Both the position numbers and the translations under genes were made by a program. From the IMG/VR virus record IMGVR_UViG_3300025073_000001: 47,864 bases of DNA; one strand, written 5' to 3'. This stretch comes from a virus. Lineage: Duplodnaviria > Heunggongvirae > Uroviricota > Caudoviricetes. Every line of letters begins with the position of its first letter. Position 1 is the first letter of the stretch. Positions 1 to 47,864 of the stretch are shown piece after piece. Under the pieces are notes generated by a model. The model was not told where the DNA came from. It did not search any database and saw only the letters and a list, made by a program, of their open reading frames with translations.

Positions 1-54
1 ATCATGTATTGCTTCATTAACTTGAAATGTCTTAACCTTTTTGCTGTTTTTCAT
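1..54 (-). CDS. 5' end of a small basic protein (MKNSKKVKTFQVNEAIHD...), possibly ribbon-helix-helix DNA binder; runs off the window
   Basis: ATG at 54 just downstream of GATACTTATG motif (61-70); frame open to window edge. Confidence 0.4.
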   Translation of the reverse strand, partial: MKNSKKVKTFQVNEAIHD

Positions 55-160
55 ATCAACCATAAGTATCCTAATTTTTACAAAAACCTATTTGATTTTA
101 CTTGTTTTTATTGTTAATGATTTGTTATTTGTCAGTAATTAAATTGTAAAATATTATGCA

Positions 161-168
161 CAAAGATA
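161..168 (-). promoter_or_regulatory. Bacteroidota sigma-A type -7 element TATCTTTG
   Basis: Exact TAnnTTTG in the intergenic gap; -33 element weak. Confidence 0.4.
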
Positions 169-227
169 AGTGAAATATTCCAATTAATAAAGAAATCTTG
201 AATTTGTTTTTGATCATTCTAATTTAT

Positions 228-2075
228 TTAGACACCAGTCAATGCATCGTACGCCGAAACGTGAAGCCGAGTCAATCCAATAAAACGATATTTCTTTGCC
301 ATTTCCATGCACCATTTAGTCCGTTCATGGAAGTTTTCCCTTGAAGTTAAAGCTGGCATACAAACCACGTTCTTCAAAGGAATATTAAATGGTTTGATGT
401 AAGTTTCAAACATCTCAAAAATATCATCTTCGTTTGAAATGACAAACTTGAATTGATAATTATGATGGGATTTTATTCTTTCAATCGCCTCAGGAACAAT
501 TCTCTGCTTTTCAGTCATTCCTGAATTGGAAAGTTTCGGTGAACAATTGATTTGATCTAAGCATTCAAATAATAAATCATTTATATAAACAGTTCCGTTT
601 GTTTCAATCTCTTGAAATGAAGGCCATTTTATAGGAATCATTTCTCCTGAATATCCATCAGTAACACCAAGGCCTTCTATCGTATTCATAAAAATATTGA
701 AATTAACAATACTTTCTTGATGTTGCTTGATTGTTGGTTCTCCTCCGGTCCAAATTATATGAATCAGTCCAGAACAAATGTCATTATAAATTCCTTCGAC
801 TTTCCAATCATCAATTATTTGTTGAAATTCAACGTGTTCGCCTCGAAGCCAAACTGGTGTTGTATCACAATTATGAGAAAGAACTGATTCAACAAAATAA
901 TTTTTATGTGGTAAACATTCTATTTTTGCAATACGCCTATGCAGTCCATTATACTTTTCCAATTTAATAACTTTTAATCCATTCATAATGAACTCTTGAA
1001 TTCTTTTAACAAATTCTGCTTTACGTTCAACCGTATAATTAGACTTCTTCTTCATTTTATCATAAAAATCAATGAATAAAACTTCATATCCGTTTCGTTC
1101 ATATACAATTCTACGTTTATCTTCCCAGATTTCATCTCGATCATATTGTGGATAACTTGAATCATATGTCTCAATTAACTTGTTGGTTCCAGGAATTATA
1201 AAATCCGGATTCTGGTTTTCTATCCAAAAAGTTCCATTTCCACAATATTTAATGCCCCAATTATATTGCTTTTCTAAATTTAAAATTTTTTGTTCGGGGC
1301 CTGAAATCTTATGAATATGTCTATTACTCCAACTTTTTTTAACAACATCGACGTTCTTCATAGGGTTGTTTTCACGCATTCGAATAGAAACCTTTTCCCA
1401 ATCAATTTTTTTCTGACCTTCTGAATGTGCCTGTTTATATTCATCCGTGAACATATATGATTTATCTGCACCACCAAAGGCCTTTGTTATTTTGGCTTGT
1501 TTTTCATCTGAATAAGTTTCCCATCTAAATTTAGAATTCAACCCTTGAACAATATTAAATGGAACGTGCCATAATTCATCATTAAGTAATAATTGATCTG
1601 CACGTTTCCATTCATTTTTGACATAAAATAAATGATCTTTAGTACAAGTTAGACGTTTTTTATTTTCTAAGGTTATTGTTAATAGATTTTCATTATCAGT
1701 TTCAACAAATTCAAGACGAGTTATGTTTGTTTTTTCTATTTCATTAGAAACTTCATTGAATCCTAACAATTCATCACCAATCTTTAATTCTGATAAAGAT
1801 TTAGAACCTGTAATTGTTTTTATTTTATGATTATCTAAAAAGCAAGACCAAGTTGCTTTCCCTTCAATTTCTAAATCTCCAACATAAGGTTCATTCAAAT
1901 CAGGATTGATTTCACCCTTTTTGATCGAGTTCAAATATCTGATACTTGAACCACATTGAATGTTACATTGACTCAAACGGATGAAGTATGCAGGTACTCC
2001 TGACGTTTTTCCTTCTCCTTGAATGCTGAAGAATCGCTCGGAAACCAACAATTTGTTTGGAAGTATTTTTGTCAT
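228..2075 (-). CDS. queE: 7-carboxy-7-deazaguanine synthase QueE-like radical SAM protein, interrupted by an intein
   Basis: ERFFSIQGEG, FIRLSQCNIQC, W-S|C-D-T, TGGEP, IETNGT, CSPKL, RLHV motifs. Confidence 0.88.
   Translation of the reverse strand: MTKILPNKLLVSERFFSIQGEGKTSGVPAYFIRLSQCNIQCGSSIRYLNSIKKGEINPDLNEPYVGDLEIEGKATWSCFLDNHKIKTITGSKSLSELKIGDELLGFNEVSNEIEKTNITRLEFVETDNENLLTITLENKKRLTCTKDHLFYVKNEWKRADQLLLNDELWHVPFNIVQGLNSKFRWETYSDEKQAKITKAFGGADKSYMFTDEYKQAHSEGQKKIDWEKVSIRMRENNPMKNVDVVKKSWSNRHIHKISGPEQKILNLEKQYNWGIKYCGNGTFWIENQNPDFIIPGTNKLIETYDSSYPQYDRDEIWEDKRRIVYERNGYEVLFIDFYDKMKKKSNYTVERKAEFVKRIQEFIMNGLKVIKLEKYNGLHRRIAKIECLPHKNYFVESVLSHNCDTTPVWLRGEHVEFQQIIDDWKVEGIYNDICSGLIHIIWTGGEPTIKQHQESIVNFNIFMNTIEGLGVTDGYSGEMIPIKWPSFQEIETNGTVYINDLLFECLDQINCSPKLSNSGMTEKQRIVPEAIERIKSHHNYQFKFVISNEDDIFEMFETYIKPFNIPLKNVVCMPALTSRENFHERTKWCMEMAKKYRFIGLTRLHVSAYDALTGV
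870..1844 (-). mobile_element. 325-aa intein in QueE with a central PD-(D/E)xK (Vsr/DUF559-like) endonuclease domain
   Basis: Starts CFLDNHKI, block B CTKDH, ends NYFVESVLSHN followed by C+1; central NPDFIIPGTNKLIETY. Confidence 0.9.
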
Positions 2076-2290
2076 TATTCTTTTTCTTTAATGTCTTTAA
2101 TTACACAATTTCCGGAAGCAGCCAAACTCAGAGCGATTGAACGTATATAAGCATAGGTTCCAGTTTTTTCAATTATCATTTCATTCTCATCACCTGGAAC
2201 TTGACAGATGATTTGGAATGTTTTTTCAAGTGCTGACGCTTTACGCCATGCTTTACGCGTTTTAGATGCAAGTTTTGGTGCCTTTATCAT
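2075..2290 (-). CDS. hypothetical protein
   Basis: 71-aa ORF, stop overlaps queE start (TAATG). Confidence 0.6.
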   Translation of the reverse strand: MIKAPKLASKTRKAWRKASALEKTFQIICQVPGDENEMIIEKTGTYAYIRSIALSLAASGNCVIKDIKEKE

Positions 2291-2370
2291 AACATTTTAA
2301 ATTTGTGACCAACGGTCTTTACTCAACAAAGGTAAGTGAAATTTTTCACTTTTCCAAATTTTCTTCAAGT

Positions 2371-2796
2371 TTACTTTCCCGTCGAACCGAATCCACCTTC
2401 ACCACGTTCAGTTTCGCTCAATTCATCACTTTCAGCAGGTTCAATAACTGGGTAAGGAAGAATGATCAATTGCCCGATCCGTTCTCCAGTTGCATAGATT
2501 TTAGATTCATCACCTTGAAGTTTATTAAAAACAAATTTAATGCTGCCGCGAAAACCCGCATCTATCACGCCAACGGAATTTGACAAATTTAATTCATAAT
2601 TTCGTATTGAACTTCTTGGAAAGATTAATCCAACATAAGATGGTGGAATTTCAACTGATAACCAAGTATCATAGCAAATCTGAGTTTCAGTTTCCCAATC
2701 AAGTGTAACAGCAGTCAAATCAAGTCCTGCGTCTTTAACCTTTGCATAACTTGGAATTTTTGCTTCAGGATGAAGTCGTTTGAATTTTACTTTCAT
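2371..2796 (-). CDS. dut: trimeric dUTPase
   Basis: AGLDL, PRSS, GVIDAGFRG, RIGQL, RGEGGFGSTG motifs. Confidence 0.96.
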   Translation of the reverse strand: MKVKFKRLHPEAKIPSYAKVKDAGLDLTAVTLDWETETQICYDTWLSVEIPPSYVGLIFPRSSIRNYELNLSNSVGVIDAGFRGSIKFVFNKLQGDESKIYATGERIGQLIILPYPVIEPAESDELSETERGEGGFGSTGK

Positions 2797-2797
2797 A

Positions 2798-3154
2798 TTA
2801 AATAAATTTTGATCTGATAAAATAAATTGTAAAATTAGGTTCTTTTTGAGTATGAATTGAATATAAAAAACATTTACGTTTACCTTCTATTGCTCTATCA
2901 TAAATCCTATATTGAAAATCAATTAAGTTTGGAAACATTTCAGTTATGACATATTGTTTGACATCATCACAATCAAACGACGGAGTATCTACGTTTATAA
3001 TTTCCAAATCTGGAATTTCCACAACTTCAGAGGTTGCATACCATTCATTTTGAATTTTATAAATGAAATGATCAAAATCCCATTCAATTTCCTGAATTTT
3101 GTCGTAAATGCGGATTTCGCCAGAAATAGCCCTGACCAATGTATTTATTTCCAT
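2798..3154 (-). CDS. hypothetical protein
   Basis: 118-aa ORF tightly packed in operon. Confidence 0.6.
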   Translation of the reverse strand: MEINTLVRAISGEIRIYDKIQEIEWDFDHFIYKIQNEWYATSEVVEIPDLEIINVDTPSFDCDDVKQYVITEMFPNLIDFQYRIYDRAIEGKRKCFLYSIHTQKEPNFTIYFIRSKFI

Positions 3155-3155
3155 T

Positions 3156-3686
3156 TTAAAAATTAAATTGTTTGCCTAACCAAACTTGATTAAGTTGCTT
3201 TTGAAATTCTACTTCTGCAATCCAACCTTTATAACCGAGTCCGACTTTAAAATTTCCCCGCGTTGAAATTGCCGATGAAACTGTCCATTTAGTTGGTTTG
3301 AACTTGGTTATCGTTTCAGTCTTTTTATAGATTGATAAATCATACTTGAAATCTAACAATTGACCAATAGTAGCAATGTCATATTTCAGTTTATAGTCTT
3401 CAGTTGAAATTGAATCTTGATATTGATTGACTGGAATTGGTTCATCCTTGTCAACATATCGATCTAAATAAATTGAATCAGTGATAAATTTAAAGATTGA
3501 ATCAGTTTCAGTGATGTATCTTGTTATTGGAACTGGAACCTTGACTTGAACAGTTTGCACAAACGTGTCAATTTTAATGATAATCTTTTCCTTTTCAACT
3601 GCTTTAACCTTTCCATCGCAGCCAATGAAGTAACCAATTAAAATTCCAATTCCTAATGAAAGGATAATTTGAAAGACTTGCTTCAT
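3156..3686 (-). CDS. membrane-anchored or lipoprotein, possibly lysis accessory (spanin-like)
   Basis: N-terminal hydrophobic stretch ending FIGC; beta-rich C-terminus ending in F; AAAGGA upstream. Confidence 0.45.
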   Translation of the reverse strand: MKQVFQIILSLGIGILIGYFIGCDGKVKAVEKEKIIIKIDTFVQTVQVKVPVPITRYITETDSIFKFITDSIYLDRYVDKDEPIPVNQYQDSISTEDYKLKYDIATIGQLLDFKYDLSIYKKTETITKFKPTKWTVSSAISTRGNFKVGLGYKGWIAEVEFQKQLNQVWLGKQFNF

Positions 3687-3698
3687 TTATTTTCCTTT

Positions 3699-4178
3699 TT
3701 AATATTTTTTAAATTCAAACTTCTTCATTAAATCATCTCCAATATAAAACATTCTATCTGGAGAACAATGAACATCATAATCTTCTTCTGATAAAGCAAT
3801 ATAAATGATATATTTAGAAATATTTTTAATTCCAGAAGGTGCGAAAACAAACTCTTCTGCCATATTTTGACTTTGTCTAGTATTTTTATCTCCATATTTT
3901 AGATAGGCATCATTGACAGGTTTAATTTTATAATTCTGGCTCAACTTATCACCGTCTAATGCAAAAATGACCCTACCAAACCAAGATTTCATTTTACTAT
4001 CATTTTTCAATCTAGTCAATGATACACCTCCAATTAATTCCTTTGTCCCAGGCATCGGCTGTTTAAATTTTCCTGGAGGAAATCTATCTCGTTTAAGAAT
4101 TTCTTCAAAATTTGGAGTTTCAATGTAATGATATAAAATTCCAAGTTGCTTTCCTTCTAACAATGGTCTAAGTTTCAT
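3699..4178 (-). CDS. putative head-packaged protein with MKLRPLLE leader and ADP-ribosyltransferase-like motifs (start revised from 4271)
   Basis: AAGGAG precedes ATG at 4178, which removes the overlap with the upstream gene; LYH, VSLTR, AEE motifs. Confidence 0.5.
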   Translation of the reverse strand: MKLRPLLEGKQLGILYHYIETPNFEEILKRDRFPPGKFKQPMPGTKELIGGVSLTRLKNDSKMKSWFGRVIFALDGDKLSQNYKIKPVNDAYLKYGDKNTRQSQNMAEEFVFAPSGIKNISKYIIYIALSEEDYDVHCSPDRMFYIGDDLMKKFEFKKY

Positions 4179-4188
4179 GCAATTCTCC

Positions 4189-4710
4189 TTATTTACAAAC
4201 ATCGTCCCAATTCGGGACTTGATAAATTGAATATTTTCCGTTTGGCTGATGGGTTTCTCGATCAAATGCAATTGAAATCTTTTTTAGATTAGAAAAGGCT
4301 TCATTTGGGATGATGAAAAAAGTCCAATCTTCATTAAATGGGTTATAGCAAATGACCCTGAGTTTTCCTATTTTATTCTTGATTTCATTGACGCAGGCTC
4401 TTCGAATTGTTCTATCAATGAATTCTCCAGTTCTCTGGCCTTTTTTAACTAACCAAGTCTTTGATTTCTCATCTTGAACTGTTATCGTTTTCACATCTGA
4501 ATCGTCAGTTAAATCACGACCAATACCAACGGGACAGATTTCTAAAATTGGATTAGTTCGGCAGACTGCAATTTCTGCACATTGTGATCCACAAATTAGA
4601 TTATCTTCTAAAAGTCGATCAATGGTCACAATTCCATCAGGATAACATTTTTCTAAACAATATCTAATTAAACGCTCGTTATGATGTTTAAGACTTGAAA
4701 GTGTATTCAT
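4189..4710 (-). CDS. hypothetical protein, possible PD-(D/E)xK nuclease fold
   Basis: AE...RDLTDDSDVKT acidic/Lys spacing resembles a restriction-type active site. Confidence 0.4.
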   Translation of the reverse strand: MNTLSSLKHHNERLIRYCLEKCYPDGIVTIDRLLEDNLICGSQCAEIAVCRTNPILEICPVGIGRDLTDDSDVKTITVQDEKSKTWLVKKGQRTGEFIDRTIRRACVNEIKNKIGKLRVICYNPFNEDWTFFIIPNEAFSNLKKISIAFDRETHQPNGKYSIYQVPNWDDVCK

Positions 4711-4923
4711 TTATCTCTGATAATTTAAAATAAACTTAAAGCAATTGATCAATATTACAGCAATAAAAGTCAACAGTAAGATTGACGACGATTGCCAAAA
4801 CGTCACTTCAATTCCTGTGAAGGTTGTCCATTGATTTATTCCCCAAGTCAATCCCAATGCAGTAAAGGTTCCGAAGGCGACGAATGTCAGGAACGTTGTT
4901 AAAATATCAGTTATTTGTTTCAT
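4711..4923 (-). CDS. small membrane protein with two TM segments
   Basis: Two hydrophobic stretches in 70 aa. Confidence 0.55.
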   Translation of the reverse strand: MKQITDILTTFLTFVAFGTFTALGLTWGINQWTTFTGIEVTFWQSSSILLLTFIAVILINCFKFILNYQR

Positions 4924-5275
4924 AATATTCTAGTGATTTTAATCTTGGTTCAAGTTTCTGTAAAATCCTAAATAAGGTTCTCACAATGTAAGGCATTTCA
5001 ATTGATTCAACTGTCAGTAATCCAAGTGGATAATTTAACCTGAATTTATCTAATTCAGTTGGTTCAGTTCCGATTAATTTCTGTCTTAGAATTGAATTGA
5101 ACCATTCAGTTACTTCCAATTGTTCATTGATTACAATTTCTGACAAAGGTTTTTCATCTTCAAATACTGCCTTGAATTTAATTGAAATTACTTCAATTTG
5201 ACCTTTATTCAAGATTGAAAATTGAATAGGTTTAGTTTTAACCTTTAACTTGAATTTCTTTTCTGTTATTTTCAT
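4907..5275 (-). CDS. hypothetical protein
   Basis: 122-aa ORF in operon. Confidence 0.6.
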   Translation of the reverse strand: MKITEKKFKLKVKTKPIQFSILNKGQIEVISIKFKAVFEDEKPLSEIVINEQLEVTEWFNSILRQKLIGTEPTELDKFRLNYPLGLLTVESIEMPYIVRTLFRILQKLEPRLKSLEYYETNN

Positions 5276-5279
5276 ATTT

Positions 5280-6590
5280 TTATTTTATTGGACATGATCC
5301 ATTATCACAATCTTGAAGATCAAAATCATCTTCATTGACATTGATGCTGTTTATTGGTTTAACCTTCAATTTTAATTCATCATATCTCTCTTTTGAGATG
5401 GTTTCATACGGCGCTTGATCAAATCCATGTCCATAATACAACAGAAAAGAAACAGTTTTTAAAGAATCATTGAAGTTTTCTTCTAACCATTCTTTAATTT
5501 CCGGAAGTTCGTCTTTCTTATAATAAATGGTACAAGAAACTGAATTATCACTCCAATTAGTCTGCATCCATTTGACCAATTCTAAATGCTCAATTGCTCC
5601 TAAAGAATCTCCGATCGGCGTTCCTTCTGGAACTTTACAAGGAAATTCCACGACAACGGTTGAAAAGTCTGGTTTTCCATCAAATCCTCTAACAAACTCA
5701 ACGAAATAACCATTATCCTTACAGATTTGAACGAGATTAGAACTCGCCGACATTCTAATTCTTCTAATGTAATATGGCCCTGCTGGTGAAGGATGAATTC
5801 CAGGAGTTACACCGGGTAGTAGGCTCAAAGTCCCACTCGGCTTCGTAGTTGAAATTTTAATTGAAGTTGGCCAATTATTCTGTTTAGAATATTCTTTATC
5901 AAATTCTCTCAAATGTAAGTAACAATCTGATAACCAACTCTTTTGTTCTTCTGAACTTTGAAGTAAGCCAGTTATTCCAATTCCCATTCTCATATTCTTA
6001 TGAACAATTTCTTCTGTTTCAGGAACTGAACATGGTAACGCAAGTGAATGTTTGTTTATTCGGTAAAGATAAGTTGCAACTTCAAACAATTCTTCTTTTG
6101 AAGATATATTTGGAAGGAAAATATCCGCCAGACAACACGTTTCAAAACAAAATAATGTTTGCTCCGCACAAGGATTATAGACAACCGCATCAATATCTGG
6201 ATATTCAGTTTCGCCTAATCTTCCACATTTTCTCGATAAATCTAAATTTATCAATCCATAAGGTTCACCTTGTTCGTATGTTTGCCAAAATTCTTGTGGT
6301 AAATCTTTAAAATCTAGTGGCGGAACAATGCTGTTATTTGAATTCGATCGCCAATTTGGAATTGAACCTAGATCCCAACGCTTTGCTTTAAGGTATTCCA
6401 AATCATCCCAATCACCAATTGCAAGTTCGGCAGAATTATGTGAAATACTTTCAATATTTCCAAGTCTTTCTCTTGCATAGAAACAATTAACCTCTTCAAC
6501 TTCAATATCAAACGTTTCAGCATTTCCCCAATCTTCTATATCAATTATATCAACAAAATCATAATCTTCAATATTTAACAATTCAGTCAT
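5280..6590 (-). CDS. nrdJ: class II (B12-dependent) ribonucleotide reductase, C-terminal half, preceded by split-intein C fragment
   Basis: NPCAEQ catalytic loop, RMGIGITG, TTKPSGT, QAPYE, C-terminal CDNGSCPIK; first 52 aa end SHN|S. Confidence 0.92.
   Translation of the reverse strand: MTELLNIEDYDFVDIIDIEDWGNAETFDIEVEEVNCFYARERLGNIESISHNSAELAIGDWDDLEYLKAKRWDLGSIPNWRSNSNNSIVPPLDFKDLPQEFWQTYEQGEPYGLINLDLSRKCGRLGETEYPDIDAVVYNPCAEQTLFCFETCCLADIFLPNISSKEELFEVATYLYRINKHSLALPCSVPETEEIVHKNMRMGIGITGLLQSSEEQKSWLSDCYLHLREFDKEYSKQNNWPTSIKISTTKPSGTLSLLPGVTPGIHPSPAGPYYIRRIRMSASSNLVQICKDNGYFVEFVRGFDGKPDFSTVVVEFPCKVPEGTPIGDSLGAIEHLELVKWMQTNWSDNSVSCTIYYKKDELPEIKEWLEENFNDSLKTVSFLLYYGHGFDQAPYETISKERYDELKLKVKPINSINVNEDDFDLQDCDNGSCPIK
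6435..6590 (-). mobile_element. split intein C fragment (52 aa)
   Basis: ETFDIEVEEVNCFYA (block F) and ISHN|S (block G, Ser+1). Confidence 0.88.
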
Positions 6591-7777
6591 ATTTCTAATA
6601 ATTCCTTTATTTGTATTTTAACTAATTCAACATTTTTTCTAATATCAAATTCCCAAAAATGATAATATTCAAACCCGTTATCTATGGCAATTTGTTTTTT
6701 TACTTCATCCTTTTTCCAAACATCATCAACTAAAACCTTTTCATTTTTACCAGGCCAATTAATTAATTGTCCAGATATAAATTTATTCGGATTGCAATGC
6801 CAGAAATCACCATGAACTTCTATTATAATTTTTTTACTTGTGATATAAAAATCATATAAATAAAACCTATCAACTTTAATTGGAAACTCTCGTTGAATTT
6901 GTTCAATTGAAATAACTTCTAATAAAAGATTTTCAAAATCATCATTTAATTTAGTCCTGCGACCGTTTTTCAATAAGTTTTTTAAAACCTTCTTCTTATA
7001 ATCATCATACAACAAAGTTCCAGTTATTTCACCATGTCTTGCTATGAAATTTTCTAATGTTTGTGAGCAAGTTCGTTTCCAATTTTCATATCTCAAATTG
7101 CCATCAACAATGCCATATTTATTAATAAAATTTTCTAACGTTTGTTTACAATCATTAATTTTTTTATCCCAACGGATTTTCCCATCAACTTCTCCAAATT
7201 TTAAAATGAAATTTTCAAGTGTTTGTTTCCCTTCATCTGAAGCAAAATACCACTTATTACCATATCTCTCCAAATTGGTTGCAAACATTGTACTTTTAAC
7301 AGCCCATCCATGCAAATCATCTCCGTATTTATCCTTTCGCGTTTCTGCTGTCTTTTTATTTATTTCTGGACATTTTTGTGGATTATCATACCCGAAATTC
7401 TTCAAAAAAGTTTCTTTTGATTTTGTTCTAAAGTGTTCAGTTTGTGAAATGTTTTCTGAACCATATTTATCCAACATCAATTTTCTAATATTCTTCTGGA
7501 CTTCTGGATTATTGAACGGATTTCCACATCCGTGTAATTTAAGTCTCTTTTCAAAAATTAAATTATAAACATATTCTGTCCCTTTACATAATTTAGAACA
7601 TGACATGATTGTCGGATTTTCCGAATCTATGTTTTTTTCCCAAGTCATTTTTTTAACAGTAATTAATTCTGAACAATTGATATTTGCACAATGAACTAAA
7701 TAACAATATGAATGACGTGTTGGGATTTTTGAATGACATTTGTTATAAATAGTGTCTTTTAAATTTTCTGTACTCAT
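6587..7777 (-). CDS. free-standing homing endonuclease, C-terminal Vsr/DUF559-like PD-(D/E)xK domain with repeated DNA-binding modules
   Basis: YDFYI...IIEVHGDFWH...D..K...A...G....FWE; KYG-x-x-N and QTLENFI repeats; sits between the split-intein halves. Confidence 0.8.
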   Translation of the reverse strand: MSTENLKDTIYNKCHSKIPTRHSYCYLVHCANINCSELITVKKMTWEKNIDSENPTIMSCSKLCKGTEYVYNLIFEKRLKLHGCGNPFNNPEVQKNIRKLMLDKYGSENISQTEHFRTKSKETFLKNFGYDNPQKCPEINKKTAETRKDKYGDDLHGWAVKSTMFATNLERYGNKWYFASDEGKQTLENFILKFGEVDGKIRWDKKINDCKQTLENFINKYGIVDGNLRYENWKRTCSQTLENFIARHGEITGTLLYDDYKKKVLKNLLKNGRRTKLNDDFENLLLEVISIEQIQREFPIKVDRFYLYDFYITSKKIIIEVHGDFWHCNPNKFISGQLINWPGKNEKVLVDDVWKKDEVKKQIAIDNGFEYYHFWEFDIRKNVELVKIQIKELLEI

Positions 7778-7804
7778 TGGAAGTGTCCTTATTTTTAGTT
7801 ATAC

Positions 7805-7820
7805 TATAAGTATCACACTT
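7805..7820 (-). promoter_or_regulatory. putative phage late promoter AAGTGTGATACTTATA
   Basis: Matches motif recurring upstream of structural genes. Confidence 0.55.
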
Positions 7821-7831
7821 CCAGAAAAAAC

Positions 7832-8905
7832 CTATTTATTTTTAACGAGTAATTGAAATTTATTTTTTTCACAAAGTTCAATCGCAGTTTTCCATTCAAT
7901 TTGCCCTGTTTCATTATTTTTAACCAACCACCTGTGATTTTTAGTACAAATATGAAATCCTTTTGTTGTACTTAGTTTTACAAGAGGTTGATTTCCTTGA
8001 ACAAATTTTGAAAGTATTGGATATTTTTTACCTTCAAATACTATGTTTTCTCCAACTTCAACATCTTTAATATGTTTCCATGACAAATCTTCCATTTGAA
8101 TTTCGTAATTTTCAGGAAGACATCTCCTAACATTTCCACTGACCACAATTTGTGCAATGATGTTCATAATATCTAAACAGTCAATCGGTCTTAATTTCTT
8201 TCCAACTCGACTATTTAATAAATTATTTATATTTTCAATACCATCTGCTAGAATACTTGGCCCGCTCGCCGTTCCTCCGAAACTTCTAATTGGTTCACCT
8301 TCACTTCTAATCAATTGACATGAATAAGTGAATCCTTTACCAGTATAAAAATGTGCTTTTAAAACCTTTCCAAGTAATTTGACCCACCCTTCTCTTGTAT
8401 CAGGGACGATATAATCTGCACTCTTATCATCCCAACGTTCAATTGCAATTTTTTCCTTTCTAAGTGCTGGGATTTGATAGACATATTCCTTTTGAATATT
8501 ATATCCAACCCCGCAACCAAGCATCAAAAGTTCAGCAGTCCAAGTAAACGGACGAATTGGTTCATTAACGACAACTCCTGCACAATTCTGTAAACTTGGC
8601 AACCCTAATTTATCAACCGTTTTCGTCCCAAGTTGCCATAAAAATCTCCCGGCGACGGATCCTTTTAAATTCAACAATATCTCGGCTAAACGATATTCTT
8701 CTTCATTCGTAAATCCAACCTTTAATTGCTTGTGACAAGCCTTAACTATTCTTTGAACAGTATCAATAAATTCTTCTGTTGGACTATTGACTTTATCTTC
8801 TTTTAATCTCCTTGCATAAGTTCTTTTATATGTGATGTATCCAATTTCTCCCCAAGGAGTTTTAATTTCACTTAATTTCTGAATCTGTTCTTCGGTCAAT
8901 GCCAT
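7832..8905 (-). CDS. nrdJ: class II ribonucleotide reductase, N-terminal half, ending in split-intein N fragment
   Basis: TYKRTYAR, GRFLWQLG, LQNC, GCGVG, DTREGW, GGTASGP, VVSGNVRR then CLPEN. Confidence 0.92.
   Translation of the reverse strand: MALTEEQIQKLSEIKTPWGEIGYITYKRTYARRLKEDKVNSPTEEFIDTVQRIVKACHKQLKVGFTNEEEYRLAEILLNLKGSVAGRFLWQLGTKTVDKLGLPSLQNCAGVVVNEPIRPFTWTAELLMLGCGVGYNIQKEYVYQIPALRKEKIAIERWDDKSADYIVPDTREGWVKLLGKVLKAHFYTGKGFTYSCQLIRSEGEPIRSFGGTASGPSILADGIENINNLLNSRVGKKLRPIDCLDIMNIIAQIVVSGNVRRCLPENYEIQMEDLSWKHIKDVEVGENIVFEGKKYPILSKFVQGNQPLVKLSTTKGFHICTKNHRWLVKNNETGQIEWKTAIELCEKNKFQLLVKNK
7835..8122 (-). mobile_element. split intein N fragment (96 aa)
   Basis: C1 start CLPENYEI, IKDVEVG, block B CTKNHRW, WKTAIEL, then stop. 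Confidence 0.88.
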
Positions 8906-9243
8906 TATTTCCCTTTTATCTCGTTTAAAATTATTTGTTTCAATTCCTGAATTTGGACTTCTTGTGAATCTTTCAATGCGAATGATTGAACTTTTACTTC
9001 CTTTTCTTCCGTTTCAAACACAATTCCAAGCCACCCCGAATCTCTCAATGAGGATTGTAATCTTTCAATTATTTGAACTTTCATTGAATATTCACGGAAC
9101 ATTCCGTTTGGAATGTAAATTATTAGAATTGGTTTAGGTTCAACTTTCCATTTAATATCATTTTGGAGTGAACTTGGCTCAACCTTAATTTTCTTCATTG
9201 GTTTAAGATTGTTATCTTGCTCAAATCCTGGGTAAAATTCCAT
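8905..9243 (-). CDS. hypothetical protein
   Basis: 112-aa ORF, TAATG-coupled to nrdJ-N. Confidence 0.6.
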   Translation of the reverse strand: MEFYPGFEQDNNLKPMKKIKVEPSSLQNDIKWKVEPKPILIIYIPNGMFREYSMKVQIIERLQSSLRDSGWLGIVFETEEKEVKVQSFALKDSQEVQIQELKQIILNEIKGK

Positions 9244-9255
9244 ATTATAATATTT

Positions 9256-10641
9256 TTAAAATAAATTTACATCTTCTCTTCTGTTATTCGCCATCAGTTC
9301 AAATTGCTTCGCTCCGTATTGGATTTGTAATTGATCCTCAGAAACGATTTGTTTCTTAACTTTTTTACCAGTTTCAGTTTTTTCTTCGTAAATTTCAATT
9401 AAACTCCTCGCAGTATCAAATTTTGCAGGAAATTGCATTCCATCTGGACCAAATCTATTTTTCTGAATGTCAAACATAGCAAAATTATTTATTTTATCAG
9501 TTTGACTCCTTCCAACAATTCCCCAAAAATCTGCTTCGGCACCTTTAGCATAGGCTCCTGCTAATGCTTCTTTATGACCAATTGATTTATTCGCATTCAA
9601 TTTATTTGATTGTGTAACTGACCAACACGCTGCTTCACTTTCTTGACCTAATCCTCTATATTCACGATAAAGTAACTGCAATAATTCATCTGTCCTAGCA
9701 TCTTTTCTCTTTGGCAATTTCATCAAATCCAAATAATCATTTAAAAATAACTTTGGTCTGATTCCTTGACTGTCAAGTTTATCTCGATGTCTCCTCAAAT
9801 CATCCATCGTAACAATTGAAGCGGGAAATTCTTTAATAATCAAACGTCCTGGATATTTTGTCAATCGCTTTTTAATATCTTCAACGTTGAACTTGAGATT
9901 ATCCAACGAAATTCCAGTCAATTTAGCATCATAACGAAACGCAACATAATTTTCATCCAATTCAAATGTCCAATGAACAACGTCATATCCAAGTTTTAAT
10001 GCTTCTGCTCCAAGGTGAACTAATGAAAAACTTTTTCCAACACCCTGATCGCCCATCCAAAAGCCAAACTTTCCAAGTGGAAGTCCTCCTCCCATTAAAT
10101 CATCAATTACTTTCCAGCCAGTTGGAATTCTTTTCACTTCACCTTGTTCCGAATATCTGTAATCTACATCATTAAGATAATCTTGCCCTAAATTATGTTC
10201 AACGAGTATTTTACTATTTGCTTCTGTAATTAACTTGACAAACGCATCTCTATCACCTTCCTTTAATAACTTGATCCCTTCTTCAACTGCTAACGAAACG
10301 TTTCTATGTCCTAAGAATTCAACAGTTTCTTTCTTGATGAATTCTTTATCTTCTGAATTTTGATTCTTGAAAACTTCCCTTAAACAATTGATTACTTCAG
10401 TTCTTAATAAACTTCCTTCTTGTATGTTTGAAACTTGAACCTTGAAAACTTCCAAGGTTGGTTGTAATTTGTATTCATTGAAGTAATTGATCGAATTTTC
10501 AACAATCCACTGCAAGCCCTGGTTTTCAAACAACTTTTTGTCTAAACTGTCAACAATTTGTTTTGCAAAGTCCCTGTCCGTTATGAATTGTGAAAGTAAT
10601 TTGGTCTGAAACCCAAACCCGAATTTTGCAAATGTATCCAT
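9256..10641 (-). CDS. replicative DNA helicase (DnaB / T4 gp41-like)
   Basis: IPTGW..ID...GGGL, Walker A GDQGVGKS, DYLDL, VTQSN, KNRFG. Confidence 0.92.
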   Translation of the reverse strand: MDTFAKFGFGFQTKLLSQFITDRDFAKQIVDSLDKKLFENQGLQWIVENSINYFNEYKLQPTLEVFKVQVSNIQEGSLLRTEVINCLREVFKNQNSEDKEFIKKETVEFLGHRNVSLAVEEGIKLLKEGDRDAFVKLITEANSKILVEHNLGQDYLNDVDYRYSEQGEVKRIPTGWKVIDDLMGGGLPLGKFGFWMGDQGVGKSFSLVHLGAEALKLGYDVVHWTFELDENYVAFRYDAKLTGISLDNLKFNVEDIKKRLTKYPGRLIIKEFPASIVTMDDLRRHRDKLDSQGIRPKLFLNDYLDLMKLPKRKDARTDELLQLLYREYRGLGQESEAACWSVTQSNKLNANKSIGHKEALAGAYAKGAEADFWGIVGRSQTDKINNFAMFDIQKNRFGPDGMQFPAKFDTARSLIEIYEEKTETGKKVKKQIVSEDQLQIQYGAKQFELMANNRREDVNLF

Positions 10642-10647
10642 TCTTCT

Positions 10648-11682
10648 CTATTTTGCCCATAAATTTAACGTTGTAAAAGTTGTTGACAACCAAGTATCCA
10701 AATTCTTAAACTCACTTGTCAAGTAATCTTCAGCGATCATCCGCCTGAGTTCTGCTTTGTTTATTTTGTTGACTTCTGATTCAAGTCTGTTCAAAATAAT
10801 CATCTTTGAATTCAATGAAATATCAGTATCTTGAAGTTGCATTAACTTGTAATTTCTCTCCAATATGTCAACGTTATCAATTAAAGTTTGAAATATTTTC
10901 TTTGGTTTTTTTGATTCATGGACCCGAACTTTTGATTGGGCTAATAAGTATTCTAAATCCAAATCTTTTTCTGCTAGTTCAGGAAATTCTTTCAATAAAG
11001 TTTTCAATCCAATTCCATTTACTCCTGGAATACCATCACTCGTATCACCGTCAATTGTTCTATAAAGTAGATAATTGTTTGGTCTGAACTTGAACTCTTT
11101 TTCAATGTCATCCGGGTGATAAAGTTTCTTTTTTACTGGAGAATAGACTTCAACGTTATCTGAAACTAATTGAAGGAAATCCCTGTCAGTTGAAACAATT
11201 CTAACTTTACTGCCTTTTGGTTCAAAGTATTGCATCGTTAAATACGCAATCGTATCATCTGCCTCAATGTTATCAACGCAAATAACCTGAACTGGAAGAT
11301 GTTCCAAATATTCAAGGATTCTTGACATTTGCCTTCGCATTGAAAATGATTCTTCTTCAACGCTTGCATATTGATCCCTTCGCATTTGAGTTTTATTCGT
11401 TCTTCCTGCTTTATATTCAGGAAACAACTTTTTTCTCCTCAAACTTCCACCACTGCCATCAAATACCAAAATACATCGTGATGGATTAAATTCTCTGATA
11501 TTACTTCCAATTGAGCGTAAAAATCCAAGGATTCCACCAACGTGTTCACCATTACTTGAAATTGTTGGAATCGAGCACCAGACTCTCAAATATGTATTTA
11601 AGGAATCTATAATAAGAACTCTGTCATTCTTATCTTTGGCTTTTTCACTGTCAATTTTAGCGAAGATTTCATCAAAGTTCAT
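10648..11682 (-). CDS. 5'-3' exonuclease / flap endonuclease (T4 RNase H-like)
   Basis: LIIDS, VFDG, YKAGR, EADD, STDRDFLQL, GDTSDGIPGVNGIGLKT. Confidence 0.92.
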   Translation of the reverse strand: MNFDEIFAKIDSEKAKDKNDRVLIIDSLNTYLRVWCSIPTISSNGEHVGGILGFLRSIGSNIREFNPSRCILVFDGSGGSLRRKKLFPEYKAGRTNKTQMRRDQYASVEEESFSMRRQMSRILEYLEHLPVQVICVDNIEADDTIAYLTMQYFEPKGSKVRIVSTDRDFLQLVSDNVEVYSPVKKKLYHPDDIEKEFKFRPNNYLLYRTIDGDTSDGIPGVNGIGLKTLLKEFPELAEKDLDLEYLLAQSKVRVHESKKPKKIFQTLIDNVDILERNYKLMQLQDTDISLNSKMIILNRLESEVNKINKAELRRMIAEDYLTSEFKNLDTWLSTTFTTLNLWAK

Positions 11683-11935
11683 ATTTTCTCATTTTACCAT
11701 AATCCATTTCAAATGAATGTTGTTTTTCTTCAAGAATAGCATAGCCAAACACATCTATTTCAACCACTTGACAACTCTTAATCAGATCTGAATAATATGT
11801 GGTATTTCTACAATTTGTTGCATCGGACTTTCTATTGAATTTTCTCGCCTTTTCTATCGTTTTAACAAAATGTTTATTCTTAGAATTTCCGGCTAAATAA
11901 TTCTCAGAATCTAATTTCAAAACATAGAATTTCAT
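11672..11935 (-). CDS. hypothetical protein
   Basis: 87-aa ORF in operon. Confidence 0.55.
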   Translation of the reverse strand: MKFYVLKLDSENYLAGNSKNKHFVKTIEKARKFNRKSDATNCRNTTYYSDLIKSCQVVEIDVFGYAILEEKQHSFEMDYGKMRKYEL

Positions 11936-11944
11936 GAATGTATT

Positions 11945-12517
11945 TTAATTTAAAGTGTCAAAGTTATTCACAAATTCATCAAAACTATTTTCAGGTTCAA
12001 TATCATACAAAAGATATGACAAACAACGACATTCTGACTTTGCTCCTTCCAATGCATTATGTGGAATAGGTTCGGGTTCAATCCCTAATTTTTCACAAAT
12101 CTTTTTATGTGAAAGTGATTCTTTCCATTTTCCAAATGCAACTGAATAGAGGTCAATGTAATTGTATTTGAAGGGCCATTTGTCAAACTTAGATCTGAAT
12201 TCAAGTTCTTTTAAGAATTGAACGTCAAATGAACCTAAGTTATGTCCTGCCAATAACTTAACATTTCTATCCAAGCACCACTTCCTGAACTTGTAATAAA
12301 GTTGAAGTGGAGTCTGTTTTTTTGGATCACGACATTCTTCTTCAGTGAATCCATTAATTTTCAATGCAGTTTCAGTCACTCGGTTCCATTTATAGATCCT
12401 GCACTCACCATAGAATTCATCTCCCGTTTCAAAATCGACTGCTCCAATACTGACGATTTGATCCTTCCCCCAATGAAGTCCTGTTGTTTCTACGTCAACG
12501 ACGATAAAGTTTTCCAT
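11945..12517 (-). CDS. DEDDh 3'-5' exonuclease (DnaQ-like)
   Basis: VDVETTGL, GHN..FD, HNALEGA. Confidence 0.88.
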   Translation of the reverse strand: MENFIVVDVETTGLHWGKDQIVSIGAVDFETGDEFYGECRIYKWNRVTETALKINGFTEEECRDPKKQTPLQLYYKFRKWCLDRNVKLLAGHNLGSFDVQFLKELEFRSKFDKWPFKYNYIDLYSVAFGKWKESLSHKKICEKLGIEPEPIPHNALEGAKSECRCLSYLLYDIEPENSFDEFVNNFDTLN

Positions 12518-12522
12518 TAAAT

Positions 12523-12738
12523 TTATTTTTGATCTTTTAAATGTTGTTCTAAAATGAATGATTCAAAATCTTCCATTGAAAAAACTCCTAAATCATCTTG
12601 ATTTAAATTCTTGTCATATGAATATAACAGTCTTCCAACTTGGACATATTCTTCCCATGATTTCATACAAGAGATGACGAACTTATTATCGTAAACAAGT
12701 GGTTTATTAATAATATTAAAGAAATCTTCAACTTTCAT
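12523..12738 (-). CDS. hypothetical protein (start revised to MKVEDFF at 12738)
   Basis: The longer track ORF overlaps a separate upstream 46-aa gene. Confidence 0.5.
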   Translation of the reverse strand: MKVEDFFNIINKPLVYDNKFVISCMKSWEEYVQVGRLLYSYDKNLNQDDLGVFSMEDFESFILEQHLKDQK

Positions 12739-12742
12739 ATTT

Positions 12743-12883
12743 TTAAGAATTTGCGTATTTGTAGATTTTTTCTGCAATTTGAATAAATTCATCTTCGTTA
12801 AATGCAATTGATTGACCAGTAGTTCCATCAAATCTACTTCTTAGAAAGTCAAGTGCCATTTTTAATGCTTCTGCCTTTGTCAT
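12743..12883 (-). CDS. 46-aa protein MTKAEALKMALDFLRSRFDG...AEKIYKYANS, not in ORF track
   Basis: Translated by hand; AAAGGA upstream; tiles the gap. Confidence 0.55.
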   Translation of the reverse strand: MTKAEALKMALDFLRSRFDGTTGQSIAFNEDEFIQIAEKIYKYANS

Positions 12884-12892
12884 AATTTTCCT

Positions 12893-13039
12893 TTATTTTA
12901 AAATTGTTTCGTGAATGTAAATTCTTGTGTTATTTGGATAATTTCTTTCAACATAAGCAACTGCATCTTCTTTAAGTTTAAATGCGACAATGACAGAATC
13001 TGTACCACTCATCTCACAAGAAACGATATAAATTTTCAT
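12893..13039 (-). CDS. 48-aa protein MKIYIVSCEMSG...IHETILK, not in ORF track
   Basis: Translated by hand; fills the gap directly after recA. Confidence 0.55.
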   Translation of the reverse strand: MKIYIVSCEMSGTDSVIVAFKLKEDAVAYVERNYPNNTRIYIHETILK

Positions 13040-13041
13040 AT

Positions 13042-14220
13042 TTAATCTTCTTCCTTTTCAGATTCGATGTCCAAAGACACATCATCAGAAATTGTTTCAT
13101 CTGAAATGATGTTGCTAAAATCATATTTCATAATGTACGCTTCACAGATTTGATTGTAAATCATTTCTTTGATCGGTGGATTTTCATTCAACAATTGTTC
13201 AAAATCAACATCCTTAAACTTTTTAGTTATGAGTTCCCCACTTTCTTCATCGATGTAATCGTAGGCAAAACCAAGTGATCCAGCCGACCTGAGAACTCCT
13301 AAGTCTTTCAAAGCAGTTAGCCATGATCCGTAATTATCAATTCCAGAATCGTAATAAATGTCAAAAATTACTTTTTTTCTCGGAGGTCCAAATCTGTTCT
13401 TTACAATTGCAACTTCAACTGTTTCTCCGTCCATATTTTTTGAACTTTTTGAAACAACTTTTGTTCTAAGTCTTGTTGATGCACTGAACGGAATAGCATT
13501 TCCTCCAGAAACTTGATAAGGATCTCCACCAAAACCTGCATTCATATTCACCCGAAGTTGATTTATCAGAATAATGGCGATGTCGCGACCAGCAATCAAT
13601 GATGGGAGTTTTCGCATTGCCTTTGAATTGATAATTGCTTTTGTCGTAGCATATCCGTCTTTGGCATAATCGGCTTCAAGTTCTGCTTTGGTACTTGCTC
13701 CCATTACTGAGTCAACGACAATTACAAGCGGACGAGTTGATTTTGATTCAATGTTTTTTGTAATAATCTTTTCAATAGATTCGTAAATTTCCTCAAGTGT
13801 TCTAATTGCATCTGTGTAAATAGTTCTGGAAGGGTCAAGACCGATAGAGCGATAAAAATCTAACATTCCAACTGCTTTTTCGGTATCAAATAAAACGGCC
13901 AGGCCACCCTTCTTTTGACAATTTGCCAATATATGAGCAGCAATAAGTGACTTAGAACTTCCAGGTAATCCTGAAATTTCAGTAATTGCCCCAAGCGCGA
14001 CTCCGCCGTGTGGTCTATTTGAAATTGCCAAATCAAGTATGTCACATCCGGTTGAAATCCACGATGTAATCATATTCGCATTTGATAAAAATCCGGCAGC
14101 ATTTGGTAGATCCTTGAATTGCTTATTTATAATAGACAGAACATCATTTGCCAAAATATCAATCTGATCACTCTTAGTTTCTGACTTTGGTTCTTTTTCT
14201 TTTTTTGTAATTTTTGCCAT
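13042..14220 (-). CDS. recA: RecA/UvsX recombinase (likely start MAKITKK at 14220)
   Basis: ISTGC..LDLAI, Walker A GLPGSSKS, FDTE, VVDSV, INQLR, GGNAIPF, KNRFGPP. Confidence 0.92.
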   Translation of the reverse strand: MAKITKKEKEPKSETKSDQIDILANDVLSIINKQFKDLPNAAGFLSNANMITSWISTGCDILDLAISNRPHGGVALGAITEISGLPGSSKSLIAAHILANCQKKGGLAVLFDTEKAVGMLDFYRSIGLDPSRTIYTDAIRTLEEIYESIEKIITKNIESKSTRPLVIVVDSVMGASTKAELEADYAKDGYATTKAIINSKAMRKLPSLIAGRDIAIILINQLRVNMNAGFGGDPYQVSGGNAIPFSASTRLRTKVVSKSSKNMDGETVEVAIVKNRFGPPRKKVIFDIYYDSGIDNYGSWLTALKDLGVLRSAGSLGFAYDYIDEESGELITKKFKDVDFEQLLNENPPIKEMIYNQICEAYIMKYDFSNIISDETISDDVSLDIESEKEED

Positions 14221-14233
14221 AGTTTTTAAGTTT

Positions 14234-14258
14234 GGGGAGCAGCCATTGACCACTCCCC
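14234..14258 (-). promoter_or_regulatory. GC-rich RNA hairpin between ssb and recA without U-tract
   Basis: GGGGAGUGGUC-AAU-GGCUGCUCCCC pairs fully only on the minus-strand RNA, using G-U pairs. Confidence 0.5.
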
Positions 14259-14286
14259 ATTAACTAAATTTGGTTTCTAATCTCTC

Positions 14287-15165
14287 TTACTTGCCGCCAG
14301 GCATTGAATTCAAAATGTCATCAAACTCCTTGTCAAAGTCTGGAATTGAAGTGGTTGGAGCTTGAACCTTGACATCAAATCCTTCGTTCGTCGCAGCATG
14401 ATTTACTCTGACATCAGTTGGATTCGTTGACGGTTTTGGTTCTTCCTTCTTCACAGAAGGAGTGTTTTCTGGAACTTGAAGATAGGCACGAAGAGCATTT
14501 TTCAATTCATCATACGAAGGTTCAGTAAATTGATCGTAAATGTTTGGCATTTCATTGATCATTTTAATTACTGCTGGATCTTCAGATGCCGGACTTGAAT
14601 TCCGTTTCGGAGTTGGAATTGTCTTCGCTTGACGTTGATCTTTTGGATCAGGACTTGGGATGAATTCAATCGTAAAATCCAAACCCGAAGTCAAAGATGC
14701 GGCATCTGCATAATCATCTTCATCAAAGATTGCTGCAATACTTTGGTAAACTTTTCTGCTAAATCTCCAGAATTTCACTCCAAGATGTTCTTCACCACGA
14801 ACCAAAATTGGAACGAAAATACTTGTCTGTGGAAGTAACTTTTTCTTCAACTCATTGACAATTTCCCATTCATCTCTTGGAAGTTTTGGACCTGGAGGAA
14901 TTAACCCGTTGCAATATTCAATGACTGGATCGGGGCGATCAAAATTTGAAGGTGACATTTGATATGCTTTACCAAAATTATAGTAAAAATCAATTGGCAC
15001 GAACGGTTTTTCCATGAAACCTAACGGAATGTTTGGGAGGATCCTAATTACTTGTTTTCCAGGAGATGGTTTCCATAGTAAATTTGAGAATTCTTTCTTC
15101 TCACCAGAACCTTGTGATTGTTGTTTTAGAGCCTCCAACTTGGCTTTGATTTTGTCTAAACTCAT
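14287..15165 (-). CDS. single-stranded DNA-binding protein (T4 gp32-like)
   Basis: WKP..G...IRILP, DPV.E, VPILVRGEE..GVKFW, G.DFTI, acidic tail. Confidence 0.85.
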   Translation of the reverse strand: MSLDKIKAKLEALKQQSQGSGEKKEFSNLLWKPSPGKQVIRILPNIPLGFMEKPFVPIDFYYNFGKAYQMSPSNFDRPDPVIEYCNGLIPPGPKLPRDEWEIVNELKKKLLPQTSIFVPILVRGEEHLGVKFWRFSRKVYQSIAAIFDEDDYADAASLTSGLDFTIEFIPSPDPKDQRQAKTIPTPKRNSSPASEDPAVIKMINEMPNIYDQFTEPSYDELKNALRAYLQVPENTPSVKKEEPKPSTNPTDVRVNHAATNEGFDVKVQAPTTSIPDFDKEFDDILNSMPGGK

Positions 15166-15237
15166 AAATTTCCTAAATGATTTAAATTAGTTAAAGTAAA
15201 AATTATAATTGCCCATCGTGGGCTAAAACGTTATTCA

Positions 15238-15269
15238 TAAATATACAAAATTATCTGGACAATTCCAAA
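15238..15269 (-). promoter_or_regulatory. host-type promoter TTTG-N20-TATATTTA for ssb
   Basis: Bacteroidota -33/-7 spacing; shares ATTTGGAATTGTC with the 17251-17282 site. Confidence 0.55.
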
Positions 15270-15302
15270 TTTATTCCAGTTTATTTTTTGTTAAATTTTT
15301 CT

Positions 15303-15632
15303 TCAATCGTAATCATTTTCATAATAAATTTGTTTCTCTCCTAAACTTGAATATCCACATTCTAATTGAATGATTTCAGACTGGTTATTTGACCAATACC
15401 CGATTAATTTATTTCTGAATTGACTCAATCTATTTTTAACTTTTATTTCTGGAGAAGGGCATTCATCAGTTCTCCCGTCAATTTCAAATGAATAATGCAG
15501 TGCTATGGTAATGGTTTTCTGGTTGAAGAAGTGAGTTTCAAAATAATAATTTGATCCTCCGCTGCATTTTATTTCATCAATTTTCCAAATGTGTTCAGTA
15601 TCGATAATCTGACCATTTAATGCAAGTTTCAT
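15303..15632 (-). CDS. hypothetical protein
   Basis: 109-aa ORF. Confidence 0.6.
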   Translation of the reverse strand: MKLALNGQIIDTEHIWKIDEIKCSGGSNYYFETHFFNQKTITIALHYSFEIDGRTDECPSPEIKVKNRLSQFRNKLIGYWSNNQSEIIQLECGYSSLGEKQIYYENDYD

Positions 15633-15636
15633 AATT

Positions 15637-16323
15637 TTATTTTAAATTTATAAGTTTCATTTCGCCGTAATTCATCCCTGCCTTGATATGGAAAGGAATG
15701 GTTTCAAATATTTCTATAATTTTCTTCAAAGTTGATTTTTCATCTTGTTTACTAAAATCAAACAAAAAACTGTCATAAGTATAAAGGATCAACTTGGTTT
15801 CTTTTTCCTTGAGTAATTCATTTAACCTTTGAATGATTCCCATGTTGAATTCAGTCTCTAAGTTCTGTAACATATAATTGAAAACCTTCCACTGCCCTAA
15901 GCCATCTTCAAGTTTCATTTCTTTATCATATAGGAAAGATTTCAAGTTTCCTGATTTGTATGCAATGAACGTTTGCTTTGATAAATCATTGATTGAAGTA
16001 AAAGGTTCAATTCCTAATAAATCTTTATCAATACCACCATAAATCTGCTTGAAGGTGTAATTCTTCGGATCTTCATCTTTTGGATAATATTTGGATAATT
16101 CCTGATAAATATTTTCAGGGAAACTTCGACCAATTATCAAATAGATCAAATATAAGTGGAATCCTGATAAATCAATTTCAAATAGGAATCCATTTTTATG
16201 TCTTGAGTAGAACCTTTCCCTACTACCATCATTTTTGTTCAACGCAGCATAATTGATTCCGTTAAAGTGATTACTCGGCCTTCCAGTTAACGTGAAAGGG
16301 TTGAATTCACATCGTTCAAACAT
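15637..16323 (-). CDS. compact family-A DNA polymerase, catalytic (C-terminal) part
   Basis: TLTGRPSN, motif A EIDLSGFH, motif B K...F...YGG, FNYMLQ, motif C YDSFLFD. Confidence 0.82.
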   Translation of the reverse strand: MFERCEFNPFTLTGRPSNHFNGINYAALNKNDGSRERFYSRHKNGFLFEIDLSGFHLYLIYLIIGRSFPENIYQELSKYYPKDEDPKNYTFKQIYGGIDKDLLGIEPFTSINDLSKQTFIAYKSGNLKSFLYDKEMKLEDGLGQWKVFNYMLQNLETEFNMGIIQRLNELLKEKETKLILYTYDSFLFDFSKQDEKSTLKKIIEIFETIPFHIKAGMNYGEMKLINLK

Positions 16324-16682
16324 TATTCAAATGTTTTTCTCAGAATTCGGCTTTCTTTGAAGTCAAAGTCTAAATCAAAGGAAAAATCCCAATCTACTTT
16401 CGGAGATAAATTCAATCTATAATGTGTTTTTGTTAAAGTTTCTTCCGGAACTATTTTTCTGACAAATCGATCAAATATTTGCCAGAACATAAAATTAAGT
16501 TCATTGGTTTCACCAGAAAGTTCGGAATATGGATAAATAGATTTGAATTCATCCGGAAATTTCCAACTATTCATTGTAATGAAAATTTCAGCAATTCTTT
16601 CGTCTGATAATTCTAATAAAATTCTTGAAATCTCATTTGCATATTTTCTAAGTTGATCTTCTGTAACTGGTAATGTATTCAT
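16323..16682 (-). CDS. hypothetical protein inserted between the two polymerase parts
   Basis: 119-aa ORF, no nuclease or intein motifs; TAATG-coupled to the polymerase C part. Confidence 0.6.
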   Translation of the reverse strand: MNTLPVTEDQLRKYANEISRILLELSDERIAEIFITMNSWKFPDEFKSIYPYSELSGETNELNFMFWQIFDRFVRKIVPEETLTKTHYRLNLSPKVDWDFSFDLDFDFKESRILRKTFE

Positions 16683-16690
16683 TTTTTATT

Positions 16691-17233
16691 TTAATTTGTG
16701 AATAATCCATTTTTCTCAATTTCTGCCAAATCTTTCAGAAACTGATTATATCTGATAAAAGGTTCAGTTACTTCAAAATTCTTGTAATGAACCATGAATT
16801 CATCCTTAATATCTCTACAGAATTCTAACCACTTCATTATTGGAATAGAATCATTGATGTTTTCAAAATCTGAAAATTGATTCCAATAACTTCTGATTAT
16901 ATTTCCTTCGTCAATGTCAAGTTTTTTGTTTGAGTTGAACCAAACCACCAATTCAGCCTCTTTCAATTCGCTTAAATTTACGTTATAAGGGCTTAAATAT
17001 TTCGCCTTGTAACAATAATCGTCGTTTGAAAGATAATCGCTTAGGCGTTGAATTTCGCAGCCTGTGACGTCATTGTGGTGCAATCCTAAAATACATTCTT
17101 CAAAGGAAGTCAAATTGTAGAAATAAATGAACGAAATCCTATTTTCTGACCAATGTTTCCGATGGTCAGATTGTATTGGAATTATCAGTTTCTTTCCCTT
17201 TGGAATCTGTTCTATTTTATCGGCGAAAAACAT
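16691..17233 (-). CDS. family-A DNA polymerase N-terminal part (degenerate exonuclease-like region)
   Basis: Ends LAEIEKNGL, the helix that precedes the polymerase domain in PolA; IPIMK..E motif. Confidence 0.65.
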   Translation of the reverse strand: MFFADKIEQIPKGKKLIIPIQSDHRKHWSENRISFIYFYNLTSFEECILGLHHNDVTGCEIQRLSDYLSNDDYCYKAKYLSPYNVNLSELKEAELVVWFNSNKKLDIDEGNIIRSYWNQFSDFENINDSIPIMKWLEFCRDIKDEFMVHYKNFEVTEPFIRYNQFLKDLAEIEKNGLFTN

Positions 17234-17250
17234 CCTTTAGGTTTATTCCA

Positions 17251-17282
17251 CAATGATACAACTTTTTTCTGACAATTCCAAA
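17251..17282 (-). promoter_or_regulatory. host-type promoter TTTG-N20-TATCATTG for the polymerase unit
   Basis: -33 exact, -7 with one mismatch, 20-nt spacer. Confidence 0.5.
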
Positions 17283-17283
17283 T

Positions 17284-17547
17284 TTATTTTCTTCGGAGAT
17301 TTTTCAATTTCATCTGAGCTTCTGGCATTGGCAAATTTGAAGGAGGTGGAAGTTCTGACCATGCAATGACCAAATGTCCAGATGAATTCATTCTGAAATT
17401 TTCAGATTCATTGTAACCTCGATTGTACGAATCAATCGTCACGACTCTCTTTCCATCCCTTCCAGATTGACCGTTTAAAATAGCAGTAACAAGAACATTT
17501 TCACCAACTGGTGGAACTATCTTCGGAAATGGATTCCATTTGATCAT
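17284..17547 (-). CDS. small phage protein, DUF551-like
   Basis: W......PP.G..VLV...VIAWSELPPP pattern. Confidence 0.55.
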   Translation of the reverse strand: MIKWNPFPKIVPPVGENVLVTAILNGQSGRDGKRVVTIDSYNRGYNESENFRMNSSGHLVIAWSELPPPSNLPMPEAQMKLKNLRRK

Positions 17548-17561
17548 AATGATTTTCCTAT

Positions 17562-17798
17562 TTAGAACGGACTTGCTTCTTTAAAAATTGCTTTGGTGAA
17601 CGCCTTAGATTGACCATCCATATTCAAGTAATATCTACCAAACCATTCCCACTGCTTCTTTTTCAATGAATCTGTGATGATTCTCTCAAATTCACGATAG
17701 TCATTCTTTTCTTTGGCAGAAGTTAATGCTCCGAGATATTCTTCATATTTGGCGAAGTTTTCTTCTTTTAAAAGTGATCTTAGTTTTGTATCTTTCAT
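17562..17798 (-). CDS. small protein with KLRSLLKE leader (putative internal head protein)
   Basis: N-terminal motif shared with several ORFs in the window. Confidence 0.55.
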   Translation of the reverse strand: MKDTKLRSLLKEENFAKYEEYLGALTSAKEKNDYREFERIITDSLKKKQWEWFGRYYLNMDGQSKAFTKAIFKEASPF

Positions 17799-17801
17799 TT
17801 A

Positions 17802-18047
17802 TTATCCATATTTTAATGATTTTCTAATATCTCTTAAAAAACTTTTAAGATTTGGGTATTTTTTATATTTTCCAGTCTGTAAATCATATTTAAAATATTG
17901 TCCATTTTCAACATCTCCCCTTGGTTGGATGAAATATTGATAAGTCATATCGTTGCTATACGTTCCACCAGATTTAAAATGATTAATTATTTCTTCATCT
18001 TGTTGTGAATTTGGAATTTCATTCAACAAATCTCGCATTTTTATCAT
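17802..18047 (-). CDS. small protein with KMRDLLNE leader (putative internal head protein)
   Basis: Shared N-terminal motif. Confidence 0.55.
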   Translation of the reverse strand: MIKMRDLLNEIPNSQQDEEIINHFKSGGTYSNDMTYQYFIQPRGDVENGQYFKYDLQTGKYKKYPNLKSFLRDIRKSLKYG

Positions 18048-18613
18048 CGATAAAACTCCAAGTTATTCGTTAGTGATAAATTCAAATATGGAAAATTAAT
18101 CAAATTCTTCTGAATTTCCCTTCCGTTTAAATATTCTGCGTCATTTACTGGTATCTTTGAAATAATCCAATCAATCCGAACTTTATTATAAATAACTCCA
18201 TTGATTCCTGGATTGTTTTGAGTATTAACTGATTGGAATTGTAAGTGGTCTATTTCAATAATCGTATTCATCGGACTATTTCTCTTTTGAACGAAAAATC
18301 TCTCAATCTTCCCTCGTTTATAATCATCCGCTGTTGGAAACGGTGAAAATGAAACTGGTGGTAAATGCCGATTAATTTCATTCCCTGTAATTTGATTATA
18401 TCTTAAAATATCAGGTGTCGGATTCAACCTGAGTTCAAATAATTCAACTGAACCTTTTTCTGGGCGAAAACCTGAAAATCGCTGCCCAGAAGGTAATATA
18501 TGAAAACCTCCAATATATTCCTCGCCAGTTTTGATGACAAATTCTCCACCTTCAGTCATGAGACCTTTGGTGATTTGATGAAGATTATAAAAAGGTTTTT
18601 TAATACGACTCAT
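18044..18613 (-). CDS. probable baseplate-region structural protein
   Basis: Position after hub gene; T.GGEF...EYIG.FH, PT..DY..G.I.RFF pattern. Confidence 0.5.
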   Translation of the reverse strand: MSRIKKPFYNLHQITKGLMTEGGEFVIKTGEEYIGGFHILPSGQRFSGFRPEKGSVELFELRLNPTPDILRYNQITGNEINRHLPPVSFSPFPTADDYKRGKIERFFVQKRNSPMNTIIEIDHLQFQSVNTQNNPGINGVIYNKVRIDWIISKIPVNDAEYLNGREIQKNLINFPYLNLSLTNNLEFYR

Positions 18614-19386
18614 ATATTTTTGCCCACAAACTGTTTATATTCAATAATTCCAAAAATTAATGAATTTATAATTTGTATCTTTCTAACTTGGCGTATTTTT
18701 CTTAATTCTTGTTTTCTTTCTTCACTCAGCCTTCTTCCTTTTCTAACTTCACTTAATTTTTTAATGTGTTCTGCACTTTGCGGACCTCTATTAATTCCTT
18801 TAGTTCCGTTTCTAATATTTTCCTTATGTTGTTCAGTGTGAGGTTTAATCTTAACCCCATCTTTTGCCTTACTGATATTTTCCTTATGTATTTCTGAAAA
18901 TTGTCTGCCTTTATTTGCGAGACTAATTCGATGTTTATGATCTTCCGTTATTGCTGGTTTAGACTTTCCCTTAGTAGCGATTGAAATTTTTTGCTTAGTT
19001 TCATCAGATATAACGATAACTTGCAATTTTCTCTTTTCTCTAATTTTTTGCTTAGTTTCTTCTTTCATTGGAGGTCTTGGATTTAATAATTTTTTACCCA
19101 GATTTCCAATTCCTCTCCCTCCAATAACACAATTGTAAGTGTCTTCTCGACGGAGAAAATCTATATTAACAATTTCTTTTTCTTTAACAACCATTTCATC
19201 TGGATTATCATAAATAAATAATATTTTTCGTTCAAAATTCAATCTTCCATATTTTTTAATTGCTCTAAGAAGTAAGGTTCCAGAACCTAGATATCGATCC
19301 TCTAATATATTTGTTGAATGAATACCAATATAAATTTTTTCATTAATTAAATTTGTCGTTTGATAGACAATATAATATTTTTTCAA
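18610..19386 (-). CDS. GIY-YIG homing endonuclease (Seg-like) with NUMOD3-type repeats
   Basis: IVYQTTNLINEKIYIGIH, YLGSG, AIKKYG; repeated EETKQKI/EEHK..IS; TTG start with TAAGGAG. Confidence 0.88.
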   Translation of the reverse strand: MKKYYIVYQTTNLINEKIYIGIHSTNILEDRYLGSGTLLLRAIKKYGRLNFERKILFIYDNPDEMVVKEKEIVNIDFLRREDTYNCVIGGRGIGNLGKKLLNPRPPMKEETKQKIREKRKLQVIVISDETKQKISIATKGKSKPAITEDHKHRISLANKGRQFSEIHKENISKAKDGVKIKPHTEQHKENIRNGTKGINRGPQSAEHIKKLSEVRKGRRLSEERKQELRKIRQVRKIQIINSLIFGIIEYKQFVGKNI

Positions 19387-19397
19387 AAATAAACTCC

Positions 19398-21368
19398 TTA
19401 TAAATTTTGATATGAAACTTTAGGGAAGTATGCTAAAATCCCGCTTAGCGATGTCTGCCAGTCAGAGGCTTGAAAATGGTTTTTTACAGAAACTATCATG
19501 AAATACGACTTATAAGCAGTTCGCCAAGTTGCAGGAACTTGAGTTGAACTGATTCCATTCCCTGGGACGAATCCCCAAATTCCATCAATGTCAATTGAAA
19601 TGCTCAAACCTGGATAGTGAACCGTTTCATTCGTTGCAGTTTCAGGGAAGTTTTTATGAATCCGGCCCATTGCCGATTTCAGAGCATCAATCTCGTTTCC
19701 ATTAAAATAGTTTTCACCTAAATTCCCAGGATCATTTATTATTTCATATTTATCGTTTCCAGCCTTAATGTATTCAGAAGTTCTAGTATCTTTTAATTTA
19801 TCGTTGCAACCTCGTATTGCTGCGAACGCATCTCCGTCTTTACTTGCTCCGACAAACATGGCTGCTTTGTATTCTGCGGATCCAACGTTTGATTGAACGT
19901 CACAAGTTCTAGTTGAACCATCTCCGTCAATTGGATCAAATACAATAACTGGCAAAGTATCAGTGACTCCAAAGTTTTGATCTACGACCATTAATTTCGT
20001 TAAATCATCTGGATCTTCAACCAATCTAAGTGCAATTGCACCTCCAACGCATTGTGAAATGTGATCTGCCAATTTTTCAAAGAAATCAACAATATTAATC
20101 GTTTCTTCCTTTGAATCTTTTACGTCTGTATTGTCAGATTCACTTTCCCTCTTTTTCGTTGCAGCAAGGAACGTTGAATTAACAATGTCCCTGTGAATCA
20201 TTATATTTTGCAAGTCAATGTCACTTCCAGATTTACATCTAACCGCATCTAAATTCAAGCAGTCTCCGTCAAAATCTTTTCCATCACCATCAGTGTTTTT
20301 ATAATTCGCATCTCCCATCAACAAAACCGTTCTTGGATCTCCAGAAGTAATCAAATCTGAAATTTTACATTTTGACCATTCTGGATGGAAAGTTATCTTT
20401 AATTTATTGAAAGTGTCTTTATCGTGGGCTACTCCACAGCCCATTGATCTCAACAATTGATTATTTATTATTCTATTTACAATGTAACCAAGCGAGACAA
20501 ATACTTGATTATTTGCAGTCGTCACTTCATCTTGTGCGAACCATGAATTGATCCAAGCATTGAATTTTCCACCGACATCTCTCAAGTGATCTCCATTGAA
20601 AATTACAATTGCCGCTTTTTCATTTCCACTTGGAGAATAATCAACGAATGTTGAAACAACAAACCCATCTTGAAAATCATCAATTGATAGTTTTCCGTTG
20701 ACTTGAGCGTCACCTGCGATTAGTTGTGCAACTCCTTTAATCGGGTGTCTTTTTTCTTCCCTTCCGGTGTAATATTGCAATCCACCTCCACCTCCGGGAC
20801 AACCGTTACAAACGATGATTTGCATATCTAAGTTTTTAATTGCTATGGCTGAACTCACTGCTGTAAAACTGGCTAACCAATTTCCATCCTGTGTCGTTGA
20901 AAATGAAAATGATGCAACTTTAAATCCCTTTAATTCACCACTGTTTCCATATCCCCAATTTGGTTGAGCGTATCCGAATTTAACGTCAACTTCATTTCCT
21001 GGAAGCAAGAATTTTTCCTGAACTTCAACGAAATCTCGCATCGTGTAACATCTGATCGTTGCAGATAATTTCCTTGCAAGGCCCCAATCTCCACCGTATT
21101 CAATCGTTACTGATTCAATGTCAGGTCCGGGTTTAATTCCTCCACCTGAATATCTGTAAGCCATTTCTATATTATCCTGATCTCTTGGAAGAATCATAGT
21201 TCCTCCTCCTCCACATCTCATATCATGTCCAGTTATAATGACATACGCAGGATTCCGGACGGAAGTTGACTTTCCACCTATTTGAGGTGAAGTCATTAAA
21301 GAACGCCTTGCTTTTAAAATATCAACAACGTCTTTAATTGGTTTTCTTCGGTATAAACTTTCTGCCAT
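19398..21368 (-). CDS. baseplate hub protein (gp27/VgrG-like)
   Basis: Follows LysM wedge gene; VKFGY, C-terminal ISIDIDGI.G..PG...FMI..V.N....DW.T.L. Confidence 0.6.
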   Translation of the reverse strand: MAESLYRRKPIKDVVDILKARRSLMTSPQIGGKSTSVRNPAYVIITGHDMRCGGGGTMILPRDQDNIEMAYRYSGGGIKPGPDIESVTIEYGGDWGLARKLSATIRCYTMRDFVEVQEKFLLPGNEVDVKFGYAQPNWGYGNSGELKGFKVASFSFSTTQDGNWLASFTAVSSAIAIKNLDMQIIVCNGCPGGGGGLQYYTGREEKRHPIKGVAQLIAGDAQVNGKLSIDDFQDGFVVSTFVDYSPSGNEKAAIVIFNGDHLRDVGGKFNAWINSWFAQDEVTTANNQVFVSLGYIVNRIINNQLLRSMGCGVAHDKDTFNKLKITFHPEWSKCKISDLITSGDPRTVLLMGDANYKNTDGDGKDFDGDCLNLDAVRCKSGSDIDLQNIMIHRDIVNSTFLAATKKRESESDNTDVKDSKEETINIVDFFEKLADHISQCVGGAIALRLVEDPDDLTKLMVVDQNFGVTDTLPVIVFDPIDGDGSTRTCDVQSNVGSAEYKAAMFVGASKDGDAFAAIRGCNDKLKDTRTSEYIKAGNDKYEIINDPGNLGENYFNGNEIDALKSAMGRIHKNFPETATNETVHYPGLSISIDIDGIWGFVPGNGISSTQVPATWRTAYKSYFMIVSVKNHFQASDWQTSLSGILAYFPKVSYQNL

Positions 21369-21371
21369 TAT

Positions 21372-21581
21372 TTACTTTTCTAAATTTCTCTTCATCTGCT
21401 TCATTTTTTCTTCAATTCCGTATAGAGTATCATCTAATTGATTGGAAAAGGTTTCATAATCAGAATCTAATTCGCGTTCAAGTAAATCCATCTGAGTTCT
21501 GATGTATTTGAAAGATTCTCTGATGATATATTTCTTCTTATCTGGAACTGAACCTTCATTCATTAAACTTCTTAATTTCAT
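21372..21581 (-). CDS. small coiled-coil protein with MKLRSLMNE leader
   Basis: Shared N-terminal motif; GGAG upstream. Confidence 0.55.
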   Translation of the reverse strand: MKLRSLMNEGSVPDKKKYIIRESFKYIRTQMDLLERELDSDYETFSNQLDDTLYGIEEKMKQMKRNLEK

Positions 21582-21593
21582 GCAATGACTCCG

Positions 21594-21899
21594 TTAAAAT
21601 TGTGCATTTGTGAATAATTGTTCAATCTCTATCTGACTTAGAGGGAAAGGAATCCTTAATCTGAATCCAACTGGAGGTTTAATCGTCGCATTGTTTAATT
21701 TATTCGCTTTCGCCAAAACAATCCAAAATCTCGTATCTCCATAATATTGATATGCAATTAAATCCAATCTGTCACTTATCTTGCAAATGATGTATTGGTC
21801 GGATGACTTTTTTTCAAACTTTGGATAATAGAGCGTTGCATAACGTCTTTTACCGTTTTCTGTTTGGATGACTTCGCTGAATTCTTTGTATCTGAGCAT
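21594..21899 (-). CDS. LysM-type baseplate wedge protein (T4 gp53 / P2 gpX-like)
   Basis: DRLDLIAYQYYGD..FWI.LA.AN....G.RLRIP. Confidence 0.85.
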   Translation of the reverse strand: MLRYKEFSEVIQTENGKRRYATLYYPKFEKKSSDQYIICKISDRLDLIAYQYYGDTRFWIVLAKANKLNNATIKPPVGFRLRIPFPLSQIEIEQLFTNAQF

Positions 21900-21903
21900 T
21901 TAA

Positions 21904-22158
21904 TTACTTGGTTTGATTACTTCGTTTGTAAAAATTATGAATATAATAAACGTCTGTTTTGCCAGTATTTGTATTTTTAACAGTCACTTTGTCCCTTTCT
22001 ATTTTTAAAACTTCAAAATCAAAGCCTTGAACCGTATTTCCTACAGTATCTCCGACTTCAAATTCTCCAGTTCTTCTAGCATAATTAGAGGATGCTTCTT
22101 TCAGTAGTTCTTTCTTGACCATTTTTCCAATGGCTTCATCTAATAATTTTTTGTTCAT
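21904..22158 (-). CDS. small SH3-like protein with helical ...ELLKE leader
   Basis: FEVGDTV...FEVLKI beta pattern after the leader. Confidence 0.5.
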   Translation of the reverse strand: MNKKLLDEAIGKMVKKELLKEASSNYARRTGEFEVGDTVGNTVQGFDFEVLKIERDKVTVKNTNTGKTDVYYIHNFYKRSNQTK

Positions 22159-22169
22159 TTTTTATTCCT

Positions 22170-22709
22170 TTAAGTTATATCGTTTAAAAAATATCTTTTT
22201 CCTGCATCTGGTCTCTCGCCAAGTGAATTTGCAAGAATTTTAATCGTTAAACTGACATCTGTATAAAGTGGTCTCTTTTCTTTCCAAGGATATTCAGGTT
22301 TCCAATCATAAGTTAATGATTGAATTATTCCGTAACTTTGAACTAAGTTTCCAATCTTGAAGTAAACATGGGGAGAATTATATCCAGAACCACCTTCGTA
22401 AATTGGATAAGTCATTCTTCCTAATCTAGCAAGTAAAAAGTCGTGATTCTTATCATGTTCAATCTTGTTCATTCCAACAACGAAGAAAGAAACGTTCCAA
22501 GTCCGATTTGCTCCTGCATAAAATACCTTCGGATCAGCCCTTCCCATATCAAAGAATTCACTGTATGATGGATTGGACGAATCACTTAAAGCAGTGATAT
22601 GTGCTTCAAATTCAAGTTTCCAATCCTTTTCTTCCAAACGTCCACTCCCTGGGTCAAAACGCCAGAAATAAAACTGTTCTTTAGGGAAATCTGATCTAGG
22701 TCTGGCCAA
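22170..22709 (-). CDS. tube-initiator / baseplate tube-fold protein (gp48/gp54-like)
   Basis: FEAHIT.LSDS, GRADP..FY.G..R, YP.Y, P.V...IGNL, I.SLTYDW...PW; between tape measure and LysM genes. Confidence 0.65.
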   Translation of the reverse strand: MARPRSDFPKEQFYFWRFDPGSGRLEEKDWKLEFEAHITALSDSSNPSYSEFFDMGRADPKVFYAGANRTWNVSFFVVGMNKIEHDKNHDFLLARLGRMTYPIYEGGSGYNSPHVYFKIGNLVQSYGIIQSLTYDWKPEYPWKEKRPLYTDVSLTIKILANSLGERPDAGKRYFLNDIT

Positions 22710-22922
22710 TTATTTTCCTTGATTTGAAGAAATCAATTTTAAAATCTCGGCAGTTGCGAATTTAGCAGCATTACCTCCAGGCTTTCCTTGTGCCGTTTGA
22801 AGAACTGCCTTTTCAACAATTTTATAAATTTGTTTTGTTAATTTATCAGTTCCGAGCGTTGGCGGTTGATAAAAATCAGGTTCTTCTTTCAACAAATCTT
22901 TCATTTTAATTGATTTCATCAT
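22710..22922 (-). CDS. small protein with KMKDLLKE leader
   Basis: Shared N-terminal motif. Confidence 0.55.
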   Translation of the reverse strand: MMKSIKMKDLLKEEPDFYQPPTLGTDKLTKQIYKIVEKAVLQTAQGKPGGNAAKFATAEILKLISSNQGK

Positions 22923-22928
22923 TTTTCC

Positions 22929-25900
22929 TTAGTTGTTATTAAATTTCTTCGTTATTGCACTGATTTTTTGACCATCTAAGACCAAGGTTGGATCTTTCTT
23001 AACCAAGATTTGCATCAATGCTACCATTTGCTTCAAGAGCATATTCGTTTCTTGATTGTCTGGAATAGTATCTTCTTGATAAGTATCCGTTTGCCTCTGA
23101 TTTACTTGATAAGGTGAACTTGCGGCAAATTGAGTTGAAGCAGTTCTTTCAAGTGTCATTCCAGATTCTTCACCGTTTGAACCTTTGGTATTCAAGAGTT
23201 TATCTTGTGCCATCGCTTCTTTTCTAGGTGTTTGAACCTTTGGAACTTGACTCTGAACAGGGGAAATTTTAACTTGAGTTGAATCCTGTTGAACTCCTTC
23301 GTAATTCTGAACGATTGGTTTGATTTTTTCCTTAGCAACTGAATCAATTCCAATTTTGGGGATTTCAGCCAGTTTGTCAAGTCCGGATAAATCCAAATTT
23401 GCCAGCGTTTCAGCCAAGACAAACAACGCATCGTTCAATCCTGTTAAAACTTTCTGGACAATATACAACGGTTCTGCGAGATTTCCAAGTTTTTCCAGAT
23501 CTTTAACAACATCTCCTCCAAATAACTTAGAAATACTACTTGAAACTGCTCCTGCTGACATTGCAGCCAAACCAAGTCCAATACTAGCAAGTGCTGGTCC
23601 GATAGTTAAAAGTTTCATCACGTCAATATTTCCCAAAGTTTCAAATACTTGGGAAATTCCAGAAGCGGTTGCAGTTATTACAGTCGCAATTCCATTAAAT
23701 GCTTTCTGAATTACGTTTCCAAATGCTTCCAATCCGGGAGTCGCAATTAATAAGGCTGCTGACAAAGGAAGTAATGATGCGCCTAATGCGGCAATTCCAA
23801 TCGCACCAAGTAACATTAATGGAAGAAAACTTCCAATTATTCCACCTGCAACTCCAAGACCGATTAACGCAACACCTGCTTTTGCCAAACTTGACCATTC
23901 GATCTTTGCAAACATATCCAACGCATAAGCAGCCGGAATCAATGCAGCACCGAGTGCAGCGATTGCAACTGCACCAATTAACATTTGAACGGATGCTGAA
24001 CCGAGTGATAAAGCGACGATTGCTAAACCGCCCAACGCAACTCCTGCTTTTGCTAAATCTTCCCACTTTACAGAAGTAAAGTTTTGAATTGCTTTTGACG
24101 CAATCCACAACGCTCCAGATAAAATTACCAGAGTTGCTGCTCCTTTTAAGGCCGAACCTTTGAACGAACTCAATCCATCTCCAATCCCTTTCAGTACATT
24201 TTTAATCGCTTCACCAATTCCCGAAGAAAGTTCCTTCATTGAAGTTGAAACAAACTTTACAATATCAGTTAAAACTGTTTTAATTCCGTCCCAAACTGTC
24301 TTTAAAATATTGGTGAATGAACTGAAACCTGAACCTGTTTTTTTAGCAACGTCTTGGATTGGTTCCTGTGGAGATGGAATATTTATTTTTCTACTTCTGG
24401 TCGTTGATTGGACGGTTTTTTCTGAGATTGACTTGGTTTTACTAATGACATCTTGAACTTGTTCAATTGGAGCCAAGACTTGCTTCCCTTGATCTGCCAA
24501 ATTATCAAATGTCCCTAACATTGAAGTGGTTGAACCTGGAAGTATTTTCTTCGCAAAATCAGCAATTCTTCCAAAAACTCCTTTACCTTTTGTTTCAATT
24601 CCATCAAATGCCTTTGTTCCCGAATTCTCAACTGAACCAAAGGCTTTACTCAATTTTTTTATCGGTTTTTCTAACTTTCCTTCAATTCCTTTTTCTATTT
24701 TTTTACTGAATACTTTTTCAATTCCTTCCGAAAGATAGCCAGTTAATAATGAGCCTGCTCCCATGAATGCCATGTCAAACATTCCACCCATGTTATCAGT
24801 CATTGAACTGGTTGCTTCTTCTCCATCCTTTTTCATTGTAAAAAATGAAGTTGCAGAACGCATCGCCATAATAGCAAAGGTTTTAGAGGCAATTTCACCA
24901 ATCGTTCCAAATCCTTTCCGAGCAGTATCTGGATTGATAAATGACATTTTTCCACCTTTTGCTGCAACTGCTTGAGTTCTAGTTACTGCAATTTGAGCAT
25001 CTTTTGCCATTTTTGCAGTTGAAGCAGTAACGGATGAAGTTGTCTTTGAAACACTTGCAGCAACTTCTGAATTCATTTTAGTCGCTGCTGAACTTACAAT
25101 TGAAGTATCTTTTTGCAAGGATTCTGCGACGTTTGCACTTACTTTACTTGCTTCGGCGGATACGTTTTGAGCACCTGATGTAATTGAATTAAAAGTTTCT
25201 TTAATGGAATCTGCAATTCCAGTCATCGTGCTGCCAATTGAATCAACCATTGAACTCATTGATGATTGAACTGATGAAGCCATTTCACGAACAGATGCTG
25301 CGGAACTTGCTGCGGTATCTTTGGCAGATTTATCAGCCGATCCGAATAACTTTCCAATTATCGGAATTTTAGATGCAAACTCTCCAATTCCATTATTTAA
25401 GAGACCGAACCTTTTAGCGATGAAAATTCCACCAATTATCTCACCAATTCCAATCAGAATTTTGACAACTTCACCAAGATACTTTCCAGTTCCAGAAACT
25501 GAATCGCCAAATTCATCCATTTCACCAGTCATTGATTTAAGTAAATCAGTTCCCCATGTCAATGGCCTGAGAATGACTTGAATTAAAGGTCCGATCATTT
25601 TAATGATTGAACCAATTCCCTTCAGTCCCATTATTAAAATATCCAATATTGGAGAAATAGCATCAATTCCAGTTGCTAATGATTCTACCAATGGAAGTAA
25701 TGAATTTACGAGAACGCCTTTAATTTTATCCCACGCAACTCCTAATCTATCCGTTGATTGAAGTGATTGAAGTTTATTTTTAATATCATCTTGACTCAAG
25801 GATGAAATATCGCCCATTCTATCTAAATTTGCCTGTAAATATTTCTGCTGATCATCTCCAAGACCAGCCATTTTACTTTGTAACATTACAGATTTTGCTA

Positions 25901-28109
25901 ATTCATCCACCGACATTCCGAGAGTCTTTGCAGTTTTCATTCGCAGTGTCGGATCCATTCTATTAAAATCTTCAATCGTTCCCATCTCCTTGACAATATC
26001 TCTCGTCATTCCTTCAATATCGCCCATTAAACCTTTTTCAAATGCTCCACTGAAATCAATTCCACCAGCGGACATTGCCTGAAGTTCATACATATCAGTC
26101 ATGAATCCTTCCATATCTGCAATCATGTCCTGGGCAATTCCACCTGCTTGCTTTAAACTCAATCCCATCCTGCGGACATTTATCGCTGTCTTTGCAGCCA
26201 GTTCAGGCATTCCTCCGAAATAAGTTGCAACTTCGGCAGCCGAATCAATTAAATCTTGTGCAACAATTTGAGGAGATAAACCTGCCATTTCTGACATCAT
26301 TCCTAAATTCTTCTGAAGATTCAATGACATTTTATCATCAGCACCTAATCTTTCAAATGTCTTGTGCAATTCAACGGCTTGTTCATTTCCATAACCGAAA
26401 TATTTTCCAACCTCAATTAAATTAATTGATAATTCTTTTGCTCCTTTATTATTTAAATCGAACATTTTTCCTGACGTTCCAATCATTGAAGTTTGAACGT
26501 CTTGAATGTCTTTCATCGTTGCAAATTGATTCTTCTGACTGGTCAATGTATCTAACTGAACTTGGTGAAGTTCCTTTGCTTGACCTAGAGATATTTTCAT
26601 CTCAGAAGCCATTTCTTTGTATTTATCAGTAATACTTGAAACAAATTTAAACAAGAGAACTGCCGAAGTCACGATTAACAGCATTGGATTCAAAGCCAGA
26701 CTCAGAGCAGGTTTAAAGGCTTTCATATATGAAGCCATAGATTTTGAATAATCTGAACTTTTTTGCAATTCAGCGGCAAAATCTTCAACTCCCTTTTTAT
26801 GTGAATCCATCAATGCCCCGGAAACCTTTGAAAGCCCGATGAATTCAGAAATTCCGGCCGGTAGAAGTTCATTGATATATTCAAACCCAGATCCAACTTT
26901 CAAAACAATTGATTCGGCAGTTTTCAATTTATCAGAAAATTCACTTAATCCCTTGACCAATGCGTACTGCTTGGCAATTTCCTTTTCTTGTAGTTGTAAA
27001 TTAACCTGATGTGCTAAATTATTTTCGGCAAGAATTTGACCTGCTGCACCTATTGGCTTGATTAATTCGGAATAACGCTTTTTTTGTTCTTCAGTTAAAT
27101 TATTTCCAAGTGAAATCAAATCAACCAATTCTTCAAACGAAGGAATTAGAATTTCTTTAAATCCTTTATTCTTTGCGGTTTTATCGAGTTCCTTCGCCAT
27201 CTTCTCAAATTCTTTCGTTCCCGGTTCAAGTATTCCAGTCAACGTTTTTATCTGCCCCGTATCAACATCAACTTCAATTCCAATCTTTTGACCTGCCATT
27301 TGTCGCAGCATATTGGTTTGAAGTTTTTCATTTTCTTTAAATGAACTTCTAAGTGCATCAATTCTGAGATTTTTTTCAATTTTAACGTTATCAATCGTTT
27401 TAGCAATTTCAGTGTCAAGTTGATCCGTTAATGGATTGAAATTTAAATCAACGTTGAACAATTCGCCCGAAGCAGATGAAACCAAACTTTTTAAATCAGA
27501 TTTCATATTAGAAATTAAAGTTTGAACTCCTTCAATGCTGGATTTTGAATCATCGAACATTGAATCAAGGTTGATTTCACTTCCTGATGCTTTTAAATTT
27601 TCATAAACCTTATCGAGTCCGACTCCAAACTGTCCAATCTGCTTTTTACTGGCTTGGACTGATTTTAAAATATCTTCGTAATTACCAAGTAAATTCTTGG
27701 TCAGGTCAATTTCACCGTCTAATAATTGATTTGTCGCTTTTTTTAACGCGTTGTAATTCTTTGAATCATCAATTATATCAGAATTGATCTTTTCAATTTC
27801 CCTGAACTTCTTAGTGATTTCAGTTAAATCGTCCTTTGAAATCTTCCTCTCTTTGGCCCATTTAGTGATGAATTCATCAGTTATTGCATAACCTTCGGAT
27901 TCAACCTTAGAAATCAATTCCTTAGCATCTCTGGCATTGGCAACGAATCCCGATTCTATTAAAGACATCACCTTTAATAGTTCACGATTGATCCTAACTT
28001 GTTCTTTTGAAGATGATTCGGACGTTTGGACAACTTTGAAGAGTTTGTCCATTATCTTCTTCATTTCCAAAGCATCCTTAGATGATCCTGAGTCTTTTGC
28101 CTTAGCCAT
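22929..28109 (-). CDS. tail tape measure protein
   Basis: 1726 aa, helical and Ala/Gly-rich, W..LAKAGVAL repeats, hydrophobic segments, terminal LVLDG.KI. Confidence 0.88.
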   Translation of the reverse strand: MAKAKDSGSSKDALEMKKIMDKLFKVVQTSESSSKEQVRINRELLKVMSLIESGFVANARDAKELISKVESEGYAITDEFITKWAKERKISKDDLTEITKKFREIEKINSDIIDDSKNYNALKKATNQLLDGEIDLTKNLLGNYEDILKSVQASKKQIGQFGVGLDKVYENLKASGSEINLDSMFDDSKSSIEGVQTLISNMKSDLKSLVSSASGELFNVDLNFNPLTDQLDTEIAKTIDNVKIEKNLRIDALRSSFKENEKLQTNMLRQMAGQKIGIEVDVDTGQIKTLTGILEPGTKEFEKMAKELDKTAKNKGFKEILIPSFEELVDLISLGNNLTEEQKKRYSELIKPIGAAGQILAENNLAHQVNLQLQEKEIAKQYALVKGLSEFSDKLKTAESIVLKVGSGFEYINELLPAGISEFIGLSKVSGALMDSHKKGVEDFAAELQKSSDYSKSMASYMKAFKPALSLALNPMLLIVTSAVLLFKFVSSITDKYKEMASEMKISLGQAKELHQVQLDTLTSQKNQFATMKDIQDVQTSMIGTSGKMFDLNNKGAKELSINLIEVGKYFGYGNEQAVELHKTFERLGADDKMSLNLQKNLGMMSEMAGLSPQIVAQDLIDSAAEVATYFGGMPELAAKTAINVRRMGLSLKQAGGIAQDMIADMEGFMTDMYELQAMSAGGIDFSGAFEKGLMGDIEGMTRDIVKEMGTIEDFNRMDPTLRMKTAKTLGMSVDELAKSVMLQSKMAGLGDDQQKYLQANLDRMGDISSLSQDDIKNKLQSLQSTDRLGVAWDKIKGVLVNSLLPLVESLATGIDAISPILDILIMGLKGIGSIIKMIGPLIQVILRPLTWGTDLLKSMTGEMDEFGDSVSGTGKYLGEVVKILIGIGEIIGGIFIAKRFGLLNNGIGEFASKIPIIGKLFGSADKSAKDTAASSAASVREMASSVQSSMSSMVDSIGSTMTGIADSIKETFNSITSGAQNVSAEASKVSANVAESLQKDTSIVSSAATKMNSEVAASVSKTTSSVTASTAKMAKDAQIAVTRTQAVAAKGGKMSFINPDTARKGFGTIGEIASKTFAIMAMRSATSFFTMKKDGEEATSSMTDNMGGMFDMAFMGAGSLLTGYLSEGIEKVFSKKIEKGIEGKLEKPIKKLSKAFGSVENSGTKAFDGIETKGKGVFGRIADFAKKILPGSTTSMLGTFDNLADQGKQVLAPIEQVQDVISKTKSISEKTVQSTTRSRKINIPSPQEPIQDVAKKTGSGFSSFTNILKTVWDGIKTVLTDIVKFVSTSMKELSSGIGEAIKNVLKGIGDGLSSFKGSALKGAATLVILSGALWIASKAIQNFTSVKWEDLAKAGVALGGLAIVALSLGSASVQMLIGAVAIAALGAALIPAAYALDMFAKIEWSSLAKAGVALIGLGVAGGIIGSFLPLMLLGAIGIAALGASLLPLSAALLIATPGLEAFGNVIQKAFNGIATVITATASGISQVFETLGNIDVMKLLTIGPALASIGLGLAAMSAGAVSSSISKLFGGDVVKDLEKLGNLAEPLYIVQKVLTGLNDALFVLAETLANLDLSGLDKLAEIPKIGIDSVAKEKIKPIVQNYEGVQQDSTQVKISPVQSQVPKVQTPRKEAMAQDKLLNTKGSNGEESGMTLERTASTQFAASSPYQVNQRQTDTYQEDTIPDNQETNMLLKQMVALMQILVKKDPTLVLDGQKISAITKKFNNN

Positions 28110-28345
28110 TACTTATCCTTCTTGTAATCTTTACAACGCTTATAATGAGGGAATCTGTCACACATTGATTTCAACTCACGTTCAAATTCATCTGCATGGA
28201 ACTTGATCGAATCCATCGTTGCTTTCAGAGAAGGATCCCTTTCAATGTCATTTTTTGTGAATTCCCTCTTCATCGCAGCAGATGCTAATAATTTAGCGAT
28301 TTGAACGAAGAGATTTTCCCGTAGATTTTCTAGTTTTTTTGCCAT
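28109..28345 (-). CDS. small protein upstream of tape measure (start revised to MAKKLENLRE)
   Basis: ATG lies just after the late motif; the longer start falls inside the promoter repeat. Confidence 0.55.
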   Translation of the reverse strand: MAKKLENLRENLFVQIAKLLASAAMKREFTKNDIERDPSLKATMDSIKFHADEFERELKSMCDRFPHYKRCKDYKKDK

Positions 28346-28348
28346 ATC

Positions 28349-28442
28349 TATAAATATCTGAACTTTTGTGAAAAATATTTTCAATTTTATTTGGAAGTTA
28401 ACTTGGAGGTACTTAACTTTGTACTATAATTAACGAAACAAC
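28349..28442. repeat. divergent dual-promoter cassette, copy 1
   Basis: Aligns by eye with 33956-34047 and 35409-35500; GATATTTATA on minus, TTTG-N20-TAACTTTG on plus. Confidence 0.8.
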
Positions 28443-28448
28443 AAGATT

Positions 28449-28664
28449 ATGACACAGAAAGATCTCAAAGACGGAAAAAAGTTCGTTTGGAAAAATCGTT
28501 CAAGTTGCCACATACTTGAAGTTGAATTCCAAGAACCAGCTCCACTGACGAATTGGACCAGTCCTTTTCAGGCTTGGTTCAATGGTCAACTTTTCGGGTT
28601 CAAAACTTTCAAAGAACTCGAAAGTAAAGTCAATAAATTGATCACAAAATTCAACCTTAAATAA
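28449..28664 (+). CDS. hypothetical island protein
   Basis: Directly downstream of host-type promoter. Confidence 0.65.
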   Translation: MTQKDLKDGKKFVWKNRSSCHILEVEFQEPAPLTNWTSPFQAWFNGQLFGFKTFKELESKVNKLITKFNLK

Positions 28665-28665
28665 A

Positions 28666-28893
28666 ATGACAAGTCAAGAAGCAAAAGGATCATTCATGTT
28701 ACTTTCAGATGTTATGAAATATTTTGAAGATAACAACCATGATTCCGATAATTTATGGGAATTAATTGAGGTTGATGGTCGTTCATATCTTCCAACTTCT
28801 GTTATTTCATCAAGAATGTCAGAACAAGAATGGAGAACGATGCAATCAAAAGTCACCACTTCAATCTTCGGATTAAATTCAATCACAATTTAA
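28666..28893 (+). CDS. hypothetical island protein
   Basis: Tandem ORF, A-rich start context. Confidence 0.6.
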   Translation: MTSQEAKGSFMLLSDVMKYFEDNNHDSDNLWELIEVDGRSYLPTSVISSRMSEQEWRTMQSKVTTSIFGLNSITI

Positions 28894-28903
28894 AAACAAC
28901 ATC

Positions 28904-29116
28904 ATGACAATATCAGTATCAATTCCACGTTCGATCTTGAATCCAACAACTCCACTTTTAACAGTTGGAATCATTGCACTAATGACGATTGATGGAAGTC
29001 ATGTTTCACAGGAAACTTCTTTCGATTTTGAATTTGAAGAATCAACTTTCGACTTAGTTCGAATCGTTCTTCAAAGGATGTTTGGAATCGACTTTGATCA
29101 AATTCTAATTTGGTAA
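28904..29116 (+). CDS. hypothetical island protein
   Basis: Tandem ORF followed by terminator. Confidence 0.6.
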   Translation: MTISVSIPRSILNPTTPLLTVGIIALMTIDGSHVSQETSFDFEFEESTFDLVRIVLQRMFGIDFDQILIW

Positions 29117-29138
29117 ATTGTTGAAAATAGGTGAATTT

Positions 29139-29172
29139 AGGCAATCTTCTAACGGAGGTTGCCTTTTTCTTT
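29139..29172 (+). terminator. intrinsic terminator
   Basis: AGGCAATCTTC-TAAC-GGAGGTTGCCT followed by TTTTCTTT. Confidence 0.8.
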
Positions 29173-29255
29173 GTCTACAAGGATTAACAAATCATTAACA
29201 GAAAATAACCAGAAAAAGTTTGTGGAATTCTGTCAAAGTCTTATATTTATAAGTA

Positions 29256-30158
29256 ATGACAGCGAATTTCTACGTCCCTTACGAACAAATAAAGTTCTTC
29301 ACTCAAAAAGATGAAGGGGTTTATCGTCATGGATTATCGTTTAGATTATATTTATACCTCTGTCATCATCACAGCGGAAGGATTAAATGGGACAACAGAA
29401 AGCATCTGGTTCAGCAATTTAATTCATCTCACACCGCAGTCAAGAAAGCACTTGAATACTTAGATTCAATCAACTTTGTCAGAATTGACAAAGGTTGGAT
29501 CACTGCAAACGGCCAAAGACAAGTCCATGAAATTTTACATCATGGAGTTGGGCGAATTTTCAACATTGAATTTTTATTTGATTTAGATATTTTAGCGAAT
29601 GCTCGGAAATTCGCGAACCATTTATTTTTATGTATTTTTCAATCGTCTGCCATGATTAGAGGCAGGAAGAAGAAAGTTTTGATTCCTCAAAAGAACCATA
29701 CTAACTGTATGCTGGAAAACGGACAGAATGAAAGTTCTGGGAAAGAAGAGTTTATTCAAAAGCAATCTTTGACCTATCTTGCCAAAATGACTGAAAGACA
29801 CCCACAAACTATTTTTAAGCGGAACCAAGGGATTAATGCTGAAAATCATTATCTCAACTCTTCCAATCCAAAGAGAGAAAAGACTTCTGGAAGAAGGACT
29901 GCTTTGACGCAAAATGGATTCAATACGAGGGAATATTCACCAATCGTAGGATTCCGTGAAGAAATGGACGCAAAGAGTCATTTGAATAATCTTCGTAAAA
30001 ATGATCCTAGTTTCTTTCCTTGTTATGTGATGGAAGCAGCACATGGAGGATTCGTCATTGTAAAGCACATTGCTGATGAATATTTGTTCTCAGTCAAGAC
30101 GAAAAAGTCATTTAAGAATTTTAATTCAGATTTTTCCGTTTTCCAGACACTGGAGTAG
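29256..30158 (+). CDS. basic protein with probable winged-HTH domain(s)
   Basis: RLYLYL...RKHLVQQFNSSHTAVKKALEYLDSINFV; second HTH-like SLTYLAKMTERHPQTI. Confidence 0.5.
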   Translation: MTANFYVPYEQIKFFTQKDEGVYRHGLSFRLYLYLCHHHSGRIKWDNRKHLVQQFNSSHTAVKKALEYLDSINFVRIDKGWITANGQRQVHEILHHGVGRIFNIEFLFDLDILANARKFANHLFLCIFQSSAMIRGRKKKVLIPQKNHTNCMLENGQNESSGKEEFIQKQSLTYLAKMTERHPQTIFKRNQGINAENHYLNSSNPKREKTSGRRTALTQNGFNTREYSPIVGFREEMDAKSHLNNLRKNDPSFFPCYVMEAAHGGFVIVKHIADEYLFSVKTKKSFKNFNSDFSVFQTLE

Positions 30159-30193
30159 AAGGTTATATTGTTTAGTAGTCAAATTTGTTTTTA

Positions 30194-30226
30194 CCTGAAT
30201 TAACTATGTTGTTAGTTCGGGCTTTT
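30194..30226 (+). terminator. probable intrinsic terminator
   Basis: CCTGAATTAAC...GTTAGTTCGGG hairpin followed by CTTTT. Confidence 0.55.
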
Positions 30227-30246
30227 GTATTTTAAACCAAATGTAA

Positions 30247-30819
30247 ATGAAATTAAATTCCTATTTAGAAACTATTGTTTACGAGAAAATCTACGAATTG
30301 TTTGACGATTCGCTAATTGAAAAGATTGAAGTTAATGAATATTATGATTGGATCATCAATCCTTACACCAAGAAGAATCTGCAACTTGATTTTCTAATTT
30401 ACTTCAAAGAAAAGATTGATTTTGAATTAGACGGAACTTTGATTAGAAAAGCCGCGATGTTAGCCATTGAAGTTCAAGGTCAGCAACATTTCAAAGAAGT
30501 GAAGGATTTTCACAAGAAGAAAAATGATTTTAAACATCAACAAATTAGAGATTCGATAAAATTAAGAATTTGTAGAGAACTTGGTATTCCATTGATTCGA
30601 CTTAGATTTAAGAAAATTACTTGGAAGATGGATTTGAAGAAACTCATTCTAATTCAAATGGATCAGTTTAAGAAAACTAATGAATTCGGAATTAAGAATC
30701 GAGAATATCTCGTTGAACATATTTCAAATTTATCTAAATTCAATTATGGAATGACTAAGGTTGATAAAGATGATTTGTTCGAGAGAAATGAGTGGACAAA
30801 TTTCTTAAAAAATATTTAA
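30247..30819 (+). CDS. PD-(D/E)xK (Vsr/DUF559-like) endonuclease
   Basis: LQLDF, LAIEVQGQQHF, QQIRD..K...C...GI.LI. Confidence 0.75.
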   Translation: MKLNSYLETIVYEKIYELFDDSLIEKIEVNEYYDWIINPYTKKNLQLDFLIYFKEKIDFELDGTLIRKAAMLAIEVQGQQHFKEVKDFHKKKNDFKHQQIRDSIKLRICRELGIPLIRLRFKKITWKMDLKKLILIQMDQFKKTNEFGIKNREYLVEHISNLSKFNYGMTKVDKDDLFERNEWTNFLKNI

Positions 30820-30826
30820 AAAATTT

Positions 30827-30858
30827 CTTGGTAATCATTTAAAAGTTACTTACCTTTG
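30827..30858 (+). promoter_or_regulatory. host-type promoter CTTG-N20-TACCTTTG
   Basis: Exact TAnnTTTG; shares ACTTACCTTT and GAAACAA with the cassette copies. Confidence 0.65.
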
Positions 30859-30878
30859 TTGAAACAATTATTAAAGAC

Positions 30879-31364
30879 ATGAGTTACAAAATTGAAATTT
30901 CTTACCGAACTGGTGGTTCTTTACACACTGAAGATACCACTGTTGTTCTTGAATTAGAGTGGAACGACTTGGATGTTGCAAAGGCGAACTTGAAGCGGAT
31001 TAAAGACCACTATCAAATGTATCAGGAACTCAAAAGTTATTCCGTTCGTAAGCAGAAAACTGCCCAAGAAATCTTCGCTGAAAACTCGGATAAAGATTGG
31101 TTCGTTGCAATGAAAAAAGATGCATTGTTTTCTGAAGGTAAATTTGTCAGAGTTATTGATCCAAAGGAGAAGAAGTGGTGGTCTGGTAAAGGATATTCAA
31201 TTGATCAAATTTATGATGAATTTTACGGAGAAAATTGTTTGAACATCTTCACTGATTCTGGAAACAAGATGCAAATGACTGCTTTTTGGATCGGACATTT
31301 TGAGCAACTTTACGGAGCAAAAATCATCGTTGCAGTTGATGAAGAATTAGAATTCGCTGTTTAA
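30879..31364 (+). CDS. hypothetical island protein
   Basis: 161-aa ORF behind promoter. Confidence 0.7.
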   Translation: MSYKIEISYRTGGSLHTEDTTVVLELEWNDLDVAKANLKRIKDHYQMYQELKSYSVRKQKTAQEIFAENSDKDWFVAMKKDALFSEGKFVRVIDPKEKKWWSGKGYSIDQIYDEFYGENCLNIFTDSGNKMQMTAFWIGHFEQLYGAKIIVAVDEELEFAV

Positions 31365-31367
31365 ATC

Positions 31368-31577
31368 ATGCCAATATTTAGAAAATGTCCACATTGCAAA
31401 TCCAATAAAGGATTTAAAATTGTCGTTTTACTTGGTGGAACACATGAATTTGAATCGGATTTTAAAGGAAATGTTATTAAAAATGTCAGAGATGGCTGTG
31501 ATAAAATAGAAATGTACGGGTCATGTCTTTCATGTAAAAAACCAATCTTGTCAGACAACTTAAAAATCAATTTTTGA
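31368..31577 (+). CDS. small zinc-ribbon protein
   Basis: CPHC ... CLSC. Confidence 0.6.
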   Translation: MPIFRKCPHCKSNKGFKIVVLLGGTHEFESDFKGNVIKNVRDGCDKIEMYGSCLSCKKPILSDNLKINF

Positions 31578-31584
31578 TTATAAA

Positions 31585-31806
31585 ATGATAAAATACTTCA
31601 AAATCTTCATATTAGTTTACGATTCAGAATATGTCCCTGGTGGTTATTCAACCAAACATCTTTGGCATCCAATTTATAAAGCAGTTTCTGACTATGACTT
31701 GGATCAGAACTTTGATTCAATTGAAGAAGCCGAATCTGCTCTGAAACAACATGGTAAAGAATGTAATGAATACGTCATTCAACCCATTTACAAAATTGAG
31801 TCATGA
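31585..31806 (+). CDS. hypothetical island protein
   Basis: Tandem ORF, FDSIEEAE motif. Confidence 0.6.
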   Translation: MIKYFKIFILVYDSEYVPGGYSTKHLWHPIYKAVSDYDLDQNFDSIEEAESALKQHGKECNEYVIQPIYKIES

Positions 31807-32015
31807 AATACCTAATTTCATTCATCTTCGGACTTTCAATTGGATTATTGCTACTTGCAATAATTGGTCAACTTTCTAAAATATTCTTAGCAAGTTACGA
31901 CCCATCATTTCCGGCAGAGCAAATCTGGGTTTACAATATGAATGTTTGGAATTGGACGTTTCTAACATTGATCATATTTTTAATTTCATTAATCACAAAT
32001 AAAAAAGAATCATGA
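31803..32015 (+). CDS. small membrane protein with two TM segments
   Basis: Two hydrophobic segments; ATGA overlap. Confidence 0.6.
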   Translation: MKYLISFIFGLSIGLLLLAIIGQLSKIFLASYDPSFPAEQIWVYNMNVWNWTFLTLIIFLISLITNKKES

Positions 32016-32233
32016 TTCTCTGCAATTACACTGAACGTGAAGAACGAATCTTCGATTGGGTTCAAACCTATCTTAATATCGCAGATGAAGGCGATTTAAA
32101 GATTATTTCAGTTGAACCTTTCATTTCCGGTCTTGAAATCGTCTATGAACGATGGTTCGATCCTGAATGGGAGAAATCAACGTTGACCTTGTTCAATTCA
32201 CAAATTTTACTCTTTGAATCTTTTAGAAAATGA
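32012..32233 (+). CDS. hypothetical island protein
   Basis: ATGA overlap with previous ORF. Confidence 0.6.
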   Translation: MILCNYTEREERIFDWVQTYLNIADEGDLKIISVEPFISGLEIVYERWFDPEWEKSTLTLFNSQILLFESFRK

Positions 32234-32302
32234 AATACAAAATGAAGATAATTCATACTGCATTTGCCATTTTACTTCCATTAAATTACTGTCCAAGAGC
32301 AT

Positions 32303-32339
32303 AAAAATAGGGCAGAAAAGATATTTCTATCTCCTGCCC
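32303..32339 (-). terminator. intrinsic terminator at the convergent island boundary
   Basis: Minus strand GGGCAG-G-AGATA-GAAA-TATCT-TTT-CTGCCC then TATTTTT. Confidence 0.6.
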
Positions 32340-32534
32340 CTTTGTTGATTTGCCTTTTCTATTGCCTCTGCTTCGGCTTCTTTTATTGCTACTAACTTTG
32401 AGTAATAATAAGCACGAACGTTGACTGGCATATTGTAAACCTGCTCAAACGGAAATCCTCCGTGAGTGTAATAACTCAGGTCAAAAACCTGATCCATCAC
32501 GGTTCTATCATACTCCGAGGTCAGGCCAAAAAAA
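32327..32534 (-). CDS. tail assembly chaperone extension (GT-like), probably reached by frameshift
   Basis: Overlaps the upstream gene end across a T7 run; HGGF.FEQVYNMP...R..YY..L resembles gpT-type domains. Confidence 0.65.
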
Positions 32535-33371
32535 GTTTGGTCCGATGGTAAGCGAAGCGAGAAAGGAGTCTCCCGTTTCCTCGTCAATTATTTGAACTTC
32601 CATGTTTGGACCTGGTTGCATCTTTGCAACGTGATCTCTGAACGCTCTTGAATCTCTGACCAAGAAGTCATTTTCAATAAAAAGCCTTATCAGGTTTGAA
32701 TCAGAATTTCCGTTCACAGATTGAATCATTTGTTCCAATCGTGTCGTGACTTGTTTATCTTCTCCACCTGCTTTTTTCCGCTTTAACTTTTCTTCAATTG
32801 CTTTGTTGTCTCCAACTGTCAACAATTTAAAAGTTAAGTCAAACTTTCCTTTCCGATTCTCAAAGGAATAATTGAACAAGTTTTCATTCTTGAACAATGT
32901 TTCGTCAACTTCCTTGCATTCAATCTCTTTCAAGTTAATGTCAACCTTCTGTTTCTTGCCTGATGGAGTCGTTACGTCAAACGTATAAATTGGCCCGTAG
33001 CCGTAGATTCTTGACGCGAGTATAAGTTGATCCTTATCTCCGATTAAAAGGTTGTCATAGTTAAATTTGGGCGAAATAATGATACTCTGGAGGAACTTAT
33101 CAATCACGATTCCTGCTTTGATGTAGGATTCAGTTGTCAGAATGTTTTCTTCCTTAGTCGTAACGTCTTTTACCTCAATTACTCCTTTTGACAACGGATC
33201 GTCCAACGTATAAAGCAGTCCTTTGGAAGGAAGTTGAACGATGTTGGTTGGGAAAGTTTGGGCCTTGAGTTCTTGAACCGATTCCTGTTCAAATGTTGGA
33301 TTAGGGTTTGGACCATTTTGATCCTGTGGTGGAATTGACGTTGAAGTCACTTTTACTTTTGAGTCTTGCAT
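32508..33371 (-). CDS. tail assembly chaperone / baseplate hub assembly protein (T4 gp26-like)
   Basis: VQLPSKGLLY, T.KEE.ILT, LLIGD...L..ASRI.GYG, ends NFFWPD; follows tube genes. Confidence 0.75.
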   Translation of the reverse strand: MQDSKVKVTSTSIPPQDQNGPNPNPTFEQESVQELKAQTFPTNIVQLPSKGLLYTLDDPLSKGVIEVKDVTTKEENILTTESYIKAGIVIDKFLQSIIISPKFNYDNLLIGDKDQLILASRIYGYGPIYTFDVTTPSGKKQKVDINLKEIECKEVDETLFKNENLFNYSFENRKGKFDLTFKLLTVGDNKAIEEKLKRKKAGGEDKQVTTRLEQMIQSVNGNSDSNLIRLFIENDFLVRDSRAFRDHVAKMQPGPNMEVQIIDEETGDSFLASLTIGPNFFWPDLGV

Positions 33372-33404
33372 ACAGTTTTAATTTTATTCCTTTTATTTGT
33401 TTAC

Positions 33405-33420
33405 TATAAGTATTGAACTT
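33405..33420 (-). promoter_or_regulatory. putative late promoter AAGTTCAATACTTATA
   Basis: Recurring motif in intergenic position. Confidence 0.55.
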
Positions 33421-33429
33421 AAATGAATT

Positions 33430-33939
33430 TTATAGATTCGGAACTCCAATTCCTGTGAAGTTTCCCGATAAGAACATTGCATAATCATAACTGATTGTCA
33501 TTTGTGGTTGGACGACTTCTTCAGCAGCGTAGTCAAATTCTCCAAAGTTAATTCCTCCCATGAATGCACCGATTAATTTCCAAGTTCCAACTGGAATATC
33601 AGATGGTGAAAGTAATTGTAAGATAATATCTTTCTTGTATTTGTCCGGATATTCATCTTTTCCGTCTTGAACGTTTTGATGCAACGTATTCAAATACGCC
33701 CAAAGTTGATCAATTGTCTTCTTCTCATACGCATAACAAGTCAAAGTTATATCGTTCCACTTTGTCTTGCCTTTAACTTTCATTTGAGTGTTTCCGTATT
33801 CAACCGTTATTGGTGAATTGTCAACCGTTGGCATTTGCATTGCCTTGGCGTAAATTCCAATATCTTGAAGTTCAGAAAAAACTACTTTAAATCTGAACGA
33901 AAGTTGTGGGTTATTTCCTTCTGGTGATAATCTTGCCAA
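33430..33939 (-). CDS. tail tube protein paralog 3 (T4 gp19-like)
   Basis: P.L.FRF, KVKGKTKW.DITL, YKKDI.L.LL.P, W.L.GAF, T.SYDYA. Confidence 0.85.
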   Translation of the reverse strand: MARLSPEGNNPQLSFRFKVVFSELQDIGIYAKAMQMPTVDNSPITVEYGNTQMKVKGKTKWNDITLTCYAYEKKTIDQLWAYLNTLHQNVQDGKDEYPDKYKKDIILQLLSPSDIPVGTWKLIGAFMGGINFGEFDYAAEEVVQPQMTISYDYAMFLSGNFTGIGVPNL

Positions 33940-33955
33940 TTCGTTTCCTCTTTTC

Positions 33956-34047
33956 TATAAATATCAAACTTTCTGAAAAATATCTTTGAAATTATTTGGA
34001 AGTTAATTCGGAAGGACTTACCTTTATGGTATTAATTAACGAAACAA
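33956..34047. repeat. divergent dual-promoter cassette, copy 2
   Basis: ATAAATATCAAACTTTCTGAAAAATA identical to copy 3; TTTG-N20-TACCTTTA. Confidence 0.82.
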
Positions 34048-34055
34048 ATAAAAAA

Positions 34056-34382
34056 ATGATTAATTTAATTCAAGACCCTGCAAGTTTCCTTAAACCGGTT
34101 GAAGGAAATAAAACATTTTTCAGTCCTGGAAGTCATGGATGGGACGGAACTTATGTGACAATTGAAAAATACTATAACCCCGGAAACTCCGGACTAGTGT
34201 CTGGAAAGTTTTATTTAAAAAATAACAACCGTCAGGCTCACGAGGTTGATAAACAATGGGGCGGTGGACTTGCAATTGCAACTGATTTTGTTAACATCCT
34301 CGTTGAGGATGATTTCATCACAGTCAACAGAGGATATGACAATTTAAAAATCTCTGTAAATGGAGAATTATTTGAATTCTAA
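34056..34382 (+). CDS. hypothetical island protein (start revised to MINLIQD)
   Basis: ATG after an A-rich leader; the track start lies inside the promoter. Confidence 0.65.
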   Translation: MINLIQDPASFLKPVEGNKTFFSPGSHGWDGTYVTIEKYYNPGNSGLVSGKFYLKNNNRQAHEVDKQWGGGLAIATDFVNILVEDDFITVNRGYDNLKISVNGELFEF

Positions 34383-34468
34383 AGATAATAAAAGACTTAG
34401 GAATTGAAGTTTTTAATTCAATTCTAAAGGAAAAGGATATTGAAATTTAACCAATAAACAATTCAATC

Positions 34469-34684
34469 ATGAATACTTTTATTAAAGGTCAATGTCACAC
34501 GAATCTGGACGGTTACGATTGTTCAGAAGTTATAATTTTCGCCCGTGTTCCAAATATTGGTGAACGAGTTTATTGTAGACGAAAGGGACAATTAACATCG
34601 TTGAGAGTCGTTCAAATTACCCATGATATTCGCGGAACATTTGGAAATGAATATCCTTATATTCACGTTGAACTTCACAATTAA
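34469..34684 (+). CDS. hypothetical island protein
   Basis: 71-aa ORF, RVP.IGE pattern. Confidence 0.65.
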   Translation: MNTFIKGQCHTNLDGYDCSEVIIFARVPNIGERVYCRRKGQLTSLRVVQITHDIRGTFGNEYPYIHVELHN

Positions 34685-34696
34685 ACAGATTTTATC

Positions 34697-34858
34697 ATGC
34701 TACTTCAATTTGAATGTTATACTCATCCAGAACAAATAGAAGTGATCTTCTTTGACACTGAAAAATGGAAATGGATTGAATCAGTTCATTTTCCCAGAAT
34801 TGCAATTATTCCAAATTTATCAGATTTGGAAAAATTTTTCCAAATCAACCAGAAGTAA
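34697..34858 (+). CDS. 53-aa protein MLLQFECYTHPEQ..., not in ORF track
   Basis: Translated by hand; same ATCATG start context as neighbours. Confidence 0.45.
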   Translation: MLLQFECYTHPEQIEVIFFDTEKWKWIESVHFPRIAIIPNLSDLEKFFQINQK

Positions 34859-34921
34859 TTACTTCAATAATTCTGCTGATGAACGATTTTGGATGGTCTG
34901 AACCAGAGTAGATTTGTTAAA

Positions 34922-35404
34922 TTATCCAATCAACGGTTTAAAAATCGCATAATCATATCTGATTGTGCAATTGACTTCAATCACTTCATCTGAACTTCTG
35001 TCCATTTCTCCAAAGTTCACAGATTCGTAAAACGCTCCGTGAAGTATCCAAGTTCCAAGAGGGATTTCTTCCGGAGTCAAGGTTAGAATCCTTAAATCGT
35101 GCTTGTAAACTTCGTTCCTGAAATCAATCGCATCACGGACAATTTGATGTTGTTGAAGATAAGTCCAGAATTCAGTTTGAGTTATCCCTTCAAAGTGATA
35201 ACATCTGATGTTGATTGAATTCCACTTTGTCTTTCCCTTCACGAAAAAGGATCCATTTCCATTATGTAGTTCAATTGGACTGTTTTCAATAGTTGGAAGG
35301 GTTGCGGCTCTTGCGTGAATTGTCGCAAAAGGCAACCTAGTGGTGAAAATCGTATATCTGAATTGAAGCGATGGATGAAATGCTTCTGGAACAAGTAGTC
35401 TCAT
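34922..35404 (-). CDS. tail tube protein paralog 2 (start MRLLVP; alternative TTG at 35410)
   Basis: HP.LQFRY, VKGKTKW, YKHDL, W.L.GAF, I.YDYA. Confidence 0.85.
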   Translation of the reverse strand: MRLLVPEAFHPSLQFRYTIFTTRLPFATIHARAATLPTIENSPIELHNGNGSFFVKGKTKWNSINIRCYHFEGITQTEFWTYLQQHQIVRDAIDFRNEVYKHDLRILTLTPEEIPLGTWILHGAFYESVNFGEMDRSSDEVIEVNCTIRYDYAIFKPLIG

Positions 35405-35408
35405 TTCC

Positions 35409-35500
35409 AATAAATATCAAACTTTCTGAAAAATAATTCTAAAAAGATTTGGAAGTTAATTCAGAAGAACTTACCTTTACAGTATTAATTAACTAAACAA
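35409..35500. repeat. divergent dual-promoter cassette, copy 3
   Basis: Near-identical to copy 2. Confidence 0.82.
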
Positions 35501-35511
35501 CAATAAAAATC

Positions 35512-35733
35512 ATGGCAACTGCAATTAAATTCATCGACGAAAAAGGCATTCCGAGATTCTTTCACATTGCTCCTAACACTTGGGACGAAATGACAGTTGA
35601 AATGCCTTCATGGTTAGAATCAATTTTATGTGAAGATACATTTTCAATTACAAATTTGATTTCAACCATTCAAAAAGAATTTCCAGATTGGACTTTTGAA
35701 TCAAAGCAAATTGATATTGAAAATCTATTCTAA
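35512..35733 (+). CDS. hypothetical island protein
   Basis: Single ORF behind cassette copy 3. Confidence 0.65.
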   Translation: MATAIKFIDEKGIPRFFHIAPNTWDEMTVEMPSWLESILCEDTFSITNLISTIQKEFPDWTFESKQIDIENLF

Positions 35734-35765
35734 AATTCACAAACCAGTTTTTTTGAAAAAATCAC

Positions 35766-35810
35766 AAAAATAGGGACAAGGAAATTAATCCAAGTCCCTA
35801 TTCCTTTCTT
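35766..35810. terminator. probable bidirectional terminator
   Basis: AATAGGGAC...GTCCCTATT inverted repeat with T-rich tails on both strands, between convergent genes. Confidence 0.65.
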
Positions 35811-35845
35811 TATTCCCTTTACGGGTTTAAAAGTTAAGACTAACC

Positions 35846-36091
35846 TTATTTCTGTTTGGCTAAATCTGCACTGGTTCTTGAACCTTGAAGTGCAAGCAAA
35901 ACTGTTCCGAGCCATTGGATTGCAGTTGCAGCCCATTCTGGAAGCGTGATAATTCCGGCCAATGAGCCTTGGTCTGCAAAATAAACGATTGTCATTAATA
36001 GAATAACGATCAAAGTTGCAACTTTGGCATTTTTAGCCTTGAATTTGTCCCAAAGGTTGACTAATAAATCAACTAAAAATTGTGGAACCAT
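35846..36091 (-). CDS. holin-like small membrane protein
   Basis: 81 aa, two hydrophobic helices, basic C-terminus. Confidence 0.5.
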   Translation of the reverse strand: MVPQFLVDLLVNLWDKFKAKNAKVATLIVILLMTIVYFADQGSLAGIITLPEWAATAIQWLGTVLLALQGSRTSADLAKQK

Positions 36092-36137
36092 TTTTTATTT
36101 CCTCTTTTATTTTTTATTTAATTGCGCGAACTTGCGC

Positions 36138-36611
36138 TTATGAATATGTAGCATAATCATAACAAACGGTGATTTCTGCCGTTGAAACGTCATCAGTTCC
36201 TCTATCATGTGAACCCCATGCAACTGTTTCAAAGAATGCTCCAACCAGTTTCCAAGTACCAACAGGTGCTTCATCTGGTCCAAGTAACATCAATTGAAGG
36301 TCGTGCTTGTAAGAAGGTGCTCTGGTGTCAGTAGCGGATTCAACTGCTTGGTGCTCTTGTAAATAACCCCAAAGTTCAGTTGCTGTAATTCCTTCAAAGT
36401 TGTATGCAGACAGTGTAATTGAATCCCATCTCAACTTACCTTTCACTTTCATGTAAGAGTTGACATATTCAACCGTAACTGGTGCTCCTTGTGCAGTTGG
36501 CTGAGTTGCAGCCTTGCAGTAAATTTGTGCTCCAGGAAGTTTTGACGTAGTCACCCAATATCTAAATTGTAGAATTGGGTGATGTGCATCTGGAACTATT
36601 AATCTTGGCAT
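36138..36611 (-). CDS. tail tube protein paralog 1 (probable major tube)
   Basis: Directly after sheath; HP.LQFRY, KVKGK..W..ITL, YKHDL, WKLVGAF, YDYA. Confidence 0.88.
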   Translation of the reverse strand: MPRLIVPDAHHPILQFRYWVTTSKLPGAQIYCKAATQPTAQGAPVTVEYVNSYMKVKGKLRWDSITLSAYNFEGITATELWGYLQEHQAVESATDTRAPSYKHDLQLMLLGPDEAPVGTWKLVGAFFETVAWGSHDRGTDDVSTAEITVCYDYATYS

Positions 36612-36633
36612 ATTCTATTTTCCTTTTCTTTAT

Positions 36634-36650
36634 TGTAATTATCCAAACTT
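36634..36650 (-). promoter_or_regulatory. putative late promoter AAGTTTGGATAATTACA
   Basis: Variant of recurring motif. Confidence 0.5.
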
Positions 36651-36665
36651 GAAAACTTTCCTTTC

Positions 36666-38510
36666 TTACTCATTAGTATCAGTTGGGAAAAGTGCTCCAG
36701 TTGGCAGAATTACAAAGTCAACAATGATGAATTCCGCAGTCTTTGCTGGTTTCAAGTAAATTTGACATCTCATTTCATTGCGGTCAATTACGTCTGGCGT
36801 ATTGTTTGATTCGTCAATGATGATCCGATAATCGTACAAACCTTGTTGGTTTCTAACTCTTCTGAAATACGGATCGGTTAATTCAATGAATCTCGCTCTA
36901 GTTTCAACCGTGTTATTCTCAAACACCAAGTATTTAACAGTGTAAGCAACAAATCTCTTCGCATCAATTAACAATCTACGAACGTTAATACGGTCAAGTG
37001 CTGATTGCTTTTTCTGCAATGTCTTCTGACCCCAAACCGTGATTCCTTGTCTTGGGAAAGTTGCAATTGGATTTACAGATTTAATGTATAAGTTATCTCT
37101 GTCACCTTGTGTCATTAAACGTTCAGTCTGAATAACTGTATCAAGAACACCTCTGTTCAAACCTGCTGGAGCGTACCAAGGATGTGCAATCAAGTCGTTA
37201 AAAGAATAAACTGCTGAAACAACTGCCGAAGGTGGAACCCAAATGTTTCTTCCCAAATCTGGATCTGGAATCATGCACCAAGGATAGTACATTGCGGCAT
37301 AATTGGTATTTCTTGCTTCTGCGGCTAATTGTGCTTGCCCAACTGTTGAACCTTTGTAAGTTGGATCAATGACATACATAACATCACCTCTGTCCTCGCA
37401 CATATTAATCGCTCTCGTAATCATTGCACCGTGACCTGTCAAGTTGTCCATCAAACCAGGAGTAAATAACAAGTTAATGTCAAACTGATCTTTGTTTGAT
37501 AAAATATTAATAGCATCGTCATATGCCGTATATCCCCAAGATGCAGATGCTGGATTGAAACCTTGTGTATTGGTTGCAAAAATCAACTCATTCATCGCTC
37601 TTGGATGAATAACGTTACCTTCTGAACCTCCACCAAATGTTCCAGATACTGCCGCTGGCAATGAACCTGAAAGTGAAGCATCACGAATTGAACCGTTTGA
37701 ATTGATGTAGTTCAAAGTGTTTCTGACTGCTTCAATTCTGATAAATCTTGAACGGTTTGGATATGAACCTGAACGTTCTAAGTAAGGAGCACCATTTGAA
37801 TCATATCTCAAAGTGTTAACTTGGTCGCCAACTACTTTTGCAATGTAGTTTTGAGTATTTGGATCCAAAGAAACTTGCGAATATTGCTCTAAAAGAACTT
37901 TTCTGTTCTCAATGTCATCACCTCTTCTGATGTAAAGATCAAAAACACCTCTGGATGGATCAACGTTTGCAATTTCCCATCTTGCATTGAATTGTGATCC
38001 AGTTAACAACAAATTGTTTGTAGTTGAATCACTTTCATATCCTGAACCAGATACTGCTGCGCCAGTCGCACCTGAGTTCATTATATCGCCGTCTGATAAT
38101 GAAACGATTTTAAACGCCATGTCTGCTGCACCATAAGTTGCTGAAGCAGTGTTGGCTAAGTTGAAAACGTGCGAACCTGAATCAATGACGTAAGAATACG
38201 CTGGCTGGTAGTTTGCATTCAGAATTTTTACAACTGTTACAACCTGACCATACTTGATATATTCTTGTACGCAATGCGTAGTCAAATATTTATACATTCT
38301 CTCTGACGCACCTGAGCCAGAAATGAACGTATCTCCGAACCAACGAATGTATTCTGAATAATTGCTGATTGGTGTTGGGACGAACGCTGGTCCACGAACG
38401 GTCGGTCCAATGACTGCCGCGCCAACGGCAGGGATTTCTTGTGGACGAAAAGATAAGTCTTGCTCACGAGTAAATACGCCCGGACTTAAAAATATATTAC
38501 TGCTTGCCAA
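36666..38510 (-). CDS. tail sheath protein (T4 gp18-like)
   Basis: SPGVFTREQD, GPT.RGP, YYPW, PPS, PWYAPAG.NRG, WGQKT, INVRRL, FE.N, P.K.AEFI. Confidence 0.96.
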   Translation of the reverse strand: MASSNIFLSPGVFTREQDLSFRPQEIPAVGAAVIGPTVRGPAFVPTPISNYSEYIRWFGDTFISGSGASERMYKYLTTHCVQEYIKYGQVVTVVKILNANYQPAYSYVIDSGSHVFNLANTASATYGAADMAFKIVSLSDGDIMNSGATGAAVSGSGYESDSTTNNLLLTGSQFNARWEIANVDPSRGVFDLYIRRGDDIENRKVLLEQYSQVSLDPNTQNYIAKVVGDQVNTLRYDSNGAPYLERSGSYPNRSRFIRIEAVRNTLNYINSNGSIRDASLSGSLPAAVSGTFGGGSEGNVIHPRAMNELIFATNTQGFNPASASWGYTAYDDAINILSNKDQFDINLLFTPGLMDNLTGHGAMITRAINMCEDRGDVMYVIDPTYKGSTVGQAQLAAEARNTNYAAMYYPWCMIPDPDLGRNIWVPPSAVVSAVYSFNDLIAHPWYAPAGLNRGVLDTVIQTERLMTQGDRDNLYIKSVNPIATFPRQGITVWGQKTLQKKQSALDRINVRRLLIDAKRFVAYTVKYLVFENNTVETRARFIELTDPYFRRVRNQQGLYDYRIIIDESNNTPDVIDRNEMRCQIYLKPAKTAEFIIVDFVILPTGALFPTDTNE

Positions 38511-38535
38511 TAGTTTTTCCTCATTTTATTTTGAG

Positions 38536-39540
38536 TTATTTATTAATTGTACTATTTTGTTTTTTCTTTGGATAATAAATTTTACCTAAACTCCATCCGT
38601 CTTTAAGATATTTTTCAATTTGTTTTGGAGGAATTTGATCATTACGTCTGAGTTCTTGATTCGTTATCCAAATAGTTTTGAATTTAAAGTCGATTTTACC
38701 CTCTTTCCAATTTTCACGTTTAAATTCTTCTAATTTTTCTGGATATATCATTGTTGACTTTTCCAATGCAACATTATAAATCCAAATTTTTCCCTTTGTT
38801 GCATTTACTAACTCACCACTTTCAATTCTTGGATCATCTGTTGAAACTCTAAATTCATTTCCATCTTTATCTCTAACATTAACTTTTTTGAGATTAGCAT
38901 CTCTCATCTTTTGAATTGCTTGTTCGGAATGTTTATTTTCCGACCAATACTCTTTCATAAATTCAATGTGTTTTTTAGTAGTTTCTTCCGGACGTTTTGA
39001 TCCTAAATTTGAACTAACAAGTTCTCCAGAAAGCCAACGAGGATCATCGTTTTTAACGCAAAAAACATTTCCTTCTAAATCTTTAACTTTAATCATTCCG
39101 TGTAAATTATGTTTTAATTCTCCTGATAAATATCTTGGGTCATTTTTTGAAATCCTGAAAGTATTTCCGTCTTTATCTTTAACGGTCAAAAATCCAGTAT
39201 TTGCTTCACGCAACTTTTTCTTAAAATTGTCACCATGAGTTTTTCCAAGCATTCCTTTCCCACCAGTATTGTCAAAAATATTATAATTGTCTTCTCGTTG
39301 GACGAAATCTTCAGTCAGAAGTTCTAATTCCTTTTTGATCATTTCATCGACAGTGGCAAAATCAAATAAAATTTCTTTTTTAAAATTTGATCTTCCGTGT
39401 TCCTTGATGGCTTTTTTGATTTCATTTCCTGAACCGAAATAATTGTCGTTTATCTTGTTAGTTGAATGACGACCAATGTAAATCTTTCCGTTGACTAAGT
39501 TTGTAATCTGATAAATTAAATTATGTTTCTTTTCTAACAT
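38536..39540 (-). CDS. GIY-YIG homing endonuclease (Seg-like)
   Basis: IYQITNLVNGKIYIGRH, YFGSG; three V.D..GN.F.....DPR..SGEL repeats. Confidence 0.88.
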   Translation of the reverse strand: MLEKKHNLIYQITNLVNGKIYIGRHSTNKINDNYFGSGNEIKKAIKEHGRSNFKKEILFDFATVDEMIKKELELLTEDFVQREDNYNIFDNTGGKGMLGKTHGDNFKKKLREANTGFLTVKDKDGNTFRISKNDPRYLSGELKHNLHGMIKVKDLEGNVFCVKNDDPRWLSGELVSSNLGSKRPEETTKKHIEFMKEYWSENKHSEQAIQKMRDANLKKVNVRDKDGNEFRVSTDDPRIESGELVNATKGKIWIYNVALEKSTMIYPEKLEEFKRENWKEGKIDFKFKTIWITNQELRRNDQIPPKQIEKYLKDGWSLGKIYYPKKKQNSTINK

Positions 39541-39617
39541 TGAACAAGTTTATTTCCTATAATTATACTCAAAAAATTTGAAACCAAATCGGTCAAAAAC
39601 GATTACTGAATTACTAA

Positions 39618-39845
39618 TTAAGATCTATATTTTGCTTTTAAATAATATTTTTCATTTAAATATTTGACAATTGCAGCAGGGATTTCATTTTCATCTGCGG
39701 TAACTCCGGAAGATTTTGAATCAATTTCATTAATTGCCTTTTCTATGACAATAGCAACAATTCTCATATCAACTGATTCATTCAATCTTCTCCTTACTTC
39801 TTTCCTGATGTAACTTTCGATCAACTTTTCTTGCTTTGCTGTCAT
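39618..39845 (-). CDS. small protein with MTAKQEKLIESYIRK...LNE leader
   Basis: Leader near-identical to that of 41579-41890. Confidence 0.6.
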   Translation of the reverse strand: MTAKQEKLIESYIRKEVRRRLNESVDMRIVAIVIEKAINEIDSKSSGVTADENEIPAAIVKYLNEKYYLKAKYRS

Positions 39846-39865
39846 ATTATTTCCTTTTTAATTAT

Positions 39866-40735
39866 TTATCGAATATTCCTTTTTAATCCAGTTTGTAATC
39901 TATTTGAAGTGGGATCAATATTTGGTTGAGTTATATCTGCAATTTGATCGAATAATATTTGTTCCGTTCCTTCTTGGAGGAACTTGACTGTTTTGATTGA
40001 ATATGCTTTTTGAATGTTTGATTCTTGATAAGTGAATTCATTCCTTAAATATCCATCAACTTGAAGAGCCATTGTTGTCTTGACTAATCTATCTTCTCCT
40101 GGAATATTTACATTTTCATGAGCGGTTGAAGTAATTACGGTTCTAAATTTCCAATAATCACCCCACATATGACCATCAAAATCTATCAGTTGCTGAACCA
40201 GAACATTCATTTGTTCCTGTAAATCAGTCCAAATAATTAAATCATAAGTTAACCTGACGTAGGTTGGAATTTGTAATAAATAATATTCAACTGATTCTTT
40301 TCTAGCATATTGACCTGCAACTTTATCGTATTGCATCCCATTGGTTCTATATGGGATTAACTTGGTTGAATTAGCAAATGTTGAAGTTTGACCTGGGAAC
40401 ATTGCGATTCTATCATCATTGGCAACATCATTTCTCTTGATTATTATTAATGGGGATTGAATCTTTTTTGATGCGTCCCTAAGGTAGCCCATTGATCGAA
40501 CCTGAGCCCATTTCTCACCATTGCTGAACATGACAGGAACTGGAATTGAAACATCGTTTTCAATTATTTTTGGTTTCCAAACTTCCTGCAAATGGTAGAA
40601 AATTCCAAAATCTATATCAAAAAGAGTTACCTTCGGAACCTTGACCACATCTGAACGACGATCCATTTGTTCCGCTCTATTGGCGTTTGAATCAACGGTT
40701 CTTCCGTCCTGATATGCGGCTATTTTTGGCTTCAA
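39866..40735 (-). CDS. tail terminator / sheath stabiliser (T4 gp15-like)
   Basis: L.DID, VPVM....EKW, PLI.I.R, P.YV...Y...IWT...EQMN; position between neck and sheath. Confidence 0.7.
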   Translation of the reverse strand: MKPKIAAYQDGRTVDSNANRAEQMDRRSDVVKVPKVTLFDIDFGIFYHLQEVWKPKIIENDVSIPVPVMFSNGEKWAQVRSMGYLRDASKKIQSPLIIIKRNDVANDDRIAMFPGQTSTFANSTKLIPYRTNGMQYDKVAGQYARKESVEYYLLQIPTYVRLTYDLIIWTDLQEQMNVLVQQLIDFDGHMWGDYWKFRTVITSTAHENVNIPGEDRLVKTTMALQVDGYLRNEFTYQESNIQKAYSIKTVKFLQEGTEQILFDQIADITQPNIDPTSNRLQTGLKRNIR

Positions 40736-41284
40736 TTATAGGTTCCTTGGTAAATTATTATTTGTTCTAACTGTATTCAATCCACTGCGAACGTTAACTA
40801 AATTTAATTGTGATATTCTAGTTTGATGTGTTGAACATTTGACTGCAACGTTGTAACCGAATCCATAGTTGCTCCGGCCTTCAGTGGTAATTGGTAAAGT
40901 ATCCGGGTTCCTTCCGAACCAATATTGATTTTCTACCGTGTTGTCAATTTCAAAGTATTTTTCATTGAACTTGATCACATCTCCAGTTTCAATCACCAAG
41001 TCAATATCTTTCAAATCATCCCTTAGAAAATTGAAAGTTACTAATTGATTAACTTGCATCCCTGTATCTTGATCGTCCATTGAAATATCTTCCTTTAAAA
41101 CAAGGCAGAATAACCTGACTGGATCGAAATATTTCTTAGAAGTCGATTCTTGATAAATCGTGACGTTTGAATCAATCAAAGAGAGTTTGAAGAACGCAAT
41201 CTCGACTGAAATTATGTCAGAAATTACTTCTTTAGATATGTGTTTAATTAATAATGCGTCTCGACTGGATCCAAATAAGCTCAA
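40736..41284 (-). CDS. neck / head-closure protein (T4 gp14-like)
   Basis: MSLFG..RD, N..IY.E, F.FLR.DL, E.GD.I.....YFEID. Confidence 0.7.
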   Translation of the reverse strand: MSLFGSSRDALLIKHISKEVISDIISVEIAFFKLSLIDSNVTIYQESTSKKYFDPVRLFCLVLKEDISMDDQDTGMQVNQLVTFNFLRDDLKDIDLVIETGDVIKFNEKYFEIDNTVENQYWFGRNPDTLPITTEGRSNYGFGYNVAVKCSTHQTRISQLNLVNVRSGLNTVRTNNNLPRNL

Positions 41285-41297
41285 GTTAAATTCCTAA

Positions 41298-41582
41298 TTA
41301 AATCAATCCTTTTTTACCGCTGTTAGAAAATACTCTAACCGCTTCTTGAATTTGAAGTGATGATTTTTTTAAAAATTCTTGGATTGGTTCAATTCTCTTG
41401 TTTCCAAACCAAACATAACCTTCTTTCAATGTCATCGGAGCATTTGGATACTTTCCAGACAAGATTTTGGATAGATTGGAAAAGCGTTGTTTTGCCTTTT
41501 CATCTAACTTTGCCTTTTCTGGTTCTGTTTTTGCTGAAAGGTTCTGTTTGAAGAACCGCTCGTAATTTTCTTTTAAATTCAT
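41298..41582 (-). CDS. small protein with MNLKE leader
   Basis: ORF in neck operon; several L/V-x-E sites. Confidence 0.55.
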   Translation of the reverse strand: MNLKENYERFFKQNLSAKTEPEKAKLDEKAKQRFSNLSKILSGKYPNAPMTLKEGYVWFGNKRIEPIQEFLKKSSLQIQEAVRVFSNSGKKGLI

Positions 41583-41890
41583 TTTGTTCCTATTCTTTGT
41601 CTTTGACCTGGTGAAATTGATCTAACTGTGGTTGATTGTGGGTCATAATTTGAAAAATATTCAACAATTCTCCTCATTTGCTTCAACGTGAATTGAACTC
41701 CGTGAACACCAGTTTCAGTTTTTTGTGAAATATAAAGCGTTGTACCGACTCCACCAACGACTAATGCATCTTTCTGACCATCAGCAGGGATGATTATCTT
41801 TGCTTCTGACAGCATTGACTTCTCTTTCAGAGACTGACGAACTTGCTTTCTGATGTATGATTCAATTAATTTTTCTTGTTTTTCTGTCAT
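41579..41890 (-). CDS. small protein with MTEKQEKLIESYIRK...LKE leader (start revised)
   Basis: AAAGGA upstream of ATG at 41890. Confidence 0.6.
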   Translation of the reverse strand: MTEKQEKLIESYIRKQVRQSLKEKSMLSEAKIIIPADGQKDALVVGGVGTTLYISQKTETGVHGVQFTLKQMRRIVEYFSNYDPQSTTVRSISPGQRQRIGTK

Positions 41891-41901
41891 GGACTTGTCC
41901 T

Positions 41902-42204
41902 TTAAACGTAAGCAACCCATGACGCAGAAACGGCAGCAGCATTGATTAGACCTGAACCTGATCCGTAGAATCTCAAAGTTGAACCGGATGCGTTTCTGTT
42001 AACAACTGTGATTGAATATTGTGGCGTTGCGACTGACGCACCTTCCTGTAATGGAGTAGCAAGAACGACTCTTGGAGCAGCAGAAAGTGTGTGAAGAACG
42101 ACTAACGAACCTGAGTTGTCAGTTGAACCTGAAATTACACCTGATGCGAATGTTGGTTGAGTTGCATCATACTGTTGTTGGGTTTGAAATTTTGCTCTTG
42201 GCAT
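41902..42204 (-). CDS. small beta-rich virion protein (decoration or fibre-tip-like)
   Basis: H.L...P.VV..T...F......SW.A pattern; own late motif at 42238-42253. Confidence 0.5.
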   Translation of the reverse strand: MPRAKFQTQQQYDATQPTFASGVISGSTDNSGSLVVLHTLSAAPRVVLATPLQEGASVATPQYSITVVNRNASGSTLRFYGSGSGLINAAAVSASWVAYV

Positions 42205-42247
42205 TTGTTATTTTGTTCCTTTATTTTAATAGTTTTCAATAAATATC

Positions 42248-43447
42248 TCAAAAATGATTTAAACCTAAAAGCAAAGGTAACAATACCTTTACATAAATTT
42301 TTAACGGACTATACCGAAGTTGATTCTGTAAATTTTCAGCAACGACGGCCTTTCTCTCTAATTGTGCCTGAAATGACATTGATTCTAAGGTATCTTTTAA
42401 TTCTTGAATAAGTGCGTCTTGACGTTCCTTTCCAGCAGCAACCAAATCCGTTCCATTTAATGTTACTTCTCCGTCAGGAATCGGAATTGCTGAATATTTG
42501 CTGCGAACGTAACCTAACATTTCTTGGGCGATTCCGAAAGCAAACTTCCTGATCCATTGCTTACCCATTTCATTGATGAACTTGTAAGTTATGTTTTGAT
42601 ACGGAATATTTGAAATATCAGAAATCTTACCGCCACCAGAATCATCTGTTAAAAATCCTGCTGCTTCTTTATCTAACGTATAATGGAACCAGAGCGTTAA
42701 AGTTTCACCTGGAATAGGGAAAATCCTCAATCTGTTACCTGTCAATTGAAATGAATAACCTGATTTTCTAATCTGATCATTGAATTCAACTGCCTGAACC
42801 CGCAATAAATCGTGATAAACCGGCATCAGCATATATTGTCCGGCTGAACCCATTCCTCCCCATGAAAATTCTTCCATCACTCCCTGTGTCCCGATTCCTA
42901 AACTTGGATCCATTATTCTCAGAACCGCTGGAGAAGTATTGTGGAATATTTTTCTTATCGTGAATTCATCAGTTGCAAAGGAACCTGTTTCAATTGAAAC
43001 ATCTCTAGTTAAATCATAAACTTGCTTGTTTGCAGTTAAAGTGATTGAACCCGTGTAATAAGTTTGTGTTCCACCTGAACCTGCTTCAACTCCATAAGCC
43101 TTCGCGAGTTTAAAAATACCCTTCAAGGTTTGTGGAATGTATTTTTGAGATAAATTTGCTGAACCTGTACTTTGTCCCGCTAAATTTAAAAGATTGTCCC
43201 TTGCTTGGAACGTGTTTAATTGAGCACCATATTCATTGACTGATTCTTCAAACGCAGAATAAAAATTCATCTCCTGAAGTTCTACGTCGATCATTGGGAA
43301 TCCAAGCTTCAAGCCTGCAAATTTAGCAAACGATTCCGCGTCTTCCTGGAAATCATGATCATCGTCATAAAAACCAAAAGGAGTGAAGGTCAAAGGGAAG
43401 AAACTTCCTGAACCTTGCCAAATATCTATGTTAGGTGAATAGGGCAT
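42248..43447 (-). CDS. neck / head-tail adaptor protein (T4 gp13-like)
   Basis: TPFGFYD, LGFP..DVEL, A.EE.V.EY, WIR.F.....EMLG.VR.KY..IP.P...VTLNG. Confidence 0.8.
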   Translation of the reverse strand: MPYSPNIDIWQGSGSFFPLTFTPFGFYDDDHDFQEDAESFAKFAGLKLGFPMIDVELQEMNFYSAFEESVNEYGAQLNTFQARDNLLNLAGQSTGSANLSQKYIPQTLKGIFKLAKAYGVEAGSGGTQTYYTGSITLTANKQVYDLTRDVSIETGSFATDEFTIRKIFHNTSPAVLRIMDPSLGIGTQGVMEEFSWGGMGSAGQYMLMPVYHDLLRVQAVEFNDQIRKSGYSFQLTGNRLRIFPIPGETLTLWFHYTLDKEAAGFLTDDSGGGKISDISNIPYQNITYKFINEMGKQWIRKFAFGIAQEMLGYVRSKYSAIPIPDGEVTLNGTDLVAAGKERQDALIQELKDTLESMSFQAQLERKAVVAENLQNQLRYSPLKIYVKVLLPLLLGLNHF

Positions 43448-43474
43448 ATCTTAATTATTCCATTTCATTGCACT

Positions 43475-43490
43475 TGTAAATATCCAAATT
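43475..43490 (-). promoter_or_regulatory. putative late promoter AATTTGGATATTTACA
   Basis: Recurring motif upstream of neck gene. Confidence 0.5.
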
Positions 43491-43501
43491 TTTTAAATTC
43501 A

Positions 43502-44134
43502 TTATTTTTCGCCCTTAGGTGCTTTTAACGTAAAGCGATCTAAAATATCGACATATTTATTAGCATTTTTATCAATGTAAAAATCAATGTCTTCATTCGT
43601 AGTTTTAGACGTTGGAAACTTTTGCAGACGAATGATAGTTCCGAGAAATTCAGCTTTTAACTTCGCACCTCCATCAAGACTATACCTAAGCTCTCCAACA
43701 TTGGTAACACTGAAAATGATGTTTTGAGATTTTCCTTCACTCTTAATCGTCCATCCTGACGTAAGAAATGGACTGATAAATCTTGCTTGTAATGTATCTA
43801 GAGGAGAAGCATTAGTCAATTCCTTAGCAGCATTTCCTTCTCTAATTATTTCGGTGATCCGATGATTATTTTTAGAAACTACTCTTGCAATCTCAGCCAT
43901 TTGTTCGGATTGTCGCTCGAAATCAGCGACTTTTTTGTTTATGACATCCGATAGAGCCCCAATCCGAACTCCGGAAATATTAAAATCTCCCGATGGATAG
44001 ACAACATCCCTGACTTCATAGTAAACGCTGCCTTTCAATAGTAAATAACTACTATCTCTGGCCGAAACTGTTGTCTGTGATGAAACCTGAAGACAGATTG
44101 CAAACGTGAATAAGAAAAGAAATATTTTTTTCAT
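43502..44134 (-). CDS. hypothetical protein with Sec signal peptide
   Basis: MKKIFLFLFTFAICLQVSS|Q. Confidence 0.65.
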   Translation of the reverse strand: MKKIFLFLFTFAICLQVSSQTTVSARDSSYLLLKGSVYYEVRDVVYPSGDFNISGVRIGALSDVINKKVADFERQSEQMAEIARVVSKNNHRITEIIREGNAAKELTNASPLDTLQARFISPFLTSGWTIKSEGKSQNIIFSVTNVGELRYSLDGGAKLKAEFLGTIIRLQKFPTSKTTNEDIDFYIDKNANKYVDILDRFTLKAPKGEK

Positions 44135-44151
44135 TGTTGTATCCTTTATTT

Positions 44152-46698
44152 TTAATTGTTTGAACGTTGCGTCTCAAACCATGAGGTTCCATCAAATACA
44201 AGTGTAAGCACATCGCCTGCGGTTGAGGTGAATGCCGACGACAAGTTAACTGTATTGGCGGCTCCGCTTCCATCGTCGGTAATGGTTACGAGGCCATCCA
44301 CGAAAATTAGTGTGAGTATTTGCCCGCTCTGTCCGCCTGTGATCGTGGCCAGGGTATTTCCCCCCGCGTCTCCAGTTACGGTGGTGACGTTGCGCGTAAT
44401 TGCCAGCGTGGTGGCTGCCGCTGCGAGTGTTGCGTTGTTGCGGGTGCTTGCGAGGGTTCCTGTTATTTTTGCGTTCCCGGTGACTTCAAGTTTTTCAGAT
44501 ACAGGGGTAGCGCCAATGCCTACGCTTCCCGCAAAGTAGGAGGGGGTTGTTCCGGCTGTGTAGACGGCATACTTATTCGTGCCTTTGGTCAATCCCTCAA
44601 CATAAAGGCCGTACTGGTTTGTCACAGTGCCGCCACCCCCAAGTTCATCACCTGCGTAGAAGTCATAGCCGCTTGTTACGTTTCCTTGCGACCATATTTC
44701 ACCTTTTATAGCAATTGCGCTCGCAACTGTTCCGCCAGATCGGCTTGCGCCTGCCCGGCCAGAAAACCCTATCGTGTTTGATACGGTTTCAGCGGCGTCA
44801 TCATTAAATGCGGTGTATGACGCCCCCGTAATTCCACCTGTTCCGCTGATACCACCAGCCGAAGAACTAGAGTAGGTAATTGCGCCGTTAAGCCCTACTA
44901 TTGTCCTATTGCTAACTGCGCTTGAGATATTAACGATCGTTGAATTTCTCACTCCATAGGTGCTCGTGCCGAATATTGTCGTTCCGGTGAACGTACTCTC
45001 AAATAGATTGCCGATCACATTGGCATAACTTACGTCCTTAGATTGACTTGTATGAAGCAGCGATGTAGGCGCAGTGATTCCTATACCGGCATTGCCATTG
45101 TCCAGCACATTGAGCGCATCCGTGCCTGCGCTGTTTTCTACAAGAAGGGCGGTTGTGGAAGATGTTGCTCCCGACCCTTTCACCTGAAGCCTTGCGGTCG
45201 GGGCCGTTTCTCCTATGCCAGCATTCCCCGTACTCAAAATGGTCATTACTCTTGAAAGCGTACCCTCCCGGATTAAATTAAACCCCAGCGTCGCATCCTC
45301 CGTAGCATCCACCGCATCGCTCCAAGTCACTTCCTGCGTTGCCGCTACCCGGTTCGTACCGCTCCCGTTTTCAAGTTCCCATTTCTTTCCAATGCCAAAA
45401 TTTGTTGTTGCCGTGCCTGATGTTGTATGAGTACTCTGCTCTGTGTATGTAACCGCGTTTGTTACTGCATCGTCCTGTTCAACGTGGAATTTAAAATCGG
45501 GGGTGGTGGCGCCTATGCCAGTAAATCCAGTAGTAACATTATGTGTAAATGTACCTAAATCTAAGTTTGAGCTACTCCCGATAGAGAAATTCTCACTTTG
45601 ATTTATGCCCGCATATAAACTGCCATCTGGATTTTTGTACTGAATTGCTGAGTTCTGTGAAGCTCCGGTTCTTTCAAATAATAATCCGATAGCAGAAGTA
45701 GACGTAACGTGCGCTGGTGCTTGTGGTGAACTGGTTCCTACACCGATCCGCCCGTTTGTTGTATTAATATCAAAAACAGTTGTACCAGCAGCATTTGTAA
45801 AGTTAAATGCCGCCGTGGAGTTTACAAGAGGCTTTAAAACAAAAGAATTTGCAGCCCCAACCGTAAAAGTAACCGCGTTTGATGCATCATAACTAAGTCT
45901 TAATTGCTCTGTGGTTTTCAAAACGCCTAATCCGGCTGATGTCGTTGTTGTGCCTATTGCCACATTATCGGTAGTTGCTGTCAGGTATGTTGTTGCCCCG
46001 CCGTCTGTCCATTTTGACGCTGATGCTGCCGGAATATCCGCCGCCGTCAAAGCCGACATCGATGGCGTTCCCCCCGCGTCTCCGCTCCGAAAAACAAGGT
46101 TTGCGGCTTGTGCGGCCCATGTTGCGGACAAGGTGCCAGATGTGGTTACAGGTGTTCCGTCTTCGGTAAATTCGGCTGGAAGGTCTAGTCCAACGCTCGT
46201 GACGCCTGTGTTTGAAACCGTAGCTACTCCAGCAACCGTACTTACGTCAATACCCGTTCCCGCGCTTACCCCCACAATAGGCAATGTCACGCCCGTACCA
46301 CCCGAAATATCAAGGGCCTGATCGGTAAGTGATAGGTTTTGTGCGTCTGTATCGGGAGGATTTAAATGATACCAAACTCCTGATCTGTATCGATAAAGTG
46401 AATCACAGTCATTTAAAACGACCTCACTCTGCCATTTTGTAGGAGTATAAGCAGGCGGAACACATCCAAGAATTTCATCTATGGTTTTACCAATTTCAAC
46501 CCAAGTTGTTCCAATTTTCCACAGATAAAATGTTTGATCAGTAGTATCAAGAACTATTCGACAACCTTTTGAACCAGGATTGAACGTTGGTGGTGCATTA
46601 GTGATGCACCAAGGTGGAGCCCATAAATTATTTTGAGATGAAGCAGATGTTGAAATTGAAATTAATGCAAATATAAAGAATAGTTTTTTCAGATTCAT
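44152..46698 (-). CDS. fibre/adhesin-like repeat protein with Sec signal peptide
   Basis: MNLKKLFFIFALISISTSASS|Q; six G-x-x-G-I-G...P...L-x-V repeats; Thr/Gly/Ala-rich; ends DGTSWFE. Confidence 0.7.
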   Translation of the reverse strand: MNLKKLFFIFALISISTSASSQNNLWAPPWCITNAPPTFNPGSKGCRIVLDTTDQTFYLWKIGTTWVEIGKTIDEILGCVPPAYTPTKWQSEVVLNDCDSLYRYRSGVWYHLNPPDTDAQNLSLTDQALDISGGTGVTLPIVGVSAGTGIDVSTVAGVATVSNTGVTSVGLDLPAEFTEDGTPVTTSGTLSATWAAQAANLVFRSGDAGGTPSMSALTAADIPAASASKWTDGGATTYLTATTDNVAIGTTTTSAGLGVLKTTEQLRLSYDASNAVTFTVGAANSFVLKPLVNSTAAFNFTNAAGTTVFDINTTNGRIGVGTSSPQAPAHVTSTSAIGLLFERTGASQNSAIQYKNPDGSLYAGINQSENFSIGSSSNLDLGTFTHNVTTGFTGIGATTPDFKFHVEQDDAVTNAVTYTEQSTHTTSGTATTNFGIGKKWELENGSGTNRVAATQEVTWSDAVDATEDATLGFNLIREGTLSRVMTILSTGNAGIGETAPTARLQVKGSGATSSTTALLVENSAGTDALNVLDNGNAGIGITAPTSLLHTSQSKDVSYANVIGNLFESTFTGTTIFGTSTYGVRNSTIVNISSAVSNRTIVGLNGAITYSSSSAGGISGTGGITGASYTAFNDDAAETVSNTIGFSGRAGASRSGGTVASAIAIKGEIWSQGNVTSGYDFYAGDELGGGGTVTNQYGLYVEGLTKGTNKYAVYTAGTTPSYFAGSVGIGATPVSEKLEVTGNAKITGTLASTRNNATLAAAATTLAITRNVTTVTGDAGGNTLATITGGQSGQILTLIFVDGLVTITDDGSGAANTVNLSSAFTSTAGDVLTLVFDGTSWFETQRSNN

Positions 46699-47042
46699 TA
46701 CTTTTTTTCCTCTGCTTGTGACTGCTTAGGGATTAACTCTGTCCGCTCCATTTCTTTAATAATTATCATCGATTTTGTCTTGAGAAAGTCGGCCTGTTGA
46801 ATCATTTGATTTACAAACAGAATCAATTTGTCTCTTTTATCGAAAAATATTGATGAATTTGTGATAATTGGCCGGGGACTACTTTGATTTGTTCTAGTAA
46901 TTATTTCGTTCAGAAATATCGAATCTGAACTGAAAACTTCCAATGAATAAGTCACGGTTTGACGAGTAGAATCAGATTGTTGTGCATTTGTACTGCTTGC
47001 GAATAAAATTAACAATGTGAATAATGTGAGTATTTTTTTCAT
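46698..47042 (-). CDS. hypothetical protein with Sec signal peptide
   Basis: MKKILTLFTLLILFASSTNA|QQ. Confidence 0.65.
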   Translation of the reverse strand: MKKILTLFTLLILFASSTNAQQSDSTRQTVTYSLEVFSSDSIFLNEIITRTNQSSPRPIITNSSIFFDKRDKLILFVNQMIQQADFLKTKSMIIIKEMERTELIPKQSQAEEKK

Positions 47043-47048
47043 TTTTTG

Positions 47049-47387
47049 TTATGGTGTATAAGTGATCATTTTTGTTCCTTGTTGTCCTTCCATGCTTCCT
47101 GATTGGTATAAATATTCCTTTCCAACTCCTAATGCATTGAAGGCTTCTTCATTTGTCAAATATGAATTTAATGCTGCATTATATTCGTTCATTAATACCG
47201 TGAATTGTGCAATTGTTGTTACTCCAGGCGTTCCTTGTTCTCCACGTGATCCTTGACTTCCAGGTTCATAGATTTGAACTATTTGGTTAGTTAAATCACC
47301 ATGAACGACTGTCTTGGTTCCCTCTGAATCAAACACGTTCAGGTAAACGGTATCACCATTTGAATTATAATATTTTCCTTGACTCAT
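47049..47387 (-). CDS. hypothetical protein with a short collagen-like stretch
   Basis: GSQGSRGEQGTPG; late-like motif GATAATTATA at 47417-47426. Confidence 0.55.
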   Translation of the reverse strand: MSQGKYYNSNGDTVYLNVFDSEGTKTVVHGDLTNQIVQIYEPGSQGSRGEQGTPGVTTIAQFTVLMNEYNAALNSYLTNEEAFNALGVGKEYLYQSGSMEGQQGTKMITYTP

Positions 47388-47449
47388 TCATAATTTCCTA
47401 ATCTAAAACTTCCCGTTATAATTATCTAACCATTGATAATTTCTGTGTT

Positions 47450-47863
47450 TTATCTGGTCGTCCAATTTGTTCCATCAAAGAAACATGGTGTGACGACTGC
47501 TCCGCCACCGACTGCTGTTGCGCCATAGGTTGGTGCTAAGGCATCAGTGACGTAAACCATATCTCCAATGACTCCTGCTGGAAGCGTTGCAACGGTGTAT
47601 CCTTGTAGGCGAACTGTTGCGGTAGAAATAAGGTTTGATGCTGTTAACGGCGCGTCTGCGCTATCGTCTGCGAGCCTTGCTATTAAGCCCGTTCCGCTTC
47701 TTTTGATGGATGGGAAGGATGACGTTGTGCCGCCGAATTGAAGGCGGTCGAAATCTGTTGCCGCATTATTAAATAATGTGATAACTCCATTAGAAGGAGC
47801 CCCTAGAGTTGACCTTGACGACCACCTAAATCTTGAGGTTGACACTGCAAATACATCGCCTCC
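47450..47863 (-). CDS. 3' part of a fibre-like protein; start lies outside the window
   Basis: Frame open to window edge (GGDVFAVSTSR...); YTVATLP...G...YVTD...FDGTNW fibre-tip pattern. Confidence 0.65.
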   Translation of the reverse strand, partial: GGDVFAVSTSRFRWSSRSTLGAPSNGVITLFNNAATDFDRLQFGGTTSSFPSIKRSGTGLIARLADDSADAPLTASNLISTATVRLQGYTVATLPAGVIGDMVYVTDALAPTYGATAVGGGAVVTPCFFDGTNWTTR

Positions 47864-47864
47864 T

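Follow-up and report, generated by a model that had tools for sequence, protein, structure and literature searches.

We found that an uncultured phage, T4-like by its genes, carries small proteins that share recurrent N-terminal leaders and are otherwise unrelated, and we consider it rather likely that these leaders act as capsid-targeting propeptides in the style of T4 and are cut off by the prohead protease. Since the leaders end in the cutting motif of the head protease, the small proteins that bear them would probably be packaged in the capsid in the manner of T4's injected internal proteins. We observed leader families, protein-level selection, modular cargo, linkage to head genes, a protease gene and fixed site geometry, working from a stretch of 47,864 nucleotides (the window) and its relatives. 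A first-pass annotation of the window had interpreted the leaders as a T4-style cargo-loading system; that interpretation is partly supported by our analysis, in which no significant family in Pfam or PHROG emerged for any of the leader ORFs or for ten longer members taken from the database, and no cargo function was recognizable with these tools.

The N-termini quoted in the first-pass annotation are all present at minus-strand start codons. Four of them share a strict short leader:

17562..17798, minus strand: 78-aa ORF with short leader MKDTKLRSLLKE, remainder unrelated
17802..18047, minus strand: 81-aa ORF with short leader MIKMRDLLNE
21372..21581, minus strand: 69-aa ORF with short leader MKLRSLMNE
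22710..22922, minus strand: 70-aa ORF with short leader M(M)KSIKMKDLLKE, directly after the tape-measure gene

The motif common to these four ORFs of 69–81 aa (starts 17798, 18047, 21581 and 22922) is K[LM][RK]xL[LM][KN]E, with the putative site ending at residues 9–13. When all six frames of the 59-kb contig were searched with the pattern K[LMI][RK].L[LM].E, we obtained four matches and none beyond these ORFs; all four are on the coding strand, within the first six residues. Similarly, in leave-one-out tests with a PSSM, the omitted member always ranked fourth, behind the three training members, out of 74,445 six-frame 8-mers, scoring 16.5–24.8 bits compared to 13.4 bits or less for the next position. 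An ortholog of the 18047 ORF (84% identity) starts MKLRKLLNE, and in relative L031 the protein at the position matching the 22922 ORF starts MKMRNLLKE, while the rest of that protein has diverged. All four strict short-leader genes lie after the tape-measure gene, outside the head genes. The genome is AT-rich, and consequently K, L, E and N are frequent in its proteins; we also note that the short leader, at 9–13 residues, has a K/L/E-rich make-up often seen in this genome.

A generic 8-mer N-terminal similarity statistic was only weakly above shuffles; for this reason the case rests on the specific motif tests. Enrichment of a generic [LIM]-x-E at N-termini was moderate: the motif ended at residues 7–14 in 26/92 late-region proteins compared to 8/64 early-region proteins (Fisher p=0.03), and in 12/92 in an internal control window.

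A second, longer leader with two putative sites heads two ORFs of the window:

39618..39845, minus strand: 75-aa ORF with leader MTAKQEKLIE/SYIRKEVRRRLNE, sites ending at residues 10 and 23
41579..41890, minus strand: 103-aa ORF with the long two-site leader MTEKQEKLIE/SYIRKQVRQSLKE

These two ORFs are identical at 18 of their first 23 residues and do not align beyond. Five further long-leader ORFs are present on a 229-kb metagenome scaffold (ENA ERZ28563735 scaffold_19) that carries proteins identical to ones of the window, bringing the number in the genome to seven, with the consensus MTxKQxKL[IV]ENY[IV]RxKV[KR]xxL[KN]E. In 7/7 of them, [LIV][IV]E ends at residue 10 and L[KN]E at residue 23. 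The suggestion of protein-level selection, made from synonymous differences between two leaders, extends to all seven: nucleotide identity at codon positions 1, 2 and 3 is 0.70, 0.77 and 0.51, and where two leaders share a residue, the codons differ in 43% of pairs. Over the 40 nt upstream, identity is 35%; the ribosome-binding site in 7/7 has the AGGA found ahead of late genes. As had been claimed, the downstream domains are unrelated; nothing aligns past the leaders, identity over the next 23 residues is 7%, and the mature parts comprise 44–77 aa. In six orthologs, the 41890 protein keeps its leader and an invariant L-x-E ahead of a conserved domain, and a low-confidence AlphaFold model of the protein with these six (mean pLDDT 54) has only a helix at residues 3–23, followed by a linker and a domain rich in beta structure. 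With a pI of 9.3–10.4, the leaders are charged and amphipathic; they have no hydrophobic run, unlike Sec or lipoprotein signal peptides, in which a hydrophobic core of ten or more residues follows a basic N-terminus. Real Sec-type leaders are present elsewhere in the window (43502–47042).

We searched a 30-column profile of the long leader against 1.84 billion proteins (E≤1e-3) and obtained 136 matching cluster representatives, in 127 of which the leader is N-terminal. Of these 127, 100 have the first site ending at residue 10 and 99 have the second ending at residue 23; P3 of the latter is occupied by L in 100, M in 22 and I in 5. With a median length of 61 aa, the mature parts of these 127 matches fall in 116 groups unlinked by BLAST. 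The leaders are modular, as had been proposed, in that one leader can precede unrelated sequences, both within this genome and across more than 100 database clusters. Matches were at chance level when a long-leader ORF was compared by tblastn to 50,697 phage records, and megablast of window positions 17000–23000 against cultured phages gave no match. No relatives came from a related-locus search that started with the 656-aa protein at 19398–21368, and the relatives identified through UvsX (46% identity) had none of the regex-defined leaders.

The head machinery of this phage resembles that of T4. The major capsid protein of the window belongs to the Gp23 family (PF07068, 2e-77), with the match beginning at residue 69, and in its N-terminal region QLVTE/A aligns with the T4 cleavage site FLTE/AE. 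The 229-kb scaffold additionally encodes Peptidase_S77 and Portal_T4 proteins (PF03420 and PF07230), and its gp21-type prohead protease shares 36% identity with T4 gp21, with the LLIE and LLES motifs at the N-terminus among the shared features; the protease begins (L)KKLLIE here, where T4 gp21 has QLLIE. By sequence, the phage has the parts of a T4-type prohead (a capsid protein of the Gp23 family with a putative propeptide, a T4-type portal, a scaffold and a protease of the S77/gp21 type), and the link to T4 drawn in the first-pass annotation was borne out in that the phage encodes a gp21-family protease and the leaders end in L/I/M-x-E. The scaffold protein is largely acidic and probably disordered. 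The host is probably a member of the Bacteroidota, going by the cultured phages closest to this one; among these, Mel-JY01 infects a cyanobacterium.

Leader genes are linked to structural genes. We surveyed positions 97–210 kb (113 kb) of the 229-kb scaffold, and all strict leader ORFs there are in the late structural region (scaffold 120–173 kb); the replication region has no leader ORF except the doubtful one at 4178 (described below). The five extra long-leader ORFs lie among the head-assembly genes: ahead of the terminase gene, in the interval from terminase to portal, past the portal gene and past the protease gene. ORFs with the short-like leaders MSKLREIIRRIIKE, MNIKSYINKIIKE and MNSSLRNLISQLNE (the last followed by an acidic tract) are located between the portal, protease and scaffold protein genes. 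Leader ORFs adjoin T4 gp13-like and sheath genes in five IMG/VR relatives and in two of the three other metagenome contigs we examined, and in the third contig (<1 kb) a gp13-like reading frame is directly downstream of the leader ORF. At syntenic positions in relatives, either the cargo or the leader differs. In the cultured relative Flavobacterium phage immuto (host Flavobacterium sp. LMO8), whose capsid protein is 54% identical, a separate set of recurrent leaders ends in [LI]-x-E. Its leader ORFs start at 102294, 113188, 123355, 1803, 118632 and 125241, among others, and some of its leaders head ORFs in the portal–protease interval or immediately following the protease gene. Our profile did not detect immuto's leaders, and thus the two phages are linked by analogy only; a literature search found no proteomics paper on immuto.

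The annotation had listed further members, which are weaker or of another type:

21904..22158, minus strand: 84-aa ORF, weaker member, with LLDE to residue 8 and ELLKE to residue 21
41298..41582, minus strand: 94-aa ORF starting MNLKENYERFF, a third recurrent N-terminus (LKExYERxFG)
3699..4178, minus strand: 159-aa ORF starting MKLRPLLE/GKQ, uncertain member, early region
28109..28345, minus strand: 78-aa ORF starting MAKKLENLRE, weak, standing alone upstream of the tape-measure gene

The 4178 and MAKKLENLRE ORFs are weak members, and the sites of the 22158 ORF are looser. The spacing of MKLRPLLE differs from that of the strict short type; a homolog of the 4178 protein with 28% identity begins MIKLQDILKQIIE/GKQ, and the single-sequence AlphaFold model of this protein has a pLDDT of 33. 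MAKKLENLRE resembles the T4 gp24 N-terminus MAKINELLRE. The MNLKE start at 41582, listed as a weak member, is indeed a recurrent N-terminus, but it belongs to the LKExYERxFG type, which heads two different small-protein families in relatives. Two leader classes, as originally proposed, are therefore too few; at least three to four recurrent N-termini occur across the relatives and the rest of the genome.

Comparison with T4 brings out both likenesses and differences. In the T4 capsid-targeting sequence (CTS) system (IPI, IPII, IPIII and Alt, with removal by gp21), as here, the N-terminal leader is the only part that unrelated small proteins share, and the cargo turns over fast in both; the systems are also alike in their genes for a capsid protein of the Gp23 family, a portal of the T4 type and an S77 protease. 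The T4 IPII/IPIII tag MKTYQEFIAE/A has 10 residues, as does the first module here (MTxKQEKLIE), and the tag and the long leader agree at Q5, E6 (4/7), [L/I]8 and E10, although ten residues are too few for statistics. Residues 8 and 10 of the T4 tag govern processing (PMC9026906). In contrast, the T4 targeting residues Y4 and F7 are replaced here by K/R and K/Q, and the long leader has an extra 13-residue basic module with a second L-x-E that ends at residue 23. This 23-residue two-site leader looks undescribed. There are also more members here, at least seven long and at least four short in 113 kb compared to three to four in T4, and, unlike in T4, the leader genes are found throughout the head, neck and tail modules. 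T-even internal proteins, which have only the N-terminal packaging leader in common, are injected anti-restriction proteins (PMC3012670; PMC12373910); those of T4 inhibit host restriction systems, each being specific for a single enzyme (PMC12373910).

Among the T4 head-protein propeptides (gp24, gp67, gp22 and gp21), that of gp24 (MAKINELLRE) is closely resembled by the short leaders K[LM][RK]xLL[KN]E, but these four T4 proteins are conserved structural or core components, whereas here the tag heads variable small ORFs. Proteases of the phiKZ type prefer a small P3 residue (S/A/G-x-E), unlike the leaders here, in which P3 is L, M or I in 127/127 and the phiKZ-type motif is lacking. In phiKZ, 201phi2-1 and SPN3US, a T4-related prohead protease cuts inner-body or ejection proteins after Glu, and the propeptides often contain more than one site (PMC9026906). 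The cargo proteins of these phages are large, compared to 45–130 aa here.

We considered that the tags might indeed target the prohead and be cut, with the small proteins serving as disposable core or scaffold accessories, as do T4 gp67, gp68 and gp22, that are then degraded and mostly expelled. The very small size of the mature parts would fit this role, as would the placement of the five long-leader and several short-like ORFs where T4 has genes 67 and 68. Prohead core components, however, are normally conserved, and the mature parts here fall in 116 unlinked groups. Moreover, the presence of a different cargo or leader at syntenic positions is a turnover that matches the T-even internal proteins (PMC3012670; PMC12373910), and we regard the accessory role as unlikely. 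It is quite improbable, in our view, that the conserved N-terminus forms a helix whose function has nothing to do with capsids, for example oligomerizing or binding a host or phage factor, and that the ORFs are fast-evolving paralogs that retain only this helix. The family members are similar in size, and residues 3–23 of the 41890 protein are modeled as one helix, at low confidence, both as paralogs of this kind might have it; but such a helix leaves unexplained Glu10 and Glu23, each with L/I/M/V two residues before it, the locking of the match to residue 1 in 127 of 135 profile matches, and the many leader genes that adjoin portal and protease genes, and no similarity is left after residue 23 to betray the paralogy.

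That the tag is instead recognized by a modifying enzyme, as happens in RiPP systems, strikes us as very improbable. The window does encode a radical-SAM protein (228–2075), but this protein is QueE-like and is grouped with PTPS and GTP cyclohydrolase I, which fits 7-deazaguanine synthesis; its gene, the only radical-SAM gene, is at least 15 kb from the tagged ORFs, and no Radical_SAM or SPASM Pfam match is listed for the called genes near leader ORFs at seven annotated loci. We give next to no credence to the idea that the similarity reflects chance or composition, or a function at the DNA or RNA level, for instance as a translation enhancer or recombination cassette. The AT-rich genome and the weak generic similarity statistics would be expected from chance, yet the short motif is unique in six frames and passes the leave-one-out tests, and the long-leader profile finds 136 matches at E≤1e-3 among 1.84e9 proteins. 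For a nucleic acid element, the divergence at third codon positions is of the wrong kind, since it leaves the amino acids unchanged, and the DNA upstream shows no conservation. These six-frame, leave-one-out, codon and profile results contradict both forms of the idea.

If the leaders are capsid-targeting propeptides, the small proteins would be made late in infection together with the head proteins, and by analogy with T4, the basic, helical N-terminal tag would dock each of them on the scaffolding core of the prohead. The gp21-type (Peptidase_S77) protease would then cut after the Glu of [L/I/M]-x-E, once in the short type, after residues 9–13, and in the long type at residue 10 and again at residue 23. 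Cutting would free the variable mature parts, of 45–75 residues, within the capsid, where they would be retained in the head, and from which, as in T4, they would most likely exit with the DNA at the next infection.

More tentatively, the 23-residue leader may be a widespread capsid-addressing signal of T4-like phages, probably of Bacteroidota, that marks well over 100 unrelated families of injected small proteins, with the two sites and the several leader classes routing or releasing cargo differently, perhaps through different docking partners in the core or through staged release. If so, the leader would open a sequence-searchable catalog of candidate anti-defense effectors and would provide a portable tag for loading foreign proteins into non-coliphage capsids. 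A second cleavable leader module would also extend what is known of how cargo docks on the scaffolding core. If the logic of T4 holds, an N-terminal profile would pick out hundreds of small proteins that are delivered ahead of phage gene expression, and would thereby offer a direct route to new anti-defense proteins from phages of environmentally important bacteria.

The first-pass annotation had proposed a family of small ORFs that share an N-terminal leader, and each N-terminus that it quoted was found at its minus-strand start. Its list of members stood for the strict short and long leaders; three ORFs are looser matches. By start codon in the window, these ORFs are:

17798, 18047, 21581 and 22922, minus strand: short leader
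39845 and 41890, minus strand: 23-residue long leader
41582, minus strand: N-terminus of another recurrent kind
4178, 22158 and 28345, minus strand: looser matches

The long leaders of ORFs 39845 and 41890 are identical at 18 of their first 23 residues, the proteins do not align beyond, and the leader DNA differs at synonymous sites. In each of seven long leaders, an [LIV][IV]E has its Glu at residue 10 and an L[KN]E has its Glu at residue 23; nucleotide identity across codon positions 1, 2 and 3 is 0.70, 0.77 and 0.51, respectively, and different codons are used in 43% of codon pairs for the same residue. Identity is 35% over the 40 nt upstream of these genes and 7% over the 23 residues past the leader; all seven genes are preceded by an AGGA-type ribosome-binding site. 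The leader also persists in orthologs of the 41890 protein, which are 64-77% identical to it, and there an L-x-E directly before the conserved domain is invariant. Selection acts on the leader peptide.

The six frames of the whole contig contain four copies of the short-leader motif, K[LMI][RK].L[LM].E, each in the first six residues of a coding-strand ORF (69-81 aa). In leave-one-out PSSM searches, the left-out leader always ranked fourth among 74,445 positions, right behind the three training members and well separated from the next-ranked position. These leaders have a single L[LM]xE, with its Glu at residues 9-13, and the proteins show no alignment past the leader. An ortholog of the 18047 protein starts MKLRKLLNE; in an IMG/VR relative, the small ORF that follows the tape-measure gene starts MKMRNLLKE, the rest of the protein having diverged. 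We also note that the ORF at 3699-4202 (also L043:7874-8377) is publicly called as 167 aa from MFVNKENC. An AAGGAG ribosome-binding site lies 6 nt upstream of its second ATG (MKLRPLLE, 159 aa), the likelier start. At 21372-22158 the window has three small ORFs that its closest IMG/VR relative (L031:2762-5506) lacks; one carries a strict short leader and another a weaker leader. In the relative, a 157-aa ORF directly precedes a 665-aa ORF, which makes this a variable insertion point.

A 59.4-kb AT-rich contig contains the window as its first 47.8 kb. Genes for replication and nucleotide metabolism (DnaB-like helicase, UvsX-like recombinase, ssDNA-binding protein, split ribonucleotide reductase) come first, and tail and neck genes (tape-measure protein, sheath, baseplate hub, adaptor) come next. 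Genes just past the window on this contig encode a Gp23-family major capsid protein (PF07068, 2e-77; the match begins at residue 69) and a scaffold-like protein, acidic and 344 aa long; a TnpB-like gene lies at the contig end. Among cultured phages, Microcystis phage Mel-JY01 (capsid-protein identity 56%) and Flavobacterium phage immuto (54%) are the nearest, and Rhodothermus phage RM378 is more distant. Sec-type signal peptides head three successive ORFs at 43502-47042, where GC is 0.48 (about 0.33 elsewhere); the 848-aa ORF among them weakly matches a phage depolymerase C-terminal domain.

The identical scaffold-like protein sequence is present on a 229-kb metagenome scaffold (ENA ERZ28563735 scaffold_19). 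Upstream of its gene lie genes for TnpB, a Peptidase_S77 protease, a T4-type portal and terminase. Peptidase_S77 is the family of T4 gp21, and the protease is 36% identical to gp21, with N-terminal LLIE and LLES motifs within the similarity. Four further long-leader ORFs lie in this head-assembly block, one in the terminase-portal gap, one after the portal gene and two after the protease gene; a fifth precedes the terminase gene by 4 kb. The block also carries ORFs beginning MSKLREIIRRIIKE, MNIKSYINKIIKE and MNSSLRNLISQLNE, the last continuing into an acidic tract, and two ORFs near 104-107 kb start with KLR[KQ]IYES[IL][LI]xE. Within the 113 kb read (97-210 kb, about half of the scaffold), all strict leader ORFs fall in the late structural region (120-173 kb), and the 37 kb of replication genes read past it hold none of them, the doubtful 4178 ORF excepted.

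Some other features are noted here. The TnpB/IS605 OrfB-like gene (PF01385 and PF07282; L040:8542-9747) sits within the head-assembly operon between protease-proximal small ORFs and the scaffold gene, and the 59-kb contig terminates inside it (L001:11344-12360). Downstream of the prohead protease gene, a 72-aa ORF matching Ribosomal_S21 (PF01165; L040:7545-7763) is flanked by two long-leader ORFs. The family-B DNA polymerase is apparently split (L046:10001-13815) into ORFs of 410 and 429 aa, both with DNA_pol_B matches, around a 427-aa ORF without Pfam matches. On the 229-kb scaffold, a 980-aa MmeI-like type IIL restriction/methyltransferase gene (L047:1-323, at about 97 kb) adjoins tail-fibre-like genes.

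A search of 1.84 billion cluster representatives with a 30-column long-leader profile gave 136 matches at E<=1e-3, all small proteins except one 723-aa outlier. The leader was N-terminal with both sites in 127 of the 135 matches retrieved; of these, 100 have the Glu of the first site at residue 10 and 99 have that of the second at residue 23, and P3 in the second site is L, M or I in all 127. The sequences past the leader (median 61 aa) form 116 BLAST-unlinked groups, and ten of the longest members had no Pfam match. We looked up the contigs of three matches: T4 gp13-like and sheath genes adjoin the leader ORF in two, and a gp13-like reading frame lies directly downstream in the third (<1 kb). 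One 3.8-kb contig has three long-leader ORFs together with two ORFs with an LKExYERxFG N-terminus, and IMG/VR relatives of the window carry a variant leader, KPTKRQIQIVEHFVKK...[LM]xE, on different cargo at the same neck positions.

Phage immuto also has three recurrent N-termini heading unrelated proteins:

Leader 1: MKKSxLxxIIKE
Leader 2: MENFDLKKFLVENKLTxNSxLLKE, with a pair of [LI]-x-E sites spaced by about 12 residues
Leader 3: MKKQILSEQFKRMQxLAGIITES

One such ORF lies in the portal-protease gap and another directly after the protease gene. The long-leader profile detected none of the immuto leaders, and thus the likeness is one of functional analogy rather than demonstrable homology. 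In the immuto record (NC_055915; leader ORF starts at, for example, 1803, 25061, 103806, 111675, 117631 and 118632), the leader proteins are annotated as hypothetical or misnamed, and the acidic scaffold as 'DNA polymerase phi-like'.

We considered how these leaders compare with those of T4, whose genes we read directly. IPII and IPIII start MKTYQEFIAE|A; gp24, gp67, gp22 and gp21 start MAKINELLRE, MEGLIE, MLKEQLIAE and MNEPQLLIE. The short leaders resemble the gp24 N-terminus. The long leader begins with ten residues (MTxKQEKLIE) that equal the internal-protein tag in length and agree with it at Q5, [L/I]8, E10 and usually E6 (4/7), although ten residues are too few for statistics. According to a review of work on T4, residues 4 and 7 of the tag mainly set targeting, and 8 and 10 processing (PMC9026906). 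The long leader keeps the processing but not the targeting positions, as expected if the docking partner differs from that of T4. The T4 capsid protein cleavage site, FLTE|AE, aligns with QLVTE|A of this phage's capsid protein. T-even internal proteins have only the leader in common; they enter the host by injection and act as inhibitors of specific type IV restriction enzymes (PMC3012670; PMC12373910).

The most economical reading, and probably the correct one, is of the T4 type: the leaders would be propeptides by which small proteins dock onto the scaffolding core, and the S77 protease would remove these leaders, cutting after Glu. In the main alternative, considerably less probable, targeting would proceed in the same way and the small proteins would be disposable core accessories. 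A helix unrelated to the capsid fits the data poorly and is unlikely, and a chance resemblance or nucleic-acid element, also a poor fit, is the least credible explanation. Generic [LIM]-x-E is modestly enriched at N-termini and a generic N-terminal similarity statistic is barely above shuffles; thus the case rests on the two specific leader families. The cargo gave no significant Pfam or PHROG match from which to assign a function, and confidence was low in both structure models made.

A tag recognised by a modifying enzyme likewise fits poorly and is very improbable: no radical-SAM enzyme is listed near the leader ORFs in seven annotated loci, and the sole radical-SAM gene, a QueE-like one, lies among genes for 7-deazaguanine synthesis. 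That gene (228-2075) encodes a 615-aa protein with Hint/intein matches (PF14890); downstream of it on the scaffold are PTPS, GTP cyclohydrolase I and glycosyltransferase genes, a set that points to 7-deazaguanine DNA modification.

Neither Pfam nor PHROG has a model covering the 23-residue two-site leader, and it was not described in the literature found by topic, rather than by leader motif, on capsid-targeting sequences, CTS-like propeptides and phage immuto. The concept of a shared capsid-targeting leader is already known from T4. What appears to be new is a 23-residue leader with two sites, on more than 100 unrelated small-protein clusters, and the coexistence of several leader classes in one phage.

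Follow-up and report, generated by a model that had tools for sequence, protein, structure and literature searches.

The closest described relatives of the locus reported here are the fractured genes of Dassa, London, Stoddard, Schueler-Furman and Pietrokovski (2009, PMC2677866), among them NrdJ-1 and NrdJ-2 from the GOS metagenomes, in which the intein is inserted at the thiyl-radical cysteine of the reductase. It was in these fractured genes that the Vsr-like endonuclease family was first described, and 15 of the 16 endonuclease 5' UTRs examined in that work have hairpins, near the ribosome-binding site and often with a late-promoter motif. Homing endonucleases of the EDxHD (Vsr-like) family have I-Bth0305I (Taylor et al. 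2011, PMC3239194; PDB 3r3p) as their prototype. The large subunit of a ribonucleotide reductase (RNR) can also be cut by a free-standing endonuclease gene where there is no intein, as in the nrdA-a/mobE/nrdA-b genes of Aeromonas phage Aeh1 (Friedrich 2007; Crona 2011), whose halves, according to PMC3045599, assemble through tails without splicing.

Our locus lies on the minus strand of a 47,864-nucleotide stretch of viral DNA, the window (IMG/VR record IMGVR_UViG_3300025073_000001), and is the B12-type class II RNR of an uncultured large phage, encoded in two proteins that carry matching split-intein halves. It consists of three consecutive ORFs, namely NrdJ-N (7832-8905, 357 aa, a 261-aa extein followed by a 96-aa IntN), an endonuclease gene (6587..7777, 396 aa) and NrdJ-C (5280-6590, 436 aa, a 52-aa IntC followed by a 384-aa extein), and with its same-strand ORFs, intein halves at the broken ends and endonuclease between them it fits the fractured gene of Dassa et al. 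(2009). As in NrdJ-1 and NrdJ-2, a phage class II RNR occupies two adjacent ORFs, the intein has Cys1 and Ser+1 chemistry, its break falls at the canonical position of endonuclease insertion, and between the parts lies a free-standing endonuclease, preceded in the window by a candidate 5' UTR hairpin. The difference is in the insertion point, written here with a slash, which in the window is GNVRR/SA (R319/S320 of RTPR, the L. leichmannii enzyme, PDB 1l1l) and leaves the NPC motif intact, so that this is not the same allele. Unlike Aeh1, the window's broken ends carry complete intein halves.

The original prediction of a fractured class II RNR had placed the three ORFs exactly where we find them, and alignment to RTPR indicates that the joined exteins are a monomeric class II enzyme (RTPR/NrdJm). 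The N-extein (8123..8905, residues 1-261, ending in VVSGNVRR) matches RTPR residues 10-319 (E 4e-28), with the Pfam domains RNR_Alpha and RNR-II_ins_dom and the equivalent of C119. The C-extein (5280..6434, 384 aa and the stop codon, opening at Ser+1 with SAELAIG) aligns to RTPR residues 318-477 and 521-739 and to positions 284-697 of PHROG 367, and carries the thiyl-radical cysteine within NPCAE, the equivalent of C419 and a C-terminal CDNGSCPIK. In the 1l1l alignments all five positions, C119, C408, E410, C419 and the C-terminal Cys pair, are conserved across the two exteins.

The N-extein alignment stops at R319 and the C-extein alignment restarts at S320, and removal of the intein halves leaves a 645-aa reductase (261+384) with the junction VSGNVRR/SAELAIG. 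That joining the exteins would restore a conserved motif had been anticipated, and this agrees with two uninterrupted 645-aa homologues (P0239 and P0241, 90-94% identical), in which the junction is identical, VSGNVRRSAELAIG, and with more distant IMG/VR relatives, 21 of 21 of which have an uninterrupted GNVRRSAQ. The claim that the site differs from that of NrdJ-1 and NrdJ-2 also holds, as NPCAE runs uninterrupted through NrdJ-C and the insertion lies 88 RTPR residues upstream (R319/S320 against C408). The novelty of the site that this implied was overstated, for RR/S is among the busiest intein sites in ribonucleotide reductases. A HMMER search with IntN gave 145 matches, and most of the approximately 80 inspected directly follow GG[VI]RR or GNVRR, including contiguous inteins (in proteins >900 aa) and proteins that end right after IntN. 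Many contiguous and split inteins occupy GG[VI]RR/C and GNVRR/C in viral, cyanobacterial and archaeal reductases, the contiguous inteins at VVAGNVRR/CLPE coming from IMG/VR viruses, cyanobacteria, Asgard archaea and Bdellovibrionota, and LAGLIDADG, Pfam Hint and Intein_splicing domains are present in homologues at the RR/S site. The contiguous mini- and LAGLIDADG inteins at GG[VI]RR/S or GNVRR/S (P0004, P0005, P0026, P0055, P0114 and the NrdJ proteins of Chroococcidiopsis and Coleofasciculus) share with the window's intein the insertion point, the CLP... start, the ...SHN/SA end and homologous splicing blocks, and differ in being single polypeptides, whereas the window's intein is cut by a separate gene. 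The split-intein layout goes back in the literature to 2009, and inteins commonly occupy the site; a full-text literature search returned neither a publication on a natural split intein at the RNR RR/S site nor a named InBase allele, an absence that is not proof.

The two intein halves have the lengths and the canonical Cys1/Ser+1 character that were predicted. IntN (7835..8122, 96 aa, residues 262-357 of NrdJ-N) follows VVSGNVRR, opens at Cys1 with CLPENY, has the block B T-x-x-H within CTKNH and runs to the stop codon (7832-7834), while IntC (6435..6590, 52 aa, residues 1-52 of NrdJ-C), recognised from its alleles and the mini-intein alignment, has block F FDIEVEEVNCFYA and closes with block G, ESISHN, directly before SAELAIG; Cys1, TxxH, terminal HN and Ser+1 are all present. 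Pfam Hint and intein models did not match either half at E 0.1 and IntN as a single sequence returned no significant solved intein from the PDB, and because these signals were weak a family profile was needed. In this profile (A2, 21 split homologues) H324 is the same in every sequence and C262 and T321 in nearly all, and its IntN part matches the gp41-1 intein 6riz over blocks A to B (E 2.9e-10) as well as the PRP8, DnaE and DnaB inteins. Laid end to end, IntN and IntC (148 aa) align over their whole length with contiguous 140-154-aa mini-inteins of the same site, IntC pairing with the C-terminal part of those ending SHN/SA, and the break falls in the variable linker that runs from the block B region to block F, the interval filled by LAGLIDADG domains in P0114 and P0020.

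By profile search gp41-1 (PDB 6riz, 6qaz) is the nearest solved relative of the window's intein family. Both originate from fractured phage genes and both have the same charge polarity; the host protein of gp41-1 is, however, a DnaB-like helicase, the block B Thr is a Ser in its aligned chain, and the window's halves exceed it in length and have an extra loop inserted after block F and before block G. The net charge of IntC is -13, complementary to the +6 of the C-terminal half of IntN, a polarity (IntN positive, IntC negative) that is as reported for gp41-1 and gp41-8 and unlike that of NrdJ-1. The F-block Asp is present (FDIEV) together with the terminal SHN/S. The F-block His, found in P0236 and the contiguous relatives, is replaced by Asn in the window's IntC and in P0235, and this Asn could slow the last steps of splicing. 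On these sequence features we consider this to be a real split intein that probably splices in trans.

Allelic split copies of the window's intein occur in P0001, P0235 and P0236, and at least two diverged alleles besides the window's own share both the split architecture and the lengths (356 aa to the window's 357 aa, and 436 aa in both). The intein parts of the alleles are only 64-71% identical (71% for the IntC of P0235), as against 83-85% for the exteins, with Cys1, T..H, terminal HN and Ser+1 kept. Neither P0001 nor P0048, scanned against IMG/VR, turned up a split allele; metagenomes scanned for a pattern coding for GNVRRCLPENY and GenBank phages searched by tblastn with IntN gave no match, and blastn of the locus matched in the exteins only. 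These alleles bear on the possibility that the intein halves do no splicing and only dock the reductase fragments to each other non-covalently, like the tails of the mobE-split Aeh1 NrdA. PMC3045599 provides the precedent of a phage RNR that is functional although its pieces are not spliced, the replacement of the F-block His by Asn is in keeping with such a role, and the strong charge complementarity would favour tight association. However, the nucleophiles, TxxH and HN are conserved in alleles that have diverged by 30-36% in the intein, and residues of splicing are not needed for docking alone, which argues against it; a 148-aa HINT domain within the barrel, beside a conserved RNR motif, would also probably disturb the active site. 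We therefore regard docking alone as improbable.

A 396-aa nuclease gene had been predicted between the halves, and the product of 6587..7777 has both homing-endonuclease matches and a Vsr-like fold. It matches Pfam DUF7487 and, weakly, DUF559, as well as PHROG 3339 and 12131, both annotated 'homing endonuclease', and some of its homologues carry the JGI name Vsr endonuclease. A sequence search against the PDB returned noise only, so that structure comparison was needed. With Foldseek the C-terminal domain (6590..6952, residues about 276-396) matches the catalytic domain of I-Bth0305I (3r3p; prob 1.00, TMt 0.69-0.73) and E. coli Vsr (1vsr and 1cw0, each prob 1.00). Among 32 homologues E320 never varies, and D309, H327 and D357 are each kept in at least 90%, the four residues being mapped onto Vsr D51, position 62, H69 and D97 by motif comparison with the published text. 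Judged by its modelled fold, the protein is an EDxHD/Vsr-like endonuclease of the I-Bth0305I type. Its N-terminal part (6968..7738), delimited from the AF2 model (pLDDT 87) and the repeat consensus, comprises a Cys-rich beta module (residues about 14-65) and helical repeats (residues about 68-270) with a TLENFI..G...G..Y motif (DUF7487; consensus in alignments A1 and A3), and is presumed to bind DNA. I-Bth0305I likewise combines the catalytic fold and the conserved D/E/H/D with a presumed DNA-binding N-terminal region, but is intron-encoded in recA and has NUMOD motifs, whereas the window's endonuclease is free-standing inside an intein and has the Cys-rich module and DUF7487 repeats. Homology to the nuclease part of a QueE intein in the same window was considered and rejected (BLASTP E>1).

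Related loci of the endonuclease family, gathered with alignment A3, place relatives between the IntN and IntC halves of ligase-like fractured genes (KLDG/C...HN/S; L088, L094 and L100, with a similar arrangement in L122) and between the intein halves of a Rad50-like fractured gene (L081). The orthologue of the window's endonuclease, P0149/P0246, is 74% identical and intact. P0235 and P0246 each lie on a contig of 4277 b, their linkage being inferred only from this equal size.

Homing endonucleases can inactivate genes, and degenerate phage nrdA genes have been described by Dwivedi et al. (2013), so the window's ORFs might in principle be the decaying remnants of a reductase gene that died when a recent endonuclease insertion broke a contiguous intein. 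Yet neither reductase ORF is truncated and no catalytic cysteine is missing, the split architecture and lengths are kept in at least two diverged alleles, and the orthologous endonuclease is intact too, making a dead gene very unlikely.

RNA folding and an inverted-repeat search identify a candidate hairpin (7779..7822, minus strand) in the 54-nt spacer that precedes the endonuclease gene. Its stem of 8-9 bp, GGAAGUGU...ACACUUCC, has a 3' arm that stops one base before the AUG, and an AAGGA Shine-Dalgarno-like motif lies immediately 5' of that arm. The fold, at -14.2 kcal/mol, is not exceptional in stability (z -1.6); the window has no second exact inverted repeat of this kind, and the number expected from shuffles is 0. 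The late-promoter motif TATAAATA was looked for in the loop and is absent, TATAGTATAA standing there instead. At its other end the endonuclease gene overlaps NrdJ-C, stop and start sharing an ATGA at 6587-6590. [quoted passage not shown]

We propose a model for the origin and working of the locus in which a fractured gene arose from a mini-intein by endonuclease invasion and trans-splicing yields the 645-aa reductase, and we consider this account as a whole likely. The anatomy of the genes, the exact restoration of the extein, the kinship of both halves with contiguous inteins of this site, the retention of splicing residues in diverged alleles and the fold of the endonuclease are what the analysis shows, while trans-splicing, co-transcription with translational control and the cleavage target are the parts that we infer. 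In the ancestral state a mini-intein of about 148 aa would have lain between the R and S of GNVRR/SAEL in a phage B12-dependent reductase gene. A free-standing Vsr-like (EDxHD) endonuclease gene would then have entered the variable linker, the usual place of nested endonuclease domains, so that the upstream ORF kept the 96-aa IntN and the downstream ORF the 52-aa IntC. NrdJ-N, the endonuclease and NrdJ-C are probably co-transcribed, with the hairpin masking the endonuclease start and NrdJ-C translationally coupled to the endonuclease through the ATGA overlap, as we would expect from this arrangement. IntN, through its basic C-terminal half, would associate with the strongly acidic IntC to form the HINT fold, whereupon Cys1 would form the thioester, Ser+1 would attack and the terminal Asn would cyclise, releasing the reductase with VRR and SAE joined as in the native protein. 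Cassette-free alleles of co-infecting relatives are most likely what the endonuclease cuts, and the whole IntN-endonuclease-IntC cassette would therefore be copied in.

Natural split inteins of fractured phage genes, such as gp41-1, NrdJ-1 and IMPDH-1, are among the fastest protein-ligation tools. The window's intein might likewise serve as an orthogonal ligation tool; related to gp41-1 but with other residues at its native junction, it could supply one more orthogonal pair. We suggest, tentatively and with more doubt than confidence, that no natural split intein at the RNR RR/S site has been described in print before this one, that it is a member of a distinct gp41-1-related 'CLPxxY...SHN' mini-intein lineage, and that with its unusually acidic 52-aa IntC and F-block Asn it may therefore be fast and orthogonal to the tool inteins and prefer new junction residues (Arg at -1, Ser-Ala at +1/+2).

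The discovery is incremental, providing one more clear snapshot of the pathway of 2009 that leads from a mini-intein, through invasion by a free-standing endonuclease, to a split intein. At this one site all stages are seen, from the empty allele, through the contiguous mini-intein and the LAGLIDADG-bearing intein, to the fractured form, and the EDxHD endonuclease family emerges as a recurrent gene-fracturing agent in large phages.

We conclude that the locus carries a genuine and well-preserved split intein, which very probably splices in trans, within a fractured gene for a monomeric class II ribonucleotide reductase. As originally predicted, three consecutive open reading frames (ORFs) occupy the minus strand: NrdJ-N (7832-8905, 357 aa), the endonuclease (6587-7777, 396 aa) and NrdJ-C (5280-6590, 436 aa). 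Pfam and PHROGs assign the outer two to a B12-dependent ribonucleotide reductase, NrdJ-N being its N-terminal and NrdJ-C its C-terminal part; in PHROG 367, NrdJ-N matches positions 21-283 and NrdJ-C positions 284-697. To our knowledge, the L. leichmannii ribonucleotide triphosphate reductase (RTPR, PDB 1l1l) is the sole monomeric class II enzyme with a solved structure. In alignments to RTPR the N-extein ends at R319 and the C-extein restarts at S320 and, because these alignments adjoin, NrdJ-N has exactly 96 surplus residues at its C-terminus (IntN) and NrdJ-C exactly 52 at its N-terminus (IntC); the exteins keep the catalytic C119, C408, E410 and C419, together with the cysteine pair at the C-terminus. 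The spliced reductase would comprise 261+384 = 645 aa, with the same junction as P0239 and P0241, two 645-aa proteins of the 90%-identity cluster of NrdJ-C that are 90-94% identical to both window exteins and read VSGNVRRSAELAIG at this point. No other single observation speaks as strongly for exact removal of the 148 surplus residues from the protein as this shared length and junction. An uninterrupted GNVRRSAQ is present in 21 of 21 related IMG/VR loci.

The three proteins recur on two contigs (listed in the JGI/IMG, Logan and ENA collections), which speaks against an artefact of assembly. The longest contig, of 229 kb, suggests a jumbo phage as the source; the IMG/VR record of the window is 59 kb, with a completeness estimate of 31%. 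Within the window, GC content rises to 0.46-0.49 at 44001-46000, inside an 848-aa ORF (44152-46698), and is about 0.30-0.38 elsewhere; none of three ORFs at 15637-17233 (-) has a Pfam match at E<=0.01.

IntN and IntC are the two halves of a single intein. A HMMER search of 1.84 billion representatives returned 145 matches to IntN, and in most of the approximately 80 inspected the IntN-like segment begins with Cys directly after the reductase motif GG[VI]RR or GNVRR. The matches include long proteins with a contiguous intein, finishing in HN/SA (a slash marks the splice junction), and proteins terminating no more than 20 residues past IntN; where Pfam detects domains over the intein interval of the contiguous relatives, these are Hint, Intein_splicing and LAGLIDADG. 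IntN followed by IntC aligns end to end with nine contiguous mini-inteins (140-154 aa) at the RR/S site, and the split point falls within the variable linker that joins the block B region to block F, where splits and endonuclease insertions canonically occur. The IntN part of a profile built from 21 split homologues matched gp41-1 at E 2.9e-10, followed by the PRP8, DnaE and DnaB inteins. The window intein keeps Cys1, T-x-x-H, the F-block Asp, the terminal His-Asn and Ser+1, and its sole departure from the splicing residue set is Asn for the F-block His. The C-terminal half of IntN is basic (+6) and IntC strongly acidic (-13), which is no unusual inversion, since the same polarity was reported for gp41-1 and gp41-8 (Dassa et al. 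2009, PMC2677866).

The split form also persists among alleles. P0001, a 356-aa NrdJ-N, is 85% identical to the window in the extein and 64% in IntN; P0235, a 436-aa NrdJ-C, is 83% identical in the extein and 71% in IntC; and P0236 opens with another IntC allele, the third, and has a second intein, of LAGLIDADG type, farther along. All three keep the splicing residues, and the contig bearing an orthologous endonuclease (P0149/P0246, 74% identical) is as long as that of P0235. One further 90%-identity cluster holds both P0048 (372 aa), which stops just past IntN at GNVRR/C, and P0146 (515 aa), which reads through a contiguous 145-aa mini-intein; this difference reflects either a split that happened very recently or a gene call cut short. 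P0242 (325 aa), from the NrdJ-C cluster, has about 300 residues 90% identical to the C-extein after an unrelated leader starting MQVTSINIKNNEII, and may represent the C-half of a gene fractured at another site.

The endonuclease was modeled confidently (AlphaFold, 32 homologues, pLDDT 87) as a Cys-rich beta module, helical repeats (Pfam DUF7487) and a C-terminal alpha/beta domain, the last matching the I-Bth0305I catalytic domain (3r3p; Foldseek prob 1.00, TMt about 0.7) and also E. coli Vsr. E320 does not vary among the 32 homologues and D309, H327 and D357 hardly do, corresponding to the Vsr-like/EDxHD catalytic set (PMC2677866, PMC3239194). The endonuclease is a member of the family that defined fractured genes, because its relatives lie between IntN and IntC of other such genes in metagenomes and IMG/VR. 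In three metagenome contigs (L088, L094, L100) a ligase-like host is broken at the KxDG adenylation motif (KLDG/C...VHN/S or VHN/C) around a distant relative; in a fourth, L122, IntN and IntC flank the endonuclease in a comparable layout, and in L089 and L115 only the IntC side is seen beside distant relatives. On the 344-348 kb IMG/VR contigs L080 and L081 (L081:3054-6480 (+)) a homologue separates the two pieces of a Rad50/SbcC-like ATPase, which in L081 is broken in the Walker A loop (GKNGSGK/C...THN/SS), with an atypical split in which IntN is only about 31 aa and an IntC of about 119 aa bears block B (TSPDH); the ATPase C-half is joined to the endonuclease by an ATGA overlap. In the window, the endonuclease stop likewise overlaps the NrdJ-C start as ATGA, which suggests that NrdJ-C would be translationally coupled to it. 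A unique 8-9-bp hairpin of unremarkable stability (z -1.6) stops one base short of the endonuclease AUG; Dassa et al. 2009 (PMC2677866) describe such a hairpin before the endonuclease at 15 of their 16 loci. No terminator-like site was found between the three genes, and no Rfam intron at the locus. A second match to the DUF7487 repeats (residues 93-228, 36% identity) lies outside the window in the same viral record (L087, G000:C1:54503-54916 (-)), within a 658-aa open frame. The window bears at least two inteins, since a 615-aa ORF at 228-2075 (-) holds a contiguous one (Pfam Intein_splicing at residues 93-402, plus Hint and PT-HINT); its internal nuclease part has no BLASTP similarity to the free-standing endonuclease.

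The locus shares its layout with the fractured genes of Dassa et al. 2009 (PMC2677866), whose NrdJ-1 and NrdJ-2 inteins lie at the thiyl-radical cysteine. The window intein lies at a different site, RR/S, as the original prediction held with respect to NrdJ-1. Its implication that RR/S is a new site does not stand, given the many contiguous and split inteins there: contiguous ones in IMG/VR viruses, one a giant-virus MAG, further occupancy in Chroococcidiopsis, Coleofasciculus, Asgard archaea and Bdellovibrionota, and numerous split forms in reductases of classes I and II. A literature search found no publication on a split intein at RR/S. Related phages span states from no intein, through a contiguous insertion at the NPC site, to a contiguous RR/S mini-intein combined with a split NP/C intein. 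Two loci syntenic with the window (L001:6001-8895 and L002; common neighbors a 403-aa ORF, a 5'-3' exonuclease and DnaB) encode a 965-aa NrdJ without the RR/S intein and with a contiguous insertion of about 310 aa in the NPC region. In two others (L038:2579-5762 (+) and L043) NrdJ carries a contiguous 164-aa mini-intein (GNVRR/C...SHN/SA) and a second intein split at NP/C, with a 100-aa IntN tail and an IntC finishing VHN/CAE, the halves being only 188 nt apart with no endonuclease gene between them. Rather than a new mechanism, the window intein offers a candidate ligation tool and a clean evolutionary series.

Follow-up and report, generated by a model that had tools for sequence, protein, structure and literature searches.

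A repeated divergent promoter region, probably a PeSL-like cassette, at the head of antisense gene islands in a phage tail module

Why should a phage tail module be interrupted by small genes that face against it, and why should each interruption begin with a copy of the same short stretch of DNA? The question is raised by IMG/VR record IMGVR_UViG_3300025073_000001, of which we analyzed a stretch of 47,864 nucleotides (the window) together with the whole 59,361-bp contig, which makes up about 31% of the genome of what appears to be a large, uncultured, lytic myovirus of Bacteroidota. The contig is nearly all minus-strand apart from these plus-strand islands of ORFans, inside which the GC/AT skew reverses. 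In our view, the repeat is probably a ~105-bp divergent regulatory region, functioning in the manner of the promoter-early stem-loop (PeSL) cassettes, with cargo being swapped at its edges.

A repeat finder returned one family of three 110-nt copies, 63-85% identical without gaps, and a profile built from them re-found all three in the contig (E = 3e-31 to 7e-28), together with a partial copy (E = 0.022) that covers profile positions 21-93, the host-promoter half, and stands 21 nt upstream of the ATG at 30879. Beyond these, nothing in the 59,361 bp scored E < 0.4, a count that holds for the part of the genome that the contig represents, and the three full copies and one partial copy reported in the initial annotation were thereby borne out. 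Each full copy fills a gap of about 105-110 bp that has a minus-strand tail gene on one side and an island on the plus strand on the other, all four copies stand upstream of ORFans, and the likeness of the copies takes in the spacer between the -33 and -7 boxes and the leader GTATTAATTAACGAAACAA. No significant stem-loop was found when the three copies were folded on both strands (z from -1.5 to +1.3). A repeat search revealed neither terminal inverted repeats nor target-site duplications around copies or islands, and an origin as a transposon or MITE was rejected for want of terminal repeats.

The cassette pairs a phage late motif back to back with a host-type promoter, both predicted, and both halves were located in all three full copies, with the late motif at the left and TTTG-N20-TAnnTTTR at the right, as the initial annotation had described (Table 1). 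The reverse complement of the late motif, ATAAATATC, begins at 28350, 33957, and 35410. On the minus strand, the pattern RATAHTTAY has 23 matches, 12 in the intergenic 7% of the contig, versus 7 on the plus strand, none of which is intergenic, and the late motif is found ahead of tube, hub, and adaptor genes. Apart from its altered ends, it is similar to the host -7 element TAnnTTTG, and it has no -33 element. The right half follows the Bacteroidota promoter consensus, with a box-to-start-site spacing of 4-5 nt (PMC6847099); the pattern was observed 14 times, compared with 3.8 +/- 1.8 in shuffled sequences, and one such promoter stands at the head of every island, with the first cargo ATGs (28449, 34056, and 35512) lying 28-33 nt past the -7 box. 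A sigma-70 promoter scan was uninformative (29 matches versus 32 expected), which fits a Bacteroidota host.

Table 1. Positions of the cassette copies, predicted signals, islands, and tail genes
Feature	Position	Strand	Remark
Tape measure protein	22929-28109	minus	
78-aa gene	28109-28345	minus	upstream of tape measure gene
Cassette copy 1	28346-28455		divergent region, 78-aa tail gene (minus) versus island 1 (plus)
Late motif GATATTTAT	28350-28358	minus	4 nt before ATG of 78-aa gene
Bacteroidota-type promoter TTTG-N20-TAACTTTG	28390-28421	plus	predicted; consensus from PMC6847099
Island 1	28449-32233	plus	ten ORFs; composite
Island 1, internal terminators	29139-29164, 30194-30221	plus	predicted
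Island 1, internal promoters	29219-29249, 30828-30858	plus	predicted
Island 1, DUF2726/homing-endonuclease-like ORF	30247-30819	plus	
Partial copy in island 1	30797-30869	plus	host-type half only, TTGG-N-TACCTTTG at 30828-30858
Island 1, phrog_10176 ORF	30879-31364	plus	PHROG of unknown function
Hairpin, U-tract on minus strand	32303-32339	minus	3' end of 56-aa tail gene; z = -2.4 for 32310-32339
56-aa gene, baseplate-hub-like gene, and tubeC	32327-33939	minus	hub 32508-33371; tubeC 33430-33939
Cassette copy 2	33951-34060		between tube paralog C (minus) and island 2 (plus)
Late motif equivalent	33957-33965	minus	17 nt before TTG of tubeC
Host-type promoter equivalents, TTTG-N20-TAnnTTT(G/A)	33995-34026, 35448-35479	plus	predicted; variant 30828-30858
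Island 2	34056-34858	plus	three ORFs: 108, 71, and 53 aa
Cargo family F3	34469-34684	plus	71-aa ORF of island 2
Tube paralog B (tubeB)	34922-35404	minus	
Cassette copy 3	35404-35513		between tube paralog B (minus) and island 3 (plus)
Late motif equivalent	35410-35418	minus	5 nt before ATG of tubeB
Island 3	35512-35733	plus	single 73-aa ORFan
Hairpin, U-tract on minus strand	35766-35810	minus	after 81-aa tail gene; z = -2.8
81-aa gene, tubeA, and tail sheath	35846-38510	minus	tubeA 36138-36611; sheath 36666-38510

Searches of the cargo against Pfam, PHROGs, and PADLOC yielded no function save for the homing-endonuclease-like ORF and one PHROG of unknown function; the other ORFs of island 1 have no family match. 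The initial annotation had placed terminator hairpins at two far boundaries of the islands. Both hairpins are real, but their clear U-tracts lie on the strand of the tail genes, and these predicted terminators are conserved backbone, not parts of the islands: that after the 81-aa gene is kept in the related contigs L004, L015, L008, and L010, and that at the end of the 56-aa gene is kept in relatives, with functionally equivalent hairpins in two relatives that have no islands, L012 and L024. Since the hairpin after the 81-aa gene is U-rich on the plus strand too, its action may be bidirectional. No hairpin was detected at 34859-34921, the distal border of island 2 (z = -0.5 and +0.5).

An exact cassette pattern had no match in IMG/VR; the copies of relatives, which have different spacers, were recovered by profile only. 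A megablast search of the region against cultured phages found no match, and a metagenome scan with tubeB disclosed no relative closer than L015 and no near-identical sister genome. The gene order sheath, tubeA, s81, tubeB, tubeC, hub, s56, s78, and tape measure gene (genes s81, s56, and s78 encoding proteins of 81, 56, and 78 aa) is kept in relatives, and across 21 related contigs the same four tail-tube junctions hold antisense islands whose cargo is almost entirely different. Islands are absent from L012, L024, and the cultured Flavobacterium phage immuto, in which the junctions are contiguous, as is the tubeB|tubeC junction of L010. In five larger related contigs (16-73% complete), the promoter unit occurs only in tail islands. 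Cargo at orthologous sites, which the initial annotation had proposed to compare, thus varies greatly and may be lacking altogether; no host-type promoter was found at junctions without islands, and the likeness of the copies goes beyond the promoter boxes, all of which accords with the outline of that annotation.

The islands appear, however, not to interrupt a single tail operon in need of rescue, as had been supposed. At the s56|s78 junction of L012 and L024, a predicted hairpin terminator followed by a late promoter is already in place, and in L024 the same pair of predicted signals also precedes tubeB, so that two of the three islands of the window would occupy preexisting gaps between transcription units. 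The hub gene keeps its own late promoter with or without a preceding island. The tubeB|tubeC junction is of another kind, measuring 17-23 nt without a late motif in L010, L021, and L024 and holding an island together with a late motif in the window, L004, L015, and L019 (in the last of these as the one-mismatch variant GATAGTTAT). The proposal that the cassette restarts late transcription is accordingly favored only at tubeB|tubeC, a late promoter being present beforehand at s56|s78 and tubeB.

Comparison of close relatives places one end of homology at the first cargo start codon and the other where the upstream tail gene has its hairpin or stop codon. Between the window and L004/L015, homology ends at the cassette edge (35500/35529 and 34039/34008) and again at a hairpin or stop codon (35758/35753, 34922/34919, and 32301), and L005 differs from L006 by one gene whose indel edge falls exactly at an ATGAAA microhomology; in both comparisons, the breakpoints of insertion, deletion, or replacement fall at cassettes. 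Copies within a genome also resemble each other in ways that their neighbors do not. The window copies at tubeB and tubeC are 82% identical, with flanking tube paralogs about 45% identical in protein, and their late halves are identical over 26 nt; the copy at tubeC is nearer to the tubeB-site copies of L004/L015 (82-83%) than to its positional orthologs (73-74%). L005 has an identical 65-nt block in its tubeB and tubeC copies, L019 carries four copies of one core, and L006 has a chimeric cassette that is 97% identical over 93 nt to the copy at the other site. Cargo family F3 lies at tubeB|tubeC in the window and L015 and at s81|tubeB in L008, L010, L017, and L021. Chimeric cassettes, together with a cargo family found at two different junctions, suggest that copies have exchanged sequence, a mosaic signal carried by few informative sites and perhaps produced by gene conversion. 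The suggestion that copies recombine to swap or excise cargo is supported for swapping, as the cassette-edge breakpoints and chimeric cassettes indicate, and not for mere excision: essential tail genes lie between these direct repeats, a crossover joining two copies of one genome would take those genes with it and be lethal, and any excision role of the PeSL kind would thus be limited.

The same comparisons bear on the idea that the copies are alike through function only, each being an independently optimized pair of early and late promoters maintained by selection, with no shared ancestry and no part in recombination. Three other host-type promoters on the minus strand of the contig (2327-2358, 15238-15269, and 52996-53028) have the TTTGGAA and TAnnTTTG boxes in common, the sequence TTGGWAGTTA and the leader motif ATTAAC-AAAC recur in divergent relatives, and an operator-like GTTAAT-N5-GTTAAT upstream of the promoter in relatives suggests a regulator, with which genome-specific spacers could have coevolved. 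These minus-strand promoters, however, have unrelated spacers and were not recovered by the cassette profile, whereas the spacer and leader positions of the cassettes vary between genomes yet are identical within a genome, with edges as sharp as those of the 65-nt block of L005; nor would selection alone be expected to yield chimeric cassettes or breakpoints at cassette edges. We regard this reading as improbable. Still less can be said for copies 2 and 3 as by-products of a tandem duplication of the tube paralogs, in which gene and upstream region were copied together: the start-to-start spacing of the two copies (1453 bp) is close to that of the paralog segments (1468 bp), but paralogs A, B, and C are ancient, having orthologs even in relatives with as little as 72% sheath identity, share only about 40-50% identity among themselves compared with 82-85% for the cassettes, and occur without cassettes in island-free relatives, and the gene behind copy 1 is unrelated. 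The age of the paralogs and their presence in cassette-free relatives effectively refute such an origin.

A more substantial alternative is that put forward in the initial annotation, a self-contained mobile unit in which a host-type promoter and a late restart promoter always travel together, so that it can land anywhere in an essential late operon without polar effects. The promoterless tubeB|tubeC junction of relatives that have no island there, set beside the island and late motif of the window and its three counterparts, agrees with this, as do the late half that the window copies at tubeC and tubeB have in common and the presence of both halves in all three window copies. Furthermore, all island-bearing relatives have the late motif of tubeB and of the 78-aa gene 4-5 nt from the ATG, and island-free relatives have a 16-20-nt AGGA-containing leader instead. 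Against it stand the preexisting hairpins and late promoters at s56|s78 and before tubeB, the independence of the hub promoter from any island, and the lack of terminal repeats or target duplications. In addition, the within-genome repeat of L005, L006, L018, and L020 comprises only the host-type promoter and the upstream GTTAAT-N5-GTTAAT, that of L008 also has no late half, and tubeC follows its island in the L005 group with no late motif between them. A unit of this description seems unlikely to us. We hold a related proposal to be slightly less doubtful, though tentative: the two-promoter unit may be a duplicative module that opened a new insertion site in a tightly coupled late operon, at tubeB|tubeC, by means of a late promoter so near the start codon (as at tubeB and the 78-aa gene) that the late mRNA would be leaderless.

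We suggest that, in the PeSL-like arrangement that we favor, a strong promoter of the host sigma-A type (TTTGGAAGTTAA...TAnnTTTR), together with an A-rich, conserved leader about 22-28 nt long, drives a variable island on the plus strand, the ORFs of which are probably made early by unmodified host RNA polymerase, and that transcription of the next tail gene on the minus strand begins from a late promoter, AAGTT-N1-3-GATATTTAT. The islands would be hyperplastic regions that built up at four junctions of a tail-tube/baseplate module once free of interruptions, most of them in gaps where a terminator and a late promoter were already present. Since the islands face backwards, their early promoter would be unable to switch on tail genes prematurely, and the conserved hairpin at the far end would stop late transcripts from running antisense into the island and may stop island transcripts as well. 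Cargo turnover could proceed by recombination anchored in the cassette and the tail-gene backbone, aided by microhomology at gene starts, and the copies within a genome may be kept alike by gene conversion or duplication. In the lineage of the window, copying appears to have spanned both promoters and would have given tubeB|tubeC a late promoter that relatives lack. The L005 group, in which no late promoter is needed after an island at that junction, counts against this account.

The closest known system is that of the PeSLs, described as "mobile regulatory cassettes" of T4-type phages (Arbiol et al. 2010, PMC2839356; Comeau et al. 2014, PMC4122927). Like the PeSLs, the present repeat is a conserved intergenic unit of about 100 bp, with a strong (here predicted) early promoter of the host sigma type, AT-rich upstream DNA, a leader, and a start codon; it lies directly upstream of ORFans in hyperplastic regions, provides cargo with transcription signals, and coincides with breakpoints of insertion, deletion, and replacement between related phages. 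It differs in having a promoter of the Bacteroidota -33/-7 type rather than the sigma-70 -35/-10 type, in lacking an internal stem-loop (the hairpin at the far end of an island belonging to the tail-gene backbone), and in being joined, back to back, to a late promoter that would serve the neighboring tail gene. Its copies, moreover, number three plus one in 59 kb (~31% of the genome) compared with about 50 per genome for PeSLs, and all of them lie inside the tail-tube/baseplate module, facing against it.

Morons, the extra genes with their own promoter and terminator in lambdoid and other temperate phages (Hendrix, Juhala, and colleagues), typically occur as single units that the prophage expresses, most often on the strand of their neighbors. 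The islands resemble them as extra genes between genes that are adjacent in relatives, with their own promoter and a predicted expression apart from that of the surrounding late genes; the distal hairpins, however, are backbone and occur without islands too, although island 1 has predicted internal plus-strand terminators, and here an apparently lytic phage carries multigene antisense islands with one repeated promoter unit in common. In T4, early genes occur on the opposite strand amid late clusters, and the late promoter is TATAAATA, with no -35 element. As in T4, the predicted late promoters precede many single structural genes and consist of a single -10-like element, and small nonessential genes that would be read by host polymerase lie on the other strand, but the late motif here is GATATTTAT, and, unlike in T4, the rest of the contig, including the replication genes, is codirectional with the late genes, so that antisense islands are the exception and not the rule.

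The idea that conserved promoter cassettes serve at once to express accessory genes and as joints at which these are exchanged would be extended by these findings to Bacteroidota phages, which have promoters and translation signals unlike those of enterobacteria. The findings also place hot spots for accessory genes inside the tail-tube/baseplate module, which is usually regarded as stable. The sequence TTGGWAGTTA...TAnnTTTG, facing against tail genes, provides a simple marker for the fast-evolving ORFans of this phage group, which are candidates for host-takeover or antidefense functions. Predicted leaderless late transcripts of tubeB and the 78-aa gene, and a -7-like late motif without a -33 element, offer directly testable ideas on late transcription. 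Should the duplicative module prove to be real, it would represent a general route by which accessory "early" genes enter essential structural operons of Bacteroidota phages.

The IMG/VR virus contig that contains the window is 59,361 bp long (31% complete by CheckV estimate) and has a G+C content of ~33%. Nearly all of its genes, among them those of a contractile-tail module, are encoded by the minus strand. Substantial plus-strand coding is found only in three islands antisense to the tail genes (see table), within which both GC and AT skew reverse sign. The closest cultured relative is Flavobacterium phage vB_FspM_immuto (45% sheath identity), with which the Bacteroidota-type promoters of the contig are consistent. 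Replication genes in window 1-22000, exemplified by a DnaB-like helicase gene (9256-10641), sit behind host-type promoters of this kind (2327-2358 and 15238-15269, and a variant near 17234-17283); they are co-directional with the late genes, and antisense orientation is thus peculiar to the tail islands.

Tail-module features, cassette copies, antisense islands and homology limits (window coordinates)
Feature	Position	Strand	Remark
Tail sheath	36666-38510	minus	PHROG profile
Tail-tube paralog A (tubeA)	36138-36611	minus	PHROG profile
s81, small gene	35846-36091	minus	
Tail-tube paralog B (tubeB)	34922-35404	minus	PHROG profile
Tail-tube paralog C (tubeC)	33430-33939	minus	PHROG profile
Baseplate-hub-like gene (hub)	32508-33371	minus	PHROG profile
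s56, small gene	32327-32497	minus	
s78, small gene	28109-28345	minus	
Tape measure protein (TMP)	22929-28109	minus	PHROG profile
Island 1	28449-32233	plus	
Island 2	34056-34858	plus	
Island 3	35512-35733	plus	
Cassette copy 1	28346-28455		110 nt
Cassette copy 2	33951-34060		110 nt
Cassette copy 3	35404-35513		110 nt
Partial cassette copy	30797-30869		
Homology end, window vs L004/L015	35758/35753		just past s81 hairpin
Homology resumption, window vs L004/L015	35500/35529		first cargo ATG
Homology end, window vs L004/L015	34922/34919		tubeB stop codon
Homology resumption, window vs L004/L015	34039/34008		within copy 2
Homology end, window vs L004/L015	32301		just past s56 hairpin

The repeat finder returned the three full cassette copies as one family (63-85% ungapped identity), and a profile HMM of these copies, run against the whole contig, recovered all three (E = 7e-28 to 3e-31) and the partial copy (E = 0.022), with no further copy at E < 0.4. 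Each full copy occupies the entire gap from a minus-strand tail-gene start codon to the first plus-strand island start codon. Read 5' to 3' along the plus strand, it has GATATTTAT in reverse complement, then an A/T-rich stretch of ~31 nt, TTTG-N20-TAnnTTT(G/A), the conserved leader sequence GTATTAATTAACGAAACAA and, 28-33 nt past the -7 box, an ATG; conservation extends beyond the promoter boxes to the inter-box spacer and the leader. The partial copy, within island 1 ahead of the ORF at 30879, is the host-type promoter half only.

The promoters, terminators and expression timing described here are predicted from sequence. The host-type pattern TTTG-N18-21-TAHHTTT(G/A) occurred 14 times, against 3.8 +/- 1.8 in shuffles, and is found at the head of all three islands and of one unit within island 1 (29219); the other internal promoter of that island (30828-30858), TTGG-N-TACCTTTG, is a variant that falls outside the pattern. 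The Flavobacterium johnsoniae promoter consensus is TTTG/TAnnTTTG, with transcription starting 4-5 nt past the -7 element (PMC6847099). At 29219-29255, AAGTCTTATATTTATAAGTA abuts the ATG of a 300-aa ORF (29256-30158, plus strand) and is preceded by a good predicted plus-strand terminator (29139-29164); it can be read either as a late-type motif with 5 nt to the ATG or as TTTG-N19-TATATTTA, and this ORF may be expressed late despite its location in an "early" island. GTTAAT-N5-GTTAAT (ATTAAC-N5-ATTAAC on the opposite strand) is a direct repeat found immediately ahead of island host-type promoters in several related IMG/VR contigs (L005, L006, L008 and L010) and occurs twice in the window's contig, at 29185-29205 (plus strand) and in a gap at window-scale 55207-55349; it looks like an operator for some regulator.

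On the minus strand, RATAHTTAY has 23 matches in the contig, 12 of them in the intergenic 7% of the sequence, compared with seven plus-strand matches, none intergenic. The intergenic minus-strand matches are 5-35 nt ahead of minus-strand genes and usually follow AAGT(T), and because the motif is found ahead of tube, hub and head-tail adaptor genes, we infer, reasonably in our view, that it is a late promoter. The late motif GATATTTA (e.g., 28350-28358) fits the -7 element core xAnnTTTx, with the first and last bases of TAnnTTTG changed, and lacks a -33 partner. In ordinary late genes the leader is 20-35 nt long and contains AAGGA, whereas for s78 and tubeB only 4-5 nt separate the end of the motif from the ATG; on F. 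johnsoniae geometry, the late mRNAs of these two genes would be leaderless or nearly so.

A sheath-protein search yielded 21 related IMG/VR contigs (48-93% sheath identity), among which the gene order sheath-tubeA-s81-tubeB-tubeC-hub-s56-s78-TMP is kept. The tube paralogs are ~40-50% identical to each other and have orthologs across the relatives (paralog B is absent from L011 and L012), which argues that the tube duplication is old. An extra paralog of s78, the 78-aa gene that precedes the tape measure gene, lies directly before tubeB, behind another cassette copy, at L019:13598-13831. Antisense islands, ranging from one ORF to >10, occupy four junctions in these relatives (s81|tubeB, tubeB|tubeC, tubeC|hub and s56|s78), and none is present in L012, L024 (a 128-kb contig) or immuto. 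In five relatives the 10-kb stretch ahead of the sheath gene was inspected as well: it was co-directional in four and held a single 46-aa antisense ORF in the fifth, L005; the hot region thus runs from the tube genes to the tape measure gene. Cargo differs almost entirely from genome to genome, only two window cargo ORFs having homologs among these relatives; one family (window 34469-34684) is at tubeB|tubeC in the window and L015 and at s81|tubeB in L008, L010, L017 and L021.

Backbone DNA identity between the window and L004/L015 is 78-81%, and the positions at which homology ends and resumes (table) place the cassette and hairpins in the conserved backbone, with precisely the intervening cargo replaced. 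Between L005 and L006 (backbones 91-96% identical), one 153-aa cargo gene is an indel (L005:15930-16419 versus L006:5463-5470) with its junction exactly at ATGAAA microhomology at start codons. In L006 the s81|tubeB cassette is chimeric, its leader being that of the tubeB|tubeC cassette (97% identity over 93 nt). A metagenome scan with tubeB found no near-identical sister genome. An HNH/homing-endonuclease-like gene (38536-39540, minus strand) lies between the sheath gene and the next gene upstream, with homologs in comparable positions in L004 and L008, and a second endonuclease-like ORF (DUF2726; 30247-30819, plus strand) lies inside island 1; such enzymes could promote cargo turnover by stimulating recombination.

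The initial annotation proposed that the cassette restarts late transcription and that hairpins mark two of the far island boundaries. The hairpins are predicted late-strand terminators of the backbone, with U-tracts on the minus strand; the one at 35766-35810 is U-rich on the plus strand too and may be bidirectional. In the island-free L012 and L024, s56|s78 contains a G+C-rich hairpin with a T-run and, after it, the late motif, as does the DNA ahead of tubeB in L024 and ahead of tubeC in L012, and the late motif of the hub gene is present irrespective of an island; two of the three window islands therefore lie in pre-existing transcription-unit boundaries, and there the proposal is not supported in its original form. 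It holds better at tubeB|tubeC. This junction is 17-23 nt without a late motif in L010, L021 and L024, whereas in the window, L004, L015 and L019 it holds an island, after which come a late motif (in L019 a one-mismatch variant) and the native AGGA-type leader; window copies 2 and 3 match exactly along 26 nt of their late halves, and no hairpin was found at the far end of this island in the window. The late promoter at tubeB|tubeC thus most likely arrived with the cassette. Even so, in L005, L006, L008, L018 and L020 the within-genome repeat is only the host-type promoter with upstream GTTAAT-N5-GTTAAT, and the late motif is absent between island and tubeC, so a restart promoter is not obligatory.

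T4 has early genes on the opposite strand interspersed among its late genes, an arrangement that the tail islands resemble; like morons, they are inserted between otherwise adjacent genes with their own predicted promoter. The promoter-early stem-loop cassettes (PeSLs) of T4-type phages are ~100 bp long; in them AT-rich DNA precedes a strong early promoter of sigma-70-like type, and a stem-loop terminator, ribosome-binding site and start codon complete the unit. Most are found ahead of ORFans in hyperplastic regions; the indels that distinguish sister phages fall at these units, and PeSL-PeSL recombination generates mini-circles (PMC2839356; PMC4122927). The cassette shares their promoter-plus-leader design, ORFan association and breakpoint pattern, but it has a promoter of Bacteroidota type, is joined back to back to a late promoter and is antisense within the tail module. 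To judge by its sequence, the cassette would work like a PeSL; strict membership fails because it contains no internal stem-loop.

The window copies ahead of tubeB and tubeC (B and C) are 82% identical, the adjoining tube genes being ~45% identical in protein, and copy C has more in common with B-site copies from L004/L015 (82-83%) than with its positional orthologs (73-74%). A 65-nt block is identical at two sites in L005, and one promoter core is present in four copies in L019; the core TTGGWAGTTAWYT was confined to tail islands in a search of five larger related contigs and had zero matches in the island-free L024. Such likeness, a signal from few sites, fits gene conversion or repeated duplication, and coevolution with a phage regulator is a possible alternative source. 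Within a single genome the copies form direct repeats flanking essential genes, and tubeB would be lost if copies 2 and 3 recombined; any role of the cassette in exchange therefore probably operates between coinfecting genomes rather than through within-genome excision.
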